IMG/VR virus record: IMGVR_UViG_3300029258_003221
Coordinates: 124,001 to 188,000 of that record
Direction: 5' to 3' (one strand)
DNA: 64,000 nt
Shown: positions 1 to 64,000 of the stretch, piece by piece
How positions within the stretch are numbered: position 1 is the stretch's first letter
How the letters are laid out: the number at the start of each line of letters is the position of its first letter
Position numbers and translations under genes: made by a program
The notes under the pieces: model-generated
What the model saw: only the letters and a program-made list of their open reading frames with translations
What the model was told of the DNA's origin: nothing
Databases searched by the model: none

Positions 1-184
1 CAAATGCAAAATTTGATCCCGTTGTAGCTTTGCATTGCTCTATTTTGAATGAGGCTGAATTGGATCGAGCCTTTAAGGAAGGATTGAAAGCATCGGAGAT
101 CATTTCATCTGAAGTGAACCTTGCCCAGAGATATGTGTCTGATCAAACACTGGCTTTAATTCAACATACAGGAGATTAGAAAAA

Positions 185-823
185 ATGAAACGACGTGATG
201 CACTCAAAACATTGGGATTTTTTCCTCTGGCTGGAAGCCCTCTAGCGGCCCTCGGCCAAACCTCGTCTATTAACGAAGACCCCAAGCCAAAGTCGATTTG
301 GGATTATCAGGTCAAACACTTCCTGATCGATGCCCACCATGAATTCCTCTTCATCAAACACAATGACAGCAAAGCCGTTGCCTTCCTTGAAGAAGATACC
401 GGTGACCTGATTGTGGCTCGAAATCGAGACAAACTCTCTGAATGCAGACCTGAACGATTCTCTCCAAAAGAAGCCAGAATCGTCAAAGAAAATGAGACAA
501 TGCTCCTGCACCTTGAACAAGGGTCTTATTCTGTCTCAATTGGCCGATCTGAACTCGCCCTCCCAAGAGTTGAATACCGCAAGATCAATGACCAATACTT
601 CTGGCGGTTGACAATAAACAGAGCAGGAGTGGAATTCGAACCTTGTGAAATCCCAGAGTTTGCACATATCTCCTACAAAGGGCCTTCCTACGGAACCCGT
701 GAATACAATGAGTGGGGGTTTAATTTCACAAACCACAAAACAACCAGAAATCTTCCCTTCGAACTTCAGGTTTGTCAGGGGCATTTACCACGTGATAAAT
801 TTTTTCATAATCTACCCATTTAA
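185..823 (+). CDS. hypothetical protein with twin-arginine (Tat)-like signal peptide
   Basis: 212 aa ORF with AGGAG RBS; N-terminus MKRRDALKTLG...ALG resembles a Tat signal. Confidence 0.75.
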   Translation: MKRRDALKTLGFFPLAGSPLAALGQTSSINEDPKPKSIWDYQVKHFLIDAHHEFLFIKHNDSKAVAFLEEDTGDLIVARNRDKLSECRPERFSPKEARIVKENETMLLHLEQGSYSVSIGRSELALPRVEYRKINDQYFWRLTINRAGVEFEPCEIPEFAHISYKGPSYGTREYNEWGFNFTNHKTTRNLPFELQVCQGHLPRDKFFHNLPI

Positions 824-835
824 AGGATTGGAATA

Positions 836-2476
836 ATGAATTTAATTGAACTACTTTCGGTTGGAGGTGTACTTTACTTTACCAATCAGGCAATGAATTC
901 TTACTTTGCTTCTCGTGGCAAAAATATATCTAAACGTCCTGAATTTTCTGAAAGCCAAAAGAACGAATACCTACAAGCCATTGGCAGAAATCGACGACCG
1001 CTGACCGAAAAGGAAAAGAAGTCCCTCGACAATCTGAAAAGCATGTGGGAAAAAGAGATGAAGGATCATCTTGCTGCTCCCCAATACCCAACAACACAAT
1101 CATTCCAATTCCAACTCAGCTCAGAACATTTAACAGAGAAAATTAACGCCTTCAGAAATCGTTACAAGACCACTGAAAACTATACCCATGGCGTTCTTCC
1201 CGGCACTGTCGAAGAGAAGTGTTCTCCTTTTTCTCTAACCAGAGAAGAGAGAGACTCCGGGATCGTTGAAATCTGGAGGAACAAGGAAGGACAATACCAC
1301 CGAGAAGATGGTCCTGCGGTCATCTATGCCAGTGGAGCAGAAGAATGGTATTGGGAAGACAAATTCACACCCGGTCCTACAGAAAGACATGACAACAAAC
1401 TCGTCTGGAGAGACGACAAAGGCGATTGTCATCGAGAATATGGTCCCGCCATTCTCTACAAGAATGGGAAGAGAACTTGGTGCCAGAACGGTGAATTTCA
1501 TCGGGTAGATGGTCCTGCTATCATTCACAGAGATAGATCGGAAGAATGGTGGTGGGAAGGCACACGAACTCCTGCTCCAGAAACTAAAGATTCCGCTCTA
1601 GTTTGGAAAGACGCCAATGGTGATTATCACCGAAACCATGGACCTGCTATCATTTCCAAAGATGGAAATCTTAGATGGTATAAACACGGAAAACGCCATC
1701 GTGTGAATGGACCTGCTGTTGTTTACTCCAGTGGAATTGAATTTTGGTATTGGGAAGGCAATAAAACGCCTGCTCCCATTCGTGAAAATAATCGCTACAT
1801 TTGGGAAAATGAAAACGGTCAATTCCATCGTGAACATGGGCCTGCTATTGTTTACAACAATGGCAAATTAGTTTGGTATAAAAACAACAAACGTCATCGG
1901 GTAGATGGACCTGCTGTTATTTATGCCGATGGCGAAGAAAAATGGTATTGGGAAGGTAATCAAACCCCTACTCCTGTTCGTGAAGGTAATCGTTACGTCT
2001 GGAGAAGGGAAGATGGGCAATTACACCGTGAACATGGACCTGCAATTGTTTATGATAATGGTAGAGGAGTTTTTGATGATGGTAGAGGAGTTTGGTATAA
2101 ACACAATAAACGTCATCGGGTAGATGGCCCTGCTGTTGTTTGTGTCGATGGCACAGAACAATGGTACTGGGAAGGTAATCAAACCCCTGCTCCTGTTCGT
2201 GAAGATATTCGCTACGTCTGGAGAAATGAAATTGGTGAAGCCCATCGTGAACATGGCCCTGCCATTGTTTATGATGATGGCCGTATGTGCTGGTACAAAA
2301 ACAACAAACGTCATCGTGAAGATGGACCTGCCATTATATGTTCTGACGAAGAACCCAAATGGTATTTGAATGGAAAAGAGTATAGCGATCCCACCACAAC
2401 AGATGATGGCTTTATGTTGTGGAGAGACAAATCATTTGTTCCTATGTTTGTATCAAAACGAAGTGAGTTTGTTTAA
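836..2476 (+). CDS. HRxDGPA-repeat protein with N-terminal membrane anchor
   Basis: 546 aa; about 10 repeats of H-R-x-(D/H)-G-P-A-(V/I)...W-Y/W; hydrophobic N-terminus; repeat type common in large phages. Confidence 0.85.
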   Translation: MNLIELLSVGGVLYFTNQAMNSYFASRGKNISKRPEFSESQKNEYLQAIGRNRRPLTEKEKKSLDNLKSMWEKEMKDHLAAPQYPTTQSFQFQLSSEHLTEKINAFRNRYKTTENYTHGVLPGTVEEKCSPFSLTREERDSGIVEIWRNKEGQYHREDGPAVIYASGAEEWYWEDKFTPGPTERHDNKLVWRDDKGDCHREYGPAILYKNGKRTWCQNGEFHRVDGPAIIHRDRSEEWWWEGTRTPAPETKDSALVWKDANGDYHRNHGPAIISKDGNLRWYKHGKRHRVNGPAVVYSSGIEFWYWEGNKTPAPIRENNRYIWENENGQFHREHGPAIVYNNGKLVWYKNNKRHRVDGPAVIYADGEEKWYWEGNQTPTPVREGNRYVWRREDGQLHREHGPAIVYDNGRGVFDDGRGVWYKHNKRHRVDGPAVVCVDGTEQWYWEGNQTPAPVREDIRYVWRNEIGEAHREHGPAIVYDDGRMCWYKNNKRHREDGPAIICSDEEPKWYLNGKEYSDPTTTDDGFMLWRDKSFVPMFVSKRSEFV

Positions 2477-2526
2477 TTCACTTCCGGGCTCCGAACCAAA
2501 ATCACTTATTAAAGAATTGACACATA

Positions 2527-4302
2527 ATGTCCATTACTATCATTCAGGCAATCTCTGTTGCCGCCTTCATCTACTTTGCCCATCGTCTGATTAATCCAAA
2601 AACATCAGACGCAGAGCAAAGTGCAGCTCAAATAACTCAAGACAAAGAATCCGCAAAACAAAAATTACTCAATAGGTTTTATGCCAGTACCGGTTTGCCT
2701 ACTGTAGACGAAGAGCTACGACTACGAAAAAAGACATACAAAGATTATGATACGTTGATTTCAAATCAACAAAAAGAAATACTTGACAAAATCAATACAG
2801 CAACCAAAGAAGCTGCCGACCAAATTAAAGCCGATTCTATACTCAAATCAGGTATGAATGCTGAGGCAAATTCCACTAAATCAGAGAAAACAGATTGGAA
2901 CTGTGAAATCAAATCAGTCGCTGATGTGGATGATGTGTATGGATTTGTTAAAGCTGTCAATAGAAACATCTGCTCTACTTACGCTTCTACTTCGAATAAA
3001 GAAGGCAGCCATATTGTTTGGAGAAACAGTAAAGGACAAATCCATCGACTCGATGGCCCTGCATTTATCTATCGCAATGGTAGAGAAGAATGGTATTGGG
3101 AAGGAAGAAGAACTCCTGCCCCAGCATCAATCACAAGTGATACACTGATGTGGAAACACAATGGTGTTCCCCATCGAGATCATGGTCCCGCTATTGTTGA
3201 TTTTAAAAATGATAGCTTGACATGGTATTTTGATAGTAAGCCACACAGAGACACAGGCCCCGCCAGAACAGCCATCAGCAATTCTTTAAAGAATAATGAA
3301 TGGTATTGGAACGGTCATAAAACTCCTGAACCTCAGTTGGTTAAAGAAGCCAATCCTCAAAAACCCTATAGACGAATTTTGTTTTGGGTCAATGATGATT
3401 CTATTGTGCATCGAGAGCATGGCCCGGCAATCATTACAACACTGAATGATGGTCATCCCAAATATGAGTTCTTTAAAGACGGTCTTGAATATAAAAATGA
3501 TGCTGCTGAAGTAATCCCCAGTGCAGGCATAAGACAATTTCGTCCACCTTATGAACCTCCATTGAGAATGTCTCAGACAGGTAGTCGATACTGGAAAGAT
3601 GGATTCAAAGGATATCACAGACTATGTGGCCCAGCGATCATCTTCTTTGATGGGGAAGAACGATGGTACTGGGAAGGTGAACGAACCACTAATCCTGTTC
3701 GTGAAGACAATCGTCTTGTCTGGAAAGATGATGACGATCAAATTCATCGGAAATATGGACCTGCTGTGGTCTATCCCAATGGAGCACGTGAATATTGGCA
3801 GCACGGCCAAAAACAAACATCATACGGACTTTATGAAAGCCCTCTTGATCCCATTAAACACGATGAACAGATTGAAATTTCTCTAAATTGTTATCATTAT
3901 TACAAAAAGGGAAATCGTCATCGGTTGAATGGACCGGCTGTTATTGATAGTTACACAAAATGGTATTGGAAGGGTAAGCAATGTTGCGACCCAACTGATT
4001 GTGCTCCAGCCGAAGCTAAGGATGGGGCAATTTGGAACTATTTTTGGAAAACCTCAAGTGGAGATTTTCATCGATCTGATGGAGGTCCAGCCTTAGTTTG
4101 TCATTATGAAGATGGTCTTTATCTTGCTTGGTGGGTTTACGGGCAAAAACATCGATCTGATGGCCCAGCGATCATCAATCAAGATAATTCCATTGCCTTT
4201 TACTATCATGGCAAAGAAAAGACTTTGGATGAAATGATTGAACTTTTCCCTGATCAAAAAGAGGAATTACTGAAGTATCAGGGTTTGTCTATTTCTGTTT
4301 AA
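2527..4302 (+). CDS. HRxDGPA-repeat protein with N-terminal membrane anchor (paralog of upstream gene)
   Basis: 591 aa; about 9 more degenerate HRxxGPA repeats; N-terminal TM segment. Confidence 0.85.
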   Translation: MSITIIQAISVAAFIYFAHRLINPKTSDAEQSAAQITQDKESAKQKLLNRFYASTGLPTVDEELRLRKKTYKDYDTLISNQQKEILDKINTATKEAADQIKADSILKSGMNAEANSTKSEKTDWNCEIKSVADVDDVYGFVKAVNRNICSTYASTSNKEGSHIVWRNSKGQIHRLDGPAFIYRNGREEWYWEGRRTPAPASITSDTLMWKHNGVPHRDHGPAIVDFKNDSLTWYFDSKPHRDTGPARTAISNSLKNNEWYWNGHKTPEPQLVKEANPQKPYRRILFWVNDDSIVHREHGPAIITTLNDGHPKYEFFKDGLEYKNDAAEVIPSAGIRQFRPPYEPPLRMSQTGSRYWKDGFKGYHRLCGPAIIFFDGEERWYWEGERTTNPVREDNRLVWKDDDDQIHRKYGPAVVYPNGAREYWQHGQKQTSYGLYESPLDPIKHDEQIEISLNCYHYYKKGNRHRLNGPAVIDSYTKWYWKGKQCCDPTDCAPAEAKDGAIWNYFWKTSSGDFHRSDGGPALVCHYEDGLYLAWWVYGQKHRSDGPAIINQDNSIAFYYHGKEKTLDEMIELFPDQKEELLKYQGLSISV

Positions 4303-4592
4303 TTGAAGAAGACAGAAACTTCTTTCATGTAACGTAGCCACCAGCTCGCCACCGTGTCTGACATAAACATCAGCCATGGTTGTGCGAGTACGGCGAAAAT
4401 CACTCCCAGCCCAAAAGATAAAAATCTCCTTGCCATATCTTCTCCTATCATTGTGATTATTGCCATCAAACTGCTTCCTACGGCAAGCATCATGAATGTC
4501 ATGAAATAATTATCGACTTCAAAGTAGAGCCAAGCTAGTCCTACCGAAATACCCGCTAATAACCAAATTAAAATGACCAATAGATATTTCAT
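4299..4592 (-). CDS. small membrane protein (about 3 TM)
   Basis: 97 aa hydrophobic ORF, convergent with and overlapping the stop of the repeat gene. Confidence 0.65.
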   Translation of the reverse strand: MKYLLVILIWLLAGISVGLAWLYFEVDNYFMTFMMLAVGSSLMAIITMIGEDMARRFLSFGLGVIFAVLAQPWLMFMSDTVASWWLRYMKEVSVFFN

Positions 4593-4741
4593 GAATTTTT
4601 TCCCGCTGTATATTTGAGCAAGTCGAAATATGAGGCATTCTAAGATAGTCCCAGAATATCAAAAAATTAGATGTTTAAATTTTTGTAACATGAATTGTTT
4701 AAACCCTCTGGTGTGGTAAAATTTCGACTTCTATAACAAAT

Positions 4742-4798
4742 AGGGGGGTGTGGTGTCAGCGGGGAGCCGAGGGTGGGGTCTCCCCCACCACCTTTTTG
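4742..4798. other. G/C-run junction with hairpin (candidate genome end, packaging or entry site)
   Basis: GGGGGGTG run and GGTGGGG-TCTC-CCCCACC inverted repeat at an abrupt switch in base composition and motif content. Confidence 0.35.
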
Positions 4799-4847
4799 GC
4801 TCGGAATTGTTGAATTAAAAGTTTTGCAACACCAATGTTCTGGGTGT

Positions 4848-5075
4848 CTAAGACCAATGTCTTGGCTTCATTACATCTTCCATCCAGCGGATGAATTCCT
4901 CCCGTGTCAGATCTGGAGGAGCCTCCACCGTCTGTATGTCCTCAGCATCACGCTGATCCAGTGATTCAATGAGTGGTGGCTGCTGTTCGGCCCATGCTCG
5001 TCGTGCCTCGTACTCGCTGCTGTCCTGTTCGTCGATGGCTGGACAGTCACCGAGGTCATCCGTATGCCCCTGCAT
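4848..5075 (-). CDS. hypothetical protein
   Basis: ORF, start moved to ATG with GGGAG RBS; stop overlaps GACACCC. Confidence 0.6.
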   Translation of the reverse strand: MQGHTDDLGDCPAIDEQDSSEYEARRAWAEQQPPLIESLDQRDAEDIQTVEAPPDLTREEFIRWMEDVMKPRHWS

Positions 5076-5149
5076 TGTCGTGCTCCCGTGGGTGGTGTTA
5101 GTGGGTGAGCCCCAGTGACTCACCCTCTCAACACTACTTAACCGGGTGT

Positions 5150-5596
5150 CTAGTAGTATGCTTTCCTCATCTCCTTTTCAAACATTGCGATGTCATCACG
5201 GCACCGTTGAGCCATGTCCTCCAGCACATGAACAGTTCCGATGACGTGGCTGGCTGGTTGTTCTTTGAGGGTAGCGATTGCCTTCTCAAGGGTTCGCAGT
5301 TCAGTGTGTGCCTTGTCAGCGGCTTCAGAGTTCTGTCGAAAGATCTCATCAGCGTTGGCGTTGAGAGTGTCCTCCCATTCCTGTTCAACTTTGAGGCACT
5401 CTTCCCAGAGTTCCTGTTCCTCGTCTTCAGCTTCCTGCTGGAGCAGGTCTTCGTGTTCCTGAATCAGTGCCTTGCTGAGGGCTCGCTGTGTCTTGCGTCG
5501 TCCCCGTTTGTCGTAAGTGTCAGACCCGTGAGTCAACCAGCAGTCTCCGTTGACCTTGCGTGCTCGTCGTGTGGCGTTGGCGATGGCTGAAACCAT
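5150..5596 (-). CDS. hypothetical protein, Arg-rich N-terminus and acidic coiled coil
   Basis: 148 aa, AGGAG RBS. Confidence 0.75.
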   Translation of the reverse strand: MVSAIANATRRARKVNGDCWLTHGSDTYDKRGRRKTQRALSKALIQEHEDLLQQEAEDEEQELWEECLKVEQEWEDTLNANADEIFRQNSEAADKAHTELRTLEKAIATLKEQPASHVIGTVHVLEDMAQRCRDDIAMFEKEMRKAYY

Positions 5597-5665
5597 TGTT
5601 GTGCTCCTGTGTTTCCCTTATGAGTGGGCAGTGTTGTTGTCACTGCCCACTCTCAGGGTGTCAGC

Positions 5666-5863
5666 TTAGGCAGCCCATGCGTGCTGTCGTGTATCGTTGA
5701 GAGCGGCAGAGAGGGCAGCGTTTGTTGCTTTGGTGGCTGCTGCGTCGTAGCCTCTCAGAAAAGTTTCGCCTTCGTGGCTTTCGGGATCAAGACCATGACT
5801 CATTGGCCATCGATCTTCACCGTGTTTGTAGGCATCCCATCCCATTTGGTAATACTTGTTCAT
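5666..5863 (-). CDS. hypothetical protein (C-terminal WAA)
   Basis: 65 aa, GGGGAG RBS. Confidence 0.7.
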   Translation of the reverse strand: MNKYYQMGWDAYKHGEDRWPMSHGLDPESHEGETFLRGYDAAATKATNAALSAALNDTRQHAWAA

Positions 5864-5909
5864 CGTTCTCCCCTGTTGGTGTTGTGTTGACAGTGTTTGA
5901 GTGGGTGTC

Positions 5910-6113
5910 TCATCCGAGTGGCACTGCTGGCATAATCCGCTTCATCACTGACCTGATCTCGTCGGTGACTTCACCGCCGTTAGCGACATGTCCCGCCAGA
6001 TCAATACATGCAGTGATTGCACTGGTTCTGAGGTATTTGTCATTGCGTGGTGAGTCACCTTTGAAGGCATCAACGTCTTCGGCAGTTCTCTTGTTGTAGT
6101 TCATGTCGAACAT
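5910..6113 (-). CDS. hypothetical protein
   Basis: 67 aa, flanked by motifs. Confidence 0.65.
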   Translation of the reverse strand: MFDMNYNKRTAEDVDAFKGDSPRNDKYLRTSAITACIDLAGHVANGGEVTDEIRSVMKRIMPAVPLG

Positions 6114-6237
6114 TGTTTTCCTGTGGGTGTCTTAGAGCAACTGAAAACGAACTGACGGGTTTGCCTTGACCACATTCAGTCCGTTATCAGTTGTTCTACA
6201 TGGCTCAGTCTCAGGAGGAGGAATTGAAGTGTTGCCG

Positions 6238-6435
6238 TTAGGCAGCACGTCGTCGGCTTGATCCCTTCTTAGTTCGTTTCAGGGTCAGCGGTTGTTTCTG
6301 ACGGTCAATCAGACGAACACCGTCAGTGGCGTTGTTTAACATCGCATAGTCGCACCTCGCTTCCTGTTCTTGATCAGAATTATATTCGGTTACACCCATT
6401 CCGGGAGCGATGACAACAAATCGGTTCTTGAACAT
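6238..6435 (-). CDS. hypothetical protein (C-terminal RRRAA)
   Basis: start moved to ATG with AGGAG RBS. Confidence 0.7.
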   Translation of the reverse strand: MFKNRFVVIAPGMGVTEYNSDQEQEARCDYAMLNNATDGVRLIDRQKQPLTLKRTKKGSSRRRAA

Positions 6436-6479
6436 TTGGCTCTCCTTTGTTGTTGATGATGTTCTGTTACTGGGTGTCG

Positions 6480-6656
6480 TCAATCACCAACATACCGAGC
6501 GAGTTCCATCTCACGTCTGAGTTTTTTCATCTCTTCCGGTTTGGCGTTGTCCATTCTTTTGCGAACGTCCTGTTGCCAGCATCGGTGATAGTGGTAGTGA
6601 TCTCCGGCGTTTCCTTCGTTAGGTCGGCCACAGAATTTGCACTTACCTTTTTTCAT
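6480..6656 (-). CDS. small Cys/His (putative Zn-binding) protein
   Basis: CKFC...HRC motif, GGAG RBS. Confidence 0.65.
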   Translation of the reverse strand: MKKGKCKFCGRPNEGNAGDHYHYHRCWQQDVRKRMDNAKPEEMKKLRREMELARYVGD

Positions 6657-6699
6657 GGTTTCGCTCCGTTGTGGTGTTGTTGATGTATGTTTATTAGGT

Positions 6700-6735
6700 G
6701 TCCACCGGGACAGGGAGCCAACTGTCCCGGTGGAC
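6700..6735 (-). terminator. strong intergenic hairpin
   Basis: 14-bp perfect stem GTCCACCGGGACAG/CTGTCCCGGTGGAC whose 3' arm runs into GACACCT; no U-tract. Confidence 0.45.
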
Positions 6736-6752
6736 TCACCACCAACCCACAC

Positions 6753-7043
6753 TCACATATTAAACCATTTGCCGCTGATGGCATCAGCGTATCGTTCCCC
6801 AGTGTAGTGAGGATCATCGCTGTTTATTTTGCTCCAACCGTAGGTTGTCACGTGCATTCGGTACTGCCCTGACGTGGCTTTGTCCCCTCGTTTGCGTCGT
6901 CGTCGTTCAACAGCGTATCGTTGAATCATCTTGTCAAAGCTGTCGAAGGCGAGTTCAATTTCCCGTGGCTTATCAGGGTCACGTTCCATGTGATTGAATT
7001 GTACCCGCATTGAAAAGCTGACAGTTTGCGGGTGTGTAGTCAT
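6753..7043 (-). CDS. hypothetical protein
   Basis: 96 aa, RBS, preceded by the intergenic module. Confidence 0.7.
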   Translation of the reverse strand: MTTHPQTVSFSMRVQFNHMERDPDKPREIELAFDSFDKMIQRYAVERRRRKRGDKATSGQYRMHVTTYGWSKINSDDPHYTGERYADAISGKWFNM

Positions 7044-7084
7044 TTGTCGTCCTTCCGTTGTTGTTGATGTTGTGTTAGTGGGTG

Positions 7085-7237
7085 TCAGCTTTTGACTTCC
7101 ACCTGTTCTCTTGGGTTGACGAAGAACGTGTTTCCTTTGCTGTCCATAGCTTCATTGTCGCCAGTTTTGATACATTCTCCATTCCAGCAGTGAAACGGGC
7201 GATTCTTGGGCAGTGTGTGAAACTCAACCATTTTCAT
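7085..7237 (-). CDS. hypothetical protein
   Basis: start moved; TGA stop overlaps motif. Confidence 0.6.
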   Translation of the reverse strand: MKMVEFHTLPKNRPFHCWNGECIKTGDNEAMDSKGNTFFVNPREQVEVKS

Positions 7238-7281
7238 GTCGTCCCTCTTAAGGAGTGTTGGTGATGTTGTGTTAGTGGGTG

Positions 7282-7485
7282 TCAGACAAAGCAGGACAGT
7301 GTTTGACTTGGGTGATGAGGTTGAACGGCTTCCCAGCAATTCAGAGCAGGCACCCAGATGCCGCCTGTTGTGTAGTTGGGATTGTCAACGATGAGGAACT
7401 CGGTTGTTCCGTTGTTCTGTCGATCATCGATGACCCAGCCGTGTTTCTCTTCACCGTTGATTGTGTAGAAGGTTTCGTTGTTCAT
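7282..7485 (-). CDS. hypothetical protein
   Basis: 67 aa; TGA stop overlaps motif. Confidence 0.65.
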   Translation of the reverse strand: MNNETFYTINGEEKHGWVIDDRQNNGTTEFLIVDNPNYTTGGIWVPALNCWEAVQPHHPSQTLSCFV

Positions 7486-7504
7486 GGCTCTTTACAGGGT
7501 GTCG

Positions 7505-7630
7505 TCAAGCAGCCCGACGTTCGTATTTCTTTTCCCGTCGTTTAGCTCTTTCCCTGTCCTTTTTTCTTCCTTGTTCACGTTTCTGGCGACGGCGATCTCT
7601 GTCGTGTCCCGTCTCTTCTCTGATGTACAT
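7505..7630 (-). CDS. 41-aa highly basic peptide ending RRAA (not in ORF track)
   Basis: manual translation MYIREETGHDRDRRRQKREQGRKKDRERAKRREKKYERRAA*; ATG directly follows GACACCC. Confidence 0.6.
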   Translation of the reverse strand: MYIREETGHDRDRRRQKREQGRKKDRERAKRREKKYERRAA

Positions 7631-7692
7631 GGGTGTCTCTTTGAGGGTTTGAAGAATGCCACCGGGATTTGTTCCCGGTGGCGTTAGGTTGT

Positions 7693-8094
7693 TTACGCTG
7701 CTCGCTGTGCGGCGAGTTCGGCGTCGGCCTGTTCCATTCCCAGCAGTACCAGAGCCGGGATATTAGTTTGTCCACCTTCCATGTGTTTGAAGGACTCGCA
7801 GAATTCATCCCATTCCCTTGCCGACCGGATAGGCACATCATTGCCGTATCGTGGTTTTTCGTACCATTCGGCGATATTAGGCCCACGTCTCTTGTGGCTG
7901 AACTTCACCGTATCCCCTCGTTTGGTGACACAAACAAAGGTGTTGTCAGTGAAAGTGATTCGATAGCCACCGGGAACCATTGTTTCCTTGAGTTCCCCTT
8001 TCTTGTTGGTTGTCATGATCGGAATCCAGTTTCGCTTTGCTTCTTTGATTCCGATTGGCTTACACGGTTTCAGTGTTTTGATGGCCTGCACCAT
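7693..8094 (-). CDS. hypothetical protein (C-terminal QRAA)
   Basis: 133 aa, GGGAG RBS. Confidence 0.75.
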   Translation of the reverse strand: MVQAIKTLKPCKPIGIKEAKRNWIPIMTTNKKGELKETMVPGGYRITFTDNTFVCVTKRGDTVKFSHKRRGPNIAEWYEKPRYGNDVPIRSAREWDEFCESFKHMEGGQTNIPALVLLGMEQADAELAAQRAA

Positions 8095-8144
8095 GATCGT
8101 CTCCCTGTTAGGAAAGTGTTGTTGATGTTTTGTTATTGGGTGTC

Positions 8145-8303
8145 TTAGGGGACTTCAACCCAATCGGTATAACCTTTGACTCGCCATGCTTCGTTGTAGA
8201 TATCGTCACCATCGTAATTGACAGTCACAACATCGAACTGTTCGAGGATCAGAGTTCGGAAGTAGAGTTTTCCGTTCTCTCGTTTGAATTCCACCGATTC
8301 CAT
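8145..8303 (-). CDS. hypothetical protein
   Basis: start moved to ATG with GGGAG RBS; TAA-GACACCC. Confidence 0.65.
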   Translation of the reverse strand: MESVEFKRENGKLYFRTLILEQFDVVTVNYDGDDIYNEAWRVKGYTDWVEVP

Positions 8304-8341
8304 TGTTTCGTCTCCCGTTGTTGGTAGTCTGTCAGTGGGTG

Positions 8342-8611
8342 TCAGACTCCACAAACTTTGTAGACGAGTTTGGTCCAGAACTTGTAGTCTTTTTCGACGA
8401 GCTGGTCGAAAACTTCCTGACTGGCTTGCATGGCGATGGATTCAAACTGTCCACCAACAACCATTTGTTCTTGCCATTTGCTGTCGGGGAAGGACTCTCG
8501 TTTTTCTTCGGCGATCTTTTTACGACGTTCGTATTCTTTGTCGCCGAGGTTGTTTCTGTGGCGTTGTTCGACTTCATTTTCTGGTGTGATTTCCCATTGA
8601 ACAGCGGACAT
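8342..8611 (-). CDS. hypothetical protein
   Basis: start moved to ATG with GGAGG RBS. Confidence 0.65.
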   Translation of the reverse strand: MSAVQWEITPENEVEQRHRNNLGDKEYERRKKIAEEKRESFPDSKWQEQMVVGGQFESIAMQASQEVFDQLVEKDYKFWTKLVYKVCGV

Positions 8612-8656
8612 GTTCGTCCTCCAGTTGAGTGTTAGTTGTTGATGGTTTGTTAGTGG

Positions 8657-8686
8657 GTGTCCCCCGGCGTTGTTGCCGGGGGACAC
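8657..8686 (-). terminator. hairpin downstream of ParB-like gene
   Basis: 12-bp stem GTGTCCCCCGGC/GCCGGGGGACAC whose 3' arm overlaps GACACCC. Confidence 0.45.
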
Positions 8687-8696
8687 GGTTCGTTGG

Positions 8697-9542
8697 TTAT
8701 GCAGCCCGTCGTCGGTTTCCGATGTTGTAGACCTGTTCCATTGCTGCAAAGCAGGCACTTCGGTTTGGTCGGTCGGTATCGTCTCGACAGGAGTTCTGTG
8801 CAATTCGGAATATCTCCGCAGCGGATCGTCGTCCCAGTCGATCTTTGATATCTTCAATTGAGGCGTCACCATAGGCTCTGATGAAATCAACCAGTCCTCT
8901 CAAGAACCCATTGCCACCAGCTTGGTATTCAAGCCCTCGCTTGCTCCTCCACAAACTGAGAATTTCAAACAGTTCGTTGAGAATGTCATGTGAATACGCT
9001 TCGGTAAGGGGTGTCAGAGACCGGATATCTGCCGTTCTGGTGTTGAATCCGGGAGTGTTGGGGATTGAAAATCCCCATTGTGTCAAGCCGTCTTCGATAT
9101 CGACAGCAAAAGGATATTCAGCTTCCAATGCTGCTGAAAATGCGTCCCAGACATTCATTCGACGACTGTTCTGAGTCAGTTCGTGGAAGATTGCAGCACA
9201 AGTTGCTTTGTTGACTCCGAAGTGGATTTCGCAAGTGATGTACTTTTGATGTTCCATCATTTCCATCATCCACAATGTGTGTCGTCCATCAATGGGTAGC
9301 AACTTTCCTTTGACATAGACTAAGATTGGATTTCTCACAGCCCGTCGATTGAAACTGTCTTTGAGTTCCAAGCTGTGCGACTTCACGTGGTCACGGAAGT
9401 TGTAGTTGTTGTTCTTTCCCAACTCGATTTTTTCTCTGTCTACCAGACAGAGATAAGCCAAGCTGGTAAGCTTGCAAAAACATTTTTCAATTCCTGCTTT
9501 GTGGTGTGTTTTTGCCAGTTTCTTAGGCTTAAAATTGTCCAC
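8697..9542 (-). CDS. ParB/Srx-like N-terminal domain protein (DUF6551-like)
   Basis: 281 aa; NPILV...PIDGRHTL motif followed by a helical domain; ends RRRAA. Confidence 0.65.
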   Translation of the reverse strand: MDNFKPKKLAKTHHKAGIEKCFCKLTSLAYLCLVDREKIELGKNNNYNFRDHVKSHSLELKDSFNRRAVRNPILVYVKGKLLPIDGRHTLWMMEMMEHQKYITCEIHFGVNKATCAAIFHELTQNSRRMNVWDAFSAALEAEYPFAVDIEDGLTQWGFSIPNTPGFNTRTADIRSLTPLTEAYSHDILNELFEILSLWRSKRGLEYQAGGNGFLRGLVDFIRAYGDASIEDIKDRLGRRSAAEIFRIAQNSCRDDTDRPNRSACFAAMEQVYNIGNRRRAA

Positions 9543-9610
9543 GTTTACTCTCCCCGAGTGTTAGAAAATGTTTTGAGCGTTGTTTGCTCACTGCCCTATC
9601 GCCGGGTGTC

Positions 9611-9649
9611 AAAAACATCACCCCCGACAACCCGGTATTGTCGGGGGTG
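9611..9649 (-). terminator. intrinsic terminator
   Basis: 12-bp stem CACCCCCGACAA/TTGTCGGGGGTG, then ATGTTTTT, then GACACCC. Confidence 0.6.
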
Positions 9650-9680
9650 TAAAAATATTTTCTTGTAAAAAGCGACTCAT

Positions 9681-9899
9681 TCAACAGAACCCTGCTGTAT
9701 AGAATCGTAGACGCTTGTCTTTTGGGCCGATTGGCAGTATCATTTCGACTACCACATCAGCCAGTTTGTTCGGCGGCGGTTTACCGCTGTACCGGGCAAA
9801 GTAGAATATCAGAAATGCAAACATCATTGCTCCAGTTTCAGGAAGAACCCAGACCTCCCTGTTTAGCACAGGGCACCCCGATTTCGTGCTCCTAGTCAC
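9681..9899 (-). CDS. hypothetical protein
   Basis: 72 aa ORF filling a gap; weak RBS. Confidence 0.35.
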   Translation of the reverse strand: MTRSTKSGCPVLNREVWVLPETGAMMFAFLIFYFARYSGKPPPNKLADVVVEMILPIGPKDKRLRFYTAGFC

Positions 9900-9957
9900 T
9901 CACAACGAACTGGACTAGCTGGGCGGGCGTTGTTTCGATGAGTTGTTAGTGGGTGTC

Positions 9958-10365
9958 TTACTCAACCCGGTCGTGGACTGAGATTGGTGCAGTGTAGTTA
10001 ATGTCATCATGCACCATTGCATTAGTGGTGCTGATGTAGCTGCCACCAGCCATGACGTGTTTGCCATTGCGAATTGCTCCGACCCACTTGGCGGCATAGG
10101 GGTTATCGAGACTTGGCGGTCCTGATCGTGGCAGGCAGAGGATCAGACTGTCATTGGTCAGGAAGTGACAACCTTTGACAATCTCTCTCACCTGACCATA
10201 TCTGGGCAGATTTCCATCGACATAGACACGCCAGACATTGATTGAGTCTCTTCGGCGGGTGATGCCATCATTGGTGCAGTCGTGGTGATTGATCAGCACC
10301 GTCATTCGGTGAACATGGGCACTGCATCGTTGTGCAATTGTTGGATTGGTCGTGGCGATTGTCAT
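9958..10365 (-). CDS. hypothetical protein
   Basis: 135 aa, GGGGAGAG RBS; TAA-GACACCC. Confidence 0.75.
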   Translation of the reverse strand: MTIATTNPTIAQRCSAHVHRMTVLINHHDCTNDGITRRRDSINVWRVYVDGNLPRYGQVREIVKGCHFLTNDSLILCLPRSGPPSLDNPYAAKWVGAIRNGKHVMAGGSYISTTNAMVHDDINYTAPISVHDRVE

Positions 10366-10420
10366 TGTCTCTCCCCAGAGAAATGTTTTGTTGTTGATGG
10401 TTGGTTACTGGGTGTCAGAT

Positions 10421-10560
10421 TGGAGATGGAGGGACTCGAACCCTCGTCCAAACTTATCACGTTATCCCAAACACGAGCGAAACATGGGCCTTTTCTCGTT
10501 GTCGCCTACCCTATAGCGGCGACTGTTCAGCGTGATAGCCTGTCAATACCATTCATCCCC
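10421..10560 (-). ncRNA. miniature tmRNA-like RNA (tRNA-like domain only, 140 nt)
   Basis: 5' GGGGAUG-AAUGGUAUUGAC and 3' GGAC-GAGGG-UUCGAGU-CCCUC-CAUCUCC-A; acceptor stem with G3.U70 and A73; no D-stem; helix 2 present; no room for an MLD or pseudoknots. Confidence 0.8.
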
Positions 10561-10576
10561 GAAAGAGTTAACTGTG

Positions 10577-10652
10577 ACACGGCCACCACCACGTTGGCGC
10601 TCCTCGTGACCGTGCCCCCGGTTACTTAACGCCCTACCCTGCCACAACCGGG
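10577..10652 (-). ncRNA. candidate structured RNA (two hairpins with complementary loops)
   Basis: stems CCCGGUU/AACCGGG and GCACGGUCAC/GUGGCCGUGU; loops GGCGUU and AGCGCC can pair. Confidence 0.35.
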
Positions 10653-10713
10653 TGCATCAGGGATTCAGGCCTAGTTGACTTGCCTTTGCCAGAGGCTTAT
10701 TGGAGCGGCTTTG

Positions 10714-11178
10714 TTACGCTGTTACTGGGTGTCGGACAACACACTCAACACCGGCTTTGTCGCAGATGCCTTTGAGTAGTTCGAGCCAGTTTGGTTGTTT
10801 GTTGAAGATATCCCCGTCGATTCCGAAGATTACTTCTTTCCCATCGTTGTACTCTTCCGAACTTGATCGGATTGCGTAATTACGATCCACAATCCACATG
10901 TGTGGTGTTCGGCTTGACTTCGTTGCCAGTTTACCGGGTGTCCTCAGATAGCACATATGATCGTCACCGAACAAATGTGCATCACTAGAAACCTTGACAC
11001 GAGCCAGATTGAGCCCAATGCCCATTAGTCGTTGACGAATCAGATGCAGCAGGTGAATTTCAGCTCCCCAACCATGAACATGGCGGGTGTATCCACTTGC
11101 CGTAGCTTTTTGGTCGGTGTCCTCTTTCTGGACAACGAGTGTTCCTGAGTCTTTGAACAGATTGAACTTGATTTTCAT
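10714..11178 (-). CDS. hypothetical protein
   Basis: start moved to ATG with GGGGAGA RBS. Confidence 0.75.
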   Translation of the reverse strand: MKIKFNLFKDSGTLVVQKEDTDQKATASGYTRHVHGWGAEIHLLHLIRQRLMGIGLNLARVKVSSDAHLFGDDHMCYLRTPGKLATKSSRTPHMWIVDRNYAIRSSSEEYNDGKEVIFGIDGDIFNKQPNWLELLKGICDKAGVECVVRHPVTA

Positions 11179-11220
11179 TGTTTCTCCCCATGAGCGTTGT
11201 TGATGAATTGTCAACGGGTG

Positions 11221-11403
11221 TCATCGAGGGATGAGCCAGACCACTACCCCGCATTGTGAGGACACAAGATAATCAGTCAGGTGCCACAATTTGAGACGAT
11301 CTTCGTGCTGTTGATCCACCACAACCGAAACTGCATTAGTTTCGGTTGTGGGAGTAGTGGCTTTGATGCCGGTCTTTTCAGACCATTGTTTGAGTTTCAT
11401 CAC
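11221..11403 (-). CDS. hypothetical protein
   Basis: 60 aa, coupled to upstream stop. Confidence 0.6.
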   Translation of the reverse strand: MMKLKQWSEKTGIKATTPTTETNAVSVVVDQQHEDRLKLWHLTDYLVSSQCGVVVWLIPR

Positions 11404-11795
11404 TTTCCCCGAAGTTTGTCGGCTTGTCGAACTAAACCCATGACGGGTGTCATCGGCCAGTTAACTCCCTGTTCCATCAGCCAGAATCGGGCTTCAGGTT
11501 CATCATTGAGGAATCGTTCAAATGCCCAGATTGGCATACGATCATCGGTCGGCGTTGACCGCATGACAGCATAAATCAGAACTTTGAAGTTGTCTTTTGC
11601 TACCTGTTCATCGGGTGTCTCGGCTGACTCACCGACAACTGGCCAATAACAACCGTAACCTGCAAGAAAGCCACGTGCGTTATCATCATCATTGAGCCAG
11701 TTGGTGAAGTTGACAATCGGCAGGACTGGAGGATCAAATCCACAATCCATGACCAAGTGATTTCCCAACTCCATCAAGATCTTTTTCAGGTTCAT
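11400..11795 (-). CDS. hypothetical protein
   Basis: 131 aa, GGGGAGAG RBS. Confidence 0.75.
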   Translation of the reverse strand: MNLKKILMELGNHLVMDCGFDPPVLPIVNFTNWLNDDDNARGFLAGYGCYWPVVGESAETPDEQVAKDNFKVLIYAVMRSTPTDDRMPIWAFERFLNDEPEARFWLMEQGVNWPMTPVMGLVRQADKLRGK

Positions 11796-11964
11796 TTTTC
11801 TCTCCCCAAATCAGTGCATTGTTCGTTGTGACCTGTCTGACACTTGTTTCTTGGGTGTCAACAGGTTTGACGTGGGCATAGCCCGGTGGGCTGTGCAGCA
11901 CTTGCCCAATGAGTTTGGGATAGTTCACCCGGTTAAACTCATTGTTGACTACCAGAAATGTCAT
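11734..11964 (-). CDS. hypothetical protein
   Basis: 76 aa, AGGAG RBS; overlaps next gene. Confidence 0.5.
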   Translation of the reverse strand: MTFLVVNNEFNRVNYPKLIGQVLHSPPGYAHVKPVDTQETSVRQVTTNNALIWGEKNEPEKDLDGVGKSLGHGLWI

Positions 11965-12287
11965 GATGACTCCTTGGGTGTCAGCAATGGGAGGAGTGCA
12001 GCGTATTCTTCGCTATTCTCATAGAAATACTCGGTTGTCTTGAGAGTTCCTTCCCAGACAACCACCTGATTGTACTCAGTCAGACCGACAGCGTAGATTC
12101 TGCCGTCATCACCGTCCACCAGAATCATATTCTGATGGTAGGTAGTAAACTTTGGTTTGCCGGTTGTAGTGCGACCGACACGAGAGCCACGTTTGTTGGT
12201 TTCGACGAAGAATTTCGCCGTAACACGTTTGCGACCATGAGGCCAATCTTCGATTGTTGCCTCAGTACGTGGATTACTGAACTTCAT
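11961..12287 (-). CDS. hypothetical protein
   Basis: start moved to ATG with GGGGAGAG RBS. Confidence 0.75.
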   Translation of the reverse strand: MKFSNPRTEATIEDWPHGRKRVTAKFFVETNKRGSRVGRTTTGKPKFTTYHQNMILVDGDDGRIYAVGLTEYNQVVVWEGTLKTTEYFYENSEEYAALLPLLTPKESS

Positions 12288-12333
12288 TGTTCTCTCCCCA
12301 GAGAAGTTGTTTTGATGTTTTGTTAGTGGGTGT

Positions 12334-12516
12334 CTAAGGTTTGGCGATACCACGTTCCCGTAGGACAGTATCAGCATCAACACCACGTTTGGCGAGTTCT
12401 TCCCGTGCCTCATAGTACAGGCTCAGGTCTTTCCCGTTAGCACCGAGATCAGCAGTAGCCTCTTTTTCGAGGACGTTCTCAACCTGCCATGTTTTCAGCG
12501 ATGAACAGTAACTCAT
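12334..12516 (-). CDS. hypothetical protein
   Basis: start moved; GGGGAG RBS. Confidence 0.65.
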   Translation of the reverse strand: MSYCSSLKTWQVENVLEKEATADLGANGKDLSLYYEAREELAKRGVDADTVLRERGIAKP

Positions 12517-12776
12517 TGTTTTCTCCCCAGAGTTTTTTCCCATTTGATGGGTGTCATAACCAGCCGAAACATTCGGCCATTTTCTTTTTCGACAAACAGG
12601 ACAAAGTTTCCTTTGTCGTCTGTTTCTGATCCTTTTATGATCCCGATATTATCCAGCCACGTTGACATGGATTCTTCAGGAATAATCGAATCAATTTCAG
12701 CCTGAATCAGGTCGGAAAATGCTTTTGTGACTTTCCGACGCTGATTGGCTTCTTTCCGGGTGTCAGACTTCGACAT
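12513..12776 (-). CDS. hypothetical protein
   Basis: 87 aa, coupled to neighbours. Confidence 0.65.
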   Translation of the reverse strand: MSKSDTRKEANQRRKVTKAFSDLIQAEIDSIIPEESMSTWLDNIGIIKGSETDDKGNFVLFVEKENGRMFRLVMTPIKWEKTLGRKQ

Positions 12777-13107
12777 GATAAAACGCTCTGTCGATTTCTT
12801 TCACGGTGTAGGCGTTGTGCAATTCATTTGCCAACTGTTCCACCAAATCTCGGGCATTACGGTGCAGAACTCCACTGGAGTTTGCCCAACTAGACCCATT
12901 GTCGTTTGACCATTTGCGACCGAGCAGTCGGGCGACGTGTCCGCTGATGTTGGTCAGGGTGTTTCCATCCATGACCATGACAGCGAAATATTTCTTTTCC
13001 GGGTGTCGTCGTCCGTAGTCAATTCGCATTGTGTAGATCGTGGTTCCCAGATCACACAGTCGTTCCAGACGTTTCCGAGCGTTTGCGATTCGTTCAGCGT
13101 TATCCAT
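12763..13107 (-). CDS. hypothetical phage protein
   Basis: coupled ORF in operon. Confidence 0.7.
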   Translation of the reverse strand: MDNAERIANARKRLERLCDLGTTIYTMRIDYGRRHPEKKYFAVMVMDGNTLTNISGHVARLLGRKWSNDNGSSWANSSGVLHRNARDLVEQLANELHNAYTVKEIDRAFYHVEV

Positions 13108-13414
13108 CGTTCTCAATGTCCCTCACTTTGTTGGTAGTGACTTCCCCGCCAGTCATTCCATTCAGGGTGTCAACAAACAGGTCGAGCCATTTGTAACTAA
13201 CGGCTTCTTCGCCAGTCAGTTCAAAGTTGTAGCAGACAATACAACCATTGCTGTTTGGAGGAGGAGCAGGAACAGAATCGGCGAATCCTTTCCACTCAAT
13301 TTTTAGTCCACTCATTGGCCCTGCCATGAACGCAAGCATTGGCTGGAGTGTTTCATTTTCGTGCAGGTTGTAGGGTGCTTTGCCTTTGATTTCGACACGT
13401 TTGACGTTTGACAT
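13100..13414 (-). CDS. hypothetical protein
   Basis: start moved; GGGAGAG RBS. Confidence 0.7.
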   Translation of the reverse strand: MSNVKRVEIKGKAPYNLHENETLQPMLAFMAGPMSGLKIEWKGFADSVPAPPPNSNGCIVCYNFELTGEEAVSYKWLDLFVDTLNGMTGGEVTTNKVRDIENDG

Positions 13415-13433
13415 TGATCTCTCCCAAGGTGTC

Positions 13434-13497
13434 AAAAATGAGACGGCGACAGCCTACCCCGTGGGCACCGTTACTGGCTACTGGACTGCCCCGTCTC
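13434..13497 (-). terminator. long hairpin plus U-tract (terminator or small RNA)
   Basis: GAGACGG-GGCAGTC/GGCTGTC-G-CCGTCTC, then ATTTTT, then GACACCT. Confidence 0.5.
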
Positions 13498-13598
13498 GTG
13501 CAGTACGTTACAGGGTGTCCAATAACACCAACCCGGATAAAGGCCAAATAAGCCTTCGCTCAACTATAGTGCCATCCTTTAACCGGGTCGGCTAAATG

Positions 13599-14171
13599 TC
13601 ACGCAGTAGCGAGGGAGTAGATTTCCCCGCCGTACCTGATTTCCAGAACATTACTCAACAGATAGTCACGACAATAAATTGCCTTTTCTGTTTTCTGTCG
13701 AGACGATTCTTTTTTCTTGGCGACGAACGGCAGAACTTCTGCCTTATCGACTGGTTCCCCGTCGATTTCGTATCGCCACTCCAATGACCGTTCTACCTTG
13801 AGTTCAAGATAGATCAGTTTGTCACCACCTTTGTTGGTATGACGTACAAAGGGTGTCCCCTTTACACGATGCCCCCACGCTCGTGGGAGTGGCTCGAAGT
13901 GCTCAATGTGACCGTCTGGCGTCAACGGCTGTTCTTCCCTCATTCGCTGGTTGTTGACGCTGTTGGCGTAAATCCAGTTGAGGAAACCATTGACTTCCGA
14001 CCGTTTCTTGAGCCGACCGTCTTTGTGTGCCTGCCAGAACGGATTAGGAACGCCGTCCATTTTTGCACGCAGGTTATGCTCTTTTGTCAGAGCAACGATT
14101 GTTGCCGGGAAGGCAGAAGAATTTCGTGCCAGCAAATCCCGGACAAGTTCAAAACGAGTAATCGTTTTCAT
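13599..14171 (-). CDS. phage-type hypothetical protein
   Basis: 190 aa, GGGGAGAG RBS. Confidence 0.8.
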   Translation of the reverse strand: MKTITRFELVRDLLARNSSAFPATIVALTKEHNLRAKMDGVPNPFWQAHKDGRLKKRSEVNGFLNWIYANSVNNQRMREEQPLTPDGHIEHFEPLPRAWGHRVKGTPFVRHTNKGGDKLIYLELKVERSLEWRYEIDGEPVDKAEVLPFVAKKKESSRQKTEKAIYCRDYLLSNVLEIRYGGEIYSLATA

Positions 14172-14222
14172 TGTTCTCTCCCCAGAGAAGTTTTGTTGAT
14201 GTTACACCCCGTTACTGGGTGT

Positions 14223-14414
14223 CTACTTTTCAGGCCACTTGCCTGTCTCGAATGCCTCAGCACATTTCCGCACAAATTCTCGTTCATGCATGTACGTTGC
14301 TTCACGCACTGGTGTGCAATCAATTGTGCGAGATTCCATCGTCTTGAGATTGATGATTTTTCTCGTGCCCAGTCGCCAATTGCGACCGGAATCAGTAATG
14401 TTTACGTGGTCCAT
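14223..14414 (-). CDS. hypothetical protein
   Basis: start moved; GGGGAGA RBS. Confidence 0.65.
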   Translation of the reverse strand: MDHVNITDSGRNWRLGTRKIINLKTMESRTIDCTPVREATYMHEREFVRKCAEAFETGKWPEK

Positions 14415-14499
14415 TGTTTCTCCCCGTTGTTTGAAAGCTCTCAACCGTCCTGCCCTGTTAGACGGGTGTCCAACAGGGCAGGCGGCGGGGAGAGTTTCG

Positions 14500-15525
14500 T
14501 TATGCCACCATTTCCAGAGCGAGCTGGAATGCTCGTTCCTTAAAGGCAGCCCCGTCATTCTCGATAACCGACTTGTATCGGTTCTCGTTCGTTGCTCGTT
14601 TGTCACCACGAACAGTCCGACGTTTGCCATGGTCAATAGCCTCAGTCACACTGTTAAACAGTGCCCACCAAGTGCCCTTGACTCCCTTCATCTGCTGTCC
14701 GGGCTGTTTGAACATATAGCGAAGTTCGCCAACCTTTCGGTCGTGAGCATTCTTTGCTCGGTTGTATCCTCGTTCCGTTGAGTACGTTTCCTCAACAGGT
14801 GTCGGATACAGTTCTTCCATGTAATCCGCTGCACGTTCTTTGTCGTATCCCACCAACAGTTTCTGTGCGTTTTCACGAAACAGGGTGAACTGTCGATCAA
14901 ACTGACTGATGGCGTCTTTCGCCGCATCCAGCTTGAGTTTCATGTCACCAGAGTGCCGAATGGCAATCTGATTCGTGTTGCCTTCCAGTGCTGCACGAAC
15001 CGTGTTAGCACAAACGGCACGAACGCTTGTAGGTGTCAGAATTGTTGATCCGCCACCATGCTGAAGTTTCGCCATGACATAGCGAAAACTCACATCGCCG
15101 GGAACAACTTCGTCATAGGACGGCATACGAGCGAGCAGAACAACGCTCTTTCCGCCATTCAGGACGAAGACTGATTCGTATCGAATCACGCCGTCCATGT
15201 GCAGGGAATCGAGAAACTCGAATCCTTCACGGTTCTGGAGTGGTTCGTACTTGTCACCCACTACGTGGAGGAGTTTGCCGGTGTCTGTTCTGACCAGACG
15301 ATACCAACCGTCATCGGCGTTGCCGTCAGTGTCACAGACAGGACGTTTTTCCACCTTGAAGAAAATTGAAGGAAGAATTTCCTCAATTTCCTGTGAACAG
15401 GGTGCCAGACCTTCACCCGGTCGCCAGACTTCACCAAGGCCATGCCATGCGGGTGAATTCGCATAGAGTGCTTCGTGAGCCAATCGACCATCGGACAGTC
15501 TTACTGCTTCAATCTCATGTGACAT
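14500..15525 (-). CDS. DUF932 / TIGR03299-like phage-plasmid protein
   Basis: PAWHGLG, YEPLQN.E.F.F, TPTSVRAVCANT, IRHSG and GTWWALFNSVTEAIDH motifs typical of the family. Confidence 0.85.
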   Translation of the reverse strand: MSHEIEAVRLSDGRLAHEALYANSPAWHGLGEVWRPGEGLAPCSQEIEEILPSIFFKVEKRPVCDTDGNADDGWYRLVRTDTGKLLHVVGDKYEPLQNREGFEFLDSLHMDGVIRYESVFVLNGGKSVVLLARMPSYDEVVPGDVSFRYVMAKLQHGGGSTILTPTSVRAVCANTVRAALEGNTNQIAIRHSGDMKLKLDAAKDAISQFDRQFTLFRENAQKLLVGYDKERAADYMEELYPTPVEETYSTERGYNRAKNAHDRKVGELRYMFKQPGQQMKGVKGTWWALFNSVTEAIDHGKRRTVRGDKRATNENRYKSVIENDGAAFKERAFQLALEMVA

Positions 15526-15610
15526 AGTCACTCTCCCAAAAAGAAAACTTTTGTTTTGGCGATTGTTCGCCACTGTCCCATCATAGGGTGTCCACTTTTA
15601 CTCCCAGCGA

Positions 15611-15946
15611 TCAGGAAGTAAGAGTCCAAGGCCGATGGGTAGCCTCGATTCCTTGATTGTCACGAATTTCACGATGATCCTCATCCAGCATATTCGTGAT
15701 AGTATTGCAGTCTCCTCGTGTCAGGTGACCATCCAGCGTCCCTTGAACAATGAATGTCGCTGTGACTGCCGGATGTCGGCGGGACAGATTCTGAATCACA
15801 GCAACATAGTTTTTGTTGTGCCAATCAGCGATCAAATTACTCACTGATCGGTCGATGACTTCGTTGTACTCAGGTGTCACACTTACTCTCCTGATATTTG
15901 GCCCACAGCAGCGGGCATTCGGTTGCCAGCCATTCCAACACGTCAC
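15611..15946 (-). CDS. hypothetical protein (true start probably nearer 15877)
   Basis: ORF in operon. Confidence 0.55.
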   Translation of the reverse strand: MTCWNGWQPNARCCGPNIRRVSVTPEYNEVIDRSVSNLIADWHNKNYVAVIQNLSRRHPAVTATFIVQGTLDGHLTRGDCNTITNMLDEDHREIRDNQGIEATHRPWTLTS

Positions 15947-16658
15947 TCAGTGTTCCCGTCTGAGAACTAGCGTGAGTTGCAACAGCGTTGTATTCGTCTT
16001 GCCATTGTTCGGGTGTCGCACCCCATCCAATGCAAAGACCATCTTCCCGCATTCCGTACTGTCGATCCTCAGCATCCTGACGAATGTTCTCAATGTCTGA
16101 TTCCACAGCGGCAATGAACTCCAGACTGTCAACAGTTACACCGTGTCGAGCAGCCACTTCTTTGGCAATGCCTTCCAGCTTCTGTCGTTTCTCAGCCTGT
16201 TGCCTTGCTTCGTGGGTTTCCGGGGTGTCCACTCGTTGAACGATGGCAACACCACAGTTGTACTCAAACAGAGTTTGAAACAGCTCCAAACCATTTTCAT
16301 TTGGAATGCGGGTATCGATCAGAAGATACTTCAGGCAATCCTCATCAAGATTGAAGACAAATTCCTTTGCCATGGCGGCAACGTCACAAGTCTTGTAATA
16401 CCGACGATCACCGTACAAATCAGGATCGTCGTTAATCATGGTGACCACGATAGTGGGAATGCCCACACGCTCAATAATCGTGGAAACATATTTTTCCATT
16501 CGCTGCTTGCGAAAGGCACAAAGTGCGGCCTGTCCATAACCTTCGCCGATGAATTCAAGCATGTCGTTCATTTTGTCTCTCCCGAAACAACTTTTGTATT
16601 TGTCACTGTCTGCTTGATGGGTGTCAGCTAACTCCCTGACCGTTGGGAGTGTTGTCAC
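15870..16658 (-). CDS. hypothetical protein
   Basis: 262 aa, GTG start just downstream of a promoter. Confidence 0.75.
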   Translation of the reverse strand: MTTLPTVRELADTHQADSDKYKSCFGRDKMNDMLEFIGEGYGQAALCAFRKQRMEKYVSTIIERVGIPTIVVTMINDDPDLYGDRRYYKTCDVAAMAKEFVFNLDEDCLKYLLIDTRIPNENGLELFQTLFEYNCGVAIVQRVDTPETHEARQQAEKRQKLEGIAKEVAARHGVTVDSLEFIAAVESDIENIRQDAEDRQYGMREDGLCIGWGATPEQWQDEYNAVATHASSQTGTLSDVLEWLATECPLLWAKYQESKCDT

Positions 16659-16664
16659 ATCCTT

Positions 16665-16693
16665 ATCCTACGGAGTAAGGAGTTAGCTGTAAA
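16665..16693 (-). promoter_or_regulatory. sigma70-type promoter, probably leaderless transcript
   Basis: TTTACA-N17-TAGGAT, 6 nt upstream of the GTG start; AT-rich tract upstream. Confidence 0.55.
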
Positions 16694-16725
16694 GCAGGTT
16701 CAGGAAAAATTCAGCAAAATTTCTG

Positions 16726-17091
16726 TCAGGTTTCTGCGATTTTGCTCTTGAACTCATCAATTCCATAGCAAAGCATTGATCTGTTATCACGATCTACCTT
16801 GCGGTATTTCTCCAGAGCATCTTCGGAGATTTCTTCCCATCCATTGGCCATGCACAGGTAGTATTTGCCCTCAACATGAGCAACGTCACCCATACTGACA
16901 GAGCAAAACGGCTTTGACTGAAACATGTTCTGCCCGTAGTGGAAAATGCGTTCCAGCAGGGCAAACACGTCTTTCTTGCCGTCCGTAGTACAGGCGTAGA
17001 CTTCACTTTCCGGGATATCAACCGGACGAATCTTTTCCACATCCTCAAAAGCCAGCATGTGGACCTTGAATGTAAGGTTAGCCATCTTCAC
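16726..17091 (-). CDS. YodL-like domain protein
   Basis: LERIFHYGQN...SVSMGDVAHVEGKYYLC..NGW resembles the YodL pattern. Confidence 0.6.
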   Translation of the reverse strand: MKMANLTFKVHMLAFEDVEKIRPVDIPESEVYACTTDGKKDVFALLERIFHYGQNMFQSKPFCSVSMGDVAHVEGKYYLCMANGWEEISEDALEKYRKVDRDNRSMLCYGIDEFKSKIAET

Positions 17092-17309
17092 TCTCCCAAG
17101 TGTTCTTTGGTGATTGTTGTTGTCACTCTCTTGCCTATTGTCAGGGTGTCGCCAACCTTGAATACTGATGTGGCGTCCTCTAACAACTGATCGGCAGACA
17201 ATGGAGTTCCATTCACTTTGACAGCTTTATGAGAAACTGCTCGACGACTTTCGGCCATCGAGCAGAACTCAAATTGCATCAAAAATTGGTTAACTTTCAT
17301 CAGACTCAT
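17088..17309 (-). CDS. stand-alone S4-like RNA-binding protein
   Basis: SMAESRRAVSHKAVKVNG...GDTLTIGKR fits the S4 consensus (TyrRS C-terminal type). Confidence 0.65.
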   Translation of the reverse strand: MSLMKVNQFLMQFEFCSMAESRRAVSHKAVKVNGTPLSADQLLEDATSVFKVGDTLTIGKRVTTTITKEHLGE

Positions 17310-17853
17310 TCTGACATAATTCAGAACAGTAACACTCTCGATGCCAGTCTTCGTCGGTGTCCTCAAATGCCTCATGACAATTCAGACAGATTTCAACTGA
17401 TGGTGTGAAGTGATGTTGTTCGGCACAATACTCTGAGCAACAATCATACTCGCCGGTATCAGCGTTGCCGTATTTGTTCTTGCCGAGAAAATCTCCACAC
17501 TGAGCACACTTGGGTAAGTTCTCGTCGAACTCCTTAGCCCCAGCGATAAGAGTGTTGTAGGTGTCCTCATTGGCTGGTTCACAGTCCAATGGCATACTTG
17601 TGCCATGTGTAAACCCACAACCAATGTGGATTTCCTCGTCAGAATCAGCCTGCCATGCCTTGGCAATGGAAATTGCTGTTTCAACTGCTTCGGTCATGTT
17701 GGTGAATGTCTCAAATTCACCAACATATTTTTTGACCAGAGCATCAGGGCCGGTGTAATCAATGCCACCCTGAGTGATTTCGACAGTCGGGTGTTCTTCA
17801 CCCCAGCGTTTCTGTCGTGTAACGGTAAACTCATTGACTGCGATAGTCATCAT
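17290..17853 (-). CDS. hypothetical protein with C-terminal Cys-rich (Zn finger-like) repeats
   Basis: CAQC...CCSEYC and CLNC...YCSELC. Confidence 0.75.
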   Translation of the reverse strand: MMTIAVNEFTVTRQKRWGEEHPTVEITQGGIDYTGPDALVKKYVGEFETFTNMTEAVETAISIAKAWQADSDEEIHIGCGFTHGTSMPLDCEPANEDTYNTLIAGAKEFDENLPKCAQCGDFLGKNKYGNADTGEYDCCSEYCAEQHHFTPSVEICLNCHEAFEDTDEDWHRECYCSELCQNESDES

Positions 17854-17891
17854 AACACTCTCCCAAGTGAACAGGTTGTTTGAACAACTCG

Positions 17892-18089
17892 TTACCGGGT
17901 GTCGTGTTCCTTACGAACCTTCCGGTAGCATTCAATAAATTCAGCGTCAAATGAAGAACGCCATCCACAGCGGCAACGAAACTGATTCCCATCCCACTCT
18001 GTTCGTGGATGACCTTTACGACAACCATCACTCCCACAGTAAGGGGAGTATCCCGGTCGTGTCAGAAGATTCTTACGAACAATGCTCAT
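17892..18089 (-). CDS. small Cys-rich protein
   Basis: PYCG..C..PR....QF.C.CGW. Confidence 0.7.
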   Translation of the reverse strand: MSIVRKNLLTRPGYSPYCGSDGCRKGHPRTEWDGNQFRCRCGWRSSFDAEFIECYRKVRKEHDTR

Positions 18090-18442
18090 ATCAGTTCATC
18101 AATCTTCTTAACTTCGATTCGGGTGTCATCTTCAGCCCAGCACAATCCACTGTGAAGGACAGCACACAAATCGCCGTCATCATTCCGGCGACATTCATGC
18201 ACACGCCCAGACACTGGGAACTTCACGATGTAACGCTGTTCATCGCCAAACTTGTTGATTTCGTTTTTCTGGCAGAAGTCAACCAGAGTCTGGCCTTCCT
18301 CCAACATGCCGAGATAATTTGCCCTTACACCTTCAGTGTTCTTGATGGCAGTCGGCACGGCCTGTTCAGGTGCGTCACAATCGACTTTCGCAACCCAGCG
18401 ATTCGCTGAATTGACGTATATTGCTACGACGTAGGTGTTCAT
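18086..18442 (-). CDS. hypothetical protein
   Basis: 118 aa, coupled, RBS. Confidence 0.7.
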   Translation of the reverse strand: MNTYVVAIYVNSANRWVAKVDCDAPEQAVPTAIKNTEGVRANYLGMLEEGQTLVDFCQKNEINKFGDEQRYIVKFPVSGRVHECRRNDDGDLCAVLHSGLCWAEDDTRIEVKKIDELI

Positions 18443-18726
18443 CTCTCTCCCAAACCTTTCATGGTGTCATCTTCACCAAGATAGCGAACATCACCAATAT
18501 CAGCGGTGTCAGCTTCGTAGTCTCTGACTAATTCAAAAGCAGCAGTAACTACACGATGTTGGTCGTAAGCTTCTGAGAAGTTAGATGGCATACAGGATGA
18601 CATTCCAACAGTCCACCCGTCACCATAATTGGCCAAAAGAACAACATCATAAGGAGTGTTTTTATTGTCTGTGTAACCACGAACTTCAACACCAGTTGTG
18701 CCTGCTTTTTTCAGTTCGACTTTCAT
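18439..18726 (-). CDS. hypothetical protein
   Basis: 95 aa, ATGA coupling. Confidence 0.7.
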   Translation of the reverse strand: MKVELKKAGTTGVEVRGYTDNKNTPYDVVLLANYGDGWTVGMSSCMPSNFSEAYDQHRVVTAAFELVRDYEADTADIGDVRYLGEDDTMKGLGER

Positions 18727-18899
18727 CGTCGGTTCTTCTTCCTGTTTTGTCGTGCCCGTTTCTTGGCTGCACGATTTTTTCGTTTGATTGATCGTTCTTC
18801 AGGTGAAGTGAAGTAACCTCTTCGTGATGGTTGATCAGGTGTCATCGACCCCAAAGCAATCATCCCCATTGTCAACATCGCCATGTCCCGTTGATTCAT
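18723..18899 (-). CDS. small protein with basic C-terminus
   Basis: start moved; KRKNRAAKKRARQNRKKNRR tail. Confidence 0.6.
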   Translation of the reverse strand: MNQRDMAMLTMGMIALGSMTPDQPSRRGYFTSPEERSIKRKNRAAKKRARQNRKKNRR

Positions 18900-19176
18900 C
18901 TGTTTTCCTTTCTCCAATTTCACAACCAACCAGCAATGCCGACAGCATATTGCCCGAAGATTCTTGAACACGTTTGAGTTCATCTCGGACAGCAGCACCA
19001 CAAGCATCACTTACTATCTTTGCTGACTGAACGATTATTTCTGCATGCTTTTCACAGCGAGCAGCCAGTCGATCCAGTCCCAAATGTCTGGCTGATTCAG
19101 CGGTGTCACGAAGTGAATAAGCAATGTCATTGAATTGCTCGTGCATTTCGTAAACGACGTTAATCATTTCTTTCAT
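18835..19176 (-). CDS. hypothetical protein
   Basis: 113 aa. Confidence 0.65.
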   Translation of the reverse strand: MKEMINVVYEMHEQFNDIAYSLRDTAESARHLGLDRLAARCEKHAEIIVQSAKIVSDACGAAVRDELKRVQESSGNMLSALLVGCEIGERKTDESTGHGDVDNGDDCFGVDDT

Positions 19177-19242
19177 CAGACATTTCCTGTTTTAAGCCAA
19201 CCACCCATGCAGAATTGCAGAGGGGTGGCGGCGGGGAGAGTT

Positions 19243-19557
19243 TCAAACCGTGCCAGCAATTGCTGACACGGTGGGGAGAGTACCATCGTGTACCACGAAT
19301 TCCTCAATGTTCTTGTCTTCAATTCGGTGATAGGTGTCACTCACTGGGATAGTGACATAAACTCTGCCACCAGCTTCAACTGTGATATTATCCTCAGTGA
19401 TCTGCACCACCTTTGCCTTGAGTCTGTCGGCTCTTTTCTTCGCCACTCCCAGACGGCGATAAGTTTTTACGCAGGTGTTTGTACTTCCCCAATTAGCGAA
19501 ACTTCGCCAACGGTTATCACGACACATACGCATGCCGTCTTTGATTAGAAAAATCAT
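19243..19557 (-). CDS. hypothetical protein
   Basis: 104 aa, coupled. Confidence 0.7.
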   Translation of the reverse strand: MIFLIKDGMRMCRDNRWRSFANWGSTNTCVKTYRRLGVAKKRADRLKAKVVQITEDNITVEAGGRVYVTIPVSDTYHRIEDKNIEEFVVHDGTLPTVSAIAGTV

Positions 19558-19883
19558 TTCCAGCTCCCTGCATCAAGTTTCAATTCTTTCCGAATTAGCT
19601 TCAACGCAGTCTCAATGTGGGTGTCATGCAACGTCACTCCATTGTCGTCGTATGACTGGAAATTTTCGTCGTGAGGAACCAAACGAACCCACGTTCCATT
19701 CGCAAAACATGGATGATTGTCGTTGTACTGCAACTGATTTGTCAGTTTGTGGTACAATGCCCACATGAGTTGACAGCCATTTCGATCCTCAGCGAAGTCA
19801 CGACAATTCTGCGGCCCCAGATGATCCGCAATAGTACGAATCCCGTTTTTCAACTGTTCGTACCGGACTTGTGACATTTTCAT
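19554..19883 (-). CDS. hypothetical protein
   Basis: 109 aa, GGGGAGAG RBS. Confidence 0.7.
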   Translation of the reverse strand: MKMSQVRYEQLKNGIRTIADHLGPQNCRDFAEDRNGCQLMWALYHKLTNQLQYNDNHPCFANGTWVRLVPHDENFQSYDDNGVTLHDTHIETALKLIRKELKLDAGSWK

Positions 19884-20281
19884 TACTCTCTCCCCAAGTT
19901 TCTGTGATCACCACCACACAGGTAACAACCGTCAAGTCTGTCACACTCTTCAGGTGTCCACGGTGAGTCACACTGAATCACCTCAGTCTCTACTGCCTTG
20001 ATCGCCACAATCTGTGCGGCCTCATAAGCATCAGACAAAGGATTCGGACCCATGTTATCTCGATGGCAATAATACCAGATATCGAGATAGTCAGCCTTCG
20101 GCATGACAACACGGACAATACACGACGGAGCCGGATCAGGATATTCTCCTGTGTCGGAGTAATCATTGGGACAGGTGTCACCCCAATCCGGCTCCGTGTC
20201 CACACGACAGTCTACGGCATTTCTTGCACAATCCAAAACCGCACCGTCGCCGTAGTAGCTGATATATCGTTCGACGTTCAT
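19883..20281 (-). CDS. hypothetical protein
   Basis: start moved; GGGAGAG RBS. Confidence 0.7.
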   Translation of the reverse strand: MNVERYISYYGDGAVLDCARNAVDCRVDTEPDWGDTCPNDYSDTGEYPDPAPSCIVRVVMPKADYLDIWYYCHRDNMGPNPLSDAYEAAQIVAIKAVETEVIQCDSPWTPEECDRLDGCYLCGGDHRNLGRE

Positions 20282-20324
20282 CACTCTCTCCCCTAAAGTT
20301 GTGTTGATGAACAAATATCAGGTG

Positions 20325-20717
20325 TCAAACAGCAGCCATCTTCATGTAAAGAACAACCTGCTGAGCACTCATTTTGTAAACCTTGCCGTTCGACACGCTC
20401 TTCACCAGAATCGGATACTTTTTGGCACGAGTATTCGCACCAATGATCTCGAACGTGTCATTGCCGTTGCTGATCTCTTTTCCAAGATCATCAGGGGACA
20501 GACCCCACAGAACAGCATTTCGCTTGAAAGTTTCGCCGTCCTTCGTGTTCACTGAACCATCAGAGTTTTCAGTTCCAACTTCCAGCTTGAACGTGGCTGT
20601 TGTGTGATTGAATGAAGCACGACCAACATCAATTTTCACACCATCAAAGTCCAGATGTTCATCCAGAGCTGACTGGATGGCGTCACGAAGTTCACGTACT
20701 TTTGCCCTGTCAAACAT
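20325..20717 (-). CDS. phage-type hypothetical protein
   Basis: start moved; GGGAG RBS; TGA overlaps motif variant. Confidence 0.75.
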   Translation of the reverse strand: MFDRAKVRELRDAIQSALDEHLDFDGVKIDVGRASFNHTTATFKLEVGTENSDGSVNTKDGETFKRNAVLWGLSPDDLGKEISNGNDTFEIIGANTRAKKYPILVKSVSNGKVYKMSAQQVVLYMKMAAV

Positions 20718-20766
20718 TTGATTCTCCCTGTTGAAAAGAATTGTCTTACACCCAACTGTCAGGGTG

Positions 20767-21015
20767 TCAAACTTGAACAAGCAACCAGTAATGTGGCGTT
20801 GAATGATTGCAGTTAACAGTAGTCTTTTTAGGACGGTATGTCAGCCAACCGCCCACAGACCAGCCCAGATAAAAACCCATCAGACATTTGCTGCGACCTT
20901 CAGCCAATAGCTTTCGGTCGTAGATTTCAGTGTCTTCAGGCAATTGTTCGCCTGCGGTTATCTCTCGATAACCATCAGGGCAAGGCCACTGTTTCCGAAC
21001 TTGACTCTTCGCCAT
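20767..21015 (-). CDS. hypothetical protein
   Basis: 82 aa, GGGAGAG RBS. Confidence 0.65.
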   Translation of the reverse strand: MAKSQVRKQWPCPDGYREITAGEQLPEDTEIYDRKLLAEGRSKCLMGFYLGWSVGGWLTYRPKKTTVNCNHSTPHYWLLVQV

Positions 21016-21029
21016 TTGACTCTCCCAAA

Positions 21030-21242
21030 TCAGGTGTCAACAAAAAACACTTTGGCGGTCAAAGTGAGATCCTCCAACAGTTCAGTACAAACACCATTCC
21101 TGCCGATGTTTTTGTCGTCCCACTGAACCCACACAAATCCATCAAGATCCTTTGCCCCATCTTCTGGTGGGTCAATAACACGACCACCACAGGGACGAGA
21201 TTTGCTTTGATTTAGAACTACTGTGCCGGGTCCAATTTTCAT
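21030..21242 (-). CDS. hypothetical protein
   Basis: 70 aa, coupled. Confidence 0.65.
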   Translation of the reverse strand: MKIGPGTVVLNQSKSRPCGGRVIDPPEDGAKDLDGFVWVQWDDKNIGRNGVCTELLEDLTLTAKVFFVDT

Positions 21243-21706
21243 CAGTCTAACCCCAATGCTTCACGTCCAACAAACTTGCCTTCGGTGAAACCAAGTGAAT
21301 ACAGAATGTCCGATGCCAGAGTGTTGCCGACTTCATAGTCACACTCTTCATCACCTTCGATCCATTCGGTGTCCTCACACAACCGTCTGAGGAATACTGG
21401 AAAACTCTCCGGGCTGATATCACAGTCAAGAGTGGTCGCCAGCACCAGCTTGTCGCCAGTCTTCCAGTATTTGGTGTCAGATGTCGCAGTGATAGACCGC
21501 TCACCGTTGCTGAATGAATCCCCACGGGCAGGAACATAGCAAGCCTGCAATCGACTATCGATGCCGATGTTCACCATCTTAGTGGCTACTCGGGCTTCAT
21601 CCTCACAGGTGATGCTCATGGTGAAATTCTCACCAGCACATGCCCTGATGATATCATCGTACTGGTACGTGTAACCGTTGCAGAAAAGCTGTCGTGTGTC
21701 GTCCAT
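21242..21706 (-). CDS. hypothetical protein
   Basis: start moved; GGGAGAG RBS. Confidence 0.7.
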   Translation of the reverse strand: MDDTRQLFCNGYTYQYDDIIRACAGENFTMSITCEDEARVATKMVNIGIDSRLQACYVPARGDSFSNGERSITATSDTKYWKTGDKLVLATTLDCDISPESFPVFLRRLCEDTEWIEGDEECDYEVGNTLASDILYSLGFTEGKFVGREALGLD

Positions 21707-21752
21707 CGTTTCTCTCCCAGATAAGGTTGTTGATGACAATTTACTGGGTGTC

Positions 21753-21796
21753 AAATAAAAAAGGCACCCGGTGACTAACATCATCACCGGGTGCCT
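21753..21796 (-). terminator. intrinsic terminator after ParB-like gene
   Basis: 13-bp stem AGGCACCCGGTGA/TCACCGGGTGCCT plus TTTTTATTT, then GACACCC. Confidence 0.75.
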
Positions 21797-21816
21797 CAAC
21801 AGGGGACGACAGGGCG

Positions 21817-22806
21817 TCAAGCTGCCTTTCGCTTACTAGGCTTCTTCTGTTCCAGTCGGCGGAAAGCATTGTCCATCTGTTTGTCAGACTTGTTACCTGC
21901 CTGCCACTCAAGCAGGACATTCATCACATCATGAAAGTCCTCGAACTTTTCGTCTTCCAGACGTGAGTTCAGGTAAGTCTTCAGTTCCCGAATCGAGCGG
22001 GTAATGCTCTTAGCAGGCTTCTGGTCCGAAGGTGCCGGAGCTTCACCGAAAATCGCATCAGCTTCCGAATCATCATCGTCCACGTCGGCGAGATGATGAT
22101 CTCGCAACTGTGATCGAACATCCGAACCACTCACCTTGCCGTTGTCCTTCTGACACTTGGCGATGATTGCTGCTCGTTCCTCGGTGTCCACATCCAGCAG
22201 ATCAACAGCAACCTGCGTCGGAAGCTGACCAAGGTGAACCATTCGCTGCTCCTCATCACTCAGAGACAGCAGCTTGCGGAGCTTGCCAACCTGAGTCACA
22301 GAACAACCATAAAACTTGGCGATGTCCGTGTCACTGTCACCGTGCTCACGCATCCGGTTCTGGTTGTGAGCATCGTCGATGTCCGAACAAGCATTTCGCT
22401 CGTTGTTCTCGGCGATATTGCGGTACAAAGCTTCCTTATCGTTGCAATCGGCAACGATCACCTTGAGCGTGAACTCGGGATCATGGTACTGAACCCCTTC
22501 GTGCTCAAATCCACTGCGGATCAGACGGGCAGCAGCAGTTCGGGTGAATCCCAGAACCAACTGAAGTTTTTTGTCCTGAACTCGGCGAGCCATGACCGGC
22601 TGCAACTGAGTCTTTTCCAACATGGAAATTGCACGACTGATGATATCAGCCTCTGTCGGTGCAAATTTCCGACCTCGAAGATCGTCCTTGACGATGATTT
22701 CGTTGGGATCAACGAAAAAGTAATCCCGACGCTTCACGTCACCTGCGTTCAATGCCGTAGCCATTCTGTAGTCCTCTGCAAAACTAGGAAAAAAGTTGTC
22801 ATTCAC
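21817..22806 (-). CDS. ParB/RepB/Spo0J-like protein
   Basis: QLQPVMARR...LVLGFTRTAA, NIAENNER, HTH-like DIAKFYGCSVTQV; ends KRKAA. Confidence 0.8.
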   Translation of the reverse strand: MNDNFFPSFAEDYRMATALNAGDVKRRDYFFVDPNEIIVKDDLRGRKFAPTEADIISRAISMLEKTQLQPVMARRVQDKKLQLVLGFTRTAAARLIRSGFEHEGVQYHDPEFTLKVIVADCNDKEALYRNIAENNERNACSDIDDAHNQNRMREHGDSDTDIAKFYGCSVTQVGKLRKLLSLSDEEQRMVHLGQLPTQVAVDLLDVDTEERAAIIAKCQKDNGKVSGSDVRSQLRDHHLADVDDDDSEADAIFGEAPAPSDQKPAKSITRSIRELKTYLNSRLEDEKFEDFHDVMNVLLEWQAGNKSDKQMDNAFRRLEQKKPSKRKAA

Positions 22807-22955
22807 ACTGTCTTGTCGGGTGTCACTGATCGCTCATTGTGCCACTCAACATCCACTACACCCTGTGCATCACTACGAGTTAAACCCTTTTCTTCATAGG
22901 CTCGAACTCGCTTCTCGTATTCTGCCCATTCCTCTGGGGTCTTAGGATGAATCAT
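22803..22955 (-). CDS. hypothetical protein
   Basis: start moved; coupled to ParB-like gene. Confidence 0.55.
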   Translation of the reverse strand: MIHPKTPEEWAEYEKRVRAYEEKGLTRSDAQGVVDVEWHNERSVTPDKTV

Positions 22956-23154
22956 CAATAAAACCCTTGTTCGGTGATGCAGGAGAGACTTGAACTCCCA
23001 TTTCAGCAAACCTTCAACATACTTTTCCCGTGTCTCTCGGGCCTTTCTGCCAAAGGAGACATATTTGCTGAACTCTACCTGACTGCACCATGTGTTTCAA
23101 AATGAGGGACAAGCAACACACTCATCCCCCGTGGGACTTCCTCTCTGTCTTTTC

Positions 23155-23610
23155 TTACTGGGTGTCCACTTTGGGAACCAATGGCAATCTGTCGCCTTCA
23201 CCAAACATATATTCCTCTGGATCATCCTTGAAACGAACTACGCACTCGTAATATGACTTCGAGTGGTCCTCAAAGACAGATTCAACTGTCTTCTCATGAC
23301 AAATCGTGTCAGTTTCATATATCACGGTGTCACCTTTATTCAAATCACAAGGCTCAACCGTAAATGTCTCTGGAATATCCGTTTCCCGACTAACAGCTCC
23401 CATGATGGCACCCATCACAGTCAATGGTTCTTCTGCCCATTCAGAAGCTTCCCACATAACCATCTCAAAACCGTTTGAGTCCACCAACCGAACATATTCA
23501 CATTCAGCCGGATAAGCAGGACAAACCAGTCGGAGACCATTAGGAAGCAAAACACTGCATTCCTTCTCTCGATCAATCGGTCCATACTGCGGGTTAAATG
23601 GCCCCATCAA
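23155..23610 (-). CDS. hypothetical protein
   Basis: 151 aa, AGGAG RBS. Confidence 0.7.
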   Translation of the reverse strand: MMGPFNPQYGPIDREKECSVLLPNGLRLVCPAYPAECEYVRLVDSNGFEMVMWEASEWAEEPLTVMGAIMGAVSRETDIPETFTVEPCDLNKGDTVIYETDTICHEKTVESVFEDHSKSYYECVVRFKDDPEEYMFGEGDRLPLVPKVDTQ

Positions 23611-23663
23611 TCTCGCTCCTTTTCAAAAAAACAGGATCACTCAGCTTCCGATTCACCGATGAA

Positions 23664-24155
23664 TCAATCTCGCTCCCCAAAAGGAAATAATGCAGATCGT
23701 GCCTCATTAAATGCCTTCTCTGCCTCTTTGAACTTCTTACGGGCTTTTATCACGGTGTCCACACTGTGATTCGTTCGGTACTCCGGTGGAGAGTAAATCC
23801 GACTCACAAACCCACTCTGAATATCAGCAACATAAACGGTTTTCTCTGAGTAAATAGCCTCGCCACACTCCCTGCCTTCTTCAGTGTATGTCTCACAACA
23901 CTTGACCAGATAAGAAACACTGTATTCCAACCCATTCCGCACAATCATTTGCAGAATAGGATCTGAAGGAAACTGTGATTCAATTTCCTTCAATTTGTCC
24001 TCAATCTTCTTGAACAAACCACCAGACTGTTTCCTGATGCTCTCACCAACATACTCACTGAAAAATTCAGCCAGTACAGGAAAAATCTCATTCGCTATCC
24101 GACTGGCTGTATTCTCGCCACGTACTCGAATTTCGAGCTTAGTTTGATTTCCCAT
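23664..24155 (-). CDS. hypothetical protein
   Basis: 163 aa, GGGGAGAG RBS. Confidence 0.75.
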   Translation of the reverse strand: MGNQTKLEIRVRGENTASRIANEIFPVLAEFFSEYVGESIRKQSGGLFKKIEDKLKEIESQFPSDPILQMIVRNGLEYSVSYLVKCCETYTEEGRECGEAIYSEKTVYVADIQSGFVSRIYSPPEYRTNHSVDTVIKARKKFKEAEKAFNEARSALFPFGERD

Positions 24156-24270
24156 GTCTCTCCCCTAGTAGTTGAATGGAATGTCGCCTTTGGGCCAAAA
24201 GGCTGCAATGACAAATGGTATTGTCAATGCAGCAACCAAAAGCAGTGTTGTCAGAGTGTTCATGGGTGTC

Positions 24271-24492
24271 CTAATCTACAATCGGGGCATTCAACCCACC
24301 TTGGGTCAAATAACGACGAACATCAGTCAGGTAATAAATTGGCTCGTTGTTTGAAGTGAGACCAATAGTCTGACCATCCATCCACTGAGAAAAATTCCCC
24401 CAATCACAGTTCAGACGTTGAAACTCCTGACGGAGCAATGTCTCCGTATAGCCCAAATCATGATCGGGATCAGCAAGTTGTTGGAAAAGCAT
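24271..24492 (-). CDS. hypothetical protein whose start region is tandemly duplicated
   Basis: ATG of the second repeat copy is in frame; TAG-GACACCC. Confidence 0.6.
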   Translation of the reverse strand: MLFQQLADPDHDLGYTETLLRQEFQRLNCDWGNFSQWMDGQTIGLTSNNEPIYYLTDVRRYLTQGGLNAPIVD

Positions 24493-24525
24493 GATCGGGA
24501 TCAGCAAGTTGTTGGAAAAGCATGA
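24459..24525. repeat. perfect 31-bp tandem duplication
   Basis: CATGATCGGGATCAGCAAGTTGTTGGAAAAG x2 plus CATGA. Confidence 0.95.
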
Positions 24526-24531
24526 GGTGTC

Positions 24532-24750
24532 CTACAGGTAATAATGCCAAGGCTTGCCGTCCATCTCCAGCACATCGTCTTCATCACCCAATAACTCAGC
24601 TATCTGAGTCAGTGATTTACGAGCACTGCCGTACAGCTTATCTGCCTCTGTGTCATCCAAAGATGATTCTCTGGATCGCTGAATGTCCGAAACATAAGAC
24701 CAAAACAACTCTCTGAGCCGTGTTTCGGACATTTGTGTTAAATCAAGCAT
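24532..24750 (-). CDS. hypothetical protein
   Basis: start moved. Confidence 0.6.
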   Translation of the reverse strand: MLDLTQMSETRLRELFWSYVSDIQRSRESSLDDTEADKLYGSARKSLTQIAELLGDEDDVLEMDGKPWHYYL

Positions 24751-24929
24751 GATGGCCCTGCTGGCAAGTCCTGCTTCCAATAAGCCTGACCAACACCGAT
24801 GTAATGATAAGTCGTGTAAACGTGTGATCCGTTGTGCCGTTGCACTTTAGTCAGATCAGAATTCCGACAACCTCCGAGCTGACAATAAGCTCGGTAAGAT
24901 ATCTGATTGTCATGTGTTGCTGGTATCAT
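24738..24929 (-). CDS. hypothetical protein
   Basis: ATG directly follows AGGACACCC. Confidence 0.55.
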   Translation of the reverse strand: MIPATHDNQISYRAYCQLGGCRNSDLTKVQRHNGSHVYTTYHYIGVGQAYWKQDLPAGPSCLI

Positions 24930-25182
24930 GGGTGTCCTTTGCGAAATTCTTGCCTTGCCCAAGAGGACCGGCCTTTAATTCCACATCCTCATCCCCAACA
25001 TGATCCTGCAACAATTTCATCTCACGTTTCAGCAAAATGTGATCGTCGCCAGAACCACAAGCCATCACCCCTGTACGCAACACTGTTGCAATGTTGCCTA
25101 CAGCTTCAGTGCGACCATAGTAAGATGCACCACTGGTAATTGACTTAAATACGTTGGGCATTAGCCTTTTCCTTGTAGCCAT
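24910..25182 (-). CDS. hypothetical protein
   Basis: 90 aa. Confidence 0.55.
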   Translation of the reverse strand: MATRKRLMPNVFKSITSGASYYGRTEAVGNIATVLRTGVMACGSGDDHILLKREMKLLQDHVGDEDVELKAGPLGQGKNFAKDTHDTSNT

Positions 25183-25323
25183 GAGGGATAGTGCTGTTGC
25201 GTCATTTGTGCCTTGTGCTTTTGAGAGGTTGGAGTGATGCCGCTAAGCATTTCGCATACTTCAAAGAAGCTTACGCTTTGAGTTGGCTGTTAGTTATCCC
25301 TCATTATTTCATTGGGTGTCCTC

Positions 25324-25581
25324 AAAAACAGAGATTATACTGAATCCGTTCTCCATCATCAGCCTCTTTTCCACCAAGCGGAGTTCGCTCATGACCCTAG
25401 TCTTGACCTCTACGGTCTGAAGGCATGTGACGGCTATTCGCTTCATTGGTGGGAATCAGCAAGGTCGCAAAACGTAAACACGACTTGGCTTCGTCGGGGA
25501 TACTTAGCCCCAATTATGTCGCCACCACGTTGCCACGTGACTTTGACGAGACTTATATTGCCCTACTTGCTTCCCTCTGTT
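25324..25581 (-). ncRNA. candidate structured RNA of about 255 nt
   Basis: no sense-strand ORF of 60 aa or more; closed by AACAGAG/CTCTGTT plus U-tract; several internal hairpins; followed by GACACCC. Confidence 0.4.
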
Positions 25582-25645
25582 GTTTCAAGAAAAGGATGAT
25601 CTTGTCTTGTGAACTTCGTTTCCCGACAAGACCACCCTTTTCGTG

Positions 25646-25912
25646 TTATCCTTCAGTGGTGTCCACAAAGATTGTATGGTCGTAATCCCCCGCAGGATCT
25701 CCGCTTTGTACAATCTCCTGATCCAGATCATCCACGACTACAGTGGGATCGCCCTCTGTTGTTGACAACGTAATCCACAATCGATCATCTACAGTCTTAG
25801 TGGTTCGGTCATAGACCGTTGTTGATTCACAGCGGGGTTCCCCACCTTTCCTCGTCACAATCCTGATCCTGTCGAGATCAGCGGCGAGAACTTCTCGTGC
25901 TGTTGCTGCCAT
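25646..25912 (-). CDS. hypothetical protein
   Basis: 88 aa. Confidence 0.65.
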   Translation of the reverse strand: MAATAREVLAADLDRIRIVTRKGGEPRCESTTVYDRTTKTVDDRLWITLSTTEGDPTVVVDDLDQEIVQSGDPAGDYDHTIFVDTTEG

Positions 25913-25921
25913 TAGGCGTCC

Positions 25922-26326
25922 TCAGTATTGATAGAGGCGTGGGTCCAACCACAGGAAAATCAACAGAGCCACCTGAAAAAACGCCACACACGATGTTATC
26001 AACATCGCACGCTTATATTTTCGTTTCATCACCAACAAAGAGTACATCACCACAAGTGTGCCGAACAACTTTGTTGATACGAATAAGTCAGGTGTCCCAT
26101 GTCCCGCTTCAAGCAGGACCAAACCTACTGGATTCCATTCATTGTCCATGATGCTTTCCTGATATTCAATTACCAGATAAGCGTCATAGAATGAGATCGA
26201 TACAATGGTCAGAAGTAACAGGGCAAATGCGTTCTGGTGTGCTATCCGTGCCACGGGTCTTTCCTTCGTTAATTGACCTTTCTTGTATTCGCCTGTTAGT
26301 GAAATGCTGATCGAACTCATGACCAA
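25922..26326 (-). CDS. membrane protein, DUF5658-like
   Basis: 3 TM; D....E.NPVG...K..GT pattern. Confidence 0.55.
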   Translation of the reverse strand: MVMSSISISLTGEYKKGQLTKERPVARIAHQNAFALLLLTIVSISFYDAYLVIEYQESIMDNEWNPVGLVLLEAGHGTPDLFVSTKLFGTLVVMYSLLVMKRKYKRAMLITSCVAFFQVALLIFLWLDPRLYQY

Positions 26327-26594
26327 TCCCTTGACATTAGATTTTCCTATGATGTGGGTTTTTTGCCCTATGAGACCATTTTCTTAGGGTTCGCAAGGGG
26401 TTTTCTGCCCAATGAGAACGAACATGAACACTGACTAGGCCAAACTTTTTCAGATTTCCAGCAGAGTTCCTGTGAAAATGGGTAAGGTTTTGCCCTTATT
26501 CACTCTTGCTTATGTCCTCATATTGGGTGTCCTTTTGTGACTTTGGCCCTGATTCGCTGTCTAAGGCTTCTATTTTCGATTGTAAGAGCCTCAA

Positions 26595-26954
26595 TTAGCA
26601 GAGAGGGGGTGTTGTTCTCAGATTCGCAGCGATGGCTTGTGTGAGATTTACGGAATTACAACCAAAAGTGCCTTCTGGGAGAGGTTTTGTCTGCGGGTTA
26701 TTTCCCTGCCAAAATGCCTCAAAGTTGATGTTTCCTGCTGCCTTAGTAACGGGTGTCGGATTGGAGACTTCGCAGATAAACATGATGGAGGGGTATTGTT
26801 CCATGAAGTGTTCTGCGTTGTCATAATCATCGAAGACGAACAGTTGTGATCGTTCGATAACAGGGTGTGTCCATTTGCCCGCTTTGTAGGTCACCATAAA
26901 GTCTGGCACGCCATGCAGCGAGGTTAATGCTGGGCTGACAACTTTGAAATACAT
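26595..26954 (-). CDS. hypothetical phage protein
   Basis: ATG directly follows GGGACACCC. Confidence 0.7.
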   Translation of the reverse strand: MYFKVVSPALTSLHGVPDFMVTYKAGKWTHPVIERSQLFVFDDYDNAEHFMEQYPSIMFICEVSNPTPVTKAAGNINFEAFWQGNNPQTKPLPEGTFGCNSVNLTQAIAANLRTTPPLC

Positions 26955-26965
26955 GGGTGTCCCTA

Positions 26966-27208
26966 TTAGGCGTTTGCCTGTGCCTGAATCATCTGTTGTT
27001 CGTATGTGTCGATTTGTTCCAGACTCAACCATTCCGGCTTCTCTTTGAGCCTGTTCCAAAGTTCTTTCATCTTGGCGATTTGATCTTTGATGTTTCCTGC
27101 CCAAAGATGTTTGATGTAAGGGCAGGTGTTCACAAAGTATTCACAATCCATCTGCAACCGAGACAGGAGCATGTAATCAAATTTGATTGCTTCGGCTTCT
27201 GCTGACAT
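26966..27208 (-). CDS. LPD11-like (large polyvalent protein-associated domain) protein
   Basis: YMLLSRLQMDCEYF...LWAG....QIAKMKELW..LKEKPEWLS.EQI..YE..M fits LPD11. Confidence 0.8.
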   Translation of the reverse strand: MSAEAEAIKFDYMLLSRLQMDCEYFVNTCPYIKHLWAGNIKDQIAKMKELWNRLKEKPEWLSLEQIDTYEQQMIQAQANA

Positions 27209-27237
27209 GGTATTTGGGTGTCTCCTATTAGTCGCTA

Positions 27238-27504
27238 TTAGTCTGATTTATTGTCCAGACTATTATTGAGCGTTCCCGGTTGATAGGCTTGTGTGCCTGT
27301 GGGCACGTGCTTATGAATGATGGATTGAGCCAGTTCAGGCTGACAATCGATATCCACCACATCATAATTTGAGTGTCCGAGTTGTTTTGTGAGTGTATCC
27401 CATCCATGTGGGAAGGGATGTTCGATTCCTTTGTAGACAGTTGGGTCGAGTGCTCCGACGATATCACCATCATGGATGGCGACCATGACTGCTGAGTATT
27501 TCAT
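27238..27504 (-). CDS. hypothetical protein
   Basis: 88 aa. Confidence 0.6.
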   Translation of the reverse strand: MKYSAVMVAIHDGDIVGALDPTVYKGIEHPFPHGWDTLTKQLGHSNYDVVDIDCQPELAQSIIHKHVPTGTQAYQPGTLNNSLDNKSD

Positions 27505-27511
27505 GGTTGTC

Positions 27512-27952
27512 TCAGAACCTTTCGTTGATGATTTCGACCAGTTCTGCCCCGTACTTTTGTTTGAGGGCTTTTTTGATGTTGAGGTTGTATGGTCTTGCGA
27601 CGGTGAGGCATTCGCCTTCGGGGGTTGATTTGAGGCGAAAAACGGTTTTTGTTTTGCACCATTTTTTGTACTGTTTTTCGGTTTCCTGTTTTTCTATCAG
27701 GGTGTCAATGAACAAGTCAATATCCATTGGCAGTCCTTCAGGGAAATGTTCTGAAGGAAGTGGCGGCTGAGATTCAGCGTGTTCAGTGATAGCTTTCTCA
27801 GCTTTATCATCTTTCCAATGATAATTGTTGCATCCACCAGTTCCGCTGTTTTCGACTGTTCCGACACGTTTACCATCGAGATAGATGGAAGCGGTGAAGG
27901 CGACTCCTCTTGATGTTTCGAGGAATTTGATGTTTTTGAGAACAATGTTCAT
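27512..27952 (-). CDS. conserved-type hypothetical protein
   Basis: 146 aa; F.ASIYLDGK.VG.VEN.G.GG pattern. Confidence 0.75.
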   Translation of the reverse strand: MNIVLKNIKFLETSRGVAFTASIYLDGKRVGTVENSGTGGCNNYHWKDDKAEKAITEHAESQPPLPSEHFPEGLPMDIDLFIDTLIEKQETEKQYKKWCKTKTVFRLKSTPEGECLTVARPYNLNIKKALKQKYGAELVEIINERF

Positions 27953-28206
27953 GGGAGACCTTTTTCGAGTAGTTCATCCAGTGGAATACTCAGATCGCTG
28001 TGATGAGTGTATTCGATGACTGGAAATGTTGGAATAGTGTTCCCTTCAGGTGTCCCATTCCACGCATAATCTTTGAACATGGCGAATGGTCTACCATCCT
28101 CAATCCACATGAGGTAGGCAAAGGGCAGGTCACAGAACGGGTTATTATAATCCACATTGACTTTGGGTTCACCAAAGAAATCGGATGCTTTCAGGTTTTC
28201 GCTCAT
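27949..28206 (-). CDS. hypothetical protein
   Basis: 85 aa, coupled. Confidence 0.65.
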   Translation of the reverse strand: MSENLKASDFFGEPKVNVDYNNPFCDLPFAYLMWIEDGRPFAMFKDYAWNGTPEGNTIPTFPVIEYTHHSDLSIPLDELLEKGLP

Positions 28207-28214
28207 TGATTATC

Positions 28215-28712
28215 CTAACTGCTGTAATCGACAAACTTTCCTGTTCGTTCGACGTGAGAATCTGATGCTTCGGTTTTACCCTGCACGTAGAGTTTACCTT
28301 TACATTTTTGTCCATCATCGGAAGCGGACAAACTGAGGTTAAACCGTGCGATTTTTCCATCGGGTCGTCTGACTTCGACGCAGACAACCTGTTGGAAGTG
28401 CGTATTTAGTTCATGGGTGTCCAGAGTGAGGAAGATTCTGGGGTGCCATGTGGTATCGGGTTTGACTGTTCTTTGTGTATCGATTTGGAGACGGTGAGCT
28501 TCAGCACAGAATTTGGCAACTTCCTCTGCCATTTTGTCTCTGTTTTCGTTCCTTTCGTTGCCATTGAAGTAGGGGGCTTCGGAACAAGTGAGGATACGAT
28601 CACCATCCCGATTGATACCATGACCGTCATAGTGGTATCGACCTTTGGGGAATGCTTTTGCGTTCTTTTGTTCTGTGGTGGTAGGGTACAGATCAAATGC
28701 AGTGTCAGACAT
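28215..28712 (-). CDS. hypothetical protein
   Basis: 165 aa, GGAGAG RBS. Confidence 0.7.
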   Translation of the reverse strand: MSDTAFDLYPTTTEQKNAKAFPKGRYHYDGHGINRDGDRILTCSEAPYFNGNERNENRDKMAEEVAKFCAEAHRLQIDTQRTVKPDTTWHPRIFLTLDTHELNTHFQQVVCVEVRRPDGKIARFNLSLSASDDGQKCKGKLYVQGKTEASDSHVERTGKFVDYSS

Positions 28713-28734
28713 GGTTCTCTCCGTTGGTTGAATA

Positions 28735-28823
28735 AGTCCGAAATCCCCCGTGGCAATCGACCGGGCACAGGGTATGAACCGGGCACAGGTTGATTGTCAT
28801 ACCCACGAGTTATGTTTCGGACT
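28735..28823 (-). ncRNA. candidate long-hairpin RNA
   Basis: nested stems AGTCCGAAA/TTTCGGACT, CGTGG/CCACG and GGCAATCGACC/GGTTGATTGTC; internal 12-bp direct repeat. Confidence 0.4.
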
Positions 28824-28843
28824 ATGTTTTGATGTTTCGTTGT

Positions 28844-29113
28844 TTACAGGGTGTCAACAGTGGCGATGGAGACAGACCAGCACTTTTCGTTGTAATAATC
28901 ACCCGGATTAGGTGAAAATTCGTTGTGAGTTTCAAATTCTTTTTTGATGGTTTCTTTTTCTTTGTCGCTGACTTCTTCTCCTCGAAAGTCGTTCAATTTA
29001 TTCACAGTCATTTTCACACCTTTTTCGATAGCTTCATCGTGGGTGTCTGCTTGTGCAACAGCCCCGATTTCAGGTCCGAAAGTGGAATTTTGTGAATAAA
29101 TGATCAGGAGCAT
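28844..29113 (-). CDS. hypothetical protein
   Basis: 89 aa. Confidence 0.65.
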   Translation of the reverse strand: MLLIIYSQNSTFGPEIGAVAQADTHDEAIEKGVKMTVNKLNDFRGEEVSDKEKETIKKEFETHNEFSPNPGDYYNEKCWSVSIATVDTL

Positions 29114-29643
29114 ACGTCAATTCCTTCGGGGACAAATTTTGCTTTGAGAGCATCGGAGACATTTCGACCGTAATACTGGGACTGAAAACCACGTCCGACA
29201 GCTTTTGAGGGTTCGAGATCTTCTCCGGTGATTTGTTTGTAAACGTCGGTGCAGAACTTAGCCCAATTAAAGTCAGTGTATTGTTTGGGCATGGTCAGGC
29301 CGACAGATTCCAGATCTTCAACTTCGATGAACATCTTTCCGTAGCTTGCCCATTCAAACTTCTTTGCGAGTCTGATGGCATTACGTGTCCGGGTGTCCAT
29401 TGTGACCAGCGGGTGGTCTTCTCCCAGCAGGGAGGATGGGTCAGAGTGAACTTTTTTCAGTTCATCGTACATTTCGAGTGGTGACAGGTGTTCGGTGTTG
29501 GTGATTTTCCAACTTCCAGCGTATTCCCCAATGTTTGTGCAATCTCCGTCGTTAATATCCTGAGCAATCTGAGCGATTGTTTCAGGGGTGTATGCTCCGT
29601 CAGAGAACACGGTGATTTCGATGGTTGTTTTCTGGAGTGTCAT
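29104..29643 (-). CDS. hypothetical protein
   Basis: about 180 aa. Confidence 0.7.
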   Translation of the reverse strand: MTLQKTTIEITVFSDGAYTPETIAQIAQDINDGDCTNIGEYAGSWKITNTEHLSPLEMYDELKKVHSDPSSLLGEDHPLVTMDTRTRNAIRLAKKFEWASYGKMFIEVEDLESVGLTMPKQYTDFNWAKFCTDVYKQITGEDLEPSKAVGRGFQSQYYGRNVSDALKAKFVPEGIDVCS

Positions 29644-29663
29644 ATTGTCACCAATTGTTTGCA

Positions 29664-29867
29664 TTATGCCCCGCCTGAACTGGGATATTCTTTGATTCTT
29701 TGGTCAATTGACCGTTGGAGATTTTCTTTTGTTGAAGCGTGTTGTGTCACGCCGAATCGTGTTCCTTCCCATCGACCTGTTTTGGGTCTGTAATCATTGT
29801 AGGTGAGTTTCCATCCTCTGTACTCACCCTGATCGAACAGAATTTCGATTGTTTCTTGATTGTTCAT
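29664..29867 (-). CDS. hypothetical protein
   Basis: ATG follows GGACACCCT. Confidence 0.6.
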   Translation of the reverse strand: MNNQETIEILFDQGEYRGWKLTYNDYRPKTGRWEGTRFGVTQHASTKENLQRSIDQRIKEYPSSGGA

Positions 29868-30017
29868 AGGGTGTCCAGTTCCTTTGGGATATTTGTGAAC
29901 ACATTTACGAGTTGAGCAACAACTGTGCTTCATAGTCTGATTGGAATTCTACAATCGGACGAGGGCGAACAATTGTCTTCTTTCTGATTTCGGTTCGCTC
30001 ATGTGTTGTTCTTTTGT

Positions 30018-30386
30018 TTAGGCAGGTGTCATCATGTTTTTGAGTTTGACGTTGAAGTATTCACTGAGCATTTCGAGATCAGCAATTGCGTCAACGATAT
30101 CACGTTGTTCAAGGTGTTTGAGAGCATCCTTTGCCCAGAACGAGATACCATCGGCATTGAGGATGGTTTCCCTTGAGATTGGTTTGCTAACGATATCGTT
30201 GTCAGATTCGGAGGACGGGTAGAGTCGTCCATTGACATCCCACGTGTCAGGGATTCCGTTTGGGTATTCTCCGCAGGCGACATGCTCAACAACTTTGTTG
30301 ACAGTGACGAGTTCACCGCAGCGGGTACGATAGATTCCGGGTTCATCAATGATGGTTGGTTTTCCGATGTGGTTGACGTGTCTCAT
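30018..30386 (-). CDS. hypothetical protein
   Basis: 122 aa, coupled. Confidence 0.7.
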   Translation of the reverse strand: MRHVNHIGKPTIIDEPGIYRTRCGELVTVNKVVEHVACGEYPNGIPDTWDVNGRLYPSSESDNDIVSKPISRETILNADGISFWAKDALKHLEQRDIVDAIADLEMLSEYFNVKLKNMMTPA

Positions 30387-30796
30387 GTTTTGCTAAAGTC
30401 CTTTTCACCAAAGTGAATTTTTGAGAGTTTGTTTCTGTTTTCTGGTTTGAACGACCAGTTTTTCAGTAGTGGGTGTTCGGGATCGTATTCAGCGATATCG
30501 TCAGCCAGCACAAGAGACTGAGCCTGTTCGATAGCGTGACAAAATCGACTGGTAGCGAAACAATCCAATCGTCGGAACGTGGTAATAGCGTAATCACCGA
30601 CTCCCCTGATTCTGTCTGTTTCATTTACCGGCAGGTGTCTCACATAGATTTTGAGTCCGGTTGTGATAGATCGGAGGACATTTGCCACTTTTTCAGCAGC
30701 TTTTGGAGAAGCAAACCGCCAATGAGTCTGTTCATCAAGATAATACTCATTTACAGTTGATTTATGCTTCTCATTTTCAAATACAGTTTGGTGCAT
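30383..30796 (-). CDS. hypothetical protein
   Basis: 137 aa. Confidence 0.65.
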   Translation of the reverse strand: MHQTVFENEKHKSTVNEYYLDEQTHWRFASPKAAEKVANVLRSITTGLKIYVRHLPVNETDRIRGVGDYAITTFRRLDCFATSRFCHAIEQAQSLVLADDIAEYDPEHPLLKNWSFKPENRNKLSKIHFGEKDFSKT

Positions 30797-30849
30797 GAGG
30801 ATTATCCCATATTAGAGTAACGATTCGTTACAGAGCCTCTGAGGGTGTC

Positions 30850-31284
30850 TCAGAAGTCGATGCCATCGTCATAGTATCCATTGTTTTCATAGATGGGATC
30901 TGTTTCGTCCATATCGAGATCATCAATGTTGAGGGTGTATTCACCATTTTTGCTTTCGATCCAGTCGAGAATCTTTTCATGAATGGCGAGGATTTGTTTT
31001 TCGTAGGCTTCACCCCGTCGTTGATCGCTTGCGTTGATTTCTTTGTTTAGACAAAGATCGGTGCGATTTTTGATTCTTTTGAGGAAAGCGGCAGCGGGAC
31101 CGGCAGTTTCGCAGCCATAGCCTTCCCACCAATAATCTCCATCGTTGTAGTAACGATAAACGAGACGATTGATCGCTCTTAGCACTTCCCCTTCGATAGT
31201 TTCACAGTTGCCCATGCAGGACACGAGAGTATCGAACAGTTTTTCATTTCGTGCTTCGTTTTTGTCGGAGACAAAGATGGTCAT
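30850..31284 (-). CDS. phage-type hypothetical protein
   Basis: 144 aa; GEVLRAINRLVYRYYNDGD; TGA-GACACCC. Confidence 0.75.
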   Translation of the reverse strand: MTIFVSDKNEARNEKLFDTLVSCMGNCETIEGEVLRAINRLVYRYYNDGDYWWEGYGCETAGPAAAFLKRIKNRTDLCLNKEINASDQRRGEAYEKQILAIHEKILDWIESKNGEYTLNIDDLDMDETDPIYENNGYYDDGIDF

Positions 31285-31293
31285 ATTCTTTCC

Positions 31294-31548
31294 TTAGAGT
31301 TCATCAATGGTAAGAGTGACGGTTGGACGATTGATACGTCCATAGAGGCTATCATTTCTGGCACATTTAACTTCGGCGGTTTCGGGGTCAACGTAGAAGG
31401 TAAATTCTTTGACGTATGTTCCCGCTTCGAGTCTGGTCATATCGTGGGTGTCAGGAATTGCTTTGAGGACGTTGGTGAGCAGTTTTCGTCCTTTTTCAAA
31501 GTCATCACCGATGATATCTGTGTCGATATTCAGGCTGATTGCGGACAT
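31294..31548 (-). CDS. hypothetical protein
   Basis: 84 aa. Confidence 0.65.
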   Translation of the reverse strand: MSAISLNIDTDIIGDDFEKGRKLLTNVLKAIPDTHDMTRLEAGTYVKEFTFYVDPETAEVKCARNDSLYGRINRPTVTLTIDEL

Positions 31549-31558
31549 GGTTTGTTCC

Positions 31559-31999
31559 TTATGTGTATTTTGCGGGTGTTCCCTTGCATCCTGTATCGTG
31601 GTAAGTCACACAACCGTAGAAGTCACCTTTTTTACGGTGAGCGAGGAGGGCACCACATTTACATTGAGTGACCTTTGCTTTTTCTTCTCTCAGAGCGTTT
31701 GTGAGATTATTTTTCCATCCTTTAACTCTGAGGCATCGACGTGTTTTGTTGAGTTTCTGTGGGTGTCCATTTTGTTTCACGAACAACTGGATGCGGATAG
31801 CATCTTTGCCAACTTCCCGACTATTGCCATCGGGGTTAATGCCTGAGTAGATGCGGCAGGAGACAGTATGTCCGTGAATTGTGGTAGTTTTGCCATAGAC
31901 AAGTTCAGTTGTTCCATCGATTGACATTGGGTGGAATCCCCATTGTTTAACGACGGTGTTTTCAAATTCAACTTTGGTGATATTGTGGTAACAACTCAT
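31559..31999 (-). CDS. protein with C-terminal topoisomerase-type C4 zinc ribbon
   Basis: CKCG...FYGC..Y...CKGT. Confidence 0.7.
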   Translation of the reverse strand: MSCYHNITKVEFENTVVKQWGFHPMSIDGTTELVYGKTTTIHGHTVSCRIYSGINPDGNSREVGKDAIRIQLFVKQNGHPQKLNKTRRCLRVKGWKNNLTNALREEKAKVTQCKCGALLAHRKKGDFYGCVTYHDTGCKGTPAKYT

Positions 32000-32218
32000 T
32001 TTGTTCTCCCGGTGAGTGATTGGATGTTTTGTTACCGGGTGTCAGCTTTTGCGAGTGACCGCTGGCAAGCTGCGAGAGCGTTTTCAAGTTGTTCGGCAGT
32101 TTTGGGAGCGAGCAAAACTGTTTCTCGTAATTTTGGGAGATCAGGATGATAACCCAATTCAGTTTCTTGGAATCTCGCCCCGCAATTTGGTTTGATTCTG
32201 ATTTCGTTGAGTAATTGT

Positions 32219-32458
32219 TTACCTCAGATGAAGTTTCTGTCCACCTTTGATGATCCAGTGACTTGCTACGTTGGAGTAGCAGGTAGCGTAGACACGATAA
32301 AGTCGGTTATCGAGTCGGACCATTGTATCGGTAGTGATTTTGCTTCCGTAACCATCTTCTGATTGTCCGGGAGCGAGATTCAGGATTCCGCCACGTCGTT
32401 TGACAGGTCGATTGATTCGTTCGGCACTGTCTGGGATATATTCAATCTTCGATTTCAT
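32219..32458 (-). CDS. hypothetical phage protein
   Basis: 79 aa. Confidence 0.7.
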   Translation of the reverse strand: MKSKIEYIPDSAERINRPVKRRGGILNLAPGQSEDGYGSKITTDTMVRLDNRLYRVYATCYSNVASHWIIKGGQKLHLR

Positions 32459-32810
32459 CGCAAAATTCCCTGAATTGATCGGTTAGTGTCCCGTCATCAT
32501 TGAAGACTTCGATTTCGTCATCGACAGTTTTCAGGAGCAGCGGGTAAGGCTCATTGCAGTTCATTGGGTGTCCAAAGCATAGAAATGAACCGTTATTGTA
32601 GAACCGCATGTTTGGAGATTCGATGCTGCCATCGGACGGATCTTGGATGATGTTAAATTGGTTGCCTACGTGCTCATATTTGAGATTAGCAGGAGTGGCT
32701 GTTCCATCTTTGTCACATCCATTGTGAATGAGTAGAACGAGTTGTCCAAGGCATTTGAGCAACTTTGATTCGTTGAACAGGTCTCTTGGCACAACACGTT
32801 GGTAGCTCAT
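32442..32810 (-). CDS. phage-type hypothetical protein
   Basis: 122 aa; MSYQRVVPRDLFNESKLLKCLGQL N-terminus; GGAGG RBS fused to motif. Confidence 0.8.
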   Translation of the reverse strand: MSYQRVVPRDLFNESKLLKCLGQLVLLIHNGCDKDGTATPANLKYEHVGNQFNIIQDPSDGSIESPNMRFYNNGSFLCFGHPMNCNEPYPLLLKTVDDEIEVFNDDGTLTDQFREFCDEIED

Positions 32811-33049
32811 TGGGTGTCCTCTTTTGTCGGCGGTGGTTGCCCGGTCCCGAACTTAACAAGTCTTAGTGTCCCGTCTTCATCAGGTTCATAGATGGTGGGT
32901 TTGCACCTAAAGTGATCTCTGGTGAACAGTTCAACTTTGGTTGGGTAGTCTTCATTGCCGTGCAGTACGGCAACTTTGTAACCATTGGTTGAGACGTTGT
33001 GAGTTTCCTGTAACCAATTCAGGTCTTCAGGTTCTGTTAGAATTGGCAT
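32807..33049 (-). CDS. hypothetical protein
   Basis: GAGGACACCC-ATG. Confidence 0.65.
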   Translation of the reverse strand: MPILTEPEDLNWLQETHNVSTNGYKVAVLHGNEDYPTKVELFTRDHFRCKPTIYEPDEDGTLRLVKFGTGQPPPTKEDTQ

Positions 33050-33224
33050 GGGTGTCCTCAATTACAGGGCAGTCAACATCATCAACATTTCACAAAGAAG
33101 AAAATCCACATTGAGTTGTGCGGCAACTTCTCCGGGTTCAACAGTCTTTTCTGACTTGAAAAGATGAAGATCGGTTTTGTCGTCGTATTTGTGGATTAAA
33201 CAAAAAAGAGTCACAGAAATCTCC

Positions 33225-33494
33225 TCAATCGTCGTAGTCCGGGTTCATATCACAACCAGCCTTTTCCAGACAGGCATTGATGGTTGCTTTACTGGGGTAT
33301 CTGCCTTTGTAGAGAATTCCCCAATAAAAAGTCTGTCCGTGTGGATTTTCTTTTTCAGGAGCAGACTTTACTTCGTTGGTCTTGAGTGAGGTGTCTCCTG
33401 TCATTCCTTTGAGCATATCCAGCACAACGGGAATTTCGTGGTAGTCTTCAACTTGAAACGCAGCGGGCAGATCAATTGTCACTTTGTTTTTCAT
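33225..33494 (-). CDS. hypothetical protein
   Basis: 89 aa. Confidence 0.65.
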   Translation of the reverse strand: MKNKVTIDLPAAFQVEDYHEIPVVLDMLKGMTGDTSLKTNEVKSAPEKENPHGQTFYWGILYKGRYPSKATINACLEKAGCDMNPDYDD

Positions 33495-33774
33495 TGTAGA
33501 GTTCCTTGCATTCCCTGATTACACGAAGTCTACCGGGATCATATTCCCGGCAATACTGCATGAAGTCTGTACAATAGAGTCTGAGGATCTTAGCACATTC
33601 TTCGTTGTTTTCAGCTTTCCTGTACGCTTCCATGAGTGACAGCGTACTTGTAAACGAATAGTCGCTTACAAATTCAATTGCCACATCAGCATGGGTGTAA
33701 CATTTTTCTTCCATGCCGTGACCAATACGATCCGCCATTTTCTTGGCGAGAATTTCTCGTGCTGTTGGTTTCAT
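33472..33774 (-). CDS. hypothetical protein
   Basis: start moved. Confidence 0.65.
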   Translation of the reverse strand: MKPTAREILAKKMADRIGHGMEEKCYTHADVAIEFVSDYSFTSTLSLMEAYRKAENNEECAKILRLYCTDFMQYCREYDPGRLRVIRECKELYNEKQSDN

Positions 33775-33924
33775 GTTGGGTGTCCTCAAACGATTGGTCG
33801 TTCTTCGGTGTATCCGATCATTTCTGTGTGAGTGATTTCCCCGTTATGTCCTTCGGGAGAAGGGAAATCATATTCACAATCGTCGATGATTTCATCGGGG
33901 GTGGTATCTTTGCCGTGTTCAATT

Positions 33925-34314
33925 TCAACTTCGATGACGACGAAAAGGGTTGTCTTGGGCATTGTATTCTTCTCCTAACAAAGTTTCGACTTGTTCTCTG
34001 TCGAAGCGAGATTCCATCAGTCGATTCCATGCCTCATGAGTGGCATCGATGTTTCGACCGAACCGCTTGTGAACAGATTGAATCATATCTCGGTGGTGAT
34101 CAACAGTGAATCGTTCACCGTTGGTAGTAGTCACGTAGTCAGGGCAACTGACTGCTGCATCAAGACGGTCGAGGATATTACCCTGATCGTCTACGATGAT
34201 ATACTCACAGTCAAACAGGAGAGCGGCGATTTGTCGTTCAGTTGTTGACAAATCGTCTTTATGGTGTCCAGAAAGACGTGCAGCAACTTTGGTGAGTGTT
34301 TCGTGAGCGGTCAT
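33925..34314 (-). CDS. hypothetical protein
   Basis: 129 aa. Confidence 0.65.
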   Translation of the reverse strand: MTAHETLTKVAARLSGHHKDDLSTTERQIAALLFDCEYIIVDDQGNILDRLDAAVSCPDYVTTTNGERFTVDHHRDMIQSVHKRFGRNIDATHEAWNRLMESRFDREQVETLLGEEYNAQDNPFRRHRS

Positions 34315-34322
34315 GGTTTCCC

Positions 34323-34814
34323 CTACTTATGCTTAACTGCTGCCATCCACGCCATTGCTTCATCTGCATTGACGTTTTGGTAGTGAATGTAGTTTTCCCA
34401 TTCCTCTTTGTCGGAATGGTAGAAGTACCGATAACAGTCGTAACTGGAATGAGATGTTTCTTTGAAAGTCAGAACAACATAAACATTGTTGTCATCACGC
34501 ATTTCAGCGATGACTTCAAAAGCATCTTCAATTGGTTTTCTGAATTCTTTGAGCTTGTCATCTTTTCGTTTTTTCGGCTGTTGTCTCAGAAACTCTGAAA
34601 CTGCTTCCTGTTCACCGGGTGTCAAAGACAGGCTGAGTGACCTTACCATTTCGAGTCTGTCCAGATTCAGTTCTTTCAGTCCATGCTGAATCCAGAGGTC
34701 TTCCCGACTATCGTAGATAGTGGCGTTTTCATAGCCCGGAGCCATAACAACATTGTTGTTTTTTGTGTCTTCAATGATTCGGAAGGGTCCGAGGTTTGTT
34801 TCGTTGAATGCCAT
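34323..34814 (-). CDS. hypothetical protein
   Basis: 163 aa. Confidence 0.7.
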   Translation of the reverse strand: MAFNETNLGPFRIIEDTKNNNVVMAPGYENATIYDSREDLWIQHGLKELNLDRLEMVRSLSLSLTPGEQEAVSEFLRQQPKKRKDDKLKEFRKPIEDAFEVIAEMRDDNNVYVVLTFKETSHSSYDCYRYFYHSDKEEWENYIHYQNVNADEAMAWMAAVKHK

Positions 34815-34823
34815 GAAGGTGTC

Positions 34824-35138
34824 CTAAAACAATGGAAGGTCAAACGACCTTTTAGCTTCACAACCGTTGCGTCCTCCGCTTGGATGTGAATACATGAAGT
34901 GGTATTCGACGGAGAGTTTTCTTTCCTCAAAGAGATACACTCTCACCCCAACAACAAGAGTTTCCATCATAAGCGCAATGACGCCGATGGTTGAAGTGCT
35001 GATGGGTTGTTCTGGCAGAATTGCTTCGTGATAGTTCCCTAGTTCTGACTTTCTGAGTTTCACCTTTATGGTGATATTCAGGTCATTGAAGATTGTCTGT
35101 TCTGCCTTTTCCTGTGCTTTGGCGAGCATGTCTTTCAT
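34824..35138 (-). CDS. hypothetical protein
   Basis: 104 aa. Confidence 0.7.
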   Translation of the reverse strand: MKDMLAKAQEKAEQTIFNDLNITIKVKLRKSELGNYHEAILPEQPISTSTIGVIALMMETLVVGVRVYLFEERKLSVEYHFMYSHPSGGRNGCEAKRSFDLPLF

Positions 35139-35146
35139 GGTTATTC

Positions 35147-35680
35147 CTAAGCAACGTATTGTGGTAGTCGGGTCTCGAATGCCAGTTTTTCAACTGGAGT
35201 CATGTGGTATCTTTGATTTTTGATGACTCTGGCAATCACTGCATCGTGAAATGCCATGACGTTTTCCGGGGTGTCGTGTACTACAATCTCCTTGGATTCA
35301 AAGGCAGGATAGTACCCATCCATCACCTGAACATCACCTGATGGGACGTGAAAATCCCCTTGAGCATAAACTTCGTACATTGTTACTGGGAGAACGATCA
35401 GCCGACTTGTTGAAAAATCCCAGTGTCTATTTTGTCCATAGCCTGTCGTCCATGATCGTTTGCCTTGGATTGCCAGTGAAACGGCACGATCAAAATCTTT
35501 GAATGCGAAGAATCCTGTTTCTTCATCATCGACACGGATTCGTTCGTTTGATGGGTAGTGCAGTCCTTTTTTAAGACACATAAAGAAGGCAGATACCAAA
35601 TTGCCATCTTTATCTTTGGCAAAGATTTTGAACGCTTCCTGCTGTTTGATTTCAGCATTGTTTTTGATCGTGAGTCCCAT
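35147..35680 (-). CDS. hypothetical protein
   Basis: 177 aa. Confidence 0.7.
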   Translation of the reverse strand: MGLTIKNNAEIKQQEAFKIFAKDKDGNLVSAFFMCLKKGLHYPSNERIRVDDEETGFFAFKDFDRAVSLAIQGKRSWTTGYGQNRHWDFSTSRLIVLPVTMYEVYAQGDFHVPSGDVQVMDGYYPAFESKEIVVHDTPENVMAFHDAVIARVIKNQRYHMTPVEKLAFETRLPQYVA

Positions 35681-35682
35681 TA

Positions 35683-35916
35683 TCAGGTGTCCTCTTCTTT
35701 GAAGATTGGCATAGTTTTCCAGTCGTCTACGCCATAAGGATGTTCTGAATCGTAAAACCGTTCATTGATACGAGCGACACAGTGTCCTGAAAATCGTCCG
35801 CATTTTTCACAGTCATTCGTTTCACAGTGCTTCTGCTTCTGCGATTTCATCAGGTGTCGGAATTTTGACGAAACTTCCGTAATGACTTCCATCACCAGCA
35901 AAGGTGATATGAGCAT
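35683..35916 (-). CDS. hypothetical Cys-containing protein (start uncertain)
   Basis: ORF filling gap. Confidence 0.5.
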   Translation of the reverse strand: MLISPLLVMEVITEVSSKFRHLMKSQKQKHCETNDCEKCGRFSGHCVARINERFYDSEHPYGVDDWKTMPIFKEEDT

Positions 35917-36484
35917 CAGGATAATCGCTAATCACTCCAAACAAGTCCTGTCGGATAGCGTCTTCGATGTCGTCTCCGACGTGACCTTGCCTTGAGTAGT
36001 CTGTTTCGATTGTTTCTTTGATTTCTTGTCCACAATGTTCACAGTCTGTAATTTTGTGGATTTCAAAGTAATGACAAGTGCCATTGCACCAGTCAGTGTA
36101 TCGTTCGAGGAAGCGTTTTGCGTCCTTTTCTCGTTCATCGGGTGTCTTGGCACCCATGTCCTCAGCTTTGTGGTTCCAGAGCAAAATGCCAGCACAACTG
36201 GTATTATCCCATGTGCTACTAGGACCAGTTCCATGAATTGACCACATTCCCAAACCGTGTTCGTAATAGTCGAGCAGGAAAGCGAATCCCTGCTCAAACT
36301 TTTCCTTCAGTTCTTCGGTGGCAGGAACGATCTTGCCGTTTTCAAACTTGAGGTAGTTTTCGGGATCTTCATAGTTGATGAACTTTGAAGAAAAGCTAAT
36401 TGGTTTCCATTCACAGTCATAACTCGCAGGGTTCAGATGTTCTGCATCGAGATCAGGACTGATTGTGATTCGGATGTTCGTCAT
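35822..36484 (-). CDS. hypothetical protein
   Basis: about 220 aa; CEHC motif. Confidence 0.75.
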   Translation of the reverse strand: MTNIRITISPDLDAEHLNPASYDCEWKPISFSSKFINYEDPENYLKFENGKIVPATEELKEKFEQGFAFLLDYYEHGLGMWSIHGTGPSSTWDNTSCAGILLWNHKAEDMGAKTPDEREKDAKRFLERYTDWCNGTCHYFEIHKITDCEHCGQEIKETIETDYSRQGHVGDDIEDAIRQDLFGVISDYPDAHITFAGDGSHYGSFVKIPTPDEIAEAEAL

Positions 36485-36510
36485 TATTTTCCCCTTTGTT
36501 GAAAGAATTG

Positions 36511-36590
36511 CCCCTGATTGTTCTGGCACTCCTCCACGTGCATACGGCGTTTACCAGCACTATGGTTGGCTACCTGCATCCAATCAGGGG
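36511..36590 (-). ncRNA. candidate structured RNA
   Basis: perfect 10-bp closing stem CCCCTGATTG/CAATCAGGGG around 60 nt. Confidence 0.35.
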
Positions 36591-36600
36591 ACTTGTTTCT

Positions 36601-36804
36601 TTATGACTGGGTGTCGTCAAAAGACGATTCCAGCAGTACAGGGTGATCTTCATCCAGTGATGGATGATCTTCACCAGCGATTCTCAACTCAGCGGCAAAA
36701 CATTCATTGTCGCCGTGATCACAGAGCATCTCAATGGTCACATCGGAATCCAGTTGCTCATCGGTCCAGTTAGCCATTTCAGCCTGAAGTTCTCTGTATG
36801 TCAT
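36601..36804 (-). CDS. small acidic protein
   Basis: start moved to MTYRELQ. Confidence 0.65.
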   Translation of the reverse strand: MTYRELQAEMANWTDEQLDSDVTIEMLCDHGDNECFAAELRIAGEDHPSLDEDHPVLLESSFDDTQS

Positions 36805-36973
36805 TGATTTCAGCTTTCCAGATTGTAGCGACGTGCGGAACAGAAATTGATTGGGCAGATTTCCAGTGGTCCCCACTTGTATTATCTGCCGTTGTAGGTA
36901 ATTGAGGGTTCGCAATTTTTGTTGAAGTGTGCGAAACTCATTCCAACGATGATATGATCGTCGGCTTCACTGA

Positions 36974-37255
36974 TTACGGTGTATCCTTTGGACATAACAA
37001 CCTCATTTGTTCTGTTCGGAAGGGTTGTGTAACTTCATCCCGAATACGTTGAAAAGCATGAGACATAGCCACATCAACGGTTGCCACATCAGCAGGATCA
37101 ATATCCAGATCGTCCATCAATGTGACTATTGCTTCGTCCAGAATCTGTCTGACCAGATCGCAGGTCATTGGGATTCTTTTGTATGCTTCCTGTTGAACGT
37201 GCTTTGGCATAGCACGTTGTTCGGGAGTCATATTTTGTTCAGATGAAGTTGTCAT
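36974..37255 (-). CDS. hypothetical protein
   Basis: 93 aa. Confidence 0.65.
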   Translation of the reverse strand: MTTSSEQNMTPEQRAMPKHVQQEAYKRIPMTCDLVRQILDEAIVTLMDDLDIDPADVATVDVAMSHAFQRIRDEVTQPFRTEQMRLLCPKDTP

Positions 37256-37260
37256 GGCTT

Positions 37261-38025
37261 TTATACAGGTGTCCCCGATAGTGTGGTGAACAGCCTGAGA
37301 TATTCTTTGGGGTTCTTTTTCATCAGAGTTTCGATGGCATCGAGAATCTTCTGAGGATTGTTTTCCTTTCCTCTTGCCCGCTGCCCTTCTTCAATTGCCC
37401 GACTGACCGCTGCTACCTTCTGCCATTTAGCAGCGATAGACTTCTGTTCATCGGTCATCGGAGGAACTGACAGATCGATAGGTTCAAGGTCTGTCGGGTC
37501 GATATCCCCCACCCTTGGCTTTGCCTCATAAATGTTTGAGTAGTTCGGAGTGAATGAGGTTTTGACGTTATCGCTGCCAAACTTTTCACCGAGTACCATT
37601 GCCGGGTAGTAGTTATAAGAGATTGAACCATCGACGTTTCGTCGTGGGAGATCGTACTCTCTCCACTGACCGACAAGAGCAATCGGCTTCAACTTTGTTT
37701 CACCATCTTCAATGAAGGCTTCACAACGCACATAGTTGTTGAATCCGTTGTTGTAGTGAACAATCTGTCCCGGCTTCAGAGAAGCATAGAAACTTTCGTG
37801 GTCATCAGCTCTGCCTGACCAGAATTCTTCTGAAGACAAAGCAAGATGAATTTCTTCTCTGGTGAAGGCACGGGTCACACCGGAATAATCCGGGCAATCA
37901 ACAATCTGGCAAATCCAGACTCCCTGTCCACGGGAATGTTTGACTTCCCAACATGGGTTCGCATCAGCATGATGCCAATGAAACTTCAGACCTTTGGTGA
38001 TTCGTTTGCGAGTTGCTGTCGGCAT
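37261..38025 (-). CDS. hypothetical phage protein
   Basis: 254 aa, RBS. Confidence 0.8.
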   Translation of the reverse strand: MPTATRKRITKGLKFHWHHADANPCWEVKHSRGQGVWICQIVDCPDYSGVTRAFTREEIHLALSSEEFWSGRADDHESFYASLKPGQIVHYNNGFNNYVRCEAFIEDGETKLKPIALVGQWREYDLPRRNVDGSISYNYYPAMVLGEKFGSDNVKTSFTPNYSNIYEAKPRVGDIDPTDLEPIDLSVPPMTDEQKSIAAKWQKVAAVSRAIEEGQRARGKENNPQKILDAIETLMKKNPKEYLRLFTTLSGTPV

Positions 38026-38049
38026 TGTTGTCCCCTGTTGAAGTATTGG

Positions 38050-38403
38050 TTATGTACTGTTGATGGGTGTCAACGAAGTACAGGAATTGACTTTTAGATA
38101 CGCTCTTGTTGAACCATAGGATTCGCCATAGATCGGTTCGTAAGTGAAATTAGCTTTACGAGACAGAAGTTGTCTGACTATCGGATCGAGTCGAACAGCA
38201 TCTGCGAGAGTATCATAGGTGACAACAACGCACGACATACGGTCGCCATCCCATCCACGGGTATCATCTTTGGCTGAATGTAAACCACGATCTTCCTTCA
38301 GTTCTTTGTTTACATCATCAGCAAGAGCAGTTGCTCTTTCGTATCCGCACATCAGATCGTATGCCACTCTGACGTAACGTTCTTCTTTTCTGATATGTGG
38401 CAT
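38050..38403 (-). CDS. hypothetical protein
   Basis: 117 aa. Confidence 0.65.
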   Translation of the reverse strand: MPHIRKEERYVRVAYDLMCGYERATALADDVNKELKEDRGLHSAKDDTRGWDGDRMSCVVVTYDTLADAVRLDPIVRQLLSRKANFTYEPIYGESYGSTRAYLKVNSCTSLTPINST

Positions 38404-38485
38404 GAGTTGCCTTTGTAAGTCGGGACGGGGTGCATAACCCGTGCGTTTTATTGCACAATCATTTTACTTTTACAGATTGTGTTGG

Positions 38486-38986
38486 TTATTCCCCCGTCCC
38501 CGTGTTTCTTTGTTTGAGAATTGTTTCTCGTGCTTCGATATGGGGTGTCAACTCTGATGAGGTTTTCACCCCTTTGAGTTGTTTCTTACGTCGTTCTCGG
38601 TTGGAATGGGTTTCGTGCCAGTCCTTAATTGCCTCTGCCATCACTTCTTCTGGGTTCAGCCCATTGTCTTCCGCATAGACTTCAACAAAGTCTACGATAT
38701 CCCGTCCAAGCTGAACGGTGGCATTGACTGTTCGTGCTTCAATCAGATGATCAGCAATAACATCCTGTGAGACAAAGTTTGCACGTTGATAGACAAGAAA
38801 TAATCTGGCAGCAATTCGCTTTTGGGCGAAGTGTGCTTTGTCTCGCACGTCCAGTTCATCATCGGCGTTGAGTCGGTTTTCCAGCACACAATAGAACGAA
38901 TACAGGGGACTCTGCATGTCCTTTGTTTCTTCGATGGTGCTGTTTATCAGATGAGTGAACTGTTCAACGGATTTTTTGTCAATCAT
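38486..38986 (-). CDS. hypothetical protein
   Basis: 166 aa, AGGAG RBS. Confidence 0.7.
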   Translation of the reverse strand: MIDKKSVEQFTHLINSTIEETKDMQSPLYSFYCVLENRLNADDELDVRDKAHFAQKRIAARLFLVYQRANFVSQDVIADHLIEARTVNATVQLGRDIVDFVEVYAEDNGLNPEEVMAEAIKDWHETHSNRERRKKQLKGVKTSSELTPHIEARETILKQRNTGTGE

Positions 38987-38994
38987 GGTTGCTC

Positions 38995-39522
38995 CTATGC
39001 AACTTCGTGAAGTTTGTCGATGTACTCTTTGGCTTTATCGTAACCCCAAGCATGGATCATTTGACCGTCTTTGGTTACGTCTTCTTCAGGAAAGAGGGTG
39101 TCAGCTTTTTTATCAACGATGGTTTGTGACCAGTCGATGACGATGACACGTTTTCGCCATCCTGTTTTGATGTGACCGATTTCAGTAGTCACAATGTGCC
39201 AGACAGGATAAAAGGGTCTGTTGAGGTATTCGTTAGGAATGTCCTGAACGAAAATAGAACGATCACCAAAACAAGCGAGAAGTTGTTCTTTTTCGTTCTG
39301 GTTTCTTTGTTGAATCTCCGGGTCGTGAATAGATTCCAGATCTTCCAGTGCATAGAAAACCTTTTCGGTACACTGTCTGAAGACACGTGTTTCTTCGTAT
39401 GTTAAATCCTGAAGATCCAGCTTGGTTTTTACCAGTAGAACTGCACCATACGAAGCGCTGTCGATGCTGTGAGCAAATTCGTAACCAGCAGCTTTGAGGT
39501 TGTCTATATCTCTGAGGTTCAT
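38995..39522 (-). CDS. phage-type hypothetical protein
   Basis: 175 aa; GWRKRVIVIDW...IHAWGY.KA motif. Confidence 0.8.
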   Translation of the reverse strand: MNLRDIDNLKAAGYEFAHSIDSASYGAVLLVKTKLDLQDLTYEETRVFRQCTEKVFYALEDLESIHDPEIQQRNQNEKEQLLACFGDRSIFVQDIPNEYLNRPFYPVWHIVTTEIGHIKTGWRKRVIVIDWSQTIVDKKADTLFPEEDVTKDGQMIHAWGYDKAKEYIDKLHEVA

Positions 39523-39527
39523 ATTGT

Positions 39528-39881
39528 TTATCCTTTGATTGCCTGCATGGCAGCTTCCTCTGTTTCTCCGAGGAAATCTCCATAAACTCTGTGAGTGGGG
39601 TCATCCCCTTGAAACCAATATCCTGTTCGGGTGTCCCCGAATCGGTCTTCTGCTTTCACGTAAGTACAACCAAGTGCTATCAGTTGCTCATGGGCTGAAG
39701 CAGTGGCTTTGCAGATTGAGACCGTGATTTGATCGACGACATAGCAAAGTGTGCCAGTTTCAATATCACAGGCATTCCAATTTCCATTGCCACTGTTCTT
39801 TTGGAGTTTCACATGCTCCAAGTCATCGATGTAGAATTTTGCACCGGGAGCAAGGTCGCCGAATTTGATTTGGGTCAACAT
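39528..39881 (-). CDS. hypothetical protein sharing N-terminal domain with neighbour
   Basis: F.DL.PG..F...HVKL...NAC.I.TG.LC.V. Confidence 0.7.
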   Translation of the reverse strand: MLTQIKFGDLAPGAKFYIDDLEHVKLQKNSGNGNWNACDIETGTLCYVVDQITVSICKATASAHEQLIALGCTYVKAEDRFGDTRTGYWFQGDDPTHRVYGDFLGETEEAAMQAIKG

Positions 39882-39892
39882 GCTGTGTTCCT

Positions 39893-40492
39893 TTAGCCTA
39901 TCAAATTATCATTGCCGCACCAGTCAGATTCAGCAACGTGGTAGCACTCCAAGGACAGACTCACGAAACCTTGCCTTTGTATGTGGCATTCCAGTGTTTC
40001 AGGGTCGGTATAAACCTGTGAAGAGGTGTCAGCAAATTCATTTTCAATTTCAGTATGGATATCAAACAGACCTACAGCATCATTGCTTGGATCGTGTTTG
40101 TTCCAGTTTTTGATTGCCTCTCCGAGTCGTCGTTTGATTTCATTTTCACTCACATCAAACAACGCACACCCCTCTACCGCAACAATGATTGGATGCTCTG
40201 AATGGCTCAGATAGAAACGAAACGGCTGAACTGCCCCTTGGATCTCAGCTCTAACCTCACAATTCTTGTGTTCGGGAACTTCACACAGACAGCCTGTGCT
40301 GATCTCACAGGCGTTGAAATTGTTTGTTGGTTCATCAAGTTTGACATGACATTTGATGTCACCCCAGTTCTCAGCCCAGAATCTTTGTCCGGGCAGAACT
40401 TCGCTGAATGGTTTTTGAATGGTGCGATTTGGCTTCATTGTGAGGGCGATATCAGAGGACATATCGAAAGATGCGGAATTTGATTGAGTCAC
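39893..40492 (-). CDS. hypothetical protein sharing N-terminal domain with neighbour
   Basis: F.EV.PG..F...HVKL...NAC.I.TG.LC.V. Confidence 0.7.
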   Translation of the reverse strand: MTQSNSASFDMSSDIALTMKPNRTIQKPFSEVLPGQRFWAENWGDIKCHVKLDEPTNNFNACEISTGCLCEVPEHKNCEVRAEIQGAVQPFRFYLSHSEHPIIVAVEGCALFDVSENEIKRRLGEAIKNWNKHDPSNDAVGLFDIHTEIENEFADTSSQVYTDPETLECHIQRQGFVSLSLECYHVAESDWCGNDNLIG

Positions 40493-40553
40493 AGTTCGCC
40501 TTAGTAGTTGAATTTAGTAATCGGCTTGAGTGATGCTACCCTATAAGGGTGTC

Positions 40554-40745
40554 TCAATCTTTGTAGATCAATTGTTTATCATAATCCGGTGCAAGATCGG
40601 ATTCAAAACACTTGACCTTCGACCCATCCTCTAATTCGATTGTAACGGGTCTGTTGCGTAACAAACTGATTTGATGAATTGCAGACACAGTACAAAGATT
40701 CCCTTTATACCGTGCTTTCCTGCCAACGTAGATGACGATTGCCAT
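40554..40745 (-). CDS. hypothetical protein
   Basis: start moved; TGA-GACACCC. Confidence 0.6.
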   Translation of the reverse strand: MAIVIYVGRKARYKGNLCTVSAIHQISLLRNRPVTIELEDGSKVKCFESDLAPDYDKQLIYKD

Positions 40746-40752
40746 AATGTTC

Positions 40753-40989
40753 CTAAGCGTAGGTATGCGGAAGTTTCTTTGGTGACCCATCAACGAGTCG
40801 ATAAGCCCCGATGAAAGCACCTGTGAATTTGTTTTGAACGTCCAGCACTTCACCTTCGTTGAACACCTTGGAATGAAGCGCTCTGTCGAGAGCAATATCA
40901 AAAGTTTCTGCTTCAAAGTAATGTCCCTGTCGTTTCGAGAAGTCTCCATCTTCGTACATTTCGGGACGTGTGACACGAATTTCAATCAT
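40753..40989 (-). CDS. hypothetical protein
   Basis: start moved. Confidence 0.65.
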   Translation of the reverse strand: MIEIRVTRPEMYEDGDFSKRQGHYFEAETFDIALDRALHSKVFNEGEVLDVQNKFTGAFIGAYRLVDGSPKKLPHTYA

Positions 40990-41000
40990 TGTTCTTCCTT

Positions 41001-41240
41001 TCAGGATGGGATGGTACAGCGGAAACATCCGTTGCCATCATCCACGAGTTTTTCAGCCTCAATCATGGCATCGAGAAACTGGTTGGCTTCCTGTTCATTG
41101 AGGCTTGTCAGTTTAACCAGTTCGTTTATCAGGTGTCCACGTGAGTTGTTGCCCTTTTCACATTCTGTCCCGACAACGGAGACATAGAAGTGAACATCAA
41201 GTGTAAGAATTGGATTTACCATTGTGGAAACTCCAACCAA
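41001..41240 (-). CDS. hypothetical protein
   Basis: ORF in operon. Confidence 0.55.
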   Translation of the reverse strand: MVGVSTMVNPILTLDVHFYVSVVGTECEKGNNSRGHLINELVKLTSLNEQEANQFLDAMIEAEKLVDDGNGCFRCTIPS

Positions 41241-41482
41241 AATTGGCCAATGATTTCTTTTTTGTCAACGGAGACGATAGTTCGTGTATGATGTGTCTTG
41301 CCGTTAATTTCGTATGTGGTGTCAACCATTTGTGCATCGGGATGGTTTTGTTCGTTTTCAAACAACCAAACAGAAACAGTGTGGTTCAGAAACCCAATTG
41401 CGGTGTAAACGGAAACCTCTTCATATCCGGCAACCTGCCTTTGTTCACCATTAAATTCAGACAGGATCTGTACTGTTGCCAT
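41216..41482 (-). CDS. hypothetical protein
   Basis: GGAG RBS. Confidence 0.65.
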   Translation of the reverse strand: MATVQILSEFNGEQRQVAGYEEVSVYTAIGFLNHTVSVWLFENEQNHPDAQMVDTTYEINGKTHHTRTIVSVDKKEIIGQFWLEFPQW

Positions 41483-41648
41483 TTTCTCCGCTTTCAATCA
41501 AATGAAGAGCAGTAAAGAACCAAACGCACCCCACGAAGCTATAAATGAAAACTTCCAGTGCAGCCTTTATCCCACCAACTGATGCAATGAAGACAAAGAA
41601 TGTCACAAACATTGCAACGATCATCGCAATTCCGATGTATTTTTTCAT
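41457..41648 (-). CDS. small 2-TM membrane protein
   Basis: two hydrophobic segments. Confidence 0.6.
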   Translation of the reverse strand: MKKYIGIAMIVAMFVTFFVFIASVGGIKAALEVFIYSFVGCVWFFTALHLIESGENGNSTDPV

Positions 41649-41923
41649 CAGGTGTCCTTTCTGTTCGATTCTCTTGCCTTTTCCAAATCAATGATTTGGG
41701 GTTCCTGTTCGTTGATGTCTTTGTAAACAATCAGTCGCAGAGAACCATTGTAGTATTCGATACCAAGAGGAGAACCGTGACCATCTTCACTGGTCGCATC
41801 ACCATATCCTTCAGGCAGTACCCAAAGGATATCACTGGTCCCGTCGAATTCGATATTCAGCTTCGGTCGCTGAGCGTTCGGGTTGTCTCCGCAATCGATA
41901 AGTTGATGTTTTGCGATTGCCAT
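41648..41923 (-). CDS. hypothetical protein
   Basis: start moved. Confidence 0.7.
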   Translation of the reverse strand: MAIAKHQLIDCGDNPNAQRPKLNIEFDGTSDILWVLPEGYGDATSEDGHGSPLGIEYYNGSLRLIVYKDINEQEPQIIDLEKARESNRKDT

Positions 41924-42155
41924 TGTTGTTTCCTTCGAGTTGATTGATTCTTTGTTCAAGGTGTTCGATTTGTTTTAGGTGGGTGTTCAGTATCTCCCAC
42001 TGTTCCTGTGTCCAGTTGGATGGCTTCCCTGACAAAGTGTACTTGGCATTTTCTTTTTCAGAATTCAAGCAGACAATAAGAACAATGCCCAACAGAATAG
42101 AAGAAGCAACAATGAACAGCATCATGCAAAATGAAAGCAGTTTGTGAAAACTCAT
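41832..42155 (-). CDS. membrane-anchored hypothetical protein
   Basis: N-terminal TM, coiled coil. Confidence 0.55.
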   Translation of the reverse strand: MSFHKLLSFCMMLFIVASSILLGIVLIVCLNSEKENAKYTLSGKPSNWTQEQWEILNTHLKQIEHLEQRINQLEGNNNGNRKTSTYRLRRQPERSATEAEYRIRRDQ

Positions 42156-42355
42156 TGTTGCTTCCTCAAGTGTGGAAATTCATCTGAGACCTTCACTACC
42201 TCAACATCCAAAATGAGATGTGGGTTAAAGTAAACAGTGATTTCTTCTGGGTCAGATGCTATGGCATCTGTTACGTGACTGATTTCTTTGATCGGAACAA
42301 AGTCTTCAGCGTCCAAGTCCACAGCGAGCGTAACGTAGACACGTCTTCCTGCCAT
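42152..42355 (-). CDS. hypothetical protein
   Basis: 67 aa. Confidence 0.6.
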   Translation of the reverse strand: MAGRRVYVTLAVDLDAEDFVPIKEISHVTDAIASDPEEITVYFNPHLILDVEVVKVSDEFPHLRKQQ

Positions 42356-42876
42356 TCCAGTTCTTCTCCATAGTCAGGGGGATCGATTCGTGTTCCACTG
42401 TCGTGGTAGGTGTCCAGTTTTACCTTACGACACTTCCAGTCACGACACAGAACCACAGCGACAATAGAATCACTGGATTCACGTGTGTTTTGGTGACATT
42501 CAACAGACTCAATGTAAAGCACACGTCGGATGCGTGGTGGTTCAGGATCATCAAAGGTCGCTTCGTACTCAACACTGATCAGTTCGTTAGCATCATTGCG
42601 ACCAAACTTGCGATGCATGACCGGGGTATTGTCAGCATACCACTGCTTTGTTTCTGCCCAATCTTTGTGTGTTTCCTCAGTGATTCGTACCAGTTCAGGT
42701 CCGGTTTCAGAAACCTCACTGAGTGACTGTTCCATACGTCGGTTGTCTTCGTCGATCTCATTCCAGAGATCAACCATATAATCTTCTGGCTGTTGTCCGG
42801 TTCGCTGTGCTTCTTCGGCAATAAACTCAAAGTGAGTCATTACAGTGCAACCAGTTACAGGGTCGGTCTTCGGCAT
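42271..42876 (-). CDS. hypothetical protein
   Basis: 201 aa. Confidence 0.7.
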   Translation of the reverse strand: MPKTDPVTGCTVMTHFEFIAEEAQRTGQQPEDYMVDLWNEIDEDNRRMEQSLSEVSETGPELVRITEETHKDWAETKQWYADNTPVMHRKFGRNDANELISVEYEATFDDPEPPRIRRVLYIESVECHQNTRESSDSIVAVVLCRDWKCRKVKLDTYHDSGTRIDPPDYGEELEWQEDVSTLRSLWTWTLKTLFRSKKSVT

Positions 42877-42925
42877 TGTTTGTTTCCTTAATGGGAGTTG
42901 TTGAATGCCGGTTTACCGGGTGTCT

Positions 42926-43207
42926 TTAAGCAGGCACTCGACGCCAAACGATCATCCTCATGATTTCTGCAATCCGTTCGAGTCTTGGTTCCATTGTAGG
43001 ATCAAGATCATTGATCGCATAGAAATCTGGATTCTTGCCCATTACGTCAATGTCTACTTTTCGGGTTTCTTCGCCATGTGGTGGAGAATAGAACGAGTTT
43101 TCTTCTCCCGTTTCGTATTCAACGATAGCATCGACGAGTTTCGCCAGACGTTCGTATTCACCCAAAGTGTAAGGGGCGATTGCCAGATTCTTGTTAATCA
43201 TTGTCAC
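42926..43207 (-). CDS. hypothetical protein
   Basis: 93 aa, GAGGAG RBS. Confidence 0.65.
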   Translation of the reverse strand: MTMINKNLAIAPYTLGEYERLAKLVDAIVEYETGEENSFYSPPHGEETRKVDIDVMGKNPDFYAINDLDPTMEPRLERIAEIMRMIVWRRVPA

Positions 43208-43554
43208 TCCTCTGGTGGATCATCCAGCAACAGAACTGCCATTGTTGTTGGAGATTTGTCTTCATGAGTCGATCTGAAGTTTGTTGGACCGCAACCAAGT
43301 GCCATCACTCGTTGTGTGGGAACTTTGGCTGAACCATTTTCAACATGGTGTCCAGTTTTGTGTGCCATAATATCAACGCACTTCGGAACACCTACTTCAG
43401 AGTAAGAGCAAAAAGCAAAGGTCACATGCTGACCATTTGACAGAACGCAACTTAGTGTTGAGTGACCATCGGGAACATCGATGGTAATATGAGGACCATT
43501 GTTGTAAACGGGATACCCGTCTGCTTCTGCCTGTTCACGTGTCCTAGTTTCCAT
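43204..43554 (-). CDS. hypothetical protein
   Basis: 116 aa. Confidence 0.7.
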   Translation of the reverse strand: METRTREQAEADGYPVYNNGPHITIDVPDGHSTLSCVLSNGQHVTFAFCSYSEVGVPKCVDIMAHKTGHHVENGSAKVPTQRVMALGCGPTNFRSTHEDKSPTTMAVLLLDDPPEE

Positions 43555-43745
43555 TAGTATCTTCCTTCCACTTTGTGTACCATTGATTCAGTAGATTTGG
43601 AATTTGCTGTATTTCGGATTGCGTCTAAAGTCTGGACAACCTGTTCATCAATCCACGAATCAATGTTTGGGATATGTGAATTGTTCTGAAGAAATCGAAG
43701 TCTCAGACTCTTGACTGCAAACTCCCATGCGTCATTCTGTTTCAT
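43554..43745 (-). CDS. hypothetical protein
   Basis: 63 aa, AGGAG RBS. Confidence 0.6.
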   Translation of the reverse strand: MKQNDAWEFAVKSLRLRFLQNNSHIPNIDSWIDEQVVQTLDAIRNTANSKSTESMVHKVEGRY

Positions 43746-43754
43746 GGATGTCTC

Positions 43755-44024
43755 CTATGGAAGATAATCACCAATGTGATGATCTGGTTTTCTGATACCA
43801 TCCTTGGTAACAAGGTTTACCGTTTTCCCATTAGTAACACGCAGTTCCACACCAGAGGGCACATGATAATCTATGATTTCTCCAGTAATGTTGGTAACAA
43901 TGGTTACTCGTTTCTTCCTGAAGGCATCTTTGAACATAGCTCCAGCAAATCCGCCGATAAGACCAGCAACCATGCCAAGTGTAATCAAAGATGAATTATC
44001 GATACTGTCAAACAGTTCAAGCAT
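43755..44024 (-). CDS. membrane-anchored hypothetical protein
   Basis: N-terminal TM. Confidence 0.65.
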   Translation of the reverse strand: MLELFDSIDNSSLITLGMVAGLIGGFAGAMFKDAFRKKRVTIVTNITGEIIDYHVPSGVELRVTNGKTVNLVTKDGIRKPDHHIGDYLP

Positions 44025-44032
44025 GATGTTCC

Positions 44033-44401
44033 TTAGACGTTAGGTAGAGATCGATCTTCCACTCGAACATTCTGGACAAAGATTTGTGCCAGTTTCATGC
44101 TTGCTTCATTGCGAAGATCGCACGTACTGGCACTGACTCCCTTTTCGGCAAGATGTTCCAGCCAGCCAACACAGAATCGAGTGATGCCCTGTTGCAGTGT
44201 TCGGTGATCTCGGGACATTTTGTCAATGGCATAAGCACATGCTTCGTCGCCACTCATCTTGTTGACGAATTGGGAGAACGTCTCAGCGAATTCTTCACCA
44301 CGTTTCTGATCCTTATAGTCAATTTCAGACTGTGGACCTTCTTCAATGCGGTCGAATGCTGAGGAGTATGAAGTTCGGTAGAATTTGGTTTCAGTGGTCA
44401 T
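44033..44401 (-). CDS. hypothetical phage protein
   Basis: 122 aa, AGGAG RBS. Confidence 0.75.
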   Translation of the reverse strand: MTTETKFYRTSYSSAFDRIEEGPQSEIDYKDQKRGEEFAETFSQFVNKMSGDEACAYAIDKMSRDHRTLQQGITRFCVGWLEHLAEKGVSASTCDLRNEASMKLAQIFVQNVRVEDRSLPNV

Positions 44402-44447
44402 TCATCGACTCCTGCAATGTTAGAGGTAACAATCAACAGGTTAATTA

Positions 44448-44753
44448 TCAGGTGTCTTTGATGAACAAGACAGCTTGATTTGCTGAACCTGAAAACAGCA
44501 CTTCGTCTTCAACGTCATCATCTGGATACGGATACACAGTAGCCACTATCCCGTTTCCTTTGCCTTTATCACAGAAATTAACGTAATAGTCTGATTCCCT
44601 AGAAAGGTTAAAATCCTCACCGCCAAAACCTACGCCATGACCTGAAAACTCAAACCCAATCTCGCCCAATTCCCTCATTGCTTTGGCAATCGGCCAACGT
44701 GGCTCATACCACTCAATTTCCTGTTCGATATCTTTTTGGGCTTGTGTGGTCAT
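44448..44753 (-). CDS. hypothetical protein
   Basis: 101 aa. Confidence 0.7.
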   Translation of the reverse strand: MTTQAQKDIEQEIEWYEPRWPIAKAMRELGEIGFEFSGHGVGFGGEDFNLSRESDYYVNFCDKGKGNGIVATVYPYPDDDVEDEVLFSGSANQAVLFIKDT

Positions 44754-44771
44754 GATTTCCCTTTGGGTGTC

Positions 44772-45056
44772 TTAGAAAGGAATGTCTCGGGTTTCATTGT
44801 ACCCAATGACATTGTTGCGAACTTTGCGTCGTGCTTTGTTTGCTGCCTTAGCAGCGTCTTCGTGTCCCTGATCTCCGCAACCGTAACCGTGTCGTTCTTG
44901 CACATAAGCGTGAGCGAAAGTAGCTTGAATGGCAATTCCCTCAATTTCATCTGCTAACTTCTGACGGTCAACATTACTCAGATCATTGATAAATGACTGA
45001 AAGTCAACAGGTGCCAGTTCAAACAACATTTTGGTTGCGTTTTCAGACAGTGACAT
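44772..45056 (-). CDS. hypothetical protein
   Basis: 94 aa; TAA-GACACCC. Confidence 0.7.
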   Translation of the reverse strand: MSLSENATKMLFELAPVDFQSFINDLSNVDRQKLADEIEGIAIQATFAHAYVQERHGYGCGDQGHEDAAKAANKARRKVRNNVIGYNETRDIPF

Positions 45057-45057
45057 A

Positions 45058-45357
45058 TTAGGTGTCCTTCATTAGTGGGTAGCACTTTTCGTAGTCGAGA
45101 ATGCACACTTCGTGTCCGAATGCTTCGATTTCTGTACCGTCTTCAAAACGAATCAAGTACATATCTTCTTTGCCTTCTTCGTGGTCAGTGGCGTTTTTGA
45201 ATTCCTGTGTCTTTTTGATCACAGTAAAAGCCTTGCCAACATGCTCTGCATATTGATCAAATGGTGACGTGAAAAACTGTCGGAACTGATCATTCTCATA
45301 GTGCAGAGTCGTGATCACTCGATCACGTTTGGCAATTTCCGGGCTATCTGTGAACAT
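45058..45357 (-). CDS. hypothetical protein
   Basis: start moved. Confidence 0.65.
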   Translation of the reverse strand: MFTDSPEIAKRDRVITTLHYENDQFRQFFTSPFDQYAEHVGKAFTVIKKTQEFKNATDHEEGKEDMYLIRFEDGTEIEAFGHEVCILDYEKCYPLMKDT

Positions 45358-45370
45358 ATTCAGGTGTCCT

Positions 45371-45775
45371 TTATTTGGCAACAACTTCGATGCAGCCATC
45401 ATTTTCGATGACTTTATCGAACTGATAACAACGATCTGCTTTCCATGTTCGGATGTGAAGTTTGTCATCTTCATCAACCCAAAGCATTACAGAGTTGTCA
45501 GGACCACGCTGGTCTCTGTCCCCTGTAACTTTGATTTCGACTGGCTTGCCCGGTCGAACCCTGCAACGCTGAATCTTTGCGGCATCATGGTCGAACGGTT
45601 GAAACTCGTCATCGTTCCTACTGGGTGTCTGCAATTGGATTTTGTAATCCTTGCAGAGATCTTCCAGACTTCTTATTTTTTCAACTGCGTCGTTGTATTC
45701 CCTCTGAAGTTGTTCAAGGGTTTTAATGTCGTGAAGCAGGTCGAAGCTATAAGGCAATTCTGTCTGTGTTGTCAT
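45371..45775 (-). CDS. hypothetical protein
   Basis: 134 aa. Confidence 0.7.
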   Translation of the reverse strand: MTTQTELPYSFDLLHDIKTLEQLQREYNDAVEKIRSLEDLCKDYKIQLQTPSRNDDEFQPFDHDAAKIQRCRVRPGKPVEIKVTGDRDQRGPDNSVMLWVDEDDKLHIRTWKADRCYQFDKVIENDGCIEVVAK

Positions 45776-46161
45776 TTCATAACTCCATCTTCACTAAGCG
45801 CTGCCAAGATTGCGGCCCAGTGTGCAAGGTTATTTTTCTTCAGTTCATCAACACGTTCTGTGAACTTTGGATCATGTCCATCAACTTTGAGGATTGCATG
45901 AGCAAACCAACGCAGTGCTTTAGGATAATCCGGGTGTGAATCTCCATCTTTCACACATTGATCCTGTGTTTTTGCTTCATTGAAGATAGCAGCAGCAATC
46001 AAAGTGGGTTCACCACCCATGTCTGACTGGGATGGAATTCCCCATCCTTCAAACATCCACTCACGAGCATTGTCTACAATGCCTTCGAGAGAGAATCCAT
46101 CAACGTCCAATTTTCCGTCGTTGACAAGATCCAAAAGTTGGTCTGTGGGAGTTGTAATCAT
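45772..46161 (-). CDS. hypothetical protein
   Basis: coupled. Confidence 0.7.
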   Translation of the reverse strand: MITTPTDQLLDLVNDGKLDVDGFSLEGIVDNAREWMFEGWGIPSQSDMGGEPTLIAAAIFNEAKTQDQCVKDGDSHPDYPKALRWFAHAILKVDGHDPKFTERVDELKKNNLAHWAAILAALSEDGVMK

Positions 46162-46361
46162 TATCTTCCTTCCCATTGATCTCGATCAGCGAACTGTGAT
46201 TTAGTGGGTGTCTGAATTGTAGCTTTCATGTGCTTCATACGAAGACCCTCCGTGATCTTCGCCAAATTCTCACGGACGGTACACAGCATTCCTCTTTCGA
46301 GCTGAGCCTGTGTTTCAAGTGCCAGAATGTAAAGTTCTCTATCATCCATTGGTTTTGGCAT
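46161..46361 (-). CDS. hypothetical protein
   Basis: 66 aa. Confidence 0.6.
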   Translation of the reverse strand: MPKPMDDRELYILALETQAQLERGMLCTVRENLAKITEGLRMKHMKATIQTPTKSQFADRDQWEGR

Positions 46362-46614
46362 GGAAGTCTTCCTCTGAATATGGAATGTCTTTCAACCGCA
46401 CATAATATCCATGAACGGTCGAAATGATGTCCATGTCTTCCATGACTTCAAGATACTTATTCCATTCATCACCAATGGCATCAAAAAGAGCCTGATGTTC
46501 ACTGTGACCAGCATTAGTGGCACGATCTATGATTTCCTTAGATGATTCACAATACTTGCCGTATGCTTCATCTAAGGTCTCACGTTCTTCTGGCGTTAGA
46601 TCTCTGGTGTTCAT
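46342..46614 (-). CDS. hypothetical protein
   Basis: start moved, ATGA coupling. Confidence 0.65.
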   Translation of the reverse strand: MNTRDLTPEERETLDEAYGKYCESSKEIIDRATNAGHSEHQALFDAIGDEWNKYLEVMEDMDIISTVHGYYVRLKDIPYSEEDFHAKTNG

Positions 46615-46853
46615 GTTTCGGCATTTTCGGCTGGTTGAATTTCGGATGGCCAAAACTCTGGTTTATCGGGCCAAGTTGTCTTACAAATCTCTGACCAGAC
46701 TCTGAGTATTGCTTGATAAAGCGGTTCTCCGTCCTTCGGCTTGTGCCAGTTGTTGTAGTCAAGCACAAATCTGAATCGATCTTCTTCAAGAAGATAATAG
46801 ACCGATTCAGTTCGTCCGTCGTTGTATTTAATTCGGGTTGTGTGTTGAATCAT
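46611..46853 (-). CDS. hypothetical protein
   Basis: 80 aa, ATGA coupling. Confidence 0.65.
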   Translation of the reverse strand: MIQHTTRIKYNDGRTESVYYLLEEDRFRFVLDYNNWHKPKDGEPLYQAILRVWSEICKTTWPDKPEFWPSEIQPAENAET

Positions 46854-47128
46854 GCTTCACTCACAGGTGGGTTCCGTCTTGAGATAAGTCTCATTTCAGA
46901 TATGTGGGTGTCACAAGTGACATCACCCCACCAAACCACATAACAATCGGGATCACCTTCCCGTGGTCCGTCTCCGTCAACAAAGGTCACATCAGGATTG
47001 TAATAATCAACATCGCTTCGTCTTCGGACTTCGCCCAGTGTTCCCAACGGAACTTCCATGTCAGAATTAGGGTCTTCACTGACCAACCTTTGTGTGGCTT
47101 TGACGATATCGCCAATTTGGTATTGCAT
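46850..47128 (-). CDS. hypothetical protein
   Basis: 92 aa. Confidence 0.65.
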   Translation of the reverse strand: MQYQIGDIVKATQRLVSEDPNSDMEVPLGTLGEVRRRSDVDYYNPDVTFVDGDGPREGDPDCYVVWWGDVTCDTHISEMRLISRRNPPVSEA

Positions 47129-47130
47129 AT

Positions 47131-47367
47131 TTATCCCTCTGCTGGAAAACCCTGAGCCAACAAAACTTCAGCTACTTTTTTAGAGATCCTCAAGCCTTTG
47201 GATTCACCATCATGGTAAACGACATTAAGTCGGCAACCATTGAATCCGGGCGGGAGACCCACTGTCACATGCTGCATTTTTGGAAGAATGCGAACGCCAT
47301 CTGTGTGACAGGCATGTTCTGAGCTTGTTGAAGGGAGGTTTTCATTCGGTTCAAACATTTGAAACAT
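47131..47367 (-). CDS. hypothetical protein
   Basis: 78 aa, GGAG RBS. Confidence 0.6.
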   Translation of the reverse strand: MFQMFEPNENLPSTSSEHACHTDGVRILPKMQHVTVGLPPGFNGCRLNVVYHDGESKGLRISKKVAEVLLAQGFPAEG

Positions 47368-47402
47368 TTTTACTTCTCCAAAGGTAGAAGGGTGTCAAGA
47401 AA

Positions 47403-47942
47403 TTAAATTGCTACTTTGTCCCACCATTGAACATAAGTGCCATCAAGCATAGCGTTCCAGTCACGCCATGCAGCAGGATCAATTCTTTTGGACCATGCCA
47501 TGCTTTCAGGTCCAGTTTTGAGAAAAGCCCGGTACTTGGCGTAATTGTACTTCTCCTGTGCCAATTCCTCAACAGTTTTGTTGAGTGCTTTTTTGGCACC
47601 CTGTACTGAGATTGTGCAGGCCCGACTTTTCCAATTTGGATCAGCAAGATTGGTTTTAGATAATTCGATTTCTCGTTCAGCACGTTCAACAAAGTAATGC
47701 CAGACCTTTGCTTTATCGGCAGCTTGCTTATCTGCTTCGGCAATTGCTTCACGAACTGTTCGGAATGCACCGATTGTTGACATTCCTTCACGGAGGACAC
47801 AACGCTGATCTTCAGTCAGATGCCAGAGTTTACGTTTGTCAGATAGTTTCGGTGTAATGATCGTGAAGTTTTCACATTCACTACGTCGAATGACGATCTC
47901 ACAATTCTTTGTTTTCTCTTTCGCAGGCTGACTGAATTTCAT
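47403..47942 (-). CDS. hypothetical protein
   Basis: 179 aa, GGAG RBS. Confidence 0.7.
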   Translation of the reverse strand: MKFSQPAKEKTKNCEIVIRRSECENFTIITPKLSDKRKLWHLTEDQRCVLREGMSTIGAFRTVREAIAEADKQAADKAKVWHYFVERAEREIELSKTNLADPNWKSRACTISVQGAKKALNKTVEELAQEKYNYAKYRAFLKTGPESMAWSKRIDPAAWRDWNAMLDGTYVQWWDKVAI

Positions 47943-47976
47943 GTCAAAAGTTCTCCATTTGTTGCCAAGGGACCGG

Positions 47977-48054
47977 GTGCGAGCCGGACTGACTTCCCTA
48001 CTCCCCCCCTGTCTGGGGGAGAGTCATCCCTACCATAGTCAGCAATGGTCGCAC
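47977..48054 (-). ncRNA. candidate rod-like RNA with purine-rich internal loop
   Basis: nested stems GUGCGA/UCGCAC, GCUGACU/AGUCAGU and ACUCUCCCC/GGGGGGAGU. Confidence 0.4.
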
Positions 48055-48066
48055 TAAGGAAGCGGT

Positions 48067-48282
48067 CTATGCCTCATTCTCAGTGCTTAGGGTTTGTATC
48101 TTTTTCTGAATAGCTTCAACCACCTGATCCATTGTTGGTGGAAGTGAGTCTTTGTGTTTTGTTGTTATGAAGGTGTCCACAGATGCAACCCATGTCTTCA
48201 CAGTCCAACCTCCGGTTTGACCATCAGCTCGAAAGTGAACATCACCCACATTATCTCGTATCCAATCAGAGTGTTTCATCAC
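48067..48282 (-). CDS. hypothetical protein
   Basis: 71 aa. Confidence 0.6.
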   Translation of the reverse strand: MMKHSDWIRDNVGDVHFRADGQTGGWTVKTWVASVDTFITTKHKDSLPPTMDQVVEAIQKKIQTLSTENEA

Positions 48283-48626
48283 TTTGCCTCTGGTTTCAAA
48301 ATCACTTCAAAGTGCTTCAGAACATCTTTCACCTTTTCAGGTGTCAAACCTGTCTTCTCAGCGACTTTGTTGATTCTTTTGTCATGAATTTCATTTAGGC
48401 TATTCATGTAGCCTTCATCAATGATGGTTTCAACATCAATGTCTTCTCCACCATATTCAGTTGGATGGTGAACAGAAGATGAATTCATCCACTGTTGAAC
48501 TCCAGCATCACAAAGTGTTTTACCCATATTCAGACAACCCTCACGAGTGCAAGGGAATACCAGCTCAGGTTCACCACAATGGATTTTACCATCTTCAACG
48601 TCAAGGTAAGAAAACATATCACTCAT
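48279..48626 (-). CDS. hypothetical protein
   Basis: 115 aa. Confidence 0.7.
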   Translation of the reverse strand: MSDMFSYLDVEDGKIHCGEPELVFPCTREGCLNMGKTLCDAGVQQWMNSSSVHHPTEYGGEDIDVETIIDEGYMNSLNEIHDKRINKVAEKTGLTPEKVKDVLKHFEVILKPEAK

Positions 48627-48635
48627 ATCACTATC

Positions 48636-49193
48636 CTAATCCCGTGTTTGTTCTGAGACATATACGTGGGCACGTCGCCCAACGATGATGCGTTCGTTCT
48701 TTCCCGGAAATCTCAACGGAGGATGTGTTTCGTGAAAGATGAACTGCTTGTCATGATCTATCAGGTGTCCTTGAGGAAGTTCAGGGAACTTCGGTCCACG
48801 ACCTTTAACAAGGGCAATGTCCCCCTGTCGCTGAACGATGTTGTTTGCTCGACCATTCCAAATCCATTGAAGAGCCGAAAACACTTGTCTACAATCAGAG
48901 GGAACACAATGTGAAAAGTAAGTCCCTGCCTCGTTTCTCCCAACGAGAAATACAGACTGTGAATGGTGAGGGCCGAACTTATAACTTCTGGCATAAATCC
49001 TCTTGCGATGAACGGCAATGAGACCTAACCCTGCGCCGCCCATATCACAAAATGGTGCCGACTCCGCTTTCTTGGGGGCAACAAAGTCAAGAGCCTTGGT
49101 TGTGTGATAATCACCCTTTGCACTTCCATGTTCATCATAGAATTGTTCTGCAAGACGAGCCAGCTTTAGTGTCCGTTGAACAGCAGTTGCCAT
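48636..49193 (-). CDS. RQGD-motif hypothetical phage protein
   Basis: QRQGDIALV...GH...HETH. Confidence 0.75.
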   Translation of the reverse strand: MATAVQRTLKLARLAEQFYDEHGSAKGDYHTTKALDFVAPKKAESAPFCDMGGAGLGLIAVHRKRIYARSYKFGPHHSQSVFLVGRNEAGTYFSHCVPSDCRQVFSALQWIWNGRANNIVQRQGDIALVKGRGPKFPELPQGHLIDHDKQFIFHETHPPLRFPGKNERIIVGRRAHVYVSEQTRD

Positions 49194-49243
49194 GATATTT
49201 CCTTAGACAAAAATTTTGATTAGTCACTGAATGATGATTTCCA

Positions 49244-49480
49244 TCATTCTCTTGACAAAATGAGATCCGTTCCATCATCCACCAATACGGTGTCTTTGCC
49301 ATACTTAGCTTGGAGTCGTTCTTTAACTTCATCAAAGTCTAAGTGAACACACATCTCTGCGGTAAATCCACCAGTGTAGCCAGTAACGAACTGGTATTTC
49401 CCATTGTTTCTGTAGTCAGGAGTAATCCGGGTCAATTCGCCGCCGAATAGACGGTCCATCGTGAGTTGTCTTTCACTCAT
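49244..49480 (-). CDS. hypothetical protein
   Basis: start moved; GGAGAG RBS. Confidence 0.65.
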   Translation of the reverse strand: MSERQLTMDRLFGGELTRITPDYRNNGKYQFVTGYTGGFTAEMCVHLDFDEVKERLQAKYGKDTVLVDDGTDLILSRE

Positions 49481-49481
49481 A

Positions 49482-50069
49482 TCACTCTCCAAGAATGAGC
49501 ATTTTGTTGTCGATAGGAATAAATCCGGGAATACCAACATCTTCAGCAACCCACCTGTAAATGGGTTCTGCCAGATTTCCCAGATGGTGAAGAGGCTGAC
49601 TGGCAATCCAGCCAACACGTTGAGCACACAGGGTGTCATCATCTGTTTCAAACACAGACTGACAGTATGCTTTAACTGGCCCTTCAGGCAGCTTGTATTG
49701 ATTTTGTTCCGGTGCGTGTGGTGGTGGAGGGAGCATGAATACTTCTTTCAGCCTATTACTTCCAAAGTCGTAGTTGGTATTGTTGGCTGTGTCCACAAAG
49801 ATGTAGGGTTCAACATCCTCAAAGACCCATCGTGTAGGATCAACAAGGGTGTCCCCATCGATGATCCAACCATGATGATGAAACTCAAACCTGCCAAATC
49901 GGGAAGTTGGAGCAATCGGCCCACAATACTGACCATAGACTGCCTTGCCGGGAATCAACTTGTGTTTGACCAGTTGACAGGCAATGCCGTAGCAATTGCC
50001 TGCCCACTCATCTAATGGCCAGCCGATAAACTCAGCAGCTTTAGCTGGATTCAATGGGTGCTTTGACAT
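49482..50069 (-). CDS. putative transglutaminase/papain-like Cys-His-Asp fold protein
   Basis: GNCY...HHHGWI...LVDPT triad pattern. Confidence 0.55.
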   Translation of the reverse strand: MSKHPLNPAKAAEFIGWPLDEWAGNCYGIACQLVKHKLIPGKAVYGQYCGPIAPTSRFGRFEFHHHGWIIDGDTLVDPTRWVFEDVEPYIFVDTANNTNYDFGSNRLKEVFMLPPPPHAPEQNQYKLPEGPVKAYCQSVFETDDDTLCAQRVGWIASQPLHHLGNLAEPIYRWVAEDVGIPGFIPIDNKMLILGE

Positions 50070-50072
50070 AAC

Positions 50073-50255
50073 TCAGATTCCATCTTCTTTTAGAGTTTCG
50101 TAATCTTTTCGCAAATTTTCTGCGTCTGTTTCAAAACCGTTTTTCAACGATGGAACTTTGAACTTGCGTCTTTGTTTTGGAGGAAACAACGTAAATGTTG
50201 CCATGCCCTCCATAATCGAAGCCATGCCTTTGAGGATGAACCGAAACCAATTCAT
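50073..50255 (-). CDS. hypothetical protein
   Basis: 60 aa, ATGA coupling. Confidence 0.6.
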   Translation of the reverse strand: MNWFRFILKGMASIMEGMATFTLFPPKQRRKFKVPSLKNGFETDAENLRKDYETLKEDGI

Positions 50256-50839
50256 GCAATTGCCTTGCCGTCATGAAGTTGTTGAACATGAGCAGCAAAT
50301 CGGAACTGATAATCATCAACCTGAATCAGAACCAGATCAGCCGGGTTTTCAGCACTGTCGGCACAATACTTTTCACCCAAACAAAGTTCAGCATACTTTT
50401 CAGCAACTTGTTCGTCGTTCAACTTAGTGATATTGGGAATGAAAGAATCCAATTTTCCACAACGAACAACCTCAAGAGTGTTCTGTGGATCGTTGACAAG
50501 AACATCTCGCCAAAACTCAACCAACTCTGTTTTTGCCTGAGTAAGTGTGAGGATCTTGGTGTTTTTGAAGGATCGTCTTTCCTGAGCTTTCAGGAATTCA
50601 TCCCAATTGTCGTAGTCTTCCAGTTCGATCTGGAAGGGGCCATCCCAGTCACGTATCCACTGAGGGGTGCAACCTTCGTTACGAAGAGCATTACGCCGCT
50701 CATGTTCTTCGTGAAAATCGAAGTCGATAACATTGACTGGCACAGACCAGATCAGGCATCTGTCGCCACCGGGGGAGACAATAGCCTTGTTTTCGGTCTC
50801 CCATGCTTGGGGAATGAATCGAAGTCGGATGGTGTTCAT
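50252..50839 (-). CDS. hypothetical protein
   Basis: 195 aa. Confidence 0.7.
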   Translation of the reverse strand: MNTIRLRFIPQAWETENKAIVSPGGDRCLIWSVPVNVIDFDFHEEHERRNALRNEGCTPQWIRDWDGPFQIELEDYDNWDEFLKAQERRSFKNTKILTLTQAKTELVEFWRDVLVNDPQNTLEVVRCGKLDSFIPNITKLNDEQVAEKYAELCLGEKYCADSAENPADLVLIQVDDYQFRFAAHVQQLHDGKAIA

Positions 50840-50891
50840 GTTAATTTATCCTTTTGATAAAAGTGATTCGATGTTTGTTAGATGGGTGTCA

Positions 50892-51164
50892 TCAATAGTC
50901 GCTGGGCATCAAAATCGTAGTCACGCTTCGATCCCATTCTGTGATGATCCATAGAGTGCCACCACTGGTATCAAAAGATGACATGACACGTGACCCATTT
51001 TCAAGAGCAGCATCGTTTAGCTTGATATCGCCTGTACTTTGATTGCCCCAATCACCAGCAAAATGACGATTGAGAAGTTCCCTTCCATCAATGCTGTGTT
51101 CTTCCATGAAGTCAACAGCATTGGATGTTGCCACAGTTTGTTCGGATGTGAATTTTGGAATCAT
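50892..51164 (-). CDS. conserved plasmid/phage small protein (RH..GDWG family)
   Basis: LLNRHFAGDWG...ND.AL..GSR.MS.F...LWIITEWDRSVTTILMP.DY. Confidence 0.8.
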   Translation of the reverse strand: MIPKFTSEQTVATSNAVDFMEEHSIDGRELLNRHFAGDWGNQSTGDIKLNDAALENGSRVMSSFDTSGGTLWIITEWDRSVTTILMPSDY

Positions 51165-51221
51165 GCTGCTTTTTCCGCTGCTTTAGTTCTTTCAAGTCGG
51201 TGAAAAACTTTGATGTGCATT

Positions 51222-51479
51222 TTAGTTCACCAAAATAGCGTTACAGAAATTGAGAGCAACTCGTTGTTGGGTGTCCGTTTCCGGTGCATGGTAGTCAACA
51301 ACAAGAAATTCATCCTTGCCATCAAACTCTGGTCCTTTGACCTTGCAGACCTTTGGTGCAATGCTGGTGACTTTACCAACCATACCGGGCTGGAACACGA
51401 TTTTGGGAGTGATCCCATAACCGCTGTAATATCCTTCCACGGGCAGCTTGCATGTCACTTTGTCACCAACACCAATCAT
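51222..51479 (-). CDS. hypothetical protein
   Basis: 85 aa, coupled. Confidence 0.65.
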   Translation of the reverse strand: MIGVGDKVTCKLPVEGYYSGYGITPKIVFQPGMVGKVTSIAPKVCKVKGPEFDGKDEFLVVDYHAPETDTQQRVALNFCNAILVN

Positions 51480-51982
51480 TATTCTGCCTTTATCAAAGTT
51501 TTGATGTCATCGGGAACGTGCTGGATTTCTTCATCAATCCAAACAGACAATGACCATTCAGGCATTGTCGCTTTCACGTATTCTTCATAGGTGTCGTAAC
51601 TGTTCGTTTTAGGCTTTGTTTCACCAACACCATCATCGATGATTCTGGCATCAAAATGAACAGCCAGTGGTTCCCTTAGCTCACGTTCAACCCACCATAG
51701 AAAATTCCAGTTGTGACCATGCTGGAATTCAATACAGGGCATCTCTGTGTAATCCTCAGCTTCCTGATATTCTTCATCAGGATTGAATGTCTTGCCTGTC
51801 CAGAACTGGAGAGCGATATGCTGTTCCAGCTTGTGTCGGAGGGTCCAGATTGTATAGGTTGGTTTCTCGTGACGAACCAACATGAATTGAGGGAACTTCT
51901 TACGAACGATGCCCTCGATGAATGAGTGAATTTCATCATCAGAGGGCATCGTTTTTGGAATCACAGCAGCAAGATTTGCCAT
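51479..51982 (-). CDS. hypothetical protein
   Basis: 167 aa. Confidence 0.7.
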   Translation of the reverse strand: MANLAAVIPKTMPSDDEIHSFIEGIVRKKFPQFMLVRHEKPTYTIWTLRHKLEQHIALQFWTGKTFNPDEEYQEAEDYTEMPCIEFQHGHNWNFLWWVERELREPLAVHFDARIIDDGVGETKPKTNSYDTYEEYVKATMPEWSLSVWIDEEIQHVPDDIKTLIKAE

Positions 51983-52750
51983 TTAGATATTCAGATCGAA
52001 GCCTGAAAACTCCTCAGAGTAAACTTCGTTTCCGTCCTTTCCTTCTTTTTCCTGTTCGGCGAGATACTGATCTCGTGCCCAGATGACGAACCAACTCTGA
52101 GCAATATCGGTCAGTCTCATCTCAAAGTAGTTCTCACCGTCGATGACAAAACTCACCAGTCGCTTTTTGACCTTAGCAATTCGTTCATCATCAACGAACT
52201 CATTACCTTTCATCTGGGTGTCAACAACTTGTTCCAAGGTGTTCTTGACGGCTTCTCGGAACTCTTCGTTATCGCCGTAATCACGGTCGTGACAAGCATT
52301 GTGAACAACCTGACCTGCCAATGGCAAAGAATCCAACAGGTCACCATAACCATCGTCACCTTTGTCCTCGACCACATTAAACAGAGGCTTGTACAAAGCT
52401 CGTTTGTAATGCTCCCATGTCTTAGCGAAGCGAAGTGCTTCATCAAAGGTGTAGGGGCATTCTTCGTAGCGATAGCCGCCTCTGGAATCCCAGACCTGAA
52501 CCTTGCCAGCAGCACTCTGCACTCGGAAAAACTCTGAGATAGCATCCTTTGCTGCATCCTGTCGGGTGATTCGTTCGACAACGAGCGGTCGGAAATACTT
52601 CTCAAGGATTTCCCAAAACCGATCACCATCCAACACAGGCAGTTCTTCCATGTAGTGGCGAAAGGCTTTACCAAACTTGGCACCGACACGGTTGTATTCC
52701 AGTGCCAGTTCCTGTGCATCGATTGTTTCCATATCAAACAGTTTGGTCAT
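51983..52750 (-). CDS. hypothetical protein, weak DUF4240-like similarity
   Basis: 255 aa; DRFWEIL...GDDGYGDL pattern. Confidence 0.65.
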   Translation of the reverse strand: MTKLFDMETIDAQELALEYNRVGAKFGKAFRHYMEELPVLDGDRFWEILEKYFRPLVVERITRQDAAKDAISEFFRVQSAAGKVQVWDSRGGYRYEECPYTFDEALRFAKTWEHYKRALYKPLFNVVEDKGDDGYGDLLDSLPLAGQVVHNACHDRDYGDNEEFREAVKNTLEQVVDTQMKGNEFVDDERIAKVKKRLVSFVIDGENYFEMRLTDIAQSWFVIWARDQYLAEQEKEGKDGNEVYSEEFSGFDLNI

Positions 52751-53720
52751 TGTTTTCCTCTCTTAGTTTGAATCGTGAATAGATGAATTCGCTGCCACTA
52801 AGCTTTTCATAATCAGGAAAATCATAGTAGTGCTCGAAATCCCAAGTGCCATGAGGAACATTCAGCTTCACAGTGTCCTGTTTGCTCTTCACTTCCTTGT
52901 ACCGGGTGTCACCAATAGTATTGAGATCAGCGGCTTCCCATCGCCAGACATCAAGACAAAGTTCGCCAATCTTCTCATGCCCTTCAATCAGTCCGTATTC
53001 TTCCTTTTGATCTTCTGTAAGATCATTATATTCCTCTTGAGACATATTATCGAAGATTTGATCCTGTTTGTAACAACACCCCATAATAATTGATGTAGAG
53101 TCATTAGGGTGCGTATAGATACCAACACTCATGTTGCCCATTTGACCACAGGCTACATTTTGATCGGCTTTGTATTTTGTGACATTGATTCGGCCACGGA
53201 TTGCGTTAAGAGACCAATCCTCAGTGTATTTCTTGTCCTTCGGACAATCATCAACGATTCTGAAAATGTTAGCAAATATCAACGGACTCTGAACATTGAT
53301 GCTGCCAGTGAGTGGTCTTGGCTCATGCAATTCACAAAGGGTGTCTAAAGGCACCTTCAGATGCTCTCTCTTTTCTGGATCGAAGTAACCACGAAGAGTC
53401 AATCTATCGCCATCAAAAACCCATTTGAGATGACGCCCACAGTTAAAGCAAAAAACGCCATCTGAAGCCCAGTTTTCCTTAACTTCATCTCCCTCTTGCA
53501 CCTGCTTGTCTAAAAGAAGCTGATAGTGTGAACGCATCTGAGCATCAGATACATTTCTCCAATTGCCATCATTAGATCCATTTGCTAAAGCTACAGTGTC
53601 ATCACAGTCTTCAATGAACCGCAATGGATTGATGTTGTGACCTTGGGTGTCAAGAACAATAGAACCATCCTTGACTTTCTCAGCTATTTCCTGAAACCTC
53701 ATACAAGCCTCGCTTTTCAT
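52734..53720 (-). CDS. hypothetical phage protein
   Basis: about 328 aa; CFNCG motif. Confidence 0.8.
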   Translation of the reverse strand: MKSEACMRFQEIAEKVKDGSIVLDTQGHNINPLRFIEDCDDTVALANGSNDGNWRNVSDAQMRSHYQLLLDKQVQEGDEVKENWASDGVFCFNCGRHLKWVFDGDRLTLRGYFDPEKREHLKVPLDTLCELHEPRPLTGSINVQSPLIFANIFRIVDDCPKDKKYTEDWSLNAIRGRINVTKYKADQNVACGQMGNMSVGIYTHPNDSTSIIMGCCYKQDQIFDNMSQEEYNDLTEDQKEEYGLIEGHEKIGELCLDVWRWEAADLNTIGDTRYKEVKSKQDTVKLNVPHGTWDFEHYYDFPDYEKLSGSEFIYSRFKLREENNDQTV

Positions 53721-53728
53721 TTTCCATG

Positions 53729-54163
53729 TTACCAATCCTCGTGATAGTCGTAATCACATTCGAGTTCAATGTCGTGAATCTGATCAGTGTAGAAGTCAAA
53801 CAACTGCTCACCGACCTCCTTTGTCAGTTGAAGGGTGTCCCCATCGCATGTCGTGACATACGCATCGTCATACAATCTCTCATCATCCCCTTCTGGTGGA
53901 TAACCTAGATTATCTGGACCACCATACATACTTCCGGGATCGTTGAACCCGGAACTCAGAAAGTCGATGGTCAGTTCACCTTCAACAACAGGTGTGTGAC
54001 AACGAAGTAGAGAGTTGGCGAGTCGCCTAATCCAACTTTTGGATTGGAGGCAAGGTGACACAAAGTTGATTTCATTCCCATCAACATCGAACACCTTACC
54101 GTTGCCAATCATAGTGATTTCGATATTGAACTGTCCCGATACGTTACGCCATTGAGTTTTCAT
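53729..54163 (-). CDS. hypothetical acidic protein
   Basis: start moved. Confidence 0.65.
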   Translation of the reverse strand: MKTQWRNVSGQFNIEITMIGNGKVFDVDGNEINFVSPCLQSKSWIRRLANSLLRCHTPVVEGELTIDFLSSGFNDPGSMYGGPDNLGYPPEGDDERLYDDAYVTTCDGDTLQLTKEVGEQLFDFYTDQIHDIELECDYDYHEDW

Positions 54164-54242
54164 CTTCCTGTCCTTTCGTAGTAGGATAGGATTGTATTGG
54201 GTGTCTTGTTTTAGGAACAGTTCTATTGTTGATGGCATAAAC

Positions 54243-54869
54243 TCACCCATTAGGGTGATAGATGACTTGAAGAGCCTCCAGAATCTGTGTGCCTGTCAGT
54301 ACGTCACCATAGTTTGCTCCGGTGACTTCACGAAAAGACTTACAAGACCCTGATTCGTATCGTTCGCCCCATACTTTGAGTTCATATTGTGACTCTTTGC
54401 CCCAAATAGGACTTTCAGCAAGACTAAACTTACCATTTCCTTCAAGAGAAATCACTTCAAACATATACAAAAATATACCATCGCCTGAGACAGCAACATA
54501 ATTGTCGCCCAACTCATAACGAATAGCAGAAGCACATGGATAGGAGATTGACCAAATGCCAATCTTCTCAGAAGTAGAGATCGTCTCGTGCCACTGTTTC
54601 AGGATTGATGGATAATTGTTTACCCTTTCTTTGAACCACTTATCGTGGTCATCCATTCTTTGTTTGAAAGCAAGTTCTTTTTTGGCACTCAACCCAAAGT
54701 CTGGATCATCTTTGAGTTGTTCCAGAAGATCATAGCGATCTGCCAAACCAAGTTGATCTGTGATTTCTTCAACGAAATCTTGAGGCGTTCCAGCAAGGTC
54801 CATGACTTTCTGTAAAGTCAAAGATTCGTCGCTGTAAATCGCATCAATAAATTCTTGGTTCAACTCCAT
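54243..54869 (-). CDS. hypothetical protein
   Basis: 208 aa. Confidence 0.75.
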   Translation of the reverse strand: MELNQEFIDAIYSDESLTLQKVMDLAGTPQDFVEEITDQLGLADRYDLLEQLKDDPDFGLSAKKELAFKQRMDDHDKWFKERVNNYPSILKQWHETISTSEKIGIWSISYPCASAIRYELGDNYVAVSGDGIFLYMFEVISLEGNGKFSLAESPIWGKESQYELKVWGERYESGSCKSFREVTGANYGDVLTGTQILEALQVIYHPNG

Positions 54870-54894
54870 TTTTCAACTCCATTTTTCAACTCCA
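54859..54894. repeat. 13-bp tandem repeat (about 2.8 copies) spanning RBS and start codon
   Basis: TTCAACTCCATTT x2 plus TTCAACTCCA. Confidence 0.85.
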
Positions 54895-54898
54895 AAAA

Positions 54899-55080
54899 TG
54901 ACACTGGCAGGACTGGTTACCTGCAATGCTTCTGGTGGACGTAGCTATCGTCATGTATATACCCTCCAGCTCCGCCTGTCATTGACGTTCTGGATTGTGG
55001 GGCAGCGACCCCCTTTGCACCTCCACAAACCTCTTCTCTGGATTTCTCCTCCAAGTGCGTTAGGTTTCCGCCACAGTGTC
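54899..55080 (-). ncRNA. tRNA-like RNA with large insertion replacing the anticodon loop
   Basis: acceptor GACACUG/CAGUGUC-A; U8-G9; D-arm GCG-GAAACCUAA-CGC; T-arm GCAGG-UAACCAGU-CCUGC; about 110-nt insert. Confidence 0.55.
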
Positions 55081-55089
55081 ATGTACGCA

Positions 55090-55305
55090 TTATGTCGAAT
55101 GAACGATTGCGATGCAACCCTCTCCGATCTCCATCACCCCATCATCAAGGGCAATTTCCAATTCATCTTCAGTCACATCAGGATTAACTGAACGGCACCA
55201 CTGTCGAAACAGTGCTTGTGCCACCTGCACGTTTTCCGGGGTGTCCTCATAGGACACAAGTTCATCGATCAAAAAAATTCTCACTGTTCCTACAGTCAAT
55301 AACAT
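55090..55305 (-). CDS. hypothetical protein
   Basis: 71 aa. Confidence 0.55.
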   Translation of the reverse strand: MLLTVGTVRIFLIDELVSYEDTPENVQVAQALFRQWCRSVNPDVTEDELEIALDDGVMEIGEGCIAIVHST

Positions 55306-55386
55306 TGACTGTGCTGATTCGCTTGGCTGTCACTTGATTGTCTCCTGATTCACTTCTTGGATTGAGAGCAATATCCCACAAAACAT

Positions 55387-55794
55387 TCATGAAACGATCT
55401 CCTGAACTCGTCTACCTGAAACAAGGTAGTCTTTCTTGTAGTAACGGACATACTGTCGTCGGTTATGACGAACACGCTGGTCTGCAATTTTGATGAGTGA
55501 TTGCAGTTCGTTGATTCTATCTGAATCAATTTCAAACTCAATATGACAACCACCCATCATCAAACCAGAAGTTGCCTCAACTCGTATGCCATGTTCTTTA
55601 AGAACTTCATCCCGAAACATGGCTTCCAGCATGTTGTCAACTGATTCAGTAGTGGGTGTTCTTGTTTTGGCAATACGATCACCTTGGAATGATGAACCAA
55701 GCTCCGTATACACCACATCCACGTCGGATTCAGGCCAAATCACATGCAGCTTGAAACCGATGTTGCCGAGTGTTGTTTGAACTGGTTTAGTCAT
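55387..55794 (-). CDS. hypothetical protein
   Basis: start moved, ATGA coupling. Confidence 0.65.
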   Translation of the reverse strand: MTKPVQTTLGNIGFKLHVIWPESDVDVVYTELGSSFQGDRIAKTRTPTTESVDNMLEAMFRDEVLKEHGIRVEATSGLMMGGCHIEFEIDSDRINELQSLIKIADQRVRHNRRQYVRYYKKDYLVSGRRVQEIVS

Positions 55795-56381
55795 GCTGCG
55801 AAATCCAATGGGAAGTAGTATCGATGACAAGGATTGCCCCAGTCAAACCTCTGACGAGGGAGTTTGTATTTAGCTTTCAGCTTCCTGAACAACACTTTGT
55901 TGGGCGCTGTCCTCATGTTAGACAGATAAAACTTCATGCCTTTGTTGCGATAGTATTCCGCAGCATAAAGCAACATCTGTTCCGCCAGTCCCTGACGACG
56001 AAATGGCTCATCGACACTGATGAATTCTTCAAAAGGTTTGTCCACGAAAAAATTCTGGAATGAACGAAAGTCATCTTGATGATGTTTGTTCATGTAAGCT
56101 AATGCTTCTTCACGGGACAGTTCCTTCCTGTGGTTAATCCATCCCCAGTATTCCGGCTTTCCACTTTCAAACTTTTCGACAGCACCACACCAGCCATTGA
56201 CCTTATCCAAAAAGCTGACAATTCCAAGAGGATAAAACTTGGGAATGTTCTCGTGAGGAATGTATGAGCACTTCAGATAGGCAATTTCTTCACCTTCATG
56301 GTGAACACTAACCCGATCCACAACCCAACCTCGATTGGGACGTTCTGTATCAAGTTTTATTGAGAAGTCATACATCAACAT
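55791..56381 (-). CDS. GNAT-family acetyltransferase
   Basis: ISVDEPFRRQGLAEQML (motif A R/Q-x-x-G-x-A); ends DFAA. Confidence 0.7.
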   Translation of the reverse strand: MLMYDFSIKLDTERPNRGWVVDRVSVHHEGEEIAYLKCSYIPHENIPKFYPLGIVSFLDKVNGWCGAVEKFESGKPEYWGWINHRKELSREEALAYMNKHHQDDFRSFQNFFVDKPFEEFISVDEPFRRQGLAEQMLLYAAEYYRNKGMKFYLSNMRTAPNKVLFRKLKAKYKLPRQRFDWGNPCHRYYFPLDFAA

Positions 56382-56932
56382 TTCCTCAGTGGAAAAAGTG
56401 AATAATCAACATCAACCCAAGTGATTTCGATATGAGGCACAAAGAACTCAGTTTCATGAGGGAAGATTTTGATCAATTTTCTCCACAGTGCTTGTGCTTC
56501 TGTTGTGGCACTGTGATATGATGTTTTCAGTTTGCCGTACTTTTTCAGTATGGTGCTGTAAGCCTTTGTTCCAATCCCACGACCAATTAGTCGGGTGTCA
56601 TAAATGTCTGAGTGAATAAATCCACCACACACTTCAAACAGACCAACCACGGATCGAAATCCTTTCGGGCATTTACCATCCTGAAACTGAAGCTGGAAAG
56701 ACTCTTCATCTTCATGGTCAAGTTGAACCAACTCTAACCGTTCCATGAAATCGTCCACCAAAGGCTTATACCTCACCTTTGGTGGACGCAATGAAGTGAA
56801 GCGGATTTTTTGACTCTTCAACCATTGACGGCACTCTGCTTTTGTGAAGAAGTACCTTGGTTGATCTTCAGTGACAAACCAGTCTTTGCCTGATTTGTAT
56901 GACCAAAGATGTGATTCTCGAAAAGCCTTCAT
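56375..56932 (-). CDS. GNAT-like protein
   Basis: LIGRGIGTKAY...AQALWRKL. Confidence 0.6.
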   Translation of the reverse strand: MKAFRESHLWSYKSGKDWFVTEDQPRYFFTKAECRQWLKSQKIRFTSLRPPKVRYKPLVDDFMERLELVQLDHEDEESFQLQFQDGKCPKGFRSVVGLFEVCGGFIHSDIYDTRLIGRGIGTKAYSTILKKYGKLKTSYHSATTEAQALWRKLIKIFPHETEFFVPHIEITWVDVDYSLFPLRKC

Positions 56933-56941
56933 GATCCACCT

Positions 56942-57592
56942 TCAACAAAAGTCATTGATGTACTGGCAGATGGTCCATCCTTCAGCGCCTTTCAACGGGA
57001 AGTATTCATCGTAGGCATGAGTTTGCGTTCCGAATCCTTCTTCCCATGTGATGTTGCCGCCATCTTCAATAAACTTTTCAACAGCAGCAACAACCTCTTT
57101 AGGAGGCAGGTCTTCATCGGGCCATCTTATATCGCCCCACGTATTGTGAAATCCCCAAGATTCGCCCTCTGGACTTTTGAGACAAAACCAATCGGAATTG
57201 TCACGCTCCCAGAGATAAGCAGCCTCTTGGTTTACTGCTTCAACCAAATCCCAGAAGTCTTTGGTTGTCGCATTATCATGTAGGGTGTCACCGGGAACTT
57301 CGGCATCCGATCCCTCGACAATTGAGGAAACAGAAACACCCACTATTTCTTGTCCAGCGGCACGCATATCATCAAATGACCCAAGTTTCCCAAGATCATC
57401 GCAGTACAACCATATCGGATCATCTGCTTTCGGTCCATCACTGTAACACGGTCGTGCTGGGTGATCTCCCGGAAGGTTCTTGATCAGAAATCCGATACTT
57501 GGTCCACAGTCTGTGTATTTGTAGACCGTGCGGTAAATGTACCAAAGGTTGTCTGCACCAAATTCTTCAGCTAAATCCTGTACAAGTTTCAT
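56942..57592 (-). CDS. hypothetical protein
   Basis: 216 aa, GGAG RBS. Confidence 0.75.
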   Translation of the reverse strand: MKLVQDLAEEFGADNLWYIYRTVYKYTDCGPSIGFLIKNLPGDHPARPCYSDGPKADDPIWLYCDDLGKLGSFDDMRAAGQEIVGVSVSSIVEGSDAEVPGDTLHDNATTKDFWDLVEAVNQEAAYLWERDNSDWFCLKSPEGESWGFHNTWGDIRWPDEDLPPKEVVAAVEKFIEDGGNITWEEGFGTQTHAYDEYFPLKGAEGWTICQYINDFC

Positions 57593-57885
57593 GTCTTTTC
57601 TCCAATGTTAGGTGTTGAGCCTAACGGTGGAGAACCGCTATTAACATTAGCAGCGACCCACAAACTGTACCGTGGTCCGTCCTTGCAAGCAGAGGGACTG
57701 CAACCATTGATCGGCCTTTATTTGCTCACCGGACTTTGGACTCTTTCGTTCCGATTTCCAGTGAATCCCCACCGATTCGGCAGGGACGGGAAGACTAGCG
57801 AGTGCGAGTGATCATAGTCATGGCATGTCTCCTATGGGTTTGAGTTTGGAAGTTGATCAATATCTGGTTTGTTGTTGGGTGTCGC

Positions 57886-58074
57886 TTATTGCACTTTTCT
57901 GGCAATAGAAACAGCTACTTGTCGATTGGCCTCGGCAAGATTGTTCAATGATTCACTTATTTGCGAACCAGCCACAAGTAATGCTGCCGCTATGATCCTT
58001 GAATCTGATGACGCTATCGAAATTTTTTCAGAGACATGCTGATATGCCTCATCGAAATCATCTTTTTTAATCAC
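57886..58074 (-). CDS. hypothetical protein
   Basis: GTG start with GGAGG RBS. Confidence 0.55.
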   Translation of the reverse strand: MIKKDDFDEAYQHVSEKISIASSDSRIIAAALLVAGSQISESLNNLAEANRQVAVSIARKVQ

Positions 58075-58561
58075 TATCAACCTCCCCTTCGATCTCTGGA
58101 ACACCAACAAGCAACTCCCTGATTTGTTCCTGAGAGACTTTGATGTCAATTACCTTGAAAACCCCTTCCCCTTCCAGCTTTTCCTTTTCTTGTTTTTGCT
58201 TTTCAATGAACCACTCGGGACTTTCTTCATTAGTGTATTCATCAACGACAGCAAGTGCTTCAGGAGCATATTCGCCATCGTATGATTCATTGCGTTGGAA
58301 AAACAGAACGTGGAGTTTCATTGTTGGTTCCTCGTCTTCTTCGATAGGCGTTAGAAACGGGTCTTCTGTGTAAGCATGTTGCTCTCCCTCATCCAACAAT
58401 GCTATCATGCCAACCATAAGAGCATGAAGAGCATGATGCTCTGGCTCCCTTTGTTTCCTAGTGAGTTGATCAAAAACCTCTTTCATTTGCACCAAATGAT
58501 CATGGGCATCATGTTGGGTTTTGACGTACCCCATTGGAGTTTTAAGAAGTCTTGATTTCAC
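58067..58561 (-). CDS. hypothetical protein
   Basis: 164 aa. Confidence 0.7.
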   Translation of the reverse strand: MKSRLLKTPMGYVKTQHDAHDHLVQMKEVFDQLTRKQREPEHHALHALMVGMIALLDEGEQHAYTEDPFLTPIEEDEEPTMKLHVLFFQRNESYDGEYAPEALAVVDEYTNEESPEWFIEKQKQEKEKLEGEGVFKVIDIKVSQEQIRELLVGVPEIEGEVDSD

Positions 58562-58983
58562 ACCATGACTCCACTTGGGATGTATCTGTCACAAACATCA
58601 GAAAGCATTGATGCCCAGCGTGCAGCCTCCATCTCATCTGCACGTTCATTTGCGTTTTGACGTTGCAGGATTTTAAGCTGCACTTCCTCAAGTTCACGTC
58701 TGCGTTCTGAATCCGAAACAGCAAACTTTGATTGATCTCTTGAGATCTCAAGCTGTACACGTTCCTGATCTTCTCTGAGTTGCTGAAGGGTGTCTATTTG
58801 TTTAAGACGCCTTTGAACCAGCTCATTTAACTCAGATTGAATCTGTTGACAGGCATCATGCCAATGTCCTGCCTCACGAACAAGTCGAAGATTTGCTCGA
58901 ATGTATTTGACCTGTGGATAGAAGGTCAAATTTTCAAAAGCTATCCGATCCTGTTCGTCTTCCAGTTCTTCTTCTGTCATCAA
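58558..58983 (-). CDS. coiled-coil hypothetical protein
   Basis: 141 aa. Confidence 0.7.
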   Translation of the reverse strand: MMTEEELEDEQDRIAFENLTFYPQVKYIRANLRLVREAGHWHDACQQIQSELNELVQRRLKQIDTLQQLREDQERVQLEISRDQSKFAVSDSERRRELEEVQLKILQRQNANERADEMEAARWASMLSDVCDRYIPSGVMV

Positions 58984-60119
58984 TCAACTCCATCAACACT
59001 CACGCTACGAAGTGCAGTATTTTTGTGCAAAGCATACCAACCTTCAGGCTTCACGGTTGCATGATCATCGTGTTCCATCCTTGGATCGTGACAATAAATC
59101 GTGCCTTCATGAACCATGCCTTCGCCGAAAAGATAATGCCTGTTCGCATTTTCATCATCAATTGGCATAATGATGCTTTCTTCAAATAGAGCATCGCAAC
59201 CAACTTCAGATGGCAAATTCTTTCTGGAAACAGGAACAAAGAACCATTCACCTTGCCTCAGAACATTTCCTTTACGTGCTTCCGGTGGTTTCAAACACTC
59301 ATAGGCATCTTCAACAGATGTAACTCGCTCAGGCAGAACACAACCGAAGTAAGTCCCTTCGTCCTGACCAATCAAATAAGTTTCGTCATTTTTGTTATTG
59401 TAAAGAACGACTGTTGCTGAACAGTGCCAACAGTGACTAAGCAATGTAAAGCCCTGTTTAGGTGGCTTTAATTTGTATTCTGGCTTACCTGCTTTTAGAT
59501 GTTCCTTGTCAGATTTACGGAGGTCAATTCTCTGATCAGGGATGTATGCAAGAATTGTCAATTCCATTGACCGCAACATCTTAACAACATCTTCAACATG
59601 GGCACCTGTCAGTTCGGAAAGACAACGAAAACTAACAGTGGGCATAGCTTCCAATCCACTGTCTTCGGCAATGGGGTACTTACAGGAATTCTCTTCCATA
59701 GCCCCATCCCAACCTTCTTCTTCAGCGTCCCCATTGAGAACAACAACATGCTTGTGTTTCTTGTTGAATTTATTGACGGGGTATTCTTTGAGCAAAACAG
59801 CACTCGGGACTTGATCAAAAGACAATTCAAAGTCGCCATATTCAAATCCATAGAAAGCCCCATCGTACAATGCAACCAAATAATTGTCAGTAAGGTAAAC
59901 AGGATAAACTGGTCCTTTTTGTTCTCGGTAGGGCCTCATTGCTAAATTGGTTGAAATATCTTCCAGCAGAAATCGCCCAAGATTCGTTCTCTTGTAAAGT
60001 TCCCTTCTCATGTCATCTGTGATATTACGATAAACAAGCATCATCCCTTTATCACTGAGAACAAAAGGGTTTGATGTGAAAATGTCATGTTGTTTTTCGG
60101 CTTTTGTCAGACGTGGCAT
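58980..60119 (-). CDS. RQGE-motif hypothetical phage protein
   Basis: 379 aa; LRQGEWFFVP...RH...HDDH. Confidence 0.8.
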   Translation of the reverse strand: MPRLTKAEKQHDIFTSNPFVLSDKGMMLVYRNITDDMRRELYKRTNLGRFLLEDISTNLAMRPYREQKGPVYPVYLTDNYLVALYDGAFYGFEYGDFELSFDQVPSAVLLKEYPVNKFNKKHKHVVVLNGDAEEEGWDGAMEENSCKYPIAEDSGLEAMPTVSFRCLSELTGAHVEDVVKMLRSMELTILAYIPDQRIDLRKSDKEHLKAGKPEYKLKPPKQGFTLLSHCWHCSATVVLYNNKNDETYLIGQDEGTYFGCVLPERVTSVEDAYECLKPPEARKGNVLRQGEWFFVPVSRKNLPSEVGCDALFEESIIMPIDDENANRHYLFGEGMVHEGTIYCHDPRMEHDDHATVKPEGWYALHKNTALRSVSVDGVD

Positions 60120-60130
60120 GATGAATGTCC

Positions 60131-60856
60131 TTAAAGTTGAATGTTTTTTGAATTTCCAATGAGTTCAAACGGCATAACCACGTTATCCGTCCACCCTTTG
60201 AGTTCACGCTCGGTGTCCAATAACAATTGGTCAAAAGAATAAGCTTCAAACCTCAGAGTTTTTTCTCCTATGAAACTCTGTCCGCTGTTATTTTTTGTGC
60301 ATTTTATAGACGTGCCTCTTCCCCCGCTTCCGGGAAAGATAAGAAGACTGGACTCATAGAAGTCATATCGTTCACCGACCTTTGATTTCCAAAAGACAGT
60401 AACTCCTCTGTCAGTGACATAATCATCAATTCGTTGATCAGGCACAAATTGAACAAACGCATCCGAATAAAAAATGAACCATCCATGTTCAACAAAAATG
60501 TCGAATGAATTTCCTCTGACAATCAAGCTGTCAATGCCTCTGGACTCATCCCCATATTCACCAGTGAGATAATGAGTTTCAATTTTCCCATAGACATCTT
60601 TGTATGCACGACCACCGGCTTTTACATCATCTTCAAGAATGCGTAACGCTTCCTCAAAGTTAATGGATTCCCCATAGTATTTTTCTGATTCTCCCTCTTT
60701 CTCCAAAGAAAGGACACGAAGACCTCCACCAGAGCGGAATCCGTGCAACTTAAAGCCATCAAAGAGAGCGACTTGAATTGATTCACGCTTCGATTGCATC
60801 AAGTTCAAAATCCTCCAGAACGTGTTCATCCACAGCATCAGTGCGGATTTGTCCAT
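60131..60856 (-). CDS. hypothetical protein (start uncertain)
   Basis: 241 aa ORF. Confidence 0.7.
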   Translation of the reverse strand: MDKSALMLWMNTFWRILNLMQSKRESIQVALFDGFKLHGFRSGGGLRVLSLEKEGESEKYYGESINFEEALRILEDDVKAGGRAYKDVYGKIETHYLTGEYGDESRGIDSLIVRGNSFDIFVEHGWFIFYSDAFVQFVPDQRIDDYVTDRGVTVFWKSKVGERYDFYESSLLIFPGSGGRGTSIKCTKNNSGQSFIGEKTLRFEAYSFDQLLLDTERELKGWTDNVVMPFELIGNSKNIQL

Positions 60857-61211
60857 TTGGGAACACGTTCAAAATGTAGAAGGTGTCTTCTTTGTGCAAT
60901 TCTGATTGCATTAGATATGCCACCTGCTTGACTGCATCTTCGTAGGAAAGGTGAGGGTATTCAGTGTCACCATCAATGCCCCACTGCATCAACTCACCAG
61001 AGCCACAGGCAGCAGCAACCCAAAATCCAACCTGACCACAATCAGTCTGGTCAAGACAATCTTCTTCAAGATTGTGAGCAAAGACTTCTTCACAGTGGCC
61101 TTGATCTTCCCTGATCTCAATACAGGGAGCAACTGTACTAAACTGAATGCCTTCGTCAACATCAATGTATGCCAAAAGGTGACCTGTATTGGTGCAAATC
61201 TTGAGTTTCAT
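60783..61211 (-). CDS. hypothetical protein
   Basis: 142 aa, ATGA coupling. Confidence 0.7.
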   Translation of the reverse strand: MKLKICTNTGHLLAYIDVDEGIQFSTVAPCIEIREDQGHCEEVFAHNLEEDCLDQTDCGQVGFWVAAACGSGELMQWGIDGDTEYPHLSYEDAVKQVAYLMQSELHKEDTFYILNVFPNGQIRTDAVDEHVLEDFELDAIEA

Positions 61212-61483
61212 GCTACTGCCTTTTTGGTCAAAAGTTCAGCCACACCATAAGCGTATTTTGAAGTGTAATCAACGTGGCCTGATGAAGTGGTTTCAATGCG
61301 AAACAAATCTTCGACAGATGGGGGTTTCACCCCATTTTGTTCTGCCCATTTAATCGCAGCTTGATGAATGGCGTTTCTTTCATTTTCAATCCATTCATCG
61401 GACTCACATACTGAACGATACTCCTGTTCCGCAACAAGAGCATCGTACAAAGTCCGTGCTGGTTCAAAATGAGGACGGAACAT
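61208..61483 (-). CDS. hypothetical protein
   Basis: start moved. Confidence 0.65.
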   Translation of the reverse strand: MFRPHFEPARTLYDALVAEQEYRSVCESDEWIENERNAIHQAAIKWAEQNGVKPPSVEDLFRIETTSSGHVDYTSKYAYGVAELLTKKAVA

Positions 61484-61493
61484 AGTTTTTCTT

Positions 61494-61868
61494 TCAGGCA
61501 ACTTTGTCGTAAACGGCATCCAAAGCAGTTTCGATAGCCTCTTCGACAACCAGTTTGATATGACCTTCAACGGGTGTCCCCTTTTGTTCAAAAGCATTTA
61601 CTAAAGCAAGAGTGAAACTCTCAATGGTGTTGAGAGCCGTGTTGTATTCAGCACGGGCGATAATTTCATCTTCAGATTCACTTGCTGAAGGATTGTATGC
61701 GTCGTGGGTATATTCAGCTTTTGATCCATCACAACTGTAAAAACAATTTGATGTATCACAATGAGGGCAAACTTCACGATCCAAATCACTGACGATGGAA
61801 CCGCCACCTTCGCCATCAGTGTCAATTGTCAGAGTCATGCCATGGCAGGAAAGGTTAATGATCTTCAT
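61494..61868 (-). CDS. hypothetical protein with CxxC..C..C motif
   Basis: 124 aa, AGGAG RBS. Confidence 0.7.
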   Translation of the reverse strand: MKIINLSCHGMTLTIDTDGEGGGSIVSDLDREVCPHCDTSNCFYSCDGSKAEYTHDAYNPSASESEDEIIARAEYNTALNTIESFTLALVNAFEQKGTPVEGHIKLVVEEAIETALDAVYDKVA

Positions 61869-61919
61869 GTTGTACTCCTTGTGAGAATTAAGTCATCAAG
61901 ATCCATTAAATGGGTGTCT

Positions 61920-62360
61920 TCAAGCGTTGTTCACAATGTCGAGCAGCGGATTCTTCAACGGTTCAATTTCACGAACATCCTTCAGGTAATCCAACCACTC
62001 TGGTCGGTCATGGTTTCGGACATTCAGTTTGTTGTCTACCCATTTGGCAGCATCTTCCAATACCTGTTCTTTTGTGTCTACGAGATTCCATCCGGTGTCA
62101 TGAATGAGACAATTGCTTTTGAAACGCCAACCCCAACAGGTTTTGCGTTCTACGACCTGCGGGACAGAATCCCCAATGGATCGCTTGGGCAACTTAAAGT
62201 CAATTTGACAAACTTCGTCGCCAGCAGCGATGACAATAAATGCTGGTTCAATGTGAATCCCAACTTGACTCTTTCGCTCATCGCTCATGTCAGCATCGAC
62301 ATAACCCCAGCGAACCCATTCACCATGTTTGATCTGGATGTGCCAACCGTCTTCATTCAT
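61920..62360 (-). CDS. hypothetical protein
   Basis: 146 aa. Confidence 0.7.
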   Translation of the reverse strand: MNEDGWHIQIKHGEWVRWGYVDADMSDERKSQVGIHIEPAFIVIAAGDEVCQIDFKLPKRSIGDSVPQVVERKTCWGWRFKSNCLIHDTGWNLVDTKEQVLEDAAKWVDNKLNVRNHDRPEWLDYLKDVREIEPLKNPLLDIVNNA

Positions 62361-62579
62361 GGTTTTTCCACGTTTCCTCGTCGAAAGATTGCATCAACTT
62401 TTTCATCATCGACGAAAGTTTTGGTCACTGAAATGCCACGTTGTTTTCGGTATTCCTGAATGTCAAGAACAGCCTGTCGCCAACGTGGATAAAGTGGATC
62501 GGGGCGGCATAGCCTATCTTGAGCATCGTGCCAATAAACGCTGTTGCATTGGCACAGGCTGAAATGAATGTTCTTCGTT

Positions 62580-62861
62580 TCATGTCACGATTTCCTTAAC
62601 TTGTTCCCAGTTGTATGGGGAGTCGCCAATAAAAATTGTCAATTCATCTTCCTGAATTTGACACAAAAGATTGTCAAGAACGATGTTATTACGACGATCT
62701 TCCATGATCAACCGAAGAACATCAAGATCATCATCTGGAATTGAATCCCAGAGATTTCCATAGGCTGATCCGTAGTCATCGTAAATCCGATAACCAAAGG
62801 AAACATGCCCTGTTCTCACGTCTTCAAATTTAGTTGGCTCAATGCAAAGTCGGTTACTCAT
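62580..62861 (-). CDS. hypothetical protein
   Basis: 93 aa, AGGAG RBS. Confidence 0.7.
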   Translation of the reverse strand: MSNRLCIEPTKFEDVRTGHVSFGYRIYDDYGSAYGNLWDSIPDDDLDVLRLIMEDRRNNIVLDNLLCQIQEDELTIFIGDSPYNWEQVKEIVT

Positions 62862-62877
62862 TCAGATAGCTCCTGAT

Positions 62878-63150
62878 TTAGATTTTAGGCGAACGAGTTG
62901 TTACAGGAACACCTTTGAATTTCTTCTCAGTGTTCTTTGGAAGAATACCTGAAGTGATCAACTGATCTTCAATGTCTTCAAGCATGGAATCTATTTGATC
63001 GTCCATGTCGTTGTAGAAGAGAACACCACTCTCAATAACATCATGATTCAGATTGCCATGAATCTCTTCAATTTGATCTTGCGAGAGATTTAAACCATGT
63101 GCATCAGTGACAATCTGAATATCATCGATTGTAGTTTCCCAAGCTGACAT
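62878..63150 (-). CDS. hypothetical acidic protein
   Basis: 90 aa, AGGAG RBS. Confidence 0.7.
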   Translation of the reverse strand: MSAWETTIDDIQIVTDAHGLNLSQDQIEEIHGNLNHDVIESGVLFYNDMDDQIDSMLEDIEDQLITSGILPKNTEKKFKGVPVTTRSPKI

Positions 63151-63333
63151 AAATTTCTCCTATTCTGATTATCTGATCCCATCAAGCTTTTCTTGAAGAA
63201 TGATTCTTTCTTTTTCGTATTCACCAATAGTCGCTTTATGTGATTGAGTTTTCACAAACAGCAACACAATGATTACAGCCAGCACAAGGATGAACAGGAC
63301 ATTTGATTTCAGCCAATTCCACATTGTTTTCTC

Positions 63334-63597
63334 CTATGCAACTGCGAGTTTTCTTACAAACTCTTCACGGGTGTCCCCAACTGTTTCCCAAAAAGACCGA
63401 CCTTCAAATGAATCAAGTCTTTCTTTGACACTGACGTTCTCAACATCAGACATCTTCAACCAACGACCGACAACATTTGCGTGTTCTTCAGATCGTGTCA
63501 CAACACAAACAAAACGATCATTTGTGATATTGACAGCAACAACTGGAACACAGTTATCCAGCAAACATTTAAGTTTCAGCTCTGCAACCTGTGGCAT
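63334..63597 (-). CDS. hypothetical protein
   Basis: 87 aa. Confidence 0.65.
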   Translation of the reverse strand: MPQVAELKLKCLLDNCVPVVAVNITNDRFVCVVTRSEEHANVVGRWLKMSDVENVSVKERLDSFEGRSFWETVGDTREEFVRKLAVA

Positions 63598-63632
63598 CTT
63601 GCCTTCTTTCAGTTAAAGTTTCCAAAACAAAA

Positions 63633-63747
63633 GGAATAGACAACCGATGGCTTTGTTCTACCCGCTACGGCAGTTTTAACTATCTGGACTAGCCCTTTAG
63701 CATCAGGCACTGCTTACTTCATCCAGTTTTGCACGGTTGCTGATTCC
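63633..63747 (-). ncRNA. candidate pseudoknotted RNA
   Basis: closing stems GGAAU/AUUCC and CAACCG/CGGUUG; inner CUGGAU/GUCCAG with GCAGU/ACUGC pseudoknot. Confidence 0.4.
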
Positions 63748-63748
63748 A

Positions 63749-64000
63749 TTACGATTCTTCATCAGGTGTCTCATTTGGACCTTCCAGCTTCCCCTGATCA
63801 TCGACATGAGGAAGCAGGAATTGCTCCAACTGATCTTTCAGGGCCTCAAGACCGAGTGCTTCAACCTTGCTGGTAAAGAACCCTTCAACCTCACCTTTTG
63901 CTTCAGTTACAGTTCGATCAATCGCCTCATTGAACTGACTCTGAATGAAAGGAACAGTTGATCGCAGCTTAGAGACAACAGCACCAACCATTCTGCGAAG
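63749..64000 (-). CDS. hypothetical phage protein (probably 5'-truncated by window edge)
   Basis: frame remains open to the end of the window. Confidence 0.6.
   Translation of the reverse strand, partial: LRRMVGAVVSKLRSTVPFIQSQFNEAIDRTVTEAKGEVEGFFTSKVEALGLEALKDQLEQFLLPHVDDQGKLEGPNETPDEES

What the first reader, a model, noticed from the sequence alone, without database searches (positions are those of the whole stretch)
6700..21796. Heptamer directly follows terminators or is built into hairpins
Seen: three hairpin plus U-tract elements (9611-9649, 13434-13497, 21753-21796) run straight into TTTGACACC. Two strong hairpins end in the motif (6700-6735, 8657-8686). One presents it as stem plus ACCC loop (14449-14482). 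The mini-tmRNA 3' end lies 4 nt before a copy. Inference: downstream genes need re-initiation or read-through at these points. I see no sigma70 -10 at the proper distance from the TTGACA so formed, so the motif may itself be an initiation, antitermination or RNA-processing signal.
Basis: partly seen in the sequence, partly recalled or inferred. Interest (0 to 1): 0.6.

Follow-up and report, generated by a model that had tools for sequence, protein, structure and literature searches.

The report
Phage sigma-type promoter, one per gene
The repeated "heptamer" is the core (GACACC) of a compact promoter that a huge uncultivated phage most likely uses with its own sigma factor to start transcription before almost every gene of an ~80-kb one-directional block; the hairpin and terminator association applies only to a minority of copies.

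Summary
The window lies in a 234.6-kb fragment of a huge phage. The true core is the hexamer GACACC. It occurs 195 times on the minus strand and 5 times on the plus strand of the contig. In the unidirectional gene block it occurs 186 times in sense and once in antisense, against about 20 expected. The extended consensus is tGACACC-C-A-N-T-A-A, then N5, then Y and A, often continuing TCAACAAC. It peaks 35-50 nt before start codons. Synonymous codon choice maintains it inside genes, and it is avoided elsewhere in both orientations. It is conserved in relatives: 68:0 and 80:0 copies, and 74% of aligned copies are kept against 26% of all hexamers. More distant relatives carry different one-strand motifs with the same geometry (TGATACCAACTAG; ATCTGTACCTAATTGGGCA). 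In each case a sigma-70-family gene sits near the head of the motif block. Best reading: an extended -10-type promoter (-18 to -7, +1 = A) for host RNA polymerase carrying the phage sigma. Strong hairpins precede only 8 of 57 intergenic copies, as terminator-promoter junctions. No RNA data could be obtained.

The parts
4299..64000 (-). Part of the unidirectional block of small genes (genome 128.3 to about 206 kb) that carries the GACACC promoter-like motif in sense orientation. The block continues beyond the window.
   Evidence: Gene layout. Motif counts: 186 sense and 1 antisense in the block, against about 20 expected.
21747..21797 (-). Terminator-promoter junction. A 15-bp hairpin (21761-21797) and a U-tract run into TTTGACACC (21747-21755). 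The predicted start is the A at 21734, and the leader is ATCAACAAC...GGGAGAG followed by ATG.
   Evidence: -29.7 kcal/mol, z -7.6.
9605..9649 (-). Terminator-promoter junction. A 13-bp hairpin (9619-9649) and a U-tract run into TTTGACACC (9605-9613).
   Evidence: -24.9 kcal/mol, z -3.2.
13428..13497 (-). A branched hairpin followed by UUUUU, then TGACACC (13428-13434). The structural significance is weak.
   Evidence: -28.3 kcal/mol, z -1.8.
6697..6735 (-). A strong hairpin whose 3' arm overlaps GGACACC (GACACC at 6697-6702). It has no U-tract. The sequence after it reads TAATAAACATACATCAACAAC.
   Evidence: -32.2 kcal/mol, z -4.9.
8656..8686 (-). A strong hairpin (GTGTCCCCCGGC paired with GCCGGGGGACAC) that ends in GACACC (8656-8661). 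It is followed by CACTAACAAACCATCAACAAC.
   Evidence: -28.4 kcal/mol, z -6.7.
14449..14482 (-). A hairpin that presents the motif as stem (GGAC) plus loop (ACCC). It lies upstream of a small ORF (window 14223-14414); the DUF932 gene lies upstream of the hairpin and ends about 14500.
   Evidence: -36.5 kcal/mol, z -7.7.
10420..10560 (-). A short (141-nt) tmRNA-like gene. The next motif copy (TGACACC at 10411-10417) starts 2-3 nt after its 3' end and most likely drives the next gene (9958-10365).
7043..7087 (-). A typical leader-class copy: TGACACCCACTAACACAACATCAACAACAACGGAAGGACGACAA followed by ATG. GACACC lies at 7081-7086, the predicted +1 is the A at 7068, and the ATG is at 7043.
14500..15525 (-). 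The DUF932 gene, which carries three internal sense copies (14798, 15032, 15280). Two of them sit at the same codon positions in orthologues that are 79% and 56% identical.

Best explanation
GACACC is the upstream half of a compact, single-element promoter with no -35 box. In register it reads GACACC (-18 to -13), C-A-N-T-A-A (-12 to -7), five variable bases, a pyrimidine at -1 and an A at +1. The transcript often begins AUCAACAAC and runs into a GGGAGA Shine-Dalgarno sequence and the ATG 22-37 nt later. The proposed cascade is inferred, not shown. First, host-type sigma-70 promoters (TTGCTTTACA-N13-CGTAGAAT) transcribe the upstream early region, including a phage sigma-70-family gene at genome 204,721-205,614 (minus strand). 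Second, that sigma redirects host RNA polymerase to about 186 co-oriented motif sites in the 128-206 kb block. The result is roughly one start site per small gene, and many sites are embedded in the coding sequence of the preceding gene. Hairpins that overlap the hexamer lie in upstream read-through transcripts, not in the transcript the promoter itself makes. Shown here: the statistics, the positional register, the conservation and the synteny. Inferred: that the motif initiates transcription, the exact +1, and that this particular sigma reads it.
For: 1. Strand and region specificity. The contig has 195 minus-strand and 5 plus-strand copies. The block has 186 sense and 1 antisense against about 20 expected.
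2. Nucleotide-level selection. In block coding sequence there are 130 copies against 26.6+-4.4 after synonymous shuffling. Asp-Thr is encoded GAC-ACC in 77 of 147 cases (12.4 expected), but in only 6 of 137 cases in the rest of the genome. The reverse complement occurs once against 14.4 expected. Outside the block both orientations are depleted (8 against 21.2; 4 against 12.7).
3. Register. There is a sharp peak 35-50 nt before start codons (33 copies against 5.8 expected). Intergenic density is 5.3 per kb against 1.8 per kb in coding sequence. 80% of genes have a copy within 300 nt upstream.
4. Start-site signature. In five independent data sets a pyrimidine sits at index 17 (68-81%) and a purine at index 18 (62-90%), 7 nt after the TAA/TAG triplet.
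5. Intragenic copies. Copies deep inside genes share the promoter-like flanks (-0.8 bits against -7.0 for random positions, p 1e-25).
6. Conservation. Relative L090 has 68 sense and 0 antisense copies, and L093 has 80 and 0. Between the window and L090 (76% nucleotide identity), 26 of 35 aligned copies are kept against 25.6% of all hexamers. A second conserved peak lies at +1 to +3.
7. Relatives with other motifs and the same layout. G001 has ATACCAACTA 96 times in sense and 0 in antisense, before genes and 16 nt before a tRNA-Lys gene. G005 has CTGTACC...CA, where the A is either the A of the ATG or the first base of an AGGAGG leader.
8. Sigma synteny. The sigma gene sits at the onset of the dense block and has two motif copies and a host-type promoter upstream. 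Orthologues 47-57% identical are flanked by GACACC in the same way. The 30%-identical orthologue in G001 lies about 9-17 kb upstream of the first copies of G001's own motif block. G005 has only a weak, below-cut-off sigma-r2 hit, inside the thin upstream part of its block. The fold model matches full-length sigma factors.
9. No room for another promoter. At three terminator junctions only about 58 nt separate the terminator from the ATG, and sigma-70-like sites are not enriched.
Against: There is no transcript evidence. The link between the sigma and the motif rests on synteny and parallel divergence only. About 19 copies sit 2-6 nt before an ATG (GAGGACACCCAATG), where the predicted +1 falls inside the gene. 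The regular spacing of copies in the densest part (CV about 0.4) is not required by a simple promoter model. My gene calls are heuristic, although the database gene calls for L090 and L093 give the same picture.
Confidence: 0.65

Rival explanations
1. The motif is an RNA-level signal. It would be a cleavage site for a sequence-specific endoribonuclease, or a binding site for an RNA-binding protein. It would cut or mark long polycistronic transcripts between cistrons and leave the upstream fragments ending in protective hairpins, much as T7 uses RNase III sites or T4 uses RegB.
For: The motif is on the sense strand only and sits near gene boundaries. It follows strong hairpins at 8 intergenic sites and follows the 3' end of the tmRNA-like gene. 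Some copies overlap the Shine-Dalgarno to ATG spacer.
Against: An RNA signal gives no reason to purge the reverse complement from the untranscribed strand (1 against 14.4 expected). It also gives no reason to deplete both orientations outside the block. The pyrimidine-purine signature at a fixed distance, the -10-like TAA triplet and the sigma synteny would all be unexplained. In G005 the conserved A is either the first base of the ATG or the first base of a leader, which fits a start site rather than a cut site.
Confidence: 0.12
2. The motif is a promoter, but it is read by a host alternative sigma factor or by another phage factor (an activator or appropriator) rather than by the sigma encoded at 204.7-205.6 kb. 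On this view the lineage-specific motifs reflect different hosts.
For: The relatives that carry different motifs also differ in GC content (35%, 40% and 42-52%), so their hosts may differ. Several sigma-like genes exist in the complete relatives. A conserved AAA+ gene always follows the sigma gene.
Against: GACACC is kept across phages with GC contents from 41.5% to 52%. It co-occurs with sigma orthologues that are at least 47% identical, while the 30%-identical orthologue goes with a related but different motif. The sigma gene sits at the onset of the motif block in this phage and in L157; in G001 it lies about 9-17 kb upstream of the first copies.
Confidence: 0.15
3. The motif is a DNA-level orientation signal unrelated to transcription. 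Candidates are a Chi-like or KOPS-like polar sequence, a primase site (the complement GGTGTC contains the T7 primase site GTGTC), a strand-specific nick site, or a by-product of escape from a Type III restriction enzyme that needs head-to-head sites (as with T7 and EcoP15I).
For: The strand exclusivity is extreme. Copies are maintained by synonymous codons. Spacing is under-dispersed: few gaps are below 150 nt, and the CV is 0.37-0.47 in L090 and L093.
Against: None of these predicts the fixed register before start codons, the extended consensus with a start-site signature, the restriction to one gene block with depletion elsewhere in both orientations, or the presence of the relatives' motifs in front of tRNA genes. 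Restriction avoidance explains the missing orientation but not a ninefold excess of the other.
Confidence: 0.05
4. The motif is a promoter for a phage-encoded single-subunit (T7-like) RNA polymerase. The commonest variant, GACACCCACTAAC, resembles the T3 core (CCCTCACTAAAG) and the SP6 core (GTGACACTATAG); that comparison is from memory.
For: The element is compact and contiguous with no -35 box, and all copies point the same way.
Against: There is no PF00940 hit in this contig or in five relatives (the control genomes lack the family, so this test alone is weak). tblastn with T7 RNA polymerase finds nothing at E<=10 in this contig, in G001 (91% complete), in G005 (complete) or in G002, while the positive control scores 1844 bits. 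Multisubunit RNA polymerase domains are also absent from this contig. The CAC in CACTAA is poorly conserved.
Confidence: 0.03

Closest known systems
Phage-encoded sigma factors with their own promoter classes (T4 gp55 with the late promoter TATAAATA; SPO1 gp28 with its middle promoters; from established knowledge)
   Same: A phage sigma-70-family protein redirects host RNA polymerase to a non-host consensus that marks one temporal gene class. As with T4 late promoters, the element is a single -10-region box with no -35 box, and it is often embedded in the preceding gene.
   Different: The consensus (GACACC-CANTAA) is unrelated to those. It extends to -18, like an extended -10 element. There is about one copy per gene (186 copies in about 78 kb), all co-oriented. 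The protein appears to be a full-length sigma: the fold model aligns over its whole length to sigma factors in holoenzyme structures, unlike the minimal gp55. Function is untested.
PeSL (promoter-early stem-loop) terminator/promoter cassettes of T4-like phages (PMC2839356, PMC4122927)
   Same: Small composite stem-loop plus promoter units flank small, variable ORFs in hyperplastic regions of T4-related myoviruses. This phage has a T4-like portal and terminase. The three hairpin-plus-U-tract-then-motif junctions look like this.
   Different: PeSLs carry host sigma-70 early promoters, whereas here the promoter is a non-sigma-70 motif. Only 8 of 57 intergenic copies have a strong upstream hairpin. 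A role in recombination or gene shuffling was not tested.
Per-gene promoter motifs of giant viruses (for example the Mimivirus AAAATTGA early motif; from memory)
   Same: One short motif sits at a fixed distance upstream of a large fraction of genes in a very large viral genome.
   Different: That is a eukaryotic-virus transcription machinery. Here the motif is limited to one block, and the enzyme is presumably bacterial RNA polymerase with a sigma factor.
Strand-polar oligomers: Chi, KOPS, and the co-oriented EcoP15I sites of T7 (from established knowledge)
   Same: Near-total strand bias, and maintenance inside coding sequence.
   Different: Those signals show no register with start codons, no start-site signature, and no restriction to one expression block.

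Membership tests
Bacterial-type promoter read by a sigma-70-family factor | A sequence element at a fixed distance upstream of a transcription start (pyrimidine at -1, purine at +1, about 7 nt after the -10 element). | tested here: met
   Y at index 17 (68-81%) and R at index 18 (62-90%), 7 nt after TAA/TAG, in this phage, L090, L093, G001 and G005. This is a sequence signature only.
Bacterial-type promoter read by a sigma-70-family factor | Located upstream of genes and co-oriented with them, including RNA genes. | tested here: met
   A peak 35-50 nt before start codons (33 against 5.8 expected). 186 sense copies against 1 antisense. The G001 motif lies 16 nt before tRNA-Lys.
Bacterial-type promoter read by a sigma-70-family factor | Primary (5'-triphosphate) transcripts actually start there. 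| not testable with these tools
Bacterial-type promoter read by a sigma-70-family factor | A cognate sigma factor is encoded or available. | tested here: met
   Sigma70_r2 scores 30.7-32.2 bits against a cut-off of 24, and phrog_351 matches at 2e-14. The AlphaFold model (pLDDT 75.6) aligns over its full length to sigma factors in holoenzyme structures, with Foldseek probability 1.0. Whether this sigma is the cognate one is inferred from synteny.
Canonical sigma-70 (-35/-10) promoter | TTGACA, a 16-18 nt spacer, then a TATAAT-like hexamer. | tested here: not met
   No -10 element lies at the proper distance from the fortuitous TTGACA. Sigma-70-like sites are not enriched in 4300-24000 (17 against 19.1). 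There is no information at -35. A separate true sigma-70-type class (TTGCTTTACA-N13-CGTAGAAT) lies elsewhere in the genome.
PeSL terminator/promoter cassette | A stem-loop immediately followed by an early sigma-70 promoter, flanking variable small ORFs. | tested here: not met
   A stem-loop is present at a minority of copies (8 of 57), and the promoter part is not of the sigma-70 type. Only the architecture is analogous.
T7-like single-subunit RNA polymerase promoter | A cognate single-subunit RNA polymerase gene in the phage. | tested here: not met
   There are no PF00940 hits. There are no tblastn hits with T7 RNA polymerase in this contig or in the complete and 91%-complete relatives, while the control is positive. 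This contig is only 44% complete.
Intrinsic (rho-independent) terminator | A GC-rich hairpin followed directly by a U-tract. | tested here: met
   Met for 21761-21797 and 9619-9649. Weak for 13437-13497. Not met (no U-tract) for 6700-6735, 8657-8686 and 14449-14482.

The most novel reading that the evidence does not exclude
Beyond acting as ordinary gene-proximal promoters, the roughly 120 intragenic copies are kept by synonymous codon choice and purifying selection at a regular spacing of about 250-350 nt. Together they may form a functional array in their own right. It could be a dense, co-oriented loading track for polymerase carrying the phage sigma, serving for example to sequester host polymerase, to pull the very long genome into the cell by transcription, or to re-engage sigma during elongation and suppress termination. 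Related huge phages would then have switched motif and sigma specificity together.
Probability: 0.2. Interest if true: 0.75.

Novelty: new member of a known kind. Interest (0 to 1): 0.5.

Why it matters
Huge phages of 450-700 kb are known almost only from metagenomes, and how they schedule hundreds of unknown genes is an open question. This analysis gives three things. It gives a concrete, testable promoter consensus with its predicted +1. It gives a candidate cognate sigma factor. It also gives a two-step cascade: host-type promoters express the phage sigma, which then drives the motif block. The block shows an unusual one-promoter-per-gene layout whose copies are written into coding sequence through codon choice. 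Related phages have swapped the motif while keeping the geometry, which offers a natural series for studying how sigma and promoter specificity co-evolve. It may also supply orthogonal sigma-promoter pairs for synthetic biology. In practical terms, the motif marks a temporal gene class and helps define gene starts in genomes where 96% of the block's proteins have no known family.

Tried and rejected
No other route to reads was tried.
- Close relatives in public collections. megablast against the plasmid and phage collections found nothing. A scan of IMG/VR with the extended pattern found only contigs from sample 3300017987 that cover the same region of this phage (the same contig is 99.9% identical).
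- Conjugative leading region with single-strand promoters. I considered this because of the DUF932 and ParB-like genes. I dropped it once the contig proved to be a phage, with a T4-like portal, a terminase and baseplate genes.
- Archaeal virus. I considered this because of a Volactin hit. I dropped it because the contig carries a tmRNA-like gene, a sigma-70-family gene and Shine-Dalgarno sites.
- Phage RNA polymerases. There are no single-subunit hits and no beta or beta-prime domain hits.
- Two-box (ECF-like) promoter model, with GACACC as the -35 element and TCAAC as the -10 element. The spacing is too short, and intragenic copies lack the second box.
- Translation signal. This was rejected because the relatives' motifs also precede tRNA genes, and because the motif lies 35-50 nt upstream of the Shine-Dalgarno sequence.
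- Chi, KOPS, primase, nick-site and Type III-avoidance readings. See the rival explanations.
- Pfam scan of 100 block proteins for a candidate reader. Only 4 had any hit, and none was informative.
- Literature. Searches for GACACC and for huge-phage promoters found no prior description.
- G002 k-mers. The skewed k-mers in G002 turned out to be tandem or coding repeats, not a promoter block.

Full report
**What the window is.** The window is bases 124,001-188,000 of a single 234,631-bp IMG/VR viral contig. The contig has 42% GC and is estimated to be 44% complete. It encodes a T4-like portal interrupted by an intein, a large terminase, baseplate proteins and an intein-bearing actin-like protein. 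Its terminase belongs to a large family found on contigs of up to 691 kb. The nearest GenBank record is an uncultured 595-kb phage. So this is a fragment of an uncultivated huge phage. From window position 4299 onward, and on to the end of the contig, nearly all genes lie on the minus strand and are small, with a median of 114 aa. Of 100 of these proteins scanned against Pfam, 96 have no hit.

**Checking the observation.**
- TTTGACACC occurs 7 times and TGACACC 56 times in the window, always on the minus strand.
- Two of them are good intrinsic terminators that run straight into TTTGACACC: 21761-21797 and 9619-9649.
- The element at 13437-13497 is weaker (z -1.8).
- Three hairpins include the motif in a stem or loop. 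These carry GGACACC, not TGACACC.
- The mini-tmRNA is supported by Rfam (53.7 bits), and its 3' end lies 2-3 nt before TGACACC.
- Across the block, strong upstream hairpins accompany only 8 of 57 intergenic copies and 2 of 129 copies inside ORFs. The hairpin link is therefore real but concerns a minority of copies.

**The real unit.** The invariant core is the hexamer GACACC.
- The contig has 195 minus-strand and 5 plus-strand copies. The gene block has 186 sense copies and 1 antisense copy, against about 20 expected for each.
- GACACC is the most over-represented hexamer of the block, and GACACCC is the most over-represented heptamer.
- The flanks carry information from about -8 to +23 relative to the G. 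There is no G at -8, T at -5, G/T at -3 and -1, and C at +6. T-A-A sits at +9 to +11, a pyrimidine at +17 and an A at +18. In many copies the sequence continues TCAACAAC.
- Relative to start codons there is a sharp peak 35-50 nt upstream (33 copies against 5.8 expected). A second class sits 2-6 nt upstream, as GAGGACACCCAATG, where the motif shares bases with the Shine-Dalgarno sequence.
- Intergenic density is 5.3 per kb and coding density is 1.8 per kb, against about 0.18 per kb by chance. 80% of genes have a copy within 300 nt upstream.

**Selection.**
- Inside block coding sequences the hexamer occurs 130 times, against 26.6+-4.4 after synonymous shuffling.
- Asp-Thr dipeptides are written GAC-ACC in 77 of 147 cases (12.4 expected). 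In the rest of the genome the figure is 6 of 137 (6.8 expected).
- The reverse complement is nearly absent from the block (1 against 14.4 expected).
- Outside the block both orientations are depleted (8 against 21.2, and 4 against 12.7).
- Copies deep inside genes still match the flank profile (-0.8 bits against -7.0 for random intragenic positions, p 1e-25).
- Spacing is under-dispersed. Few gaps are below 150 nt, and the CV is 0.37-0.47 in the relatives.

**Relatives with the same motif.** Two contigs carry DUF932 orthologues that are 79% and 56% identical to the window's gene. L090 has 52% GC and L093 has 41.5% GC. They show the same pattern: 68 sense and 0 antisense copies in 16.8 kb, and 80 and 0 in 21 kb. 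Their leader architecture is the same, although the flanking bases differ; L093 prefers GGACACCG. Between the window and L090 (76% nucleotide identity), 26 of 35 aligned copies are conserved, against 25.6% of all hexamers. A second conservation peak lies at index 18-20.

**Relatives with other motifs.** More distant members of the terminase family lack any excess of GACACC, but they have blocks of their own.
- G001 (459 kb, 91% complete) has TGATACCAACTAG. The core ATACCAACTA occurs 96 times in sense and 0 in antisense. It lies before genes and 16 nt before a tRNA-Lys gene. A pyrimidine at index 17 (81%) and a purine at index 18 (90%) follow it.
- G005 (572 kb, complete) has ttaatCTGTACCtaattgggCA. 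The final A is either the A of the ATG, giving a leaderless message, or the first base of an AGGAGG leader.
- Aligned on that start position, all three motif families place TAA or TAG at -9 to -7 and differ upstream of it.

**A candidate reader.** The contig has one sigma-70-family gene, at genome 204,721-205,614 on the minus strand. Its AlphaFold model aligns over its whole length to sigma factors in holoenzyme structures.
- The gene lies where the dense motif region begins in the direction of transcription.
- Two motif copies precede it, at 205,721 and 205,641.
- A canonical host-type promoter lies upstream, at 207,101.
- That promoter belongs to a separate class, TTGCTTTACA-N13-CGTAGAAT. 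The class is found mainly in the 207-232 kb region and at a few plus-strand sites.
- Sigma orthologues that are 47-57% identical are flanked by GACACC in the same arrangement. In L157 there are 2 copies in the first 9.4 kb of the locus and 12 (plus 0 antisense) in the remaining 11.5 kb, starting about 600 nt upstream of the sigma gene.
- The 30%-identical orthologue in G001 lies about 9-17 kb upstream of the first copies of that phage's own motif block.
- G005 has a weak, below-cut-off sigma-r2 hit inside the thin upstream part of its block.
- No single-subunit or multisubunit phage RNA polymerase was found. tblastn with T7 RNA polymerase as query, with a positive control, gave nothing in this contig or in the complete relative.

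**Interpretation.** The simplest account of all this is a promoter of the extended -10 type with no -35 element. It reads GACACC (-18 to -13), CANTAA (-12 to -7), five variable bases, a pyrimidine at -1 and an A at +1. Host RNA polymerase carrying the phage sigma would read it. This explains several things:
- the register before genes;
- the start-site signature;
- the purge of antisense and ectopic copies, which would otherwise cause mistimed or head-on transcription;
- the terminator-motif junctions, where no other promoter has room;
- the parallel divergence of motif and sigma.

The hairpins without U-tracts that overlap the hexamer remain unexplained in detail. They would form only in transcripts that come from upstream.

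Promoters for the next gene embedded in a tightly packed genome are the economical answer to the last point. An array function is the more novel possibility.

**Limits.** No reads could be obtained. My gene calls are heuristic, although the database gene calls for the relatives agree with the pattern. The genome is incomplete.

Noticed in passing
window 10420-10560 (-): A very short (141-nt) tmRNA-like gene. Rfam RF00023 scores it at 53.7 bits. ARAGORN predicts the tag peptide DNEKRPMFRSCLG. The 3' end lacks an encoded CCA. No SmpB was looked for.
   Followed up: partly
genome 198738, 207101, 213562, 216726, 222084, 226236, 231989 (-) and 2841, 6966, 112394 (+); loci L001, L006, L008-L010: A second, canonical promoter class with a strikingly uniform consensus: TTGCTTTACA-N13-CGTAGAAT(g). 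It lies mostly upstream of the sigma gene. G001 shares the CGTAGAAT -10 region. These are probably the host-sigma early promoters.
   Followed up: partly
L008:15504-16712 (-), and the equivalent genes in L157, L158 and L159: An AAA+ protein (RuvB_N and AAA domains, with a weak PHROG match to clamp loaders) always directly follows the sigma gene, with a motif copy between them. This recalls the T4 late system, which couples a sigma factor to a clamp and clamp loader. The function is untested.
   Followed up: no
L003:6804-9329 (-) and L004:8676-10802 (-): Inteins interrupt the T4-like portal gene. They also interrupt an actin-like (Volactin/MreB-like) gene, where a LAGLIDADG domain is present.
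   Followed up: no
L009:10788-12440 (-); L010:10664-11926 (-): The upstream early region encodes a protein with WGR and PARP catalytic domains and a ClpX-like AAA+ protein.
   Followed up: no
window 836-2476 (+) and 2527-4302 (+): Two large plus-strand paralogous proteins with DUF6745 matches end at about window 4300. There they meet the minus-strand block head-on, forming a convergent junction. GC content rises from about 41-43% to 48% across it.
   Followed up: no
G004:C1:8397-8894 and 13404-13721 (IMGVR_UViG_3300035698_018317): GGACACCC recurs at intervals of 60-64 nt in two short arrays of a related huge phage. The slightly variable period suggests a CRISPR-like or other interspersed repeat array.
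   Followed up: no
G002:C1:1-20000 (IMGVR_UViG_3300042261_002269): About 100 copies of a tandem unit containing ACTTGGACT lie in the first 20 kb of another relative. This is a tandem or coding repeat, not a promoter block.
   Followed up: partly
L092 and L158 (sample 3300017987), against L012 and L080 (the same sample): The sample that holds contigs nearly identical to this phage also holds a second, related phage (DUF932 79% identical, sigma 57% identical) that uses the same GACACC motif.
   Followed up: partly
G001:C1:319752-319830 and 333836-333900: The G001 motif is followed by tRNA-like sequences with T-loop or D-loop signatures that ARAGORN did not call. They may be degenerate or intron-containing tRNA genes.
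   Followed up: no

What the first reader, a model, noticed from the sequence alone, without database searches (positions are those of the whole stretch)
10421..10560. Miniature 140-nt tmRNA-like gene lacking the mRNA-like domain
Seen (- strand): GGGGAUG AAUGGUAUUGAC AGGCU AUCACG CUGAACA [GUCGCC..GGCGAC] AA [CGAG..CUCG] UGUUUGG GAUAA CGUGAU A AGUUU GGAC GAGGG UUCGAGU CCCUC CAUCUCC A. It has the hallmarks of the tmRNA tRNA-like domain: a 7-bp acceptor stem with G3.U70 and discriminator A (alanine identity), a stemless D-loop ending in GAC, helix 2, the GGAC linker and a canonical T-arm. CCA is not encoded. The roughly 250 nt of pseudoknots and tag reading frame found in bacterial tmRNA is replaced by two small hairpins (loops contain GGG and CCC and may kiss). 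The MLD-less tmRNAs I know of are mitochondrial (e.g. jakobids). Inference: a decoy that titrates SmpB, AlaRS or EF-Tu, blocks or short-circuits trans-translation, or soaks up tRNA/tmRNA-cleaving defence nucleases.
Basis: partly seen in the sequence, partly recalled or inferred. Interest (0 to 1): 0.9.

Follow-up and report, generated by a model that had tools for sequence, protein, structure and literature searches.

The report
Compact tag-less tmRNA in jumbo phage
A marine jumbo phage carries a conserved 140-nt copy of only the tRNA-like end of the bacterial ribosome-rescue RNA (tmRNA) with no protein-tag message; it probably competes with the host's tmRNA, and it belongs to a wider, so far undescribed family of such phage RNAs.

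Summary
Window 10421-10560 (-) is a 140-nt gene called by ARAGORN and by Rfam tmRNA (53.7 bits, gathering score 47). It has a complete alanine-type tRNA-like domain (TLD), and 78 nt (extended P2 stem, two hairpins) replace about 308 model positions.

It is a selected RNA gene, not debris. Three orthologues lie in distantly related phages whose neighbouring proteins are 31-71% identical. For the one checked (L088), the RNA is 82% identical, with similarity starting at G1 and ending at the discriminator. All helices covary. No reading frame or stop codon is conserved, so ARAGORN's tag is an artefact.

About 40 further compact (113-144 nt) genes occur in unrelated viral and metagenomic contigs. 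Most share a hairpin whose loop begins GA(A/U)AA-GCC.

Tag-less tmRNAs are not only mitochondrial. Mycobacteriophage DS6A has an ~80-nt TLD-only form, reported to inhibit E. coli tmRNA. This is therefore a new, structurally richer variant of a known kind.

Most likely mechanism (inferred): it is alanylated, binds host SmpB and competes with host tmRNA. Expression and binding could not be tested.

A second, Rfam-invisible 115-nt TLD-like gene without alanine identity lies at 22975-23089 (-).

The parts
10421..10560 (-). Compact CDS-less tmRNA gene (140 nt): tRNA-like domain + extended P2 + two hairpins; no encoded CCA
   Evidence: ARAGORN; Rfam RF00023 at 53.7 bits, above the gathering score of 47; fold; orthologues and covariation
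10554..10560 (-). Acceptor stem 5' strand GGGGAUG, pairing with 10422-10428 (CAUCUCC). G3.U70 and discriminator A (10421) give alanine identity.
   Evidence: Invariant in the 4 orthologues. Also present in L324 and L379, which were found without constraining the acceptor sequence.
10543..10553 (-). Stemless D-loop analogue (AAUGGUAUUGA), matching the tmRNA consensus GG..U.GAC
   Evidence: Rfam alignment
10449..10542 (-). P2 rod. P2a is 10531-10542 with 10449-10461 (one bulged A). P2b is 10525-10530 with 10467-10472. Internal loop GAUAA lies at 10462-10466.
   Evidence: 6 pairs with compensatory changes among the orthologues
10501..10523 (-). Hairpin 1 (stem GUCGCC/GGCGAC), with the loop ending in the conserved GGUA
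   Evidence: All 4 stem pairs scored in the 7-member subfamily covary. Orthologue stems are GCCACC/GGUGGC, GUCACC/GGUGAC and GUUCUC/GAGGAC.
10473..10499 (-). Motif hairpin (stem ACGAG/CUCGU). The loop begins with GAAAAGGCCC (10486-10495), which is invariant in the 4 orthologues.
   Evidence: an A-rich + GCC loop recurs in most unrelated compact genes
10429..10445 (-). T-arm GAGGG-UUCGAGU-CCCUC, preceded by the tmRNA-specific GGAC
10561..10721 (-). 161-nt leader between the upstream motif copy and the RNA 5' end; it appears unconstrained
   Evidence: Fold z +0.59; 4 substitutions and a 25-nt indel in strain variants; not alignable with L088
10722..10733 (-). Copy of the repeated signal GACACCCAGTAA upstream of the RNA gene (putative phage promoter or 5'-end signal)
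   Evidence: 22 copies, all on the - strand, against 0.24 expected; each followed by a CA-rich leader, SD and ATG
10405..10416 (-). Copy of the same signal 4 nt after the RNA 3' end, heading the next gene (ATG at 10365)
   Evidence: The same arrangement is seen 7-8 nt after the L088 and L386 orthologues.
22975..23089 (-). Second, divergent TLD-like gene (115 nt). Acceptor GGUGCAG/CUGCAUC has G2.U71 and U3-A70, so no alanine identity. T-arm is GGGAG-UUCAAGU-CUCUC. It has a 9-10 bp P2 rod and shares the 8-mer AAAGGCCC with element 1.
   Evidence: Model R1 at 20.4 bits, E 0.004; structural descriptor; fold -37.4 kcal/mol, z -2.5; alignment; no ARAGORN or Rfam hit

Best explanation
This is a phage-encoded, tag-less, miniaturised tmRNA. 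It keeps everything needed to be handled like tmRNA's tRNA-like end: acceptor stem with G3.U70 and A73 for AlaRS, T-arm, the D-loop/GAC...GGAC elbow that SmpB recognises, and the start of helix 2. It has no terminated reading frame. I infer the following pathway. It is transcribed as its own unit in the phage's array of small (probably early) genes. It is trimmed by RNase P and a 3' endonuclease, and host CCA-adding enzyme adds CCA. It is then charged with alanine and bound by host SmpB (and EF-Tu). In that form it competes with host tmRNA for SmpB and for stalled ribosomes. The result would be that proteolysis tagging by trans-translation is suppressed or short-circuited during infection, so it acts as a dominant-negative tmRNA mimic. 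What is shown: the gene, its structure, purifying selection on it, and the absence of a conserved tag frame. What is inferred: expression, maturation, charging, SmpB binding and the effect on the host. The conserved middle module (GGUA ... GAAAAGGCCC hairpin) has no assigned partner. I suspect it is a vestige of the PK1/resume region that strengthens SmpB or ribosome engagement.
For: Identity as a tmRNA TLD. Selection on the RNA: (a) 7-member subfamily, 87.9% of cells paired against 66% in shuffles, 0/500 shuffles reach the observed value on all five measures, slid controls 42-53%. (b) 4 syntenic orthologues on a structure-blind alignment, 91.5% paired, 10 compensatory pairs, 0-2/500. (c) L088: RNA 82% identical, flanks 33-36%, similarity bounded exactly by G1 and the discriminator, while neighbouring proteins are 31-68% identical. 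(d) A strain variant has 24 substitutions in 1.4 kb and none in 10318-10582 (P about 0.08 for the gene alone). No tag: the GCC frame has no stop before the 3' end in 17 of 26 members and the other frames are similar. The orthologues differ in frame and stop, and ARAGORN calls only 2 of the 4. Charging matters: G3.U70 and A73 are invariant in the orthologues and present in L324 and L379, which were found without constraining the acceptor. Precedent: the DS6A TLD-only RNA is reported to inhibit endogenous tmRNA in E. coli, perhaps by titrating SmpB (PMC4131195 and PMC11915505, both citing Mao et al. 2009). Host mimicry: co-occurring canonical tmRNAs share the last 33 nt with 0-3 mismatches and also lack encoded CCA. 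Transcription-unit context.
Against: There is no expression evidence: no RNA run was listed, and no sigma-70 promoter or terminator was found for it. There are no biochemical data on alanylation or SmpB binding. The DS6A result is known to me only through two secondary citations; the primary paper is not held. If SmpB titration were the whole story, an ~80-nt DS6A-like RNA would suffice, so the conserved 78-nt middle points to additional or different function. The gene is absent from the fetched stretches of about half of the sampled relatives, including the closest, so it is accessory. The host is unknown. No SmpB or other translation gene is seen in the 64 kb.
Confidence: 0.5

Rival explanations
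1. Tag-free ribosome rescuer. The charged RNA with SmpB enters stalled ribosomes and accepts the nascent chain, which is then released without a degradation tag (by ArfB-like hydrolysis or drop-off). This recycles ribosomes for the phage while sparing truncated phage proteins. The same role has been proposed for the CDS-less mitochondrial tmRNAs.
For: Alanine identity is strictly conserved, which matters only if the RNA is charged. The conserved A-rich + GCC loop resembles the region around the resume codon of canonical tmRNAs. Mitochondrial CDS-less tmRNAs are thought to free ribosomes (PMC3590771, PMC11915505). In other phages the compact gene lies near tRNA clusters.
Against: In the window lineage the motif departs from the canonical resume context at the three most constrained neighbouring positions: -5 is A (0% in 153 tmRNAs), -1 is G (0%) and +4 is C (2%). 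No release mechanism is evident and no stop codon is conserved. The only experimental datum for a phage TLD-only RNA is inhibition, not rescue (PMC11915505).
Confidence: 0.22
2. Decoy or sponge for something other than SmpB. Candidates are a host RNase or defence nuclease that recognises tRNA/tmRNA acceptor-T modules (for example RNase R), or a partner RNA for a phage protein. The window's second TLD-like RNA would then be a sibling decoy.
For: Two different anticodon-less TLD RNAs lie in one phage. Relatives carry other odd long tRNA-like genes. t(m)RNA fragments bound to a phage Acr protein associate with RNase R (PMC11662646). The conserved middle module has no assigned partner.
Against: There is no adjacent conserved protein partner: the flanking ORFs are not conserved with the RNA. 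The tmRNA-specific elbow motifs (GAC/GGAC) and alanine identity are retained, which a generic nuclease decoy would not need. No defence-related gene context was found.
Confidence: 0.13
3. A genuine minimal tmRNA that still encodes a short tag: either ARAGORN's DNEKRPMFRSCLG, or a frame starting at GCC.
For: ARAGORN reports a tag. PK2-4 are dispensable and PK1 is replaceable by a hairpin in canonical tmRNA (established knowledge from memory, not tested here). A few unrelated compact genes have GCC-UAG or GCA-NNN-stop.
Against: A 1-nt indel between the motif and the UAA shifts the frame between window and L088. L386 and L088 have no stop in the GCC frame, and L387 stops at codon 3. ARAGORN fails to call L386 and L387. 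Stop-codon presence does not differ between the three frames (17, 14 and 11 of 26 without a stop).
Confidence: 0.04
4. Non-functional remnant: a decaying phage-borne ssrA, an attP fragment of host ssrA, or one half of a two-piece tmRNA.
For: The 3' 33 nt are identical to co-occurring bacterial tmRNAs, as would be expected of an att core. Phages often integrate at ssrA (PMC9004378, PMC11915505).
Against: The full 5' half is present and pairs. There is covariation in every helix. Conservation exceeds that of the neighbouring proteins. No integrase family appears among 101 ORFs. There is no permuted or coding piece in the 64 kb. Dozens of independent compact genes share the same plan.
Confidence: 0.03

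Closest known systems
TLD-only (CDS-less) tmRNA of mycobacteriophage DS6A
   Same: It is phage-encoded, has a complete tmRNA tRNA-like domain with alanine identity, and has no tag reading frame. Rfam tmRNA matches both ends with the middle deleted (DS6A: L262:28478-28560, 43.2 bits). It is reported to inhibit endogenous tmRNA (PMC4131195, PMC11915505).
   Different: DS6A's RNA is about 80 nt with only a 20-nt cap on P2, and it scores below Rfam's gathering score. The window RNA is 140 nt. Its conserved 78-nt middle comprises an extended P2, two covarying hairpins, and invariant GGUA and GAAAAGGCCC motifs. It scores above the gathering score. The host phylum, phage type (temperate siphovirus against marine jumbo phage) and sequence are all unrelated.
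Mitochondrial (jakobid, oomycete) and plastid CDS-less tmRNAs (Rfam RF02544 and relatives)
   Same: The mRNA-like domain and pseudoknots are lost, while the alanine-type TLD is retained. CCA is added post-transcriptionally (PMC3590771, PMC11915505).
   Different: Those forms are organellar, mostly circularly permuted two-piece genes, and much shorter, with no conserved inserted module. The present gene is one-piece, viral and carries a conserved middle.
Canonical one-piece bacterial tmRNA (Rfam RF00023)
   Same: The TLD sequence and structure match the consensus at essentially every conserved position. The score is above the gathering threshold. The A-rich run followed by GCC is reminiscent of the PK1-to-resume-codon region.
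   Different: There are no PK1-PK4 pseudoknots, no helix 5, and no conserved resume context or terminated tag frame. The length is 140 nt against about 350-370 nt.
Full-length phage tmRNAs (Bxz1-like mycobacteriophages, phage G, pelagimyophages/Melnitz, huge phages)
   Same: They are phage-borne ssrA-derived genes, often placed near early promoters or tRNA clusters (PMC9004378, PMC7162821, PMC4131195).
   Different: Those forms retain a tag CDS and pseudoknots and are presumed to perform trans-translation. This one cannot tag.

Membership tests
tmRNA (Rfam RF00023), tRNA-like domain | 7-bp acceptor stem with G3.U70, discriminator A, T-arm with a UUCRANY loop, stemless D-loop with GG...GAC, and GGAC before the T-arm | tested here: met
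   The Rfam score of 53.7 exceeds the gathering score of 47.
tmRNA (canonical, functional definition) | An mRNA-like domain: a resume codon in conserved context followed by a short tag frame ending in a stop codon | tested here: not met
   No frame or stop is conserved among the 4 orthologues or 26 family members. Positions -5, -1 and +4 are non-canonical.
tmRNA (canonical) | Pseudoknots PK1-PK4 and helix 5 | tested here: not met
   78 nt replace 308 model positions. Only two simple hairpins are present. A 3-4 bp PK1-like loop contact (GGGU:GCCC) is possible but shows no covariation.
tmRNA (canonical) | Alanylation by AlaRS and binding by SmpB and EF-Tu | not testable with these tools
   Only the sequence determinants can be read, and they are present and conserved.
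CDS-less / TLD-only tmRNA (DS6A-type) | tmRNA TLD present, tag CDS absent, encoded by a phage | tested here: met
   The source contig is an IMG/VR UViG of 234,631 bp. PHROG hits and a small-gene array fit a phage.
CDS-less / TLD-only tmRNA (DS6A-type) | 'Little more than the TLD' (about 65-83 nt) | tested here: not met
   The gene is 140 nt with a conserved, covarying 78-nt middle, against a 20-nt cap in DS6A.
CDS-less / TLD-only tmRNA (DS6A-type) | Inhibits endogenous tmRNA when expressed | not testable with these tools
   This is known only for DS6A, through secondary citations (PMC4131195, PMC11915505).
Two-piece / permuted tmRNA | Circularly permuted gene order, or a separate coding piece | tested here: not met
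   RF04321 scores 16 bits against a gathering score of 47. There is no other tmRNA-family hit in the 64 kb at E <= 0.1. Gene order is 5' TLD half, middle, 3' TLD half.
attP / ssrA 3' fragment of an integrating element | Only the 3' part of ssrA is present, next to an integrase | tested here: not met
   The 5' half is present and pairs. No integrase family appears among 101 ORFs. Covariation is seen across phages.
Ordinary tRNA | Cloverleaf with D-arm and anticodon arm | tested here: not met
   ARAGORN finds no tRNA in the window, even with introns allowed. The fold has neither a D-stem nor an anticodon arm.

The most novel reading that the evidence does not exclude
Compact (113-144 nt) tag-less tmRNA derivatives form a widespread, previously undescribed phage RNA family. 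Their conserved middle module (GGUA ... GA(A/U)AA-GCC hairpin, a vestige of PK1 and the resume region) actively engages SmpB's second site or the ribosomal decoding centre. The RNA would then be an evolved ribosome- and SmpB-directed effector rather than a passive sponge. This phage lineage would additionally deploy anticodon-less TLD RNAs of other identities (element 2), that is, a toolkit of tRNA-end mimics.
Probability: 0.25. Interest if true: 0.8.

Novelty: new variant of a known kind. Interest (0 to 1): 0.6.

Why it matters
Trans-translation is the main ribosome-rescue pathway in nearly all bacteria and is an antibiotic target. Only one phage RNA (DS6A) has been reported to interfere with it. 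This analysis shows that structurally richer, strongly conserved tag-less tmRNA mimics recur in many uncultured phages, including a marine jumbo phage lineage. That suggests manipulation of ribosome rescue is a common phage strategy. It also provides natural minimal tmRNA scaffolds, each with a conserved module of unknown partner. These could be used to dissect SmpB and ribosome recognition or to inhibit trans-translation. A practical point follows for annotation: ARAGORN calls these genes only when a chance ORF exists (2 of the 4 orthologues) and then prints a spurious tag, so current phage annotations both miss and mis-describe them.

Tried and rejected
- **Database searches for the locus.** Megablast and blastn of the locus against INPHARED phages and PLSDB plasmids gave no match.
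- **Flanking proteins as handles for relatives in IMG/VR.** They returned only the same two contigs.
- **Conserved tag ORF.** Rejected by frame and stop statistics and by comparing the orthologues. An SD+AUG mini-ORF (MFRSCLG in the window, MCCPCLG in L386) is also rejected, because L088 and L387 lack the AUG or the frame.
- **Antisense protein gene explaining the conservation.** Rejected: the antisense ORFs of window and L088 are not similar (E 0.14).
- **Structured or functional upstream leader.** Rejected (z +0.59; variable between strains).
- **Sigma-70 promoter or intrinsic terminator for the gene.** None found.
- **RNA-seq evidence.** No RNA run was listed.
- **Companion TLD genes in other compact-tmRNA loci.** None were convincing. 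The second hit in L324 is two ordinary tRNAs.
- **Counterpart of element 2 in relatives.** None found by blastn-short or by the descriptor.
- **Loose 8-mer + T-loop scan of viral contigs.** Mostly chance hits; only L324 (and the distinct L379) survived filtering.
- **Kink-turn reading of the CGGUA/GAAA internal loop in other members.** It does not fit by eye; a loop-E-like reading is only a resemblance from memory.
- **Primary DS6A paper (Mao et al. 2009).** Not held.

Full report
**1.
ARAGORN calls a tmRNA at precisely these coordinates. Rfam's tmRNA model RF00023 matches it end to end at 53.7 bits (gathering score 47, E 2.7e-18). Both halves of the tRNA-like domain (TLD) align to the consensus, and 78 nt stand where the model has 308 positions.

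The minimum-free-energy fold (-49.5 kcal/mol, z -2.5) gives these elements:
- a 7-bp acceptor stem with G3.U70 and discriminator A
- an 11-nt stemless D-loop analogue
- a two-part P2 rod with a GAUAA internal loop
- two hairpins
- GGAC plus a canonical T-arm

CCA is not encoded. A purely structural descriptor finds this gene and one other in the window, and none in 30 shuffled windows.

**2. Source and context.**
Identical copies lie on two IMG/VR viral contigs. One of them, at 234,631 bp, is evidently the source genome, a jumbo phage. The same sequence occurs in marine sediment and seawater metagenomes.

The window is an array of roughly 100 small genes, nearly all on the minus strand. Only 8 Pfam families are recognised (DUF932, a ParB-like HTH, a GNAT, DUF6745 and a few others). 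No SmpB, integrase or translation gene is among them.

A 12-nt signal, GACACCC-N-GTAA, occurs 22 times, always on the minus strand, against 0.24 expected by chance. Each copy is followed by a CA-rich leader of about 30 nt, a Shine-Dalgarno sequence and an ATG, and some copies follow terminator hairpins. I read it as a phage-specific promoter or 5'-end signal.

The RNA gene sits as its own unit between two copies. One is 161 nt upstream, and one lies 4 nt past the RNA's 3' end and heads the next gene. The leader is not structured and varies between strains.

**3. It is a selected RNA gene, not debris.**
A gapped-pattern scan for 'TLD 5' half, 65-95 nt, TLD 3' half' was run over viral, metagenome and genome collections (the latter two were truncated at 120 rows). 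I then filtered for a true 7-bp acceptor stem and the absence of an overlapping full-length tmRNA. This left about 40 compact (113-144 nt) genes.

Six of them share the window's exact plan. On a MAFFT alignment of the seven, RNAalifold predicts 31 pairs, 19 of them with compensatory changes. Of all cells, 87.9% are paired, against 66% in shuffles; 0 of 500 shuffles reach the observed value on any of the five measures, and slid controls give 42-53%.

One of the six, L088, comes from a distant relative of this phage:
- Syntenic proteins are only 31-68% identical, and L088 has its own version of the repeated signal.
- The RNA is 82% identical while its flanks are unalignable (33-36%).
- Similarity begins at G1 and ends at the discriminator.
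- Antisense ORFs overlap the RNA in both phages, but they are not similar as proteins.

Using the best-conserved neighbouring protein, I fetched more relatives. The covariance model found two further orthologues that were not used to build it: L386 (140 nt, 101 bits) and L387 (143 nt, 71 bits). On a structure-blind alignment of the four orthologues, 91.5% of cells pair and 10 pairs show compensatory changes (0-2 of 500 shuffles; slid controls 40-52%). The acceptor stem, including G3.U70, is invariant.

A strain variant recovered from a seawater run differs at 24 positions plus a 25-nt insertion across 1.4 kb. None of these differences falls in 10318-10582, which contains the whole gene. For the gene alone this is only suggestive (P about 0.08).

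The gene is accessory. It is absent from the fetched stretches of the closest relative and of four more distant ones.

**4. There is no tag.**
- ARAGORN's peptide lies in a frame that a 1-nt indel breaks in L088.
- Starting from the conserved GCC, the window reads 10 codons to a UGA inside P2, L386 and L088 have no stop at all, and L387 stops at codon 3.
- Across 26 non-redundant compact genes, the GCC frame has no stop before the 3' end in 17, against 14 and 11 for the other two frames.
- ARAGORN calls only two of the four orthologues, so its call depends on a chance ORF.
- No permuted or separate coding piece exists in the 64 kb.

**5. What the middle is.**
Folding only the middle of each compact gene shows a recurrent plan. 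A P2 stem encloses a 'motif hairpin' (a 4-6 bp stem and a 17-22 nt loop beginning GA(A/U)AA-N-GCC) plus one accessory hairpin, placed before or after it.

In the four orthologues, GAAAAGGCCC at the start of that loop and GGUA at the 3' end of the hairpin-1 loop are invariant.

From 153 full-length tmRNAs that the scans fetched incidentally, the canonical resume region is an A-rich run, then U(-5) A(-4, 99%) A(-3) N U(-1), then GCC AAC. Some compact genes fit this well (L093 AUAAAC|GCC; L016 AUAACU|GCC). The window lineage does not fit at -5 (A), -1 (G) or +4 (C).

I therefore regard the module as a probable vestige of the PK1-to-resume region that has been kept for an RNA-level role. That is inference. 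It is retained as GGU:GCC in L088 and L387 but shows no covariation, so it remains open.

**6. Comparison with what is known.**
The tmRNA database papers also list other cases:
[quoted passage not shown] - ~65-bp plastid forms

These come from PMC4131195 and PMC11915505, both citing Mao et al. 2009, which I could not read.

I located the DS6A gene. It is about 80 nt with a 20-nt cap, and it scores 43.2 bits, below Rfam's gathering score. Full-length phage tmRNAs are also known (PMC7162821, PMC9004378). I found no description of 115-140-nt phage forms with a conserved middle module. The window gene is thus a new, richer variant of a known kind.

**7. Mechanism.**
The best-supported reading is a dominant-negative tmRNA mimic. 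It would be matured by RNase P, a 3' endonuclease and CCA-adding enzyme. It would then be charged by AlaRS, bound by host SmpB, and compete with host tmRNA for SmpB and stalled ribosomes.

Points in its favour:
- The TLD is intact.
- The DS6A precedent exists.
- Alanine identity is strictly conserved, even in L324 and L379, which were found without constraining the acceptor sequence. This suggests that charging, and hence ribosome entry, matters.
- Co-occurring canonical tmRNAs share the last 33 nt with 0-3 mismatches and likewise lack encoded CCA, which fits mimicry of the host's own tmRNA.

Points against, or still open:
- There is no expression or biochemical evidence.
- The conserved middle is unnecessary for a mere SmpB sponge.

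Rivals, in order of my confidence, are:
- tag-free rescue, as proposed for mitochondria
- a decoy for another partner, such as RNase R or a defence nuclease
- a real mini-tag (largely refuted)
- a remnant or att fragment (contradicted)

**8. Seen in passing.**
The covariance model gave a weak hit (20.4 bits) at 22975-23089 (-). It proves to be a second TLD-like gene of 115 nt with these features:
- a 7-bp acceptor stem, GGUGCAG/CUGCAUC
- a canonical T-arm
- a 9-10 bp P2 rod
- an A-rich internal loop
- the same AAAGGCCC 8-mer as element 1

It has G2.U71 and U3-A70 rather than G3.U70, it lacks the GAC/GGAC elbow motifs, and neither ARAGORN nor Rfam detects it. No counterpart was found elsewhere, so it rests on a single sequence.

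Relatives of the phage carry other unusual long tRNA-like genes.

**Verdict.**
This is a new variant of a known kind, with moderate to high interest.

Noticed in passing
window 22975-23089 (-): A second, divergent TLD-like RNA gene (115 nt). It has a 7-bp acceptor stem without G3.U70 (G2.U71 instead), a canonical T-arm, a 9-10 bp P2 rod, and an A-rich internal loop with the same AAAGGCCC 8-mer as the compact tmRNA. ARAGORN and Rfam do not detect it. It sits 66 nt downstream of a copy of the repeated signal. No homologue was found elsewhere.
   Followed up: partly
window 6467-46212, 22 sites on the - strand (e.g. 10405-10416, 10722-10733, 23155-23166): The repeated 12-mer GACACCC-N-GTAA (0.24 copies expected by chance) is followed by a CA-rich leader, SD and ATG, and some copies follow terminator hairpins. 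It is probably a lineage-specific promoter or 5'-end signal. Related phages carry GACACC-NNN-TAR in the same strand-specific way, with 39 copies in 20 kb of L386.
   Followed up: partly
L386:9769-9941 (+): With introns allowed, ARAGORN calls a tRNA-Lys(CUU)-like gene with a 96-nt insertion in the anticodon loop. It has one acceptor mismatch and sits between two copies of the repeated signal, about 900 nt upstream of that phage's compact tmRNA.
   Followed up: no
L388:7426-7537 and L388:17105-17216 (+): Two paralogous 112-nt tRNA-like genes with a long conserved insert, in a more distant relative. The same locus also has a suppressor-type tRNA (anticodon UUA) and an IS605-family TnpB.
   Followed up: no
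L222, L003, L058, L110, L135, L056 (compact tmRNA genes from other contigs): A subclass encloses the motif hairpin in an outer stem through a conserved asymmetric internal loop, CGGUA / GAAA. By eye this resembles a loop-E / bulged-G motif. These members mostly encode CCA, unlike the window subclass, none of which does.
   Followed up: no
window 10421-10453, contigs from runs X6, X9, X11, X13: Many short contigs from the same samples match only the last 33 nt of the RNA (0-3 mismatches). They then continue as canonical tmRNA sequence (...UAAGCAUGUAGAAAG...) with AT-rich flanks and no encoded CCA. They are candidate host tmRNAs whose TLD the phage copy mimics.
   Followed up: partly
window 10669: A 25-nt insertion/deletion polymorphism in the leader upstream of the RNA gene. 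The insertion is present in the second IMG/VR contig and in two seawater runs.
   Followed up: yes
L262 (phage DS6A) 49300-50502; L390 6606-7325 and 14128-15351: DS6A, the known carrier of a TLD-only tmRNA, also encodes an RtcB-like RNA ligase. A distant relative of the window phage encodes two RNA ligases (Rnl families) near tRNA genes. This may link tRNA-end mimics and tRNA repair in these phages.
   Followed up: no
window 836-4302 (+): Two large adjacent plus-strand proteins (546 and 591 aa) each carry a DUF6745 match. They are the only sizeable plus-strand genes next to the minus-strand small-gene array.
   Followed up: no
L379:8268-8401 (+): Another compact alanine-type TLD gene (134 nt; acceptor GGGCCGC with G3.U70; CCA encoded) whose middle is unrelated to the motif-hairpin family. 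This suggests independent miniaturisations.
   Followed up: no
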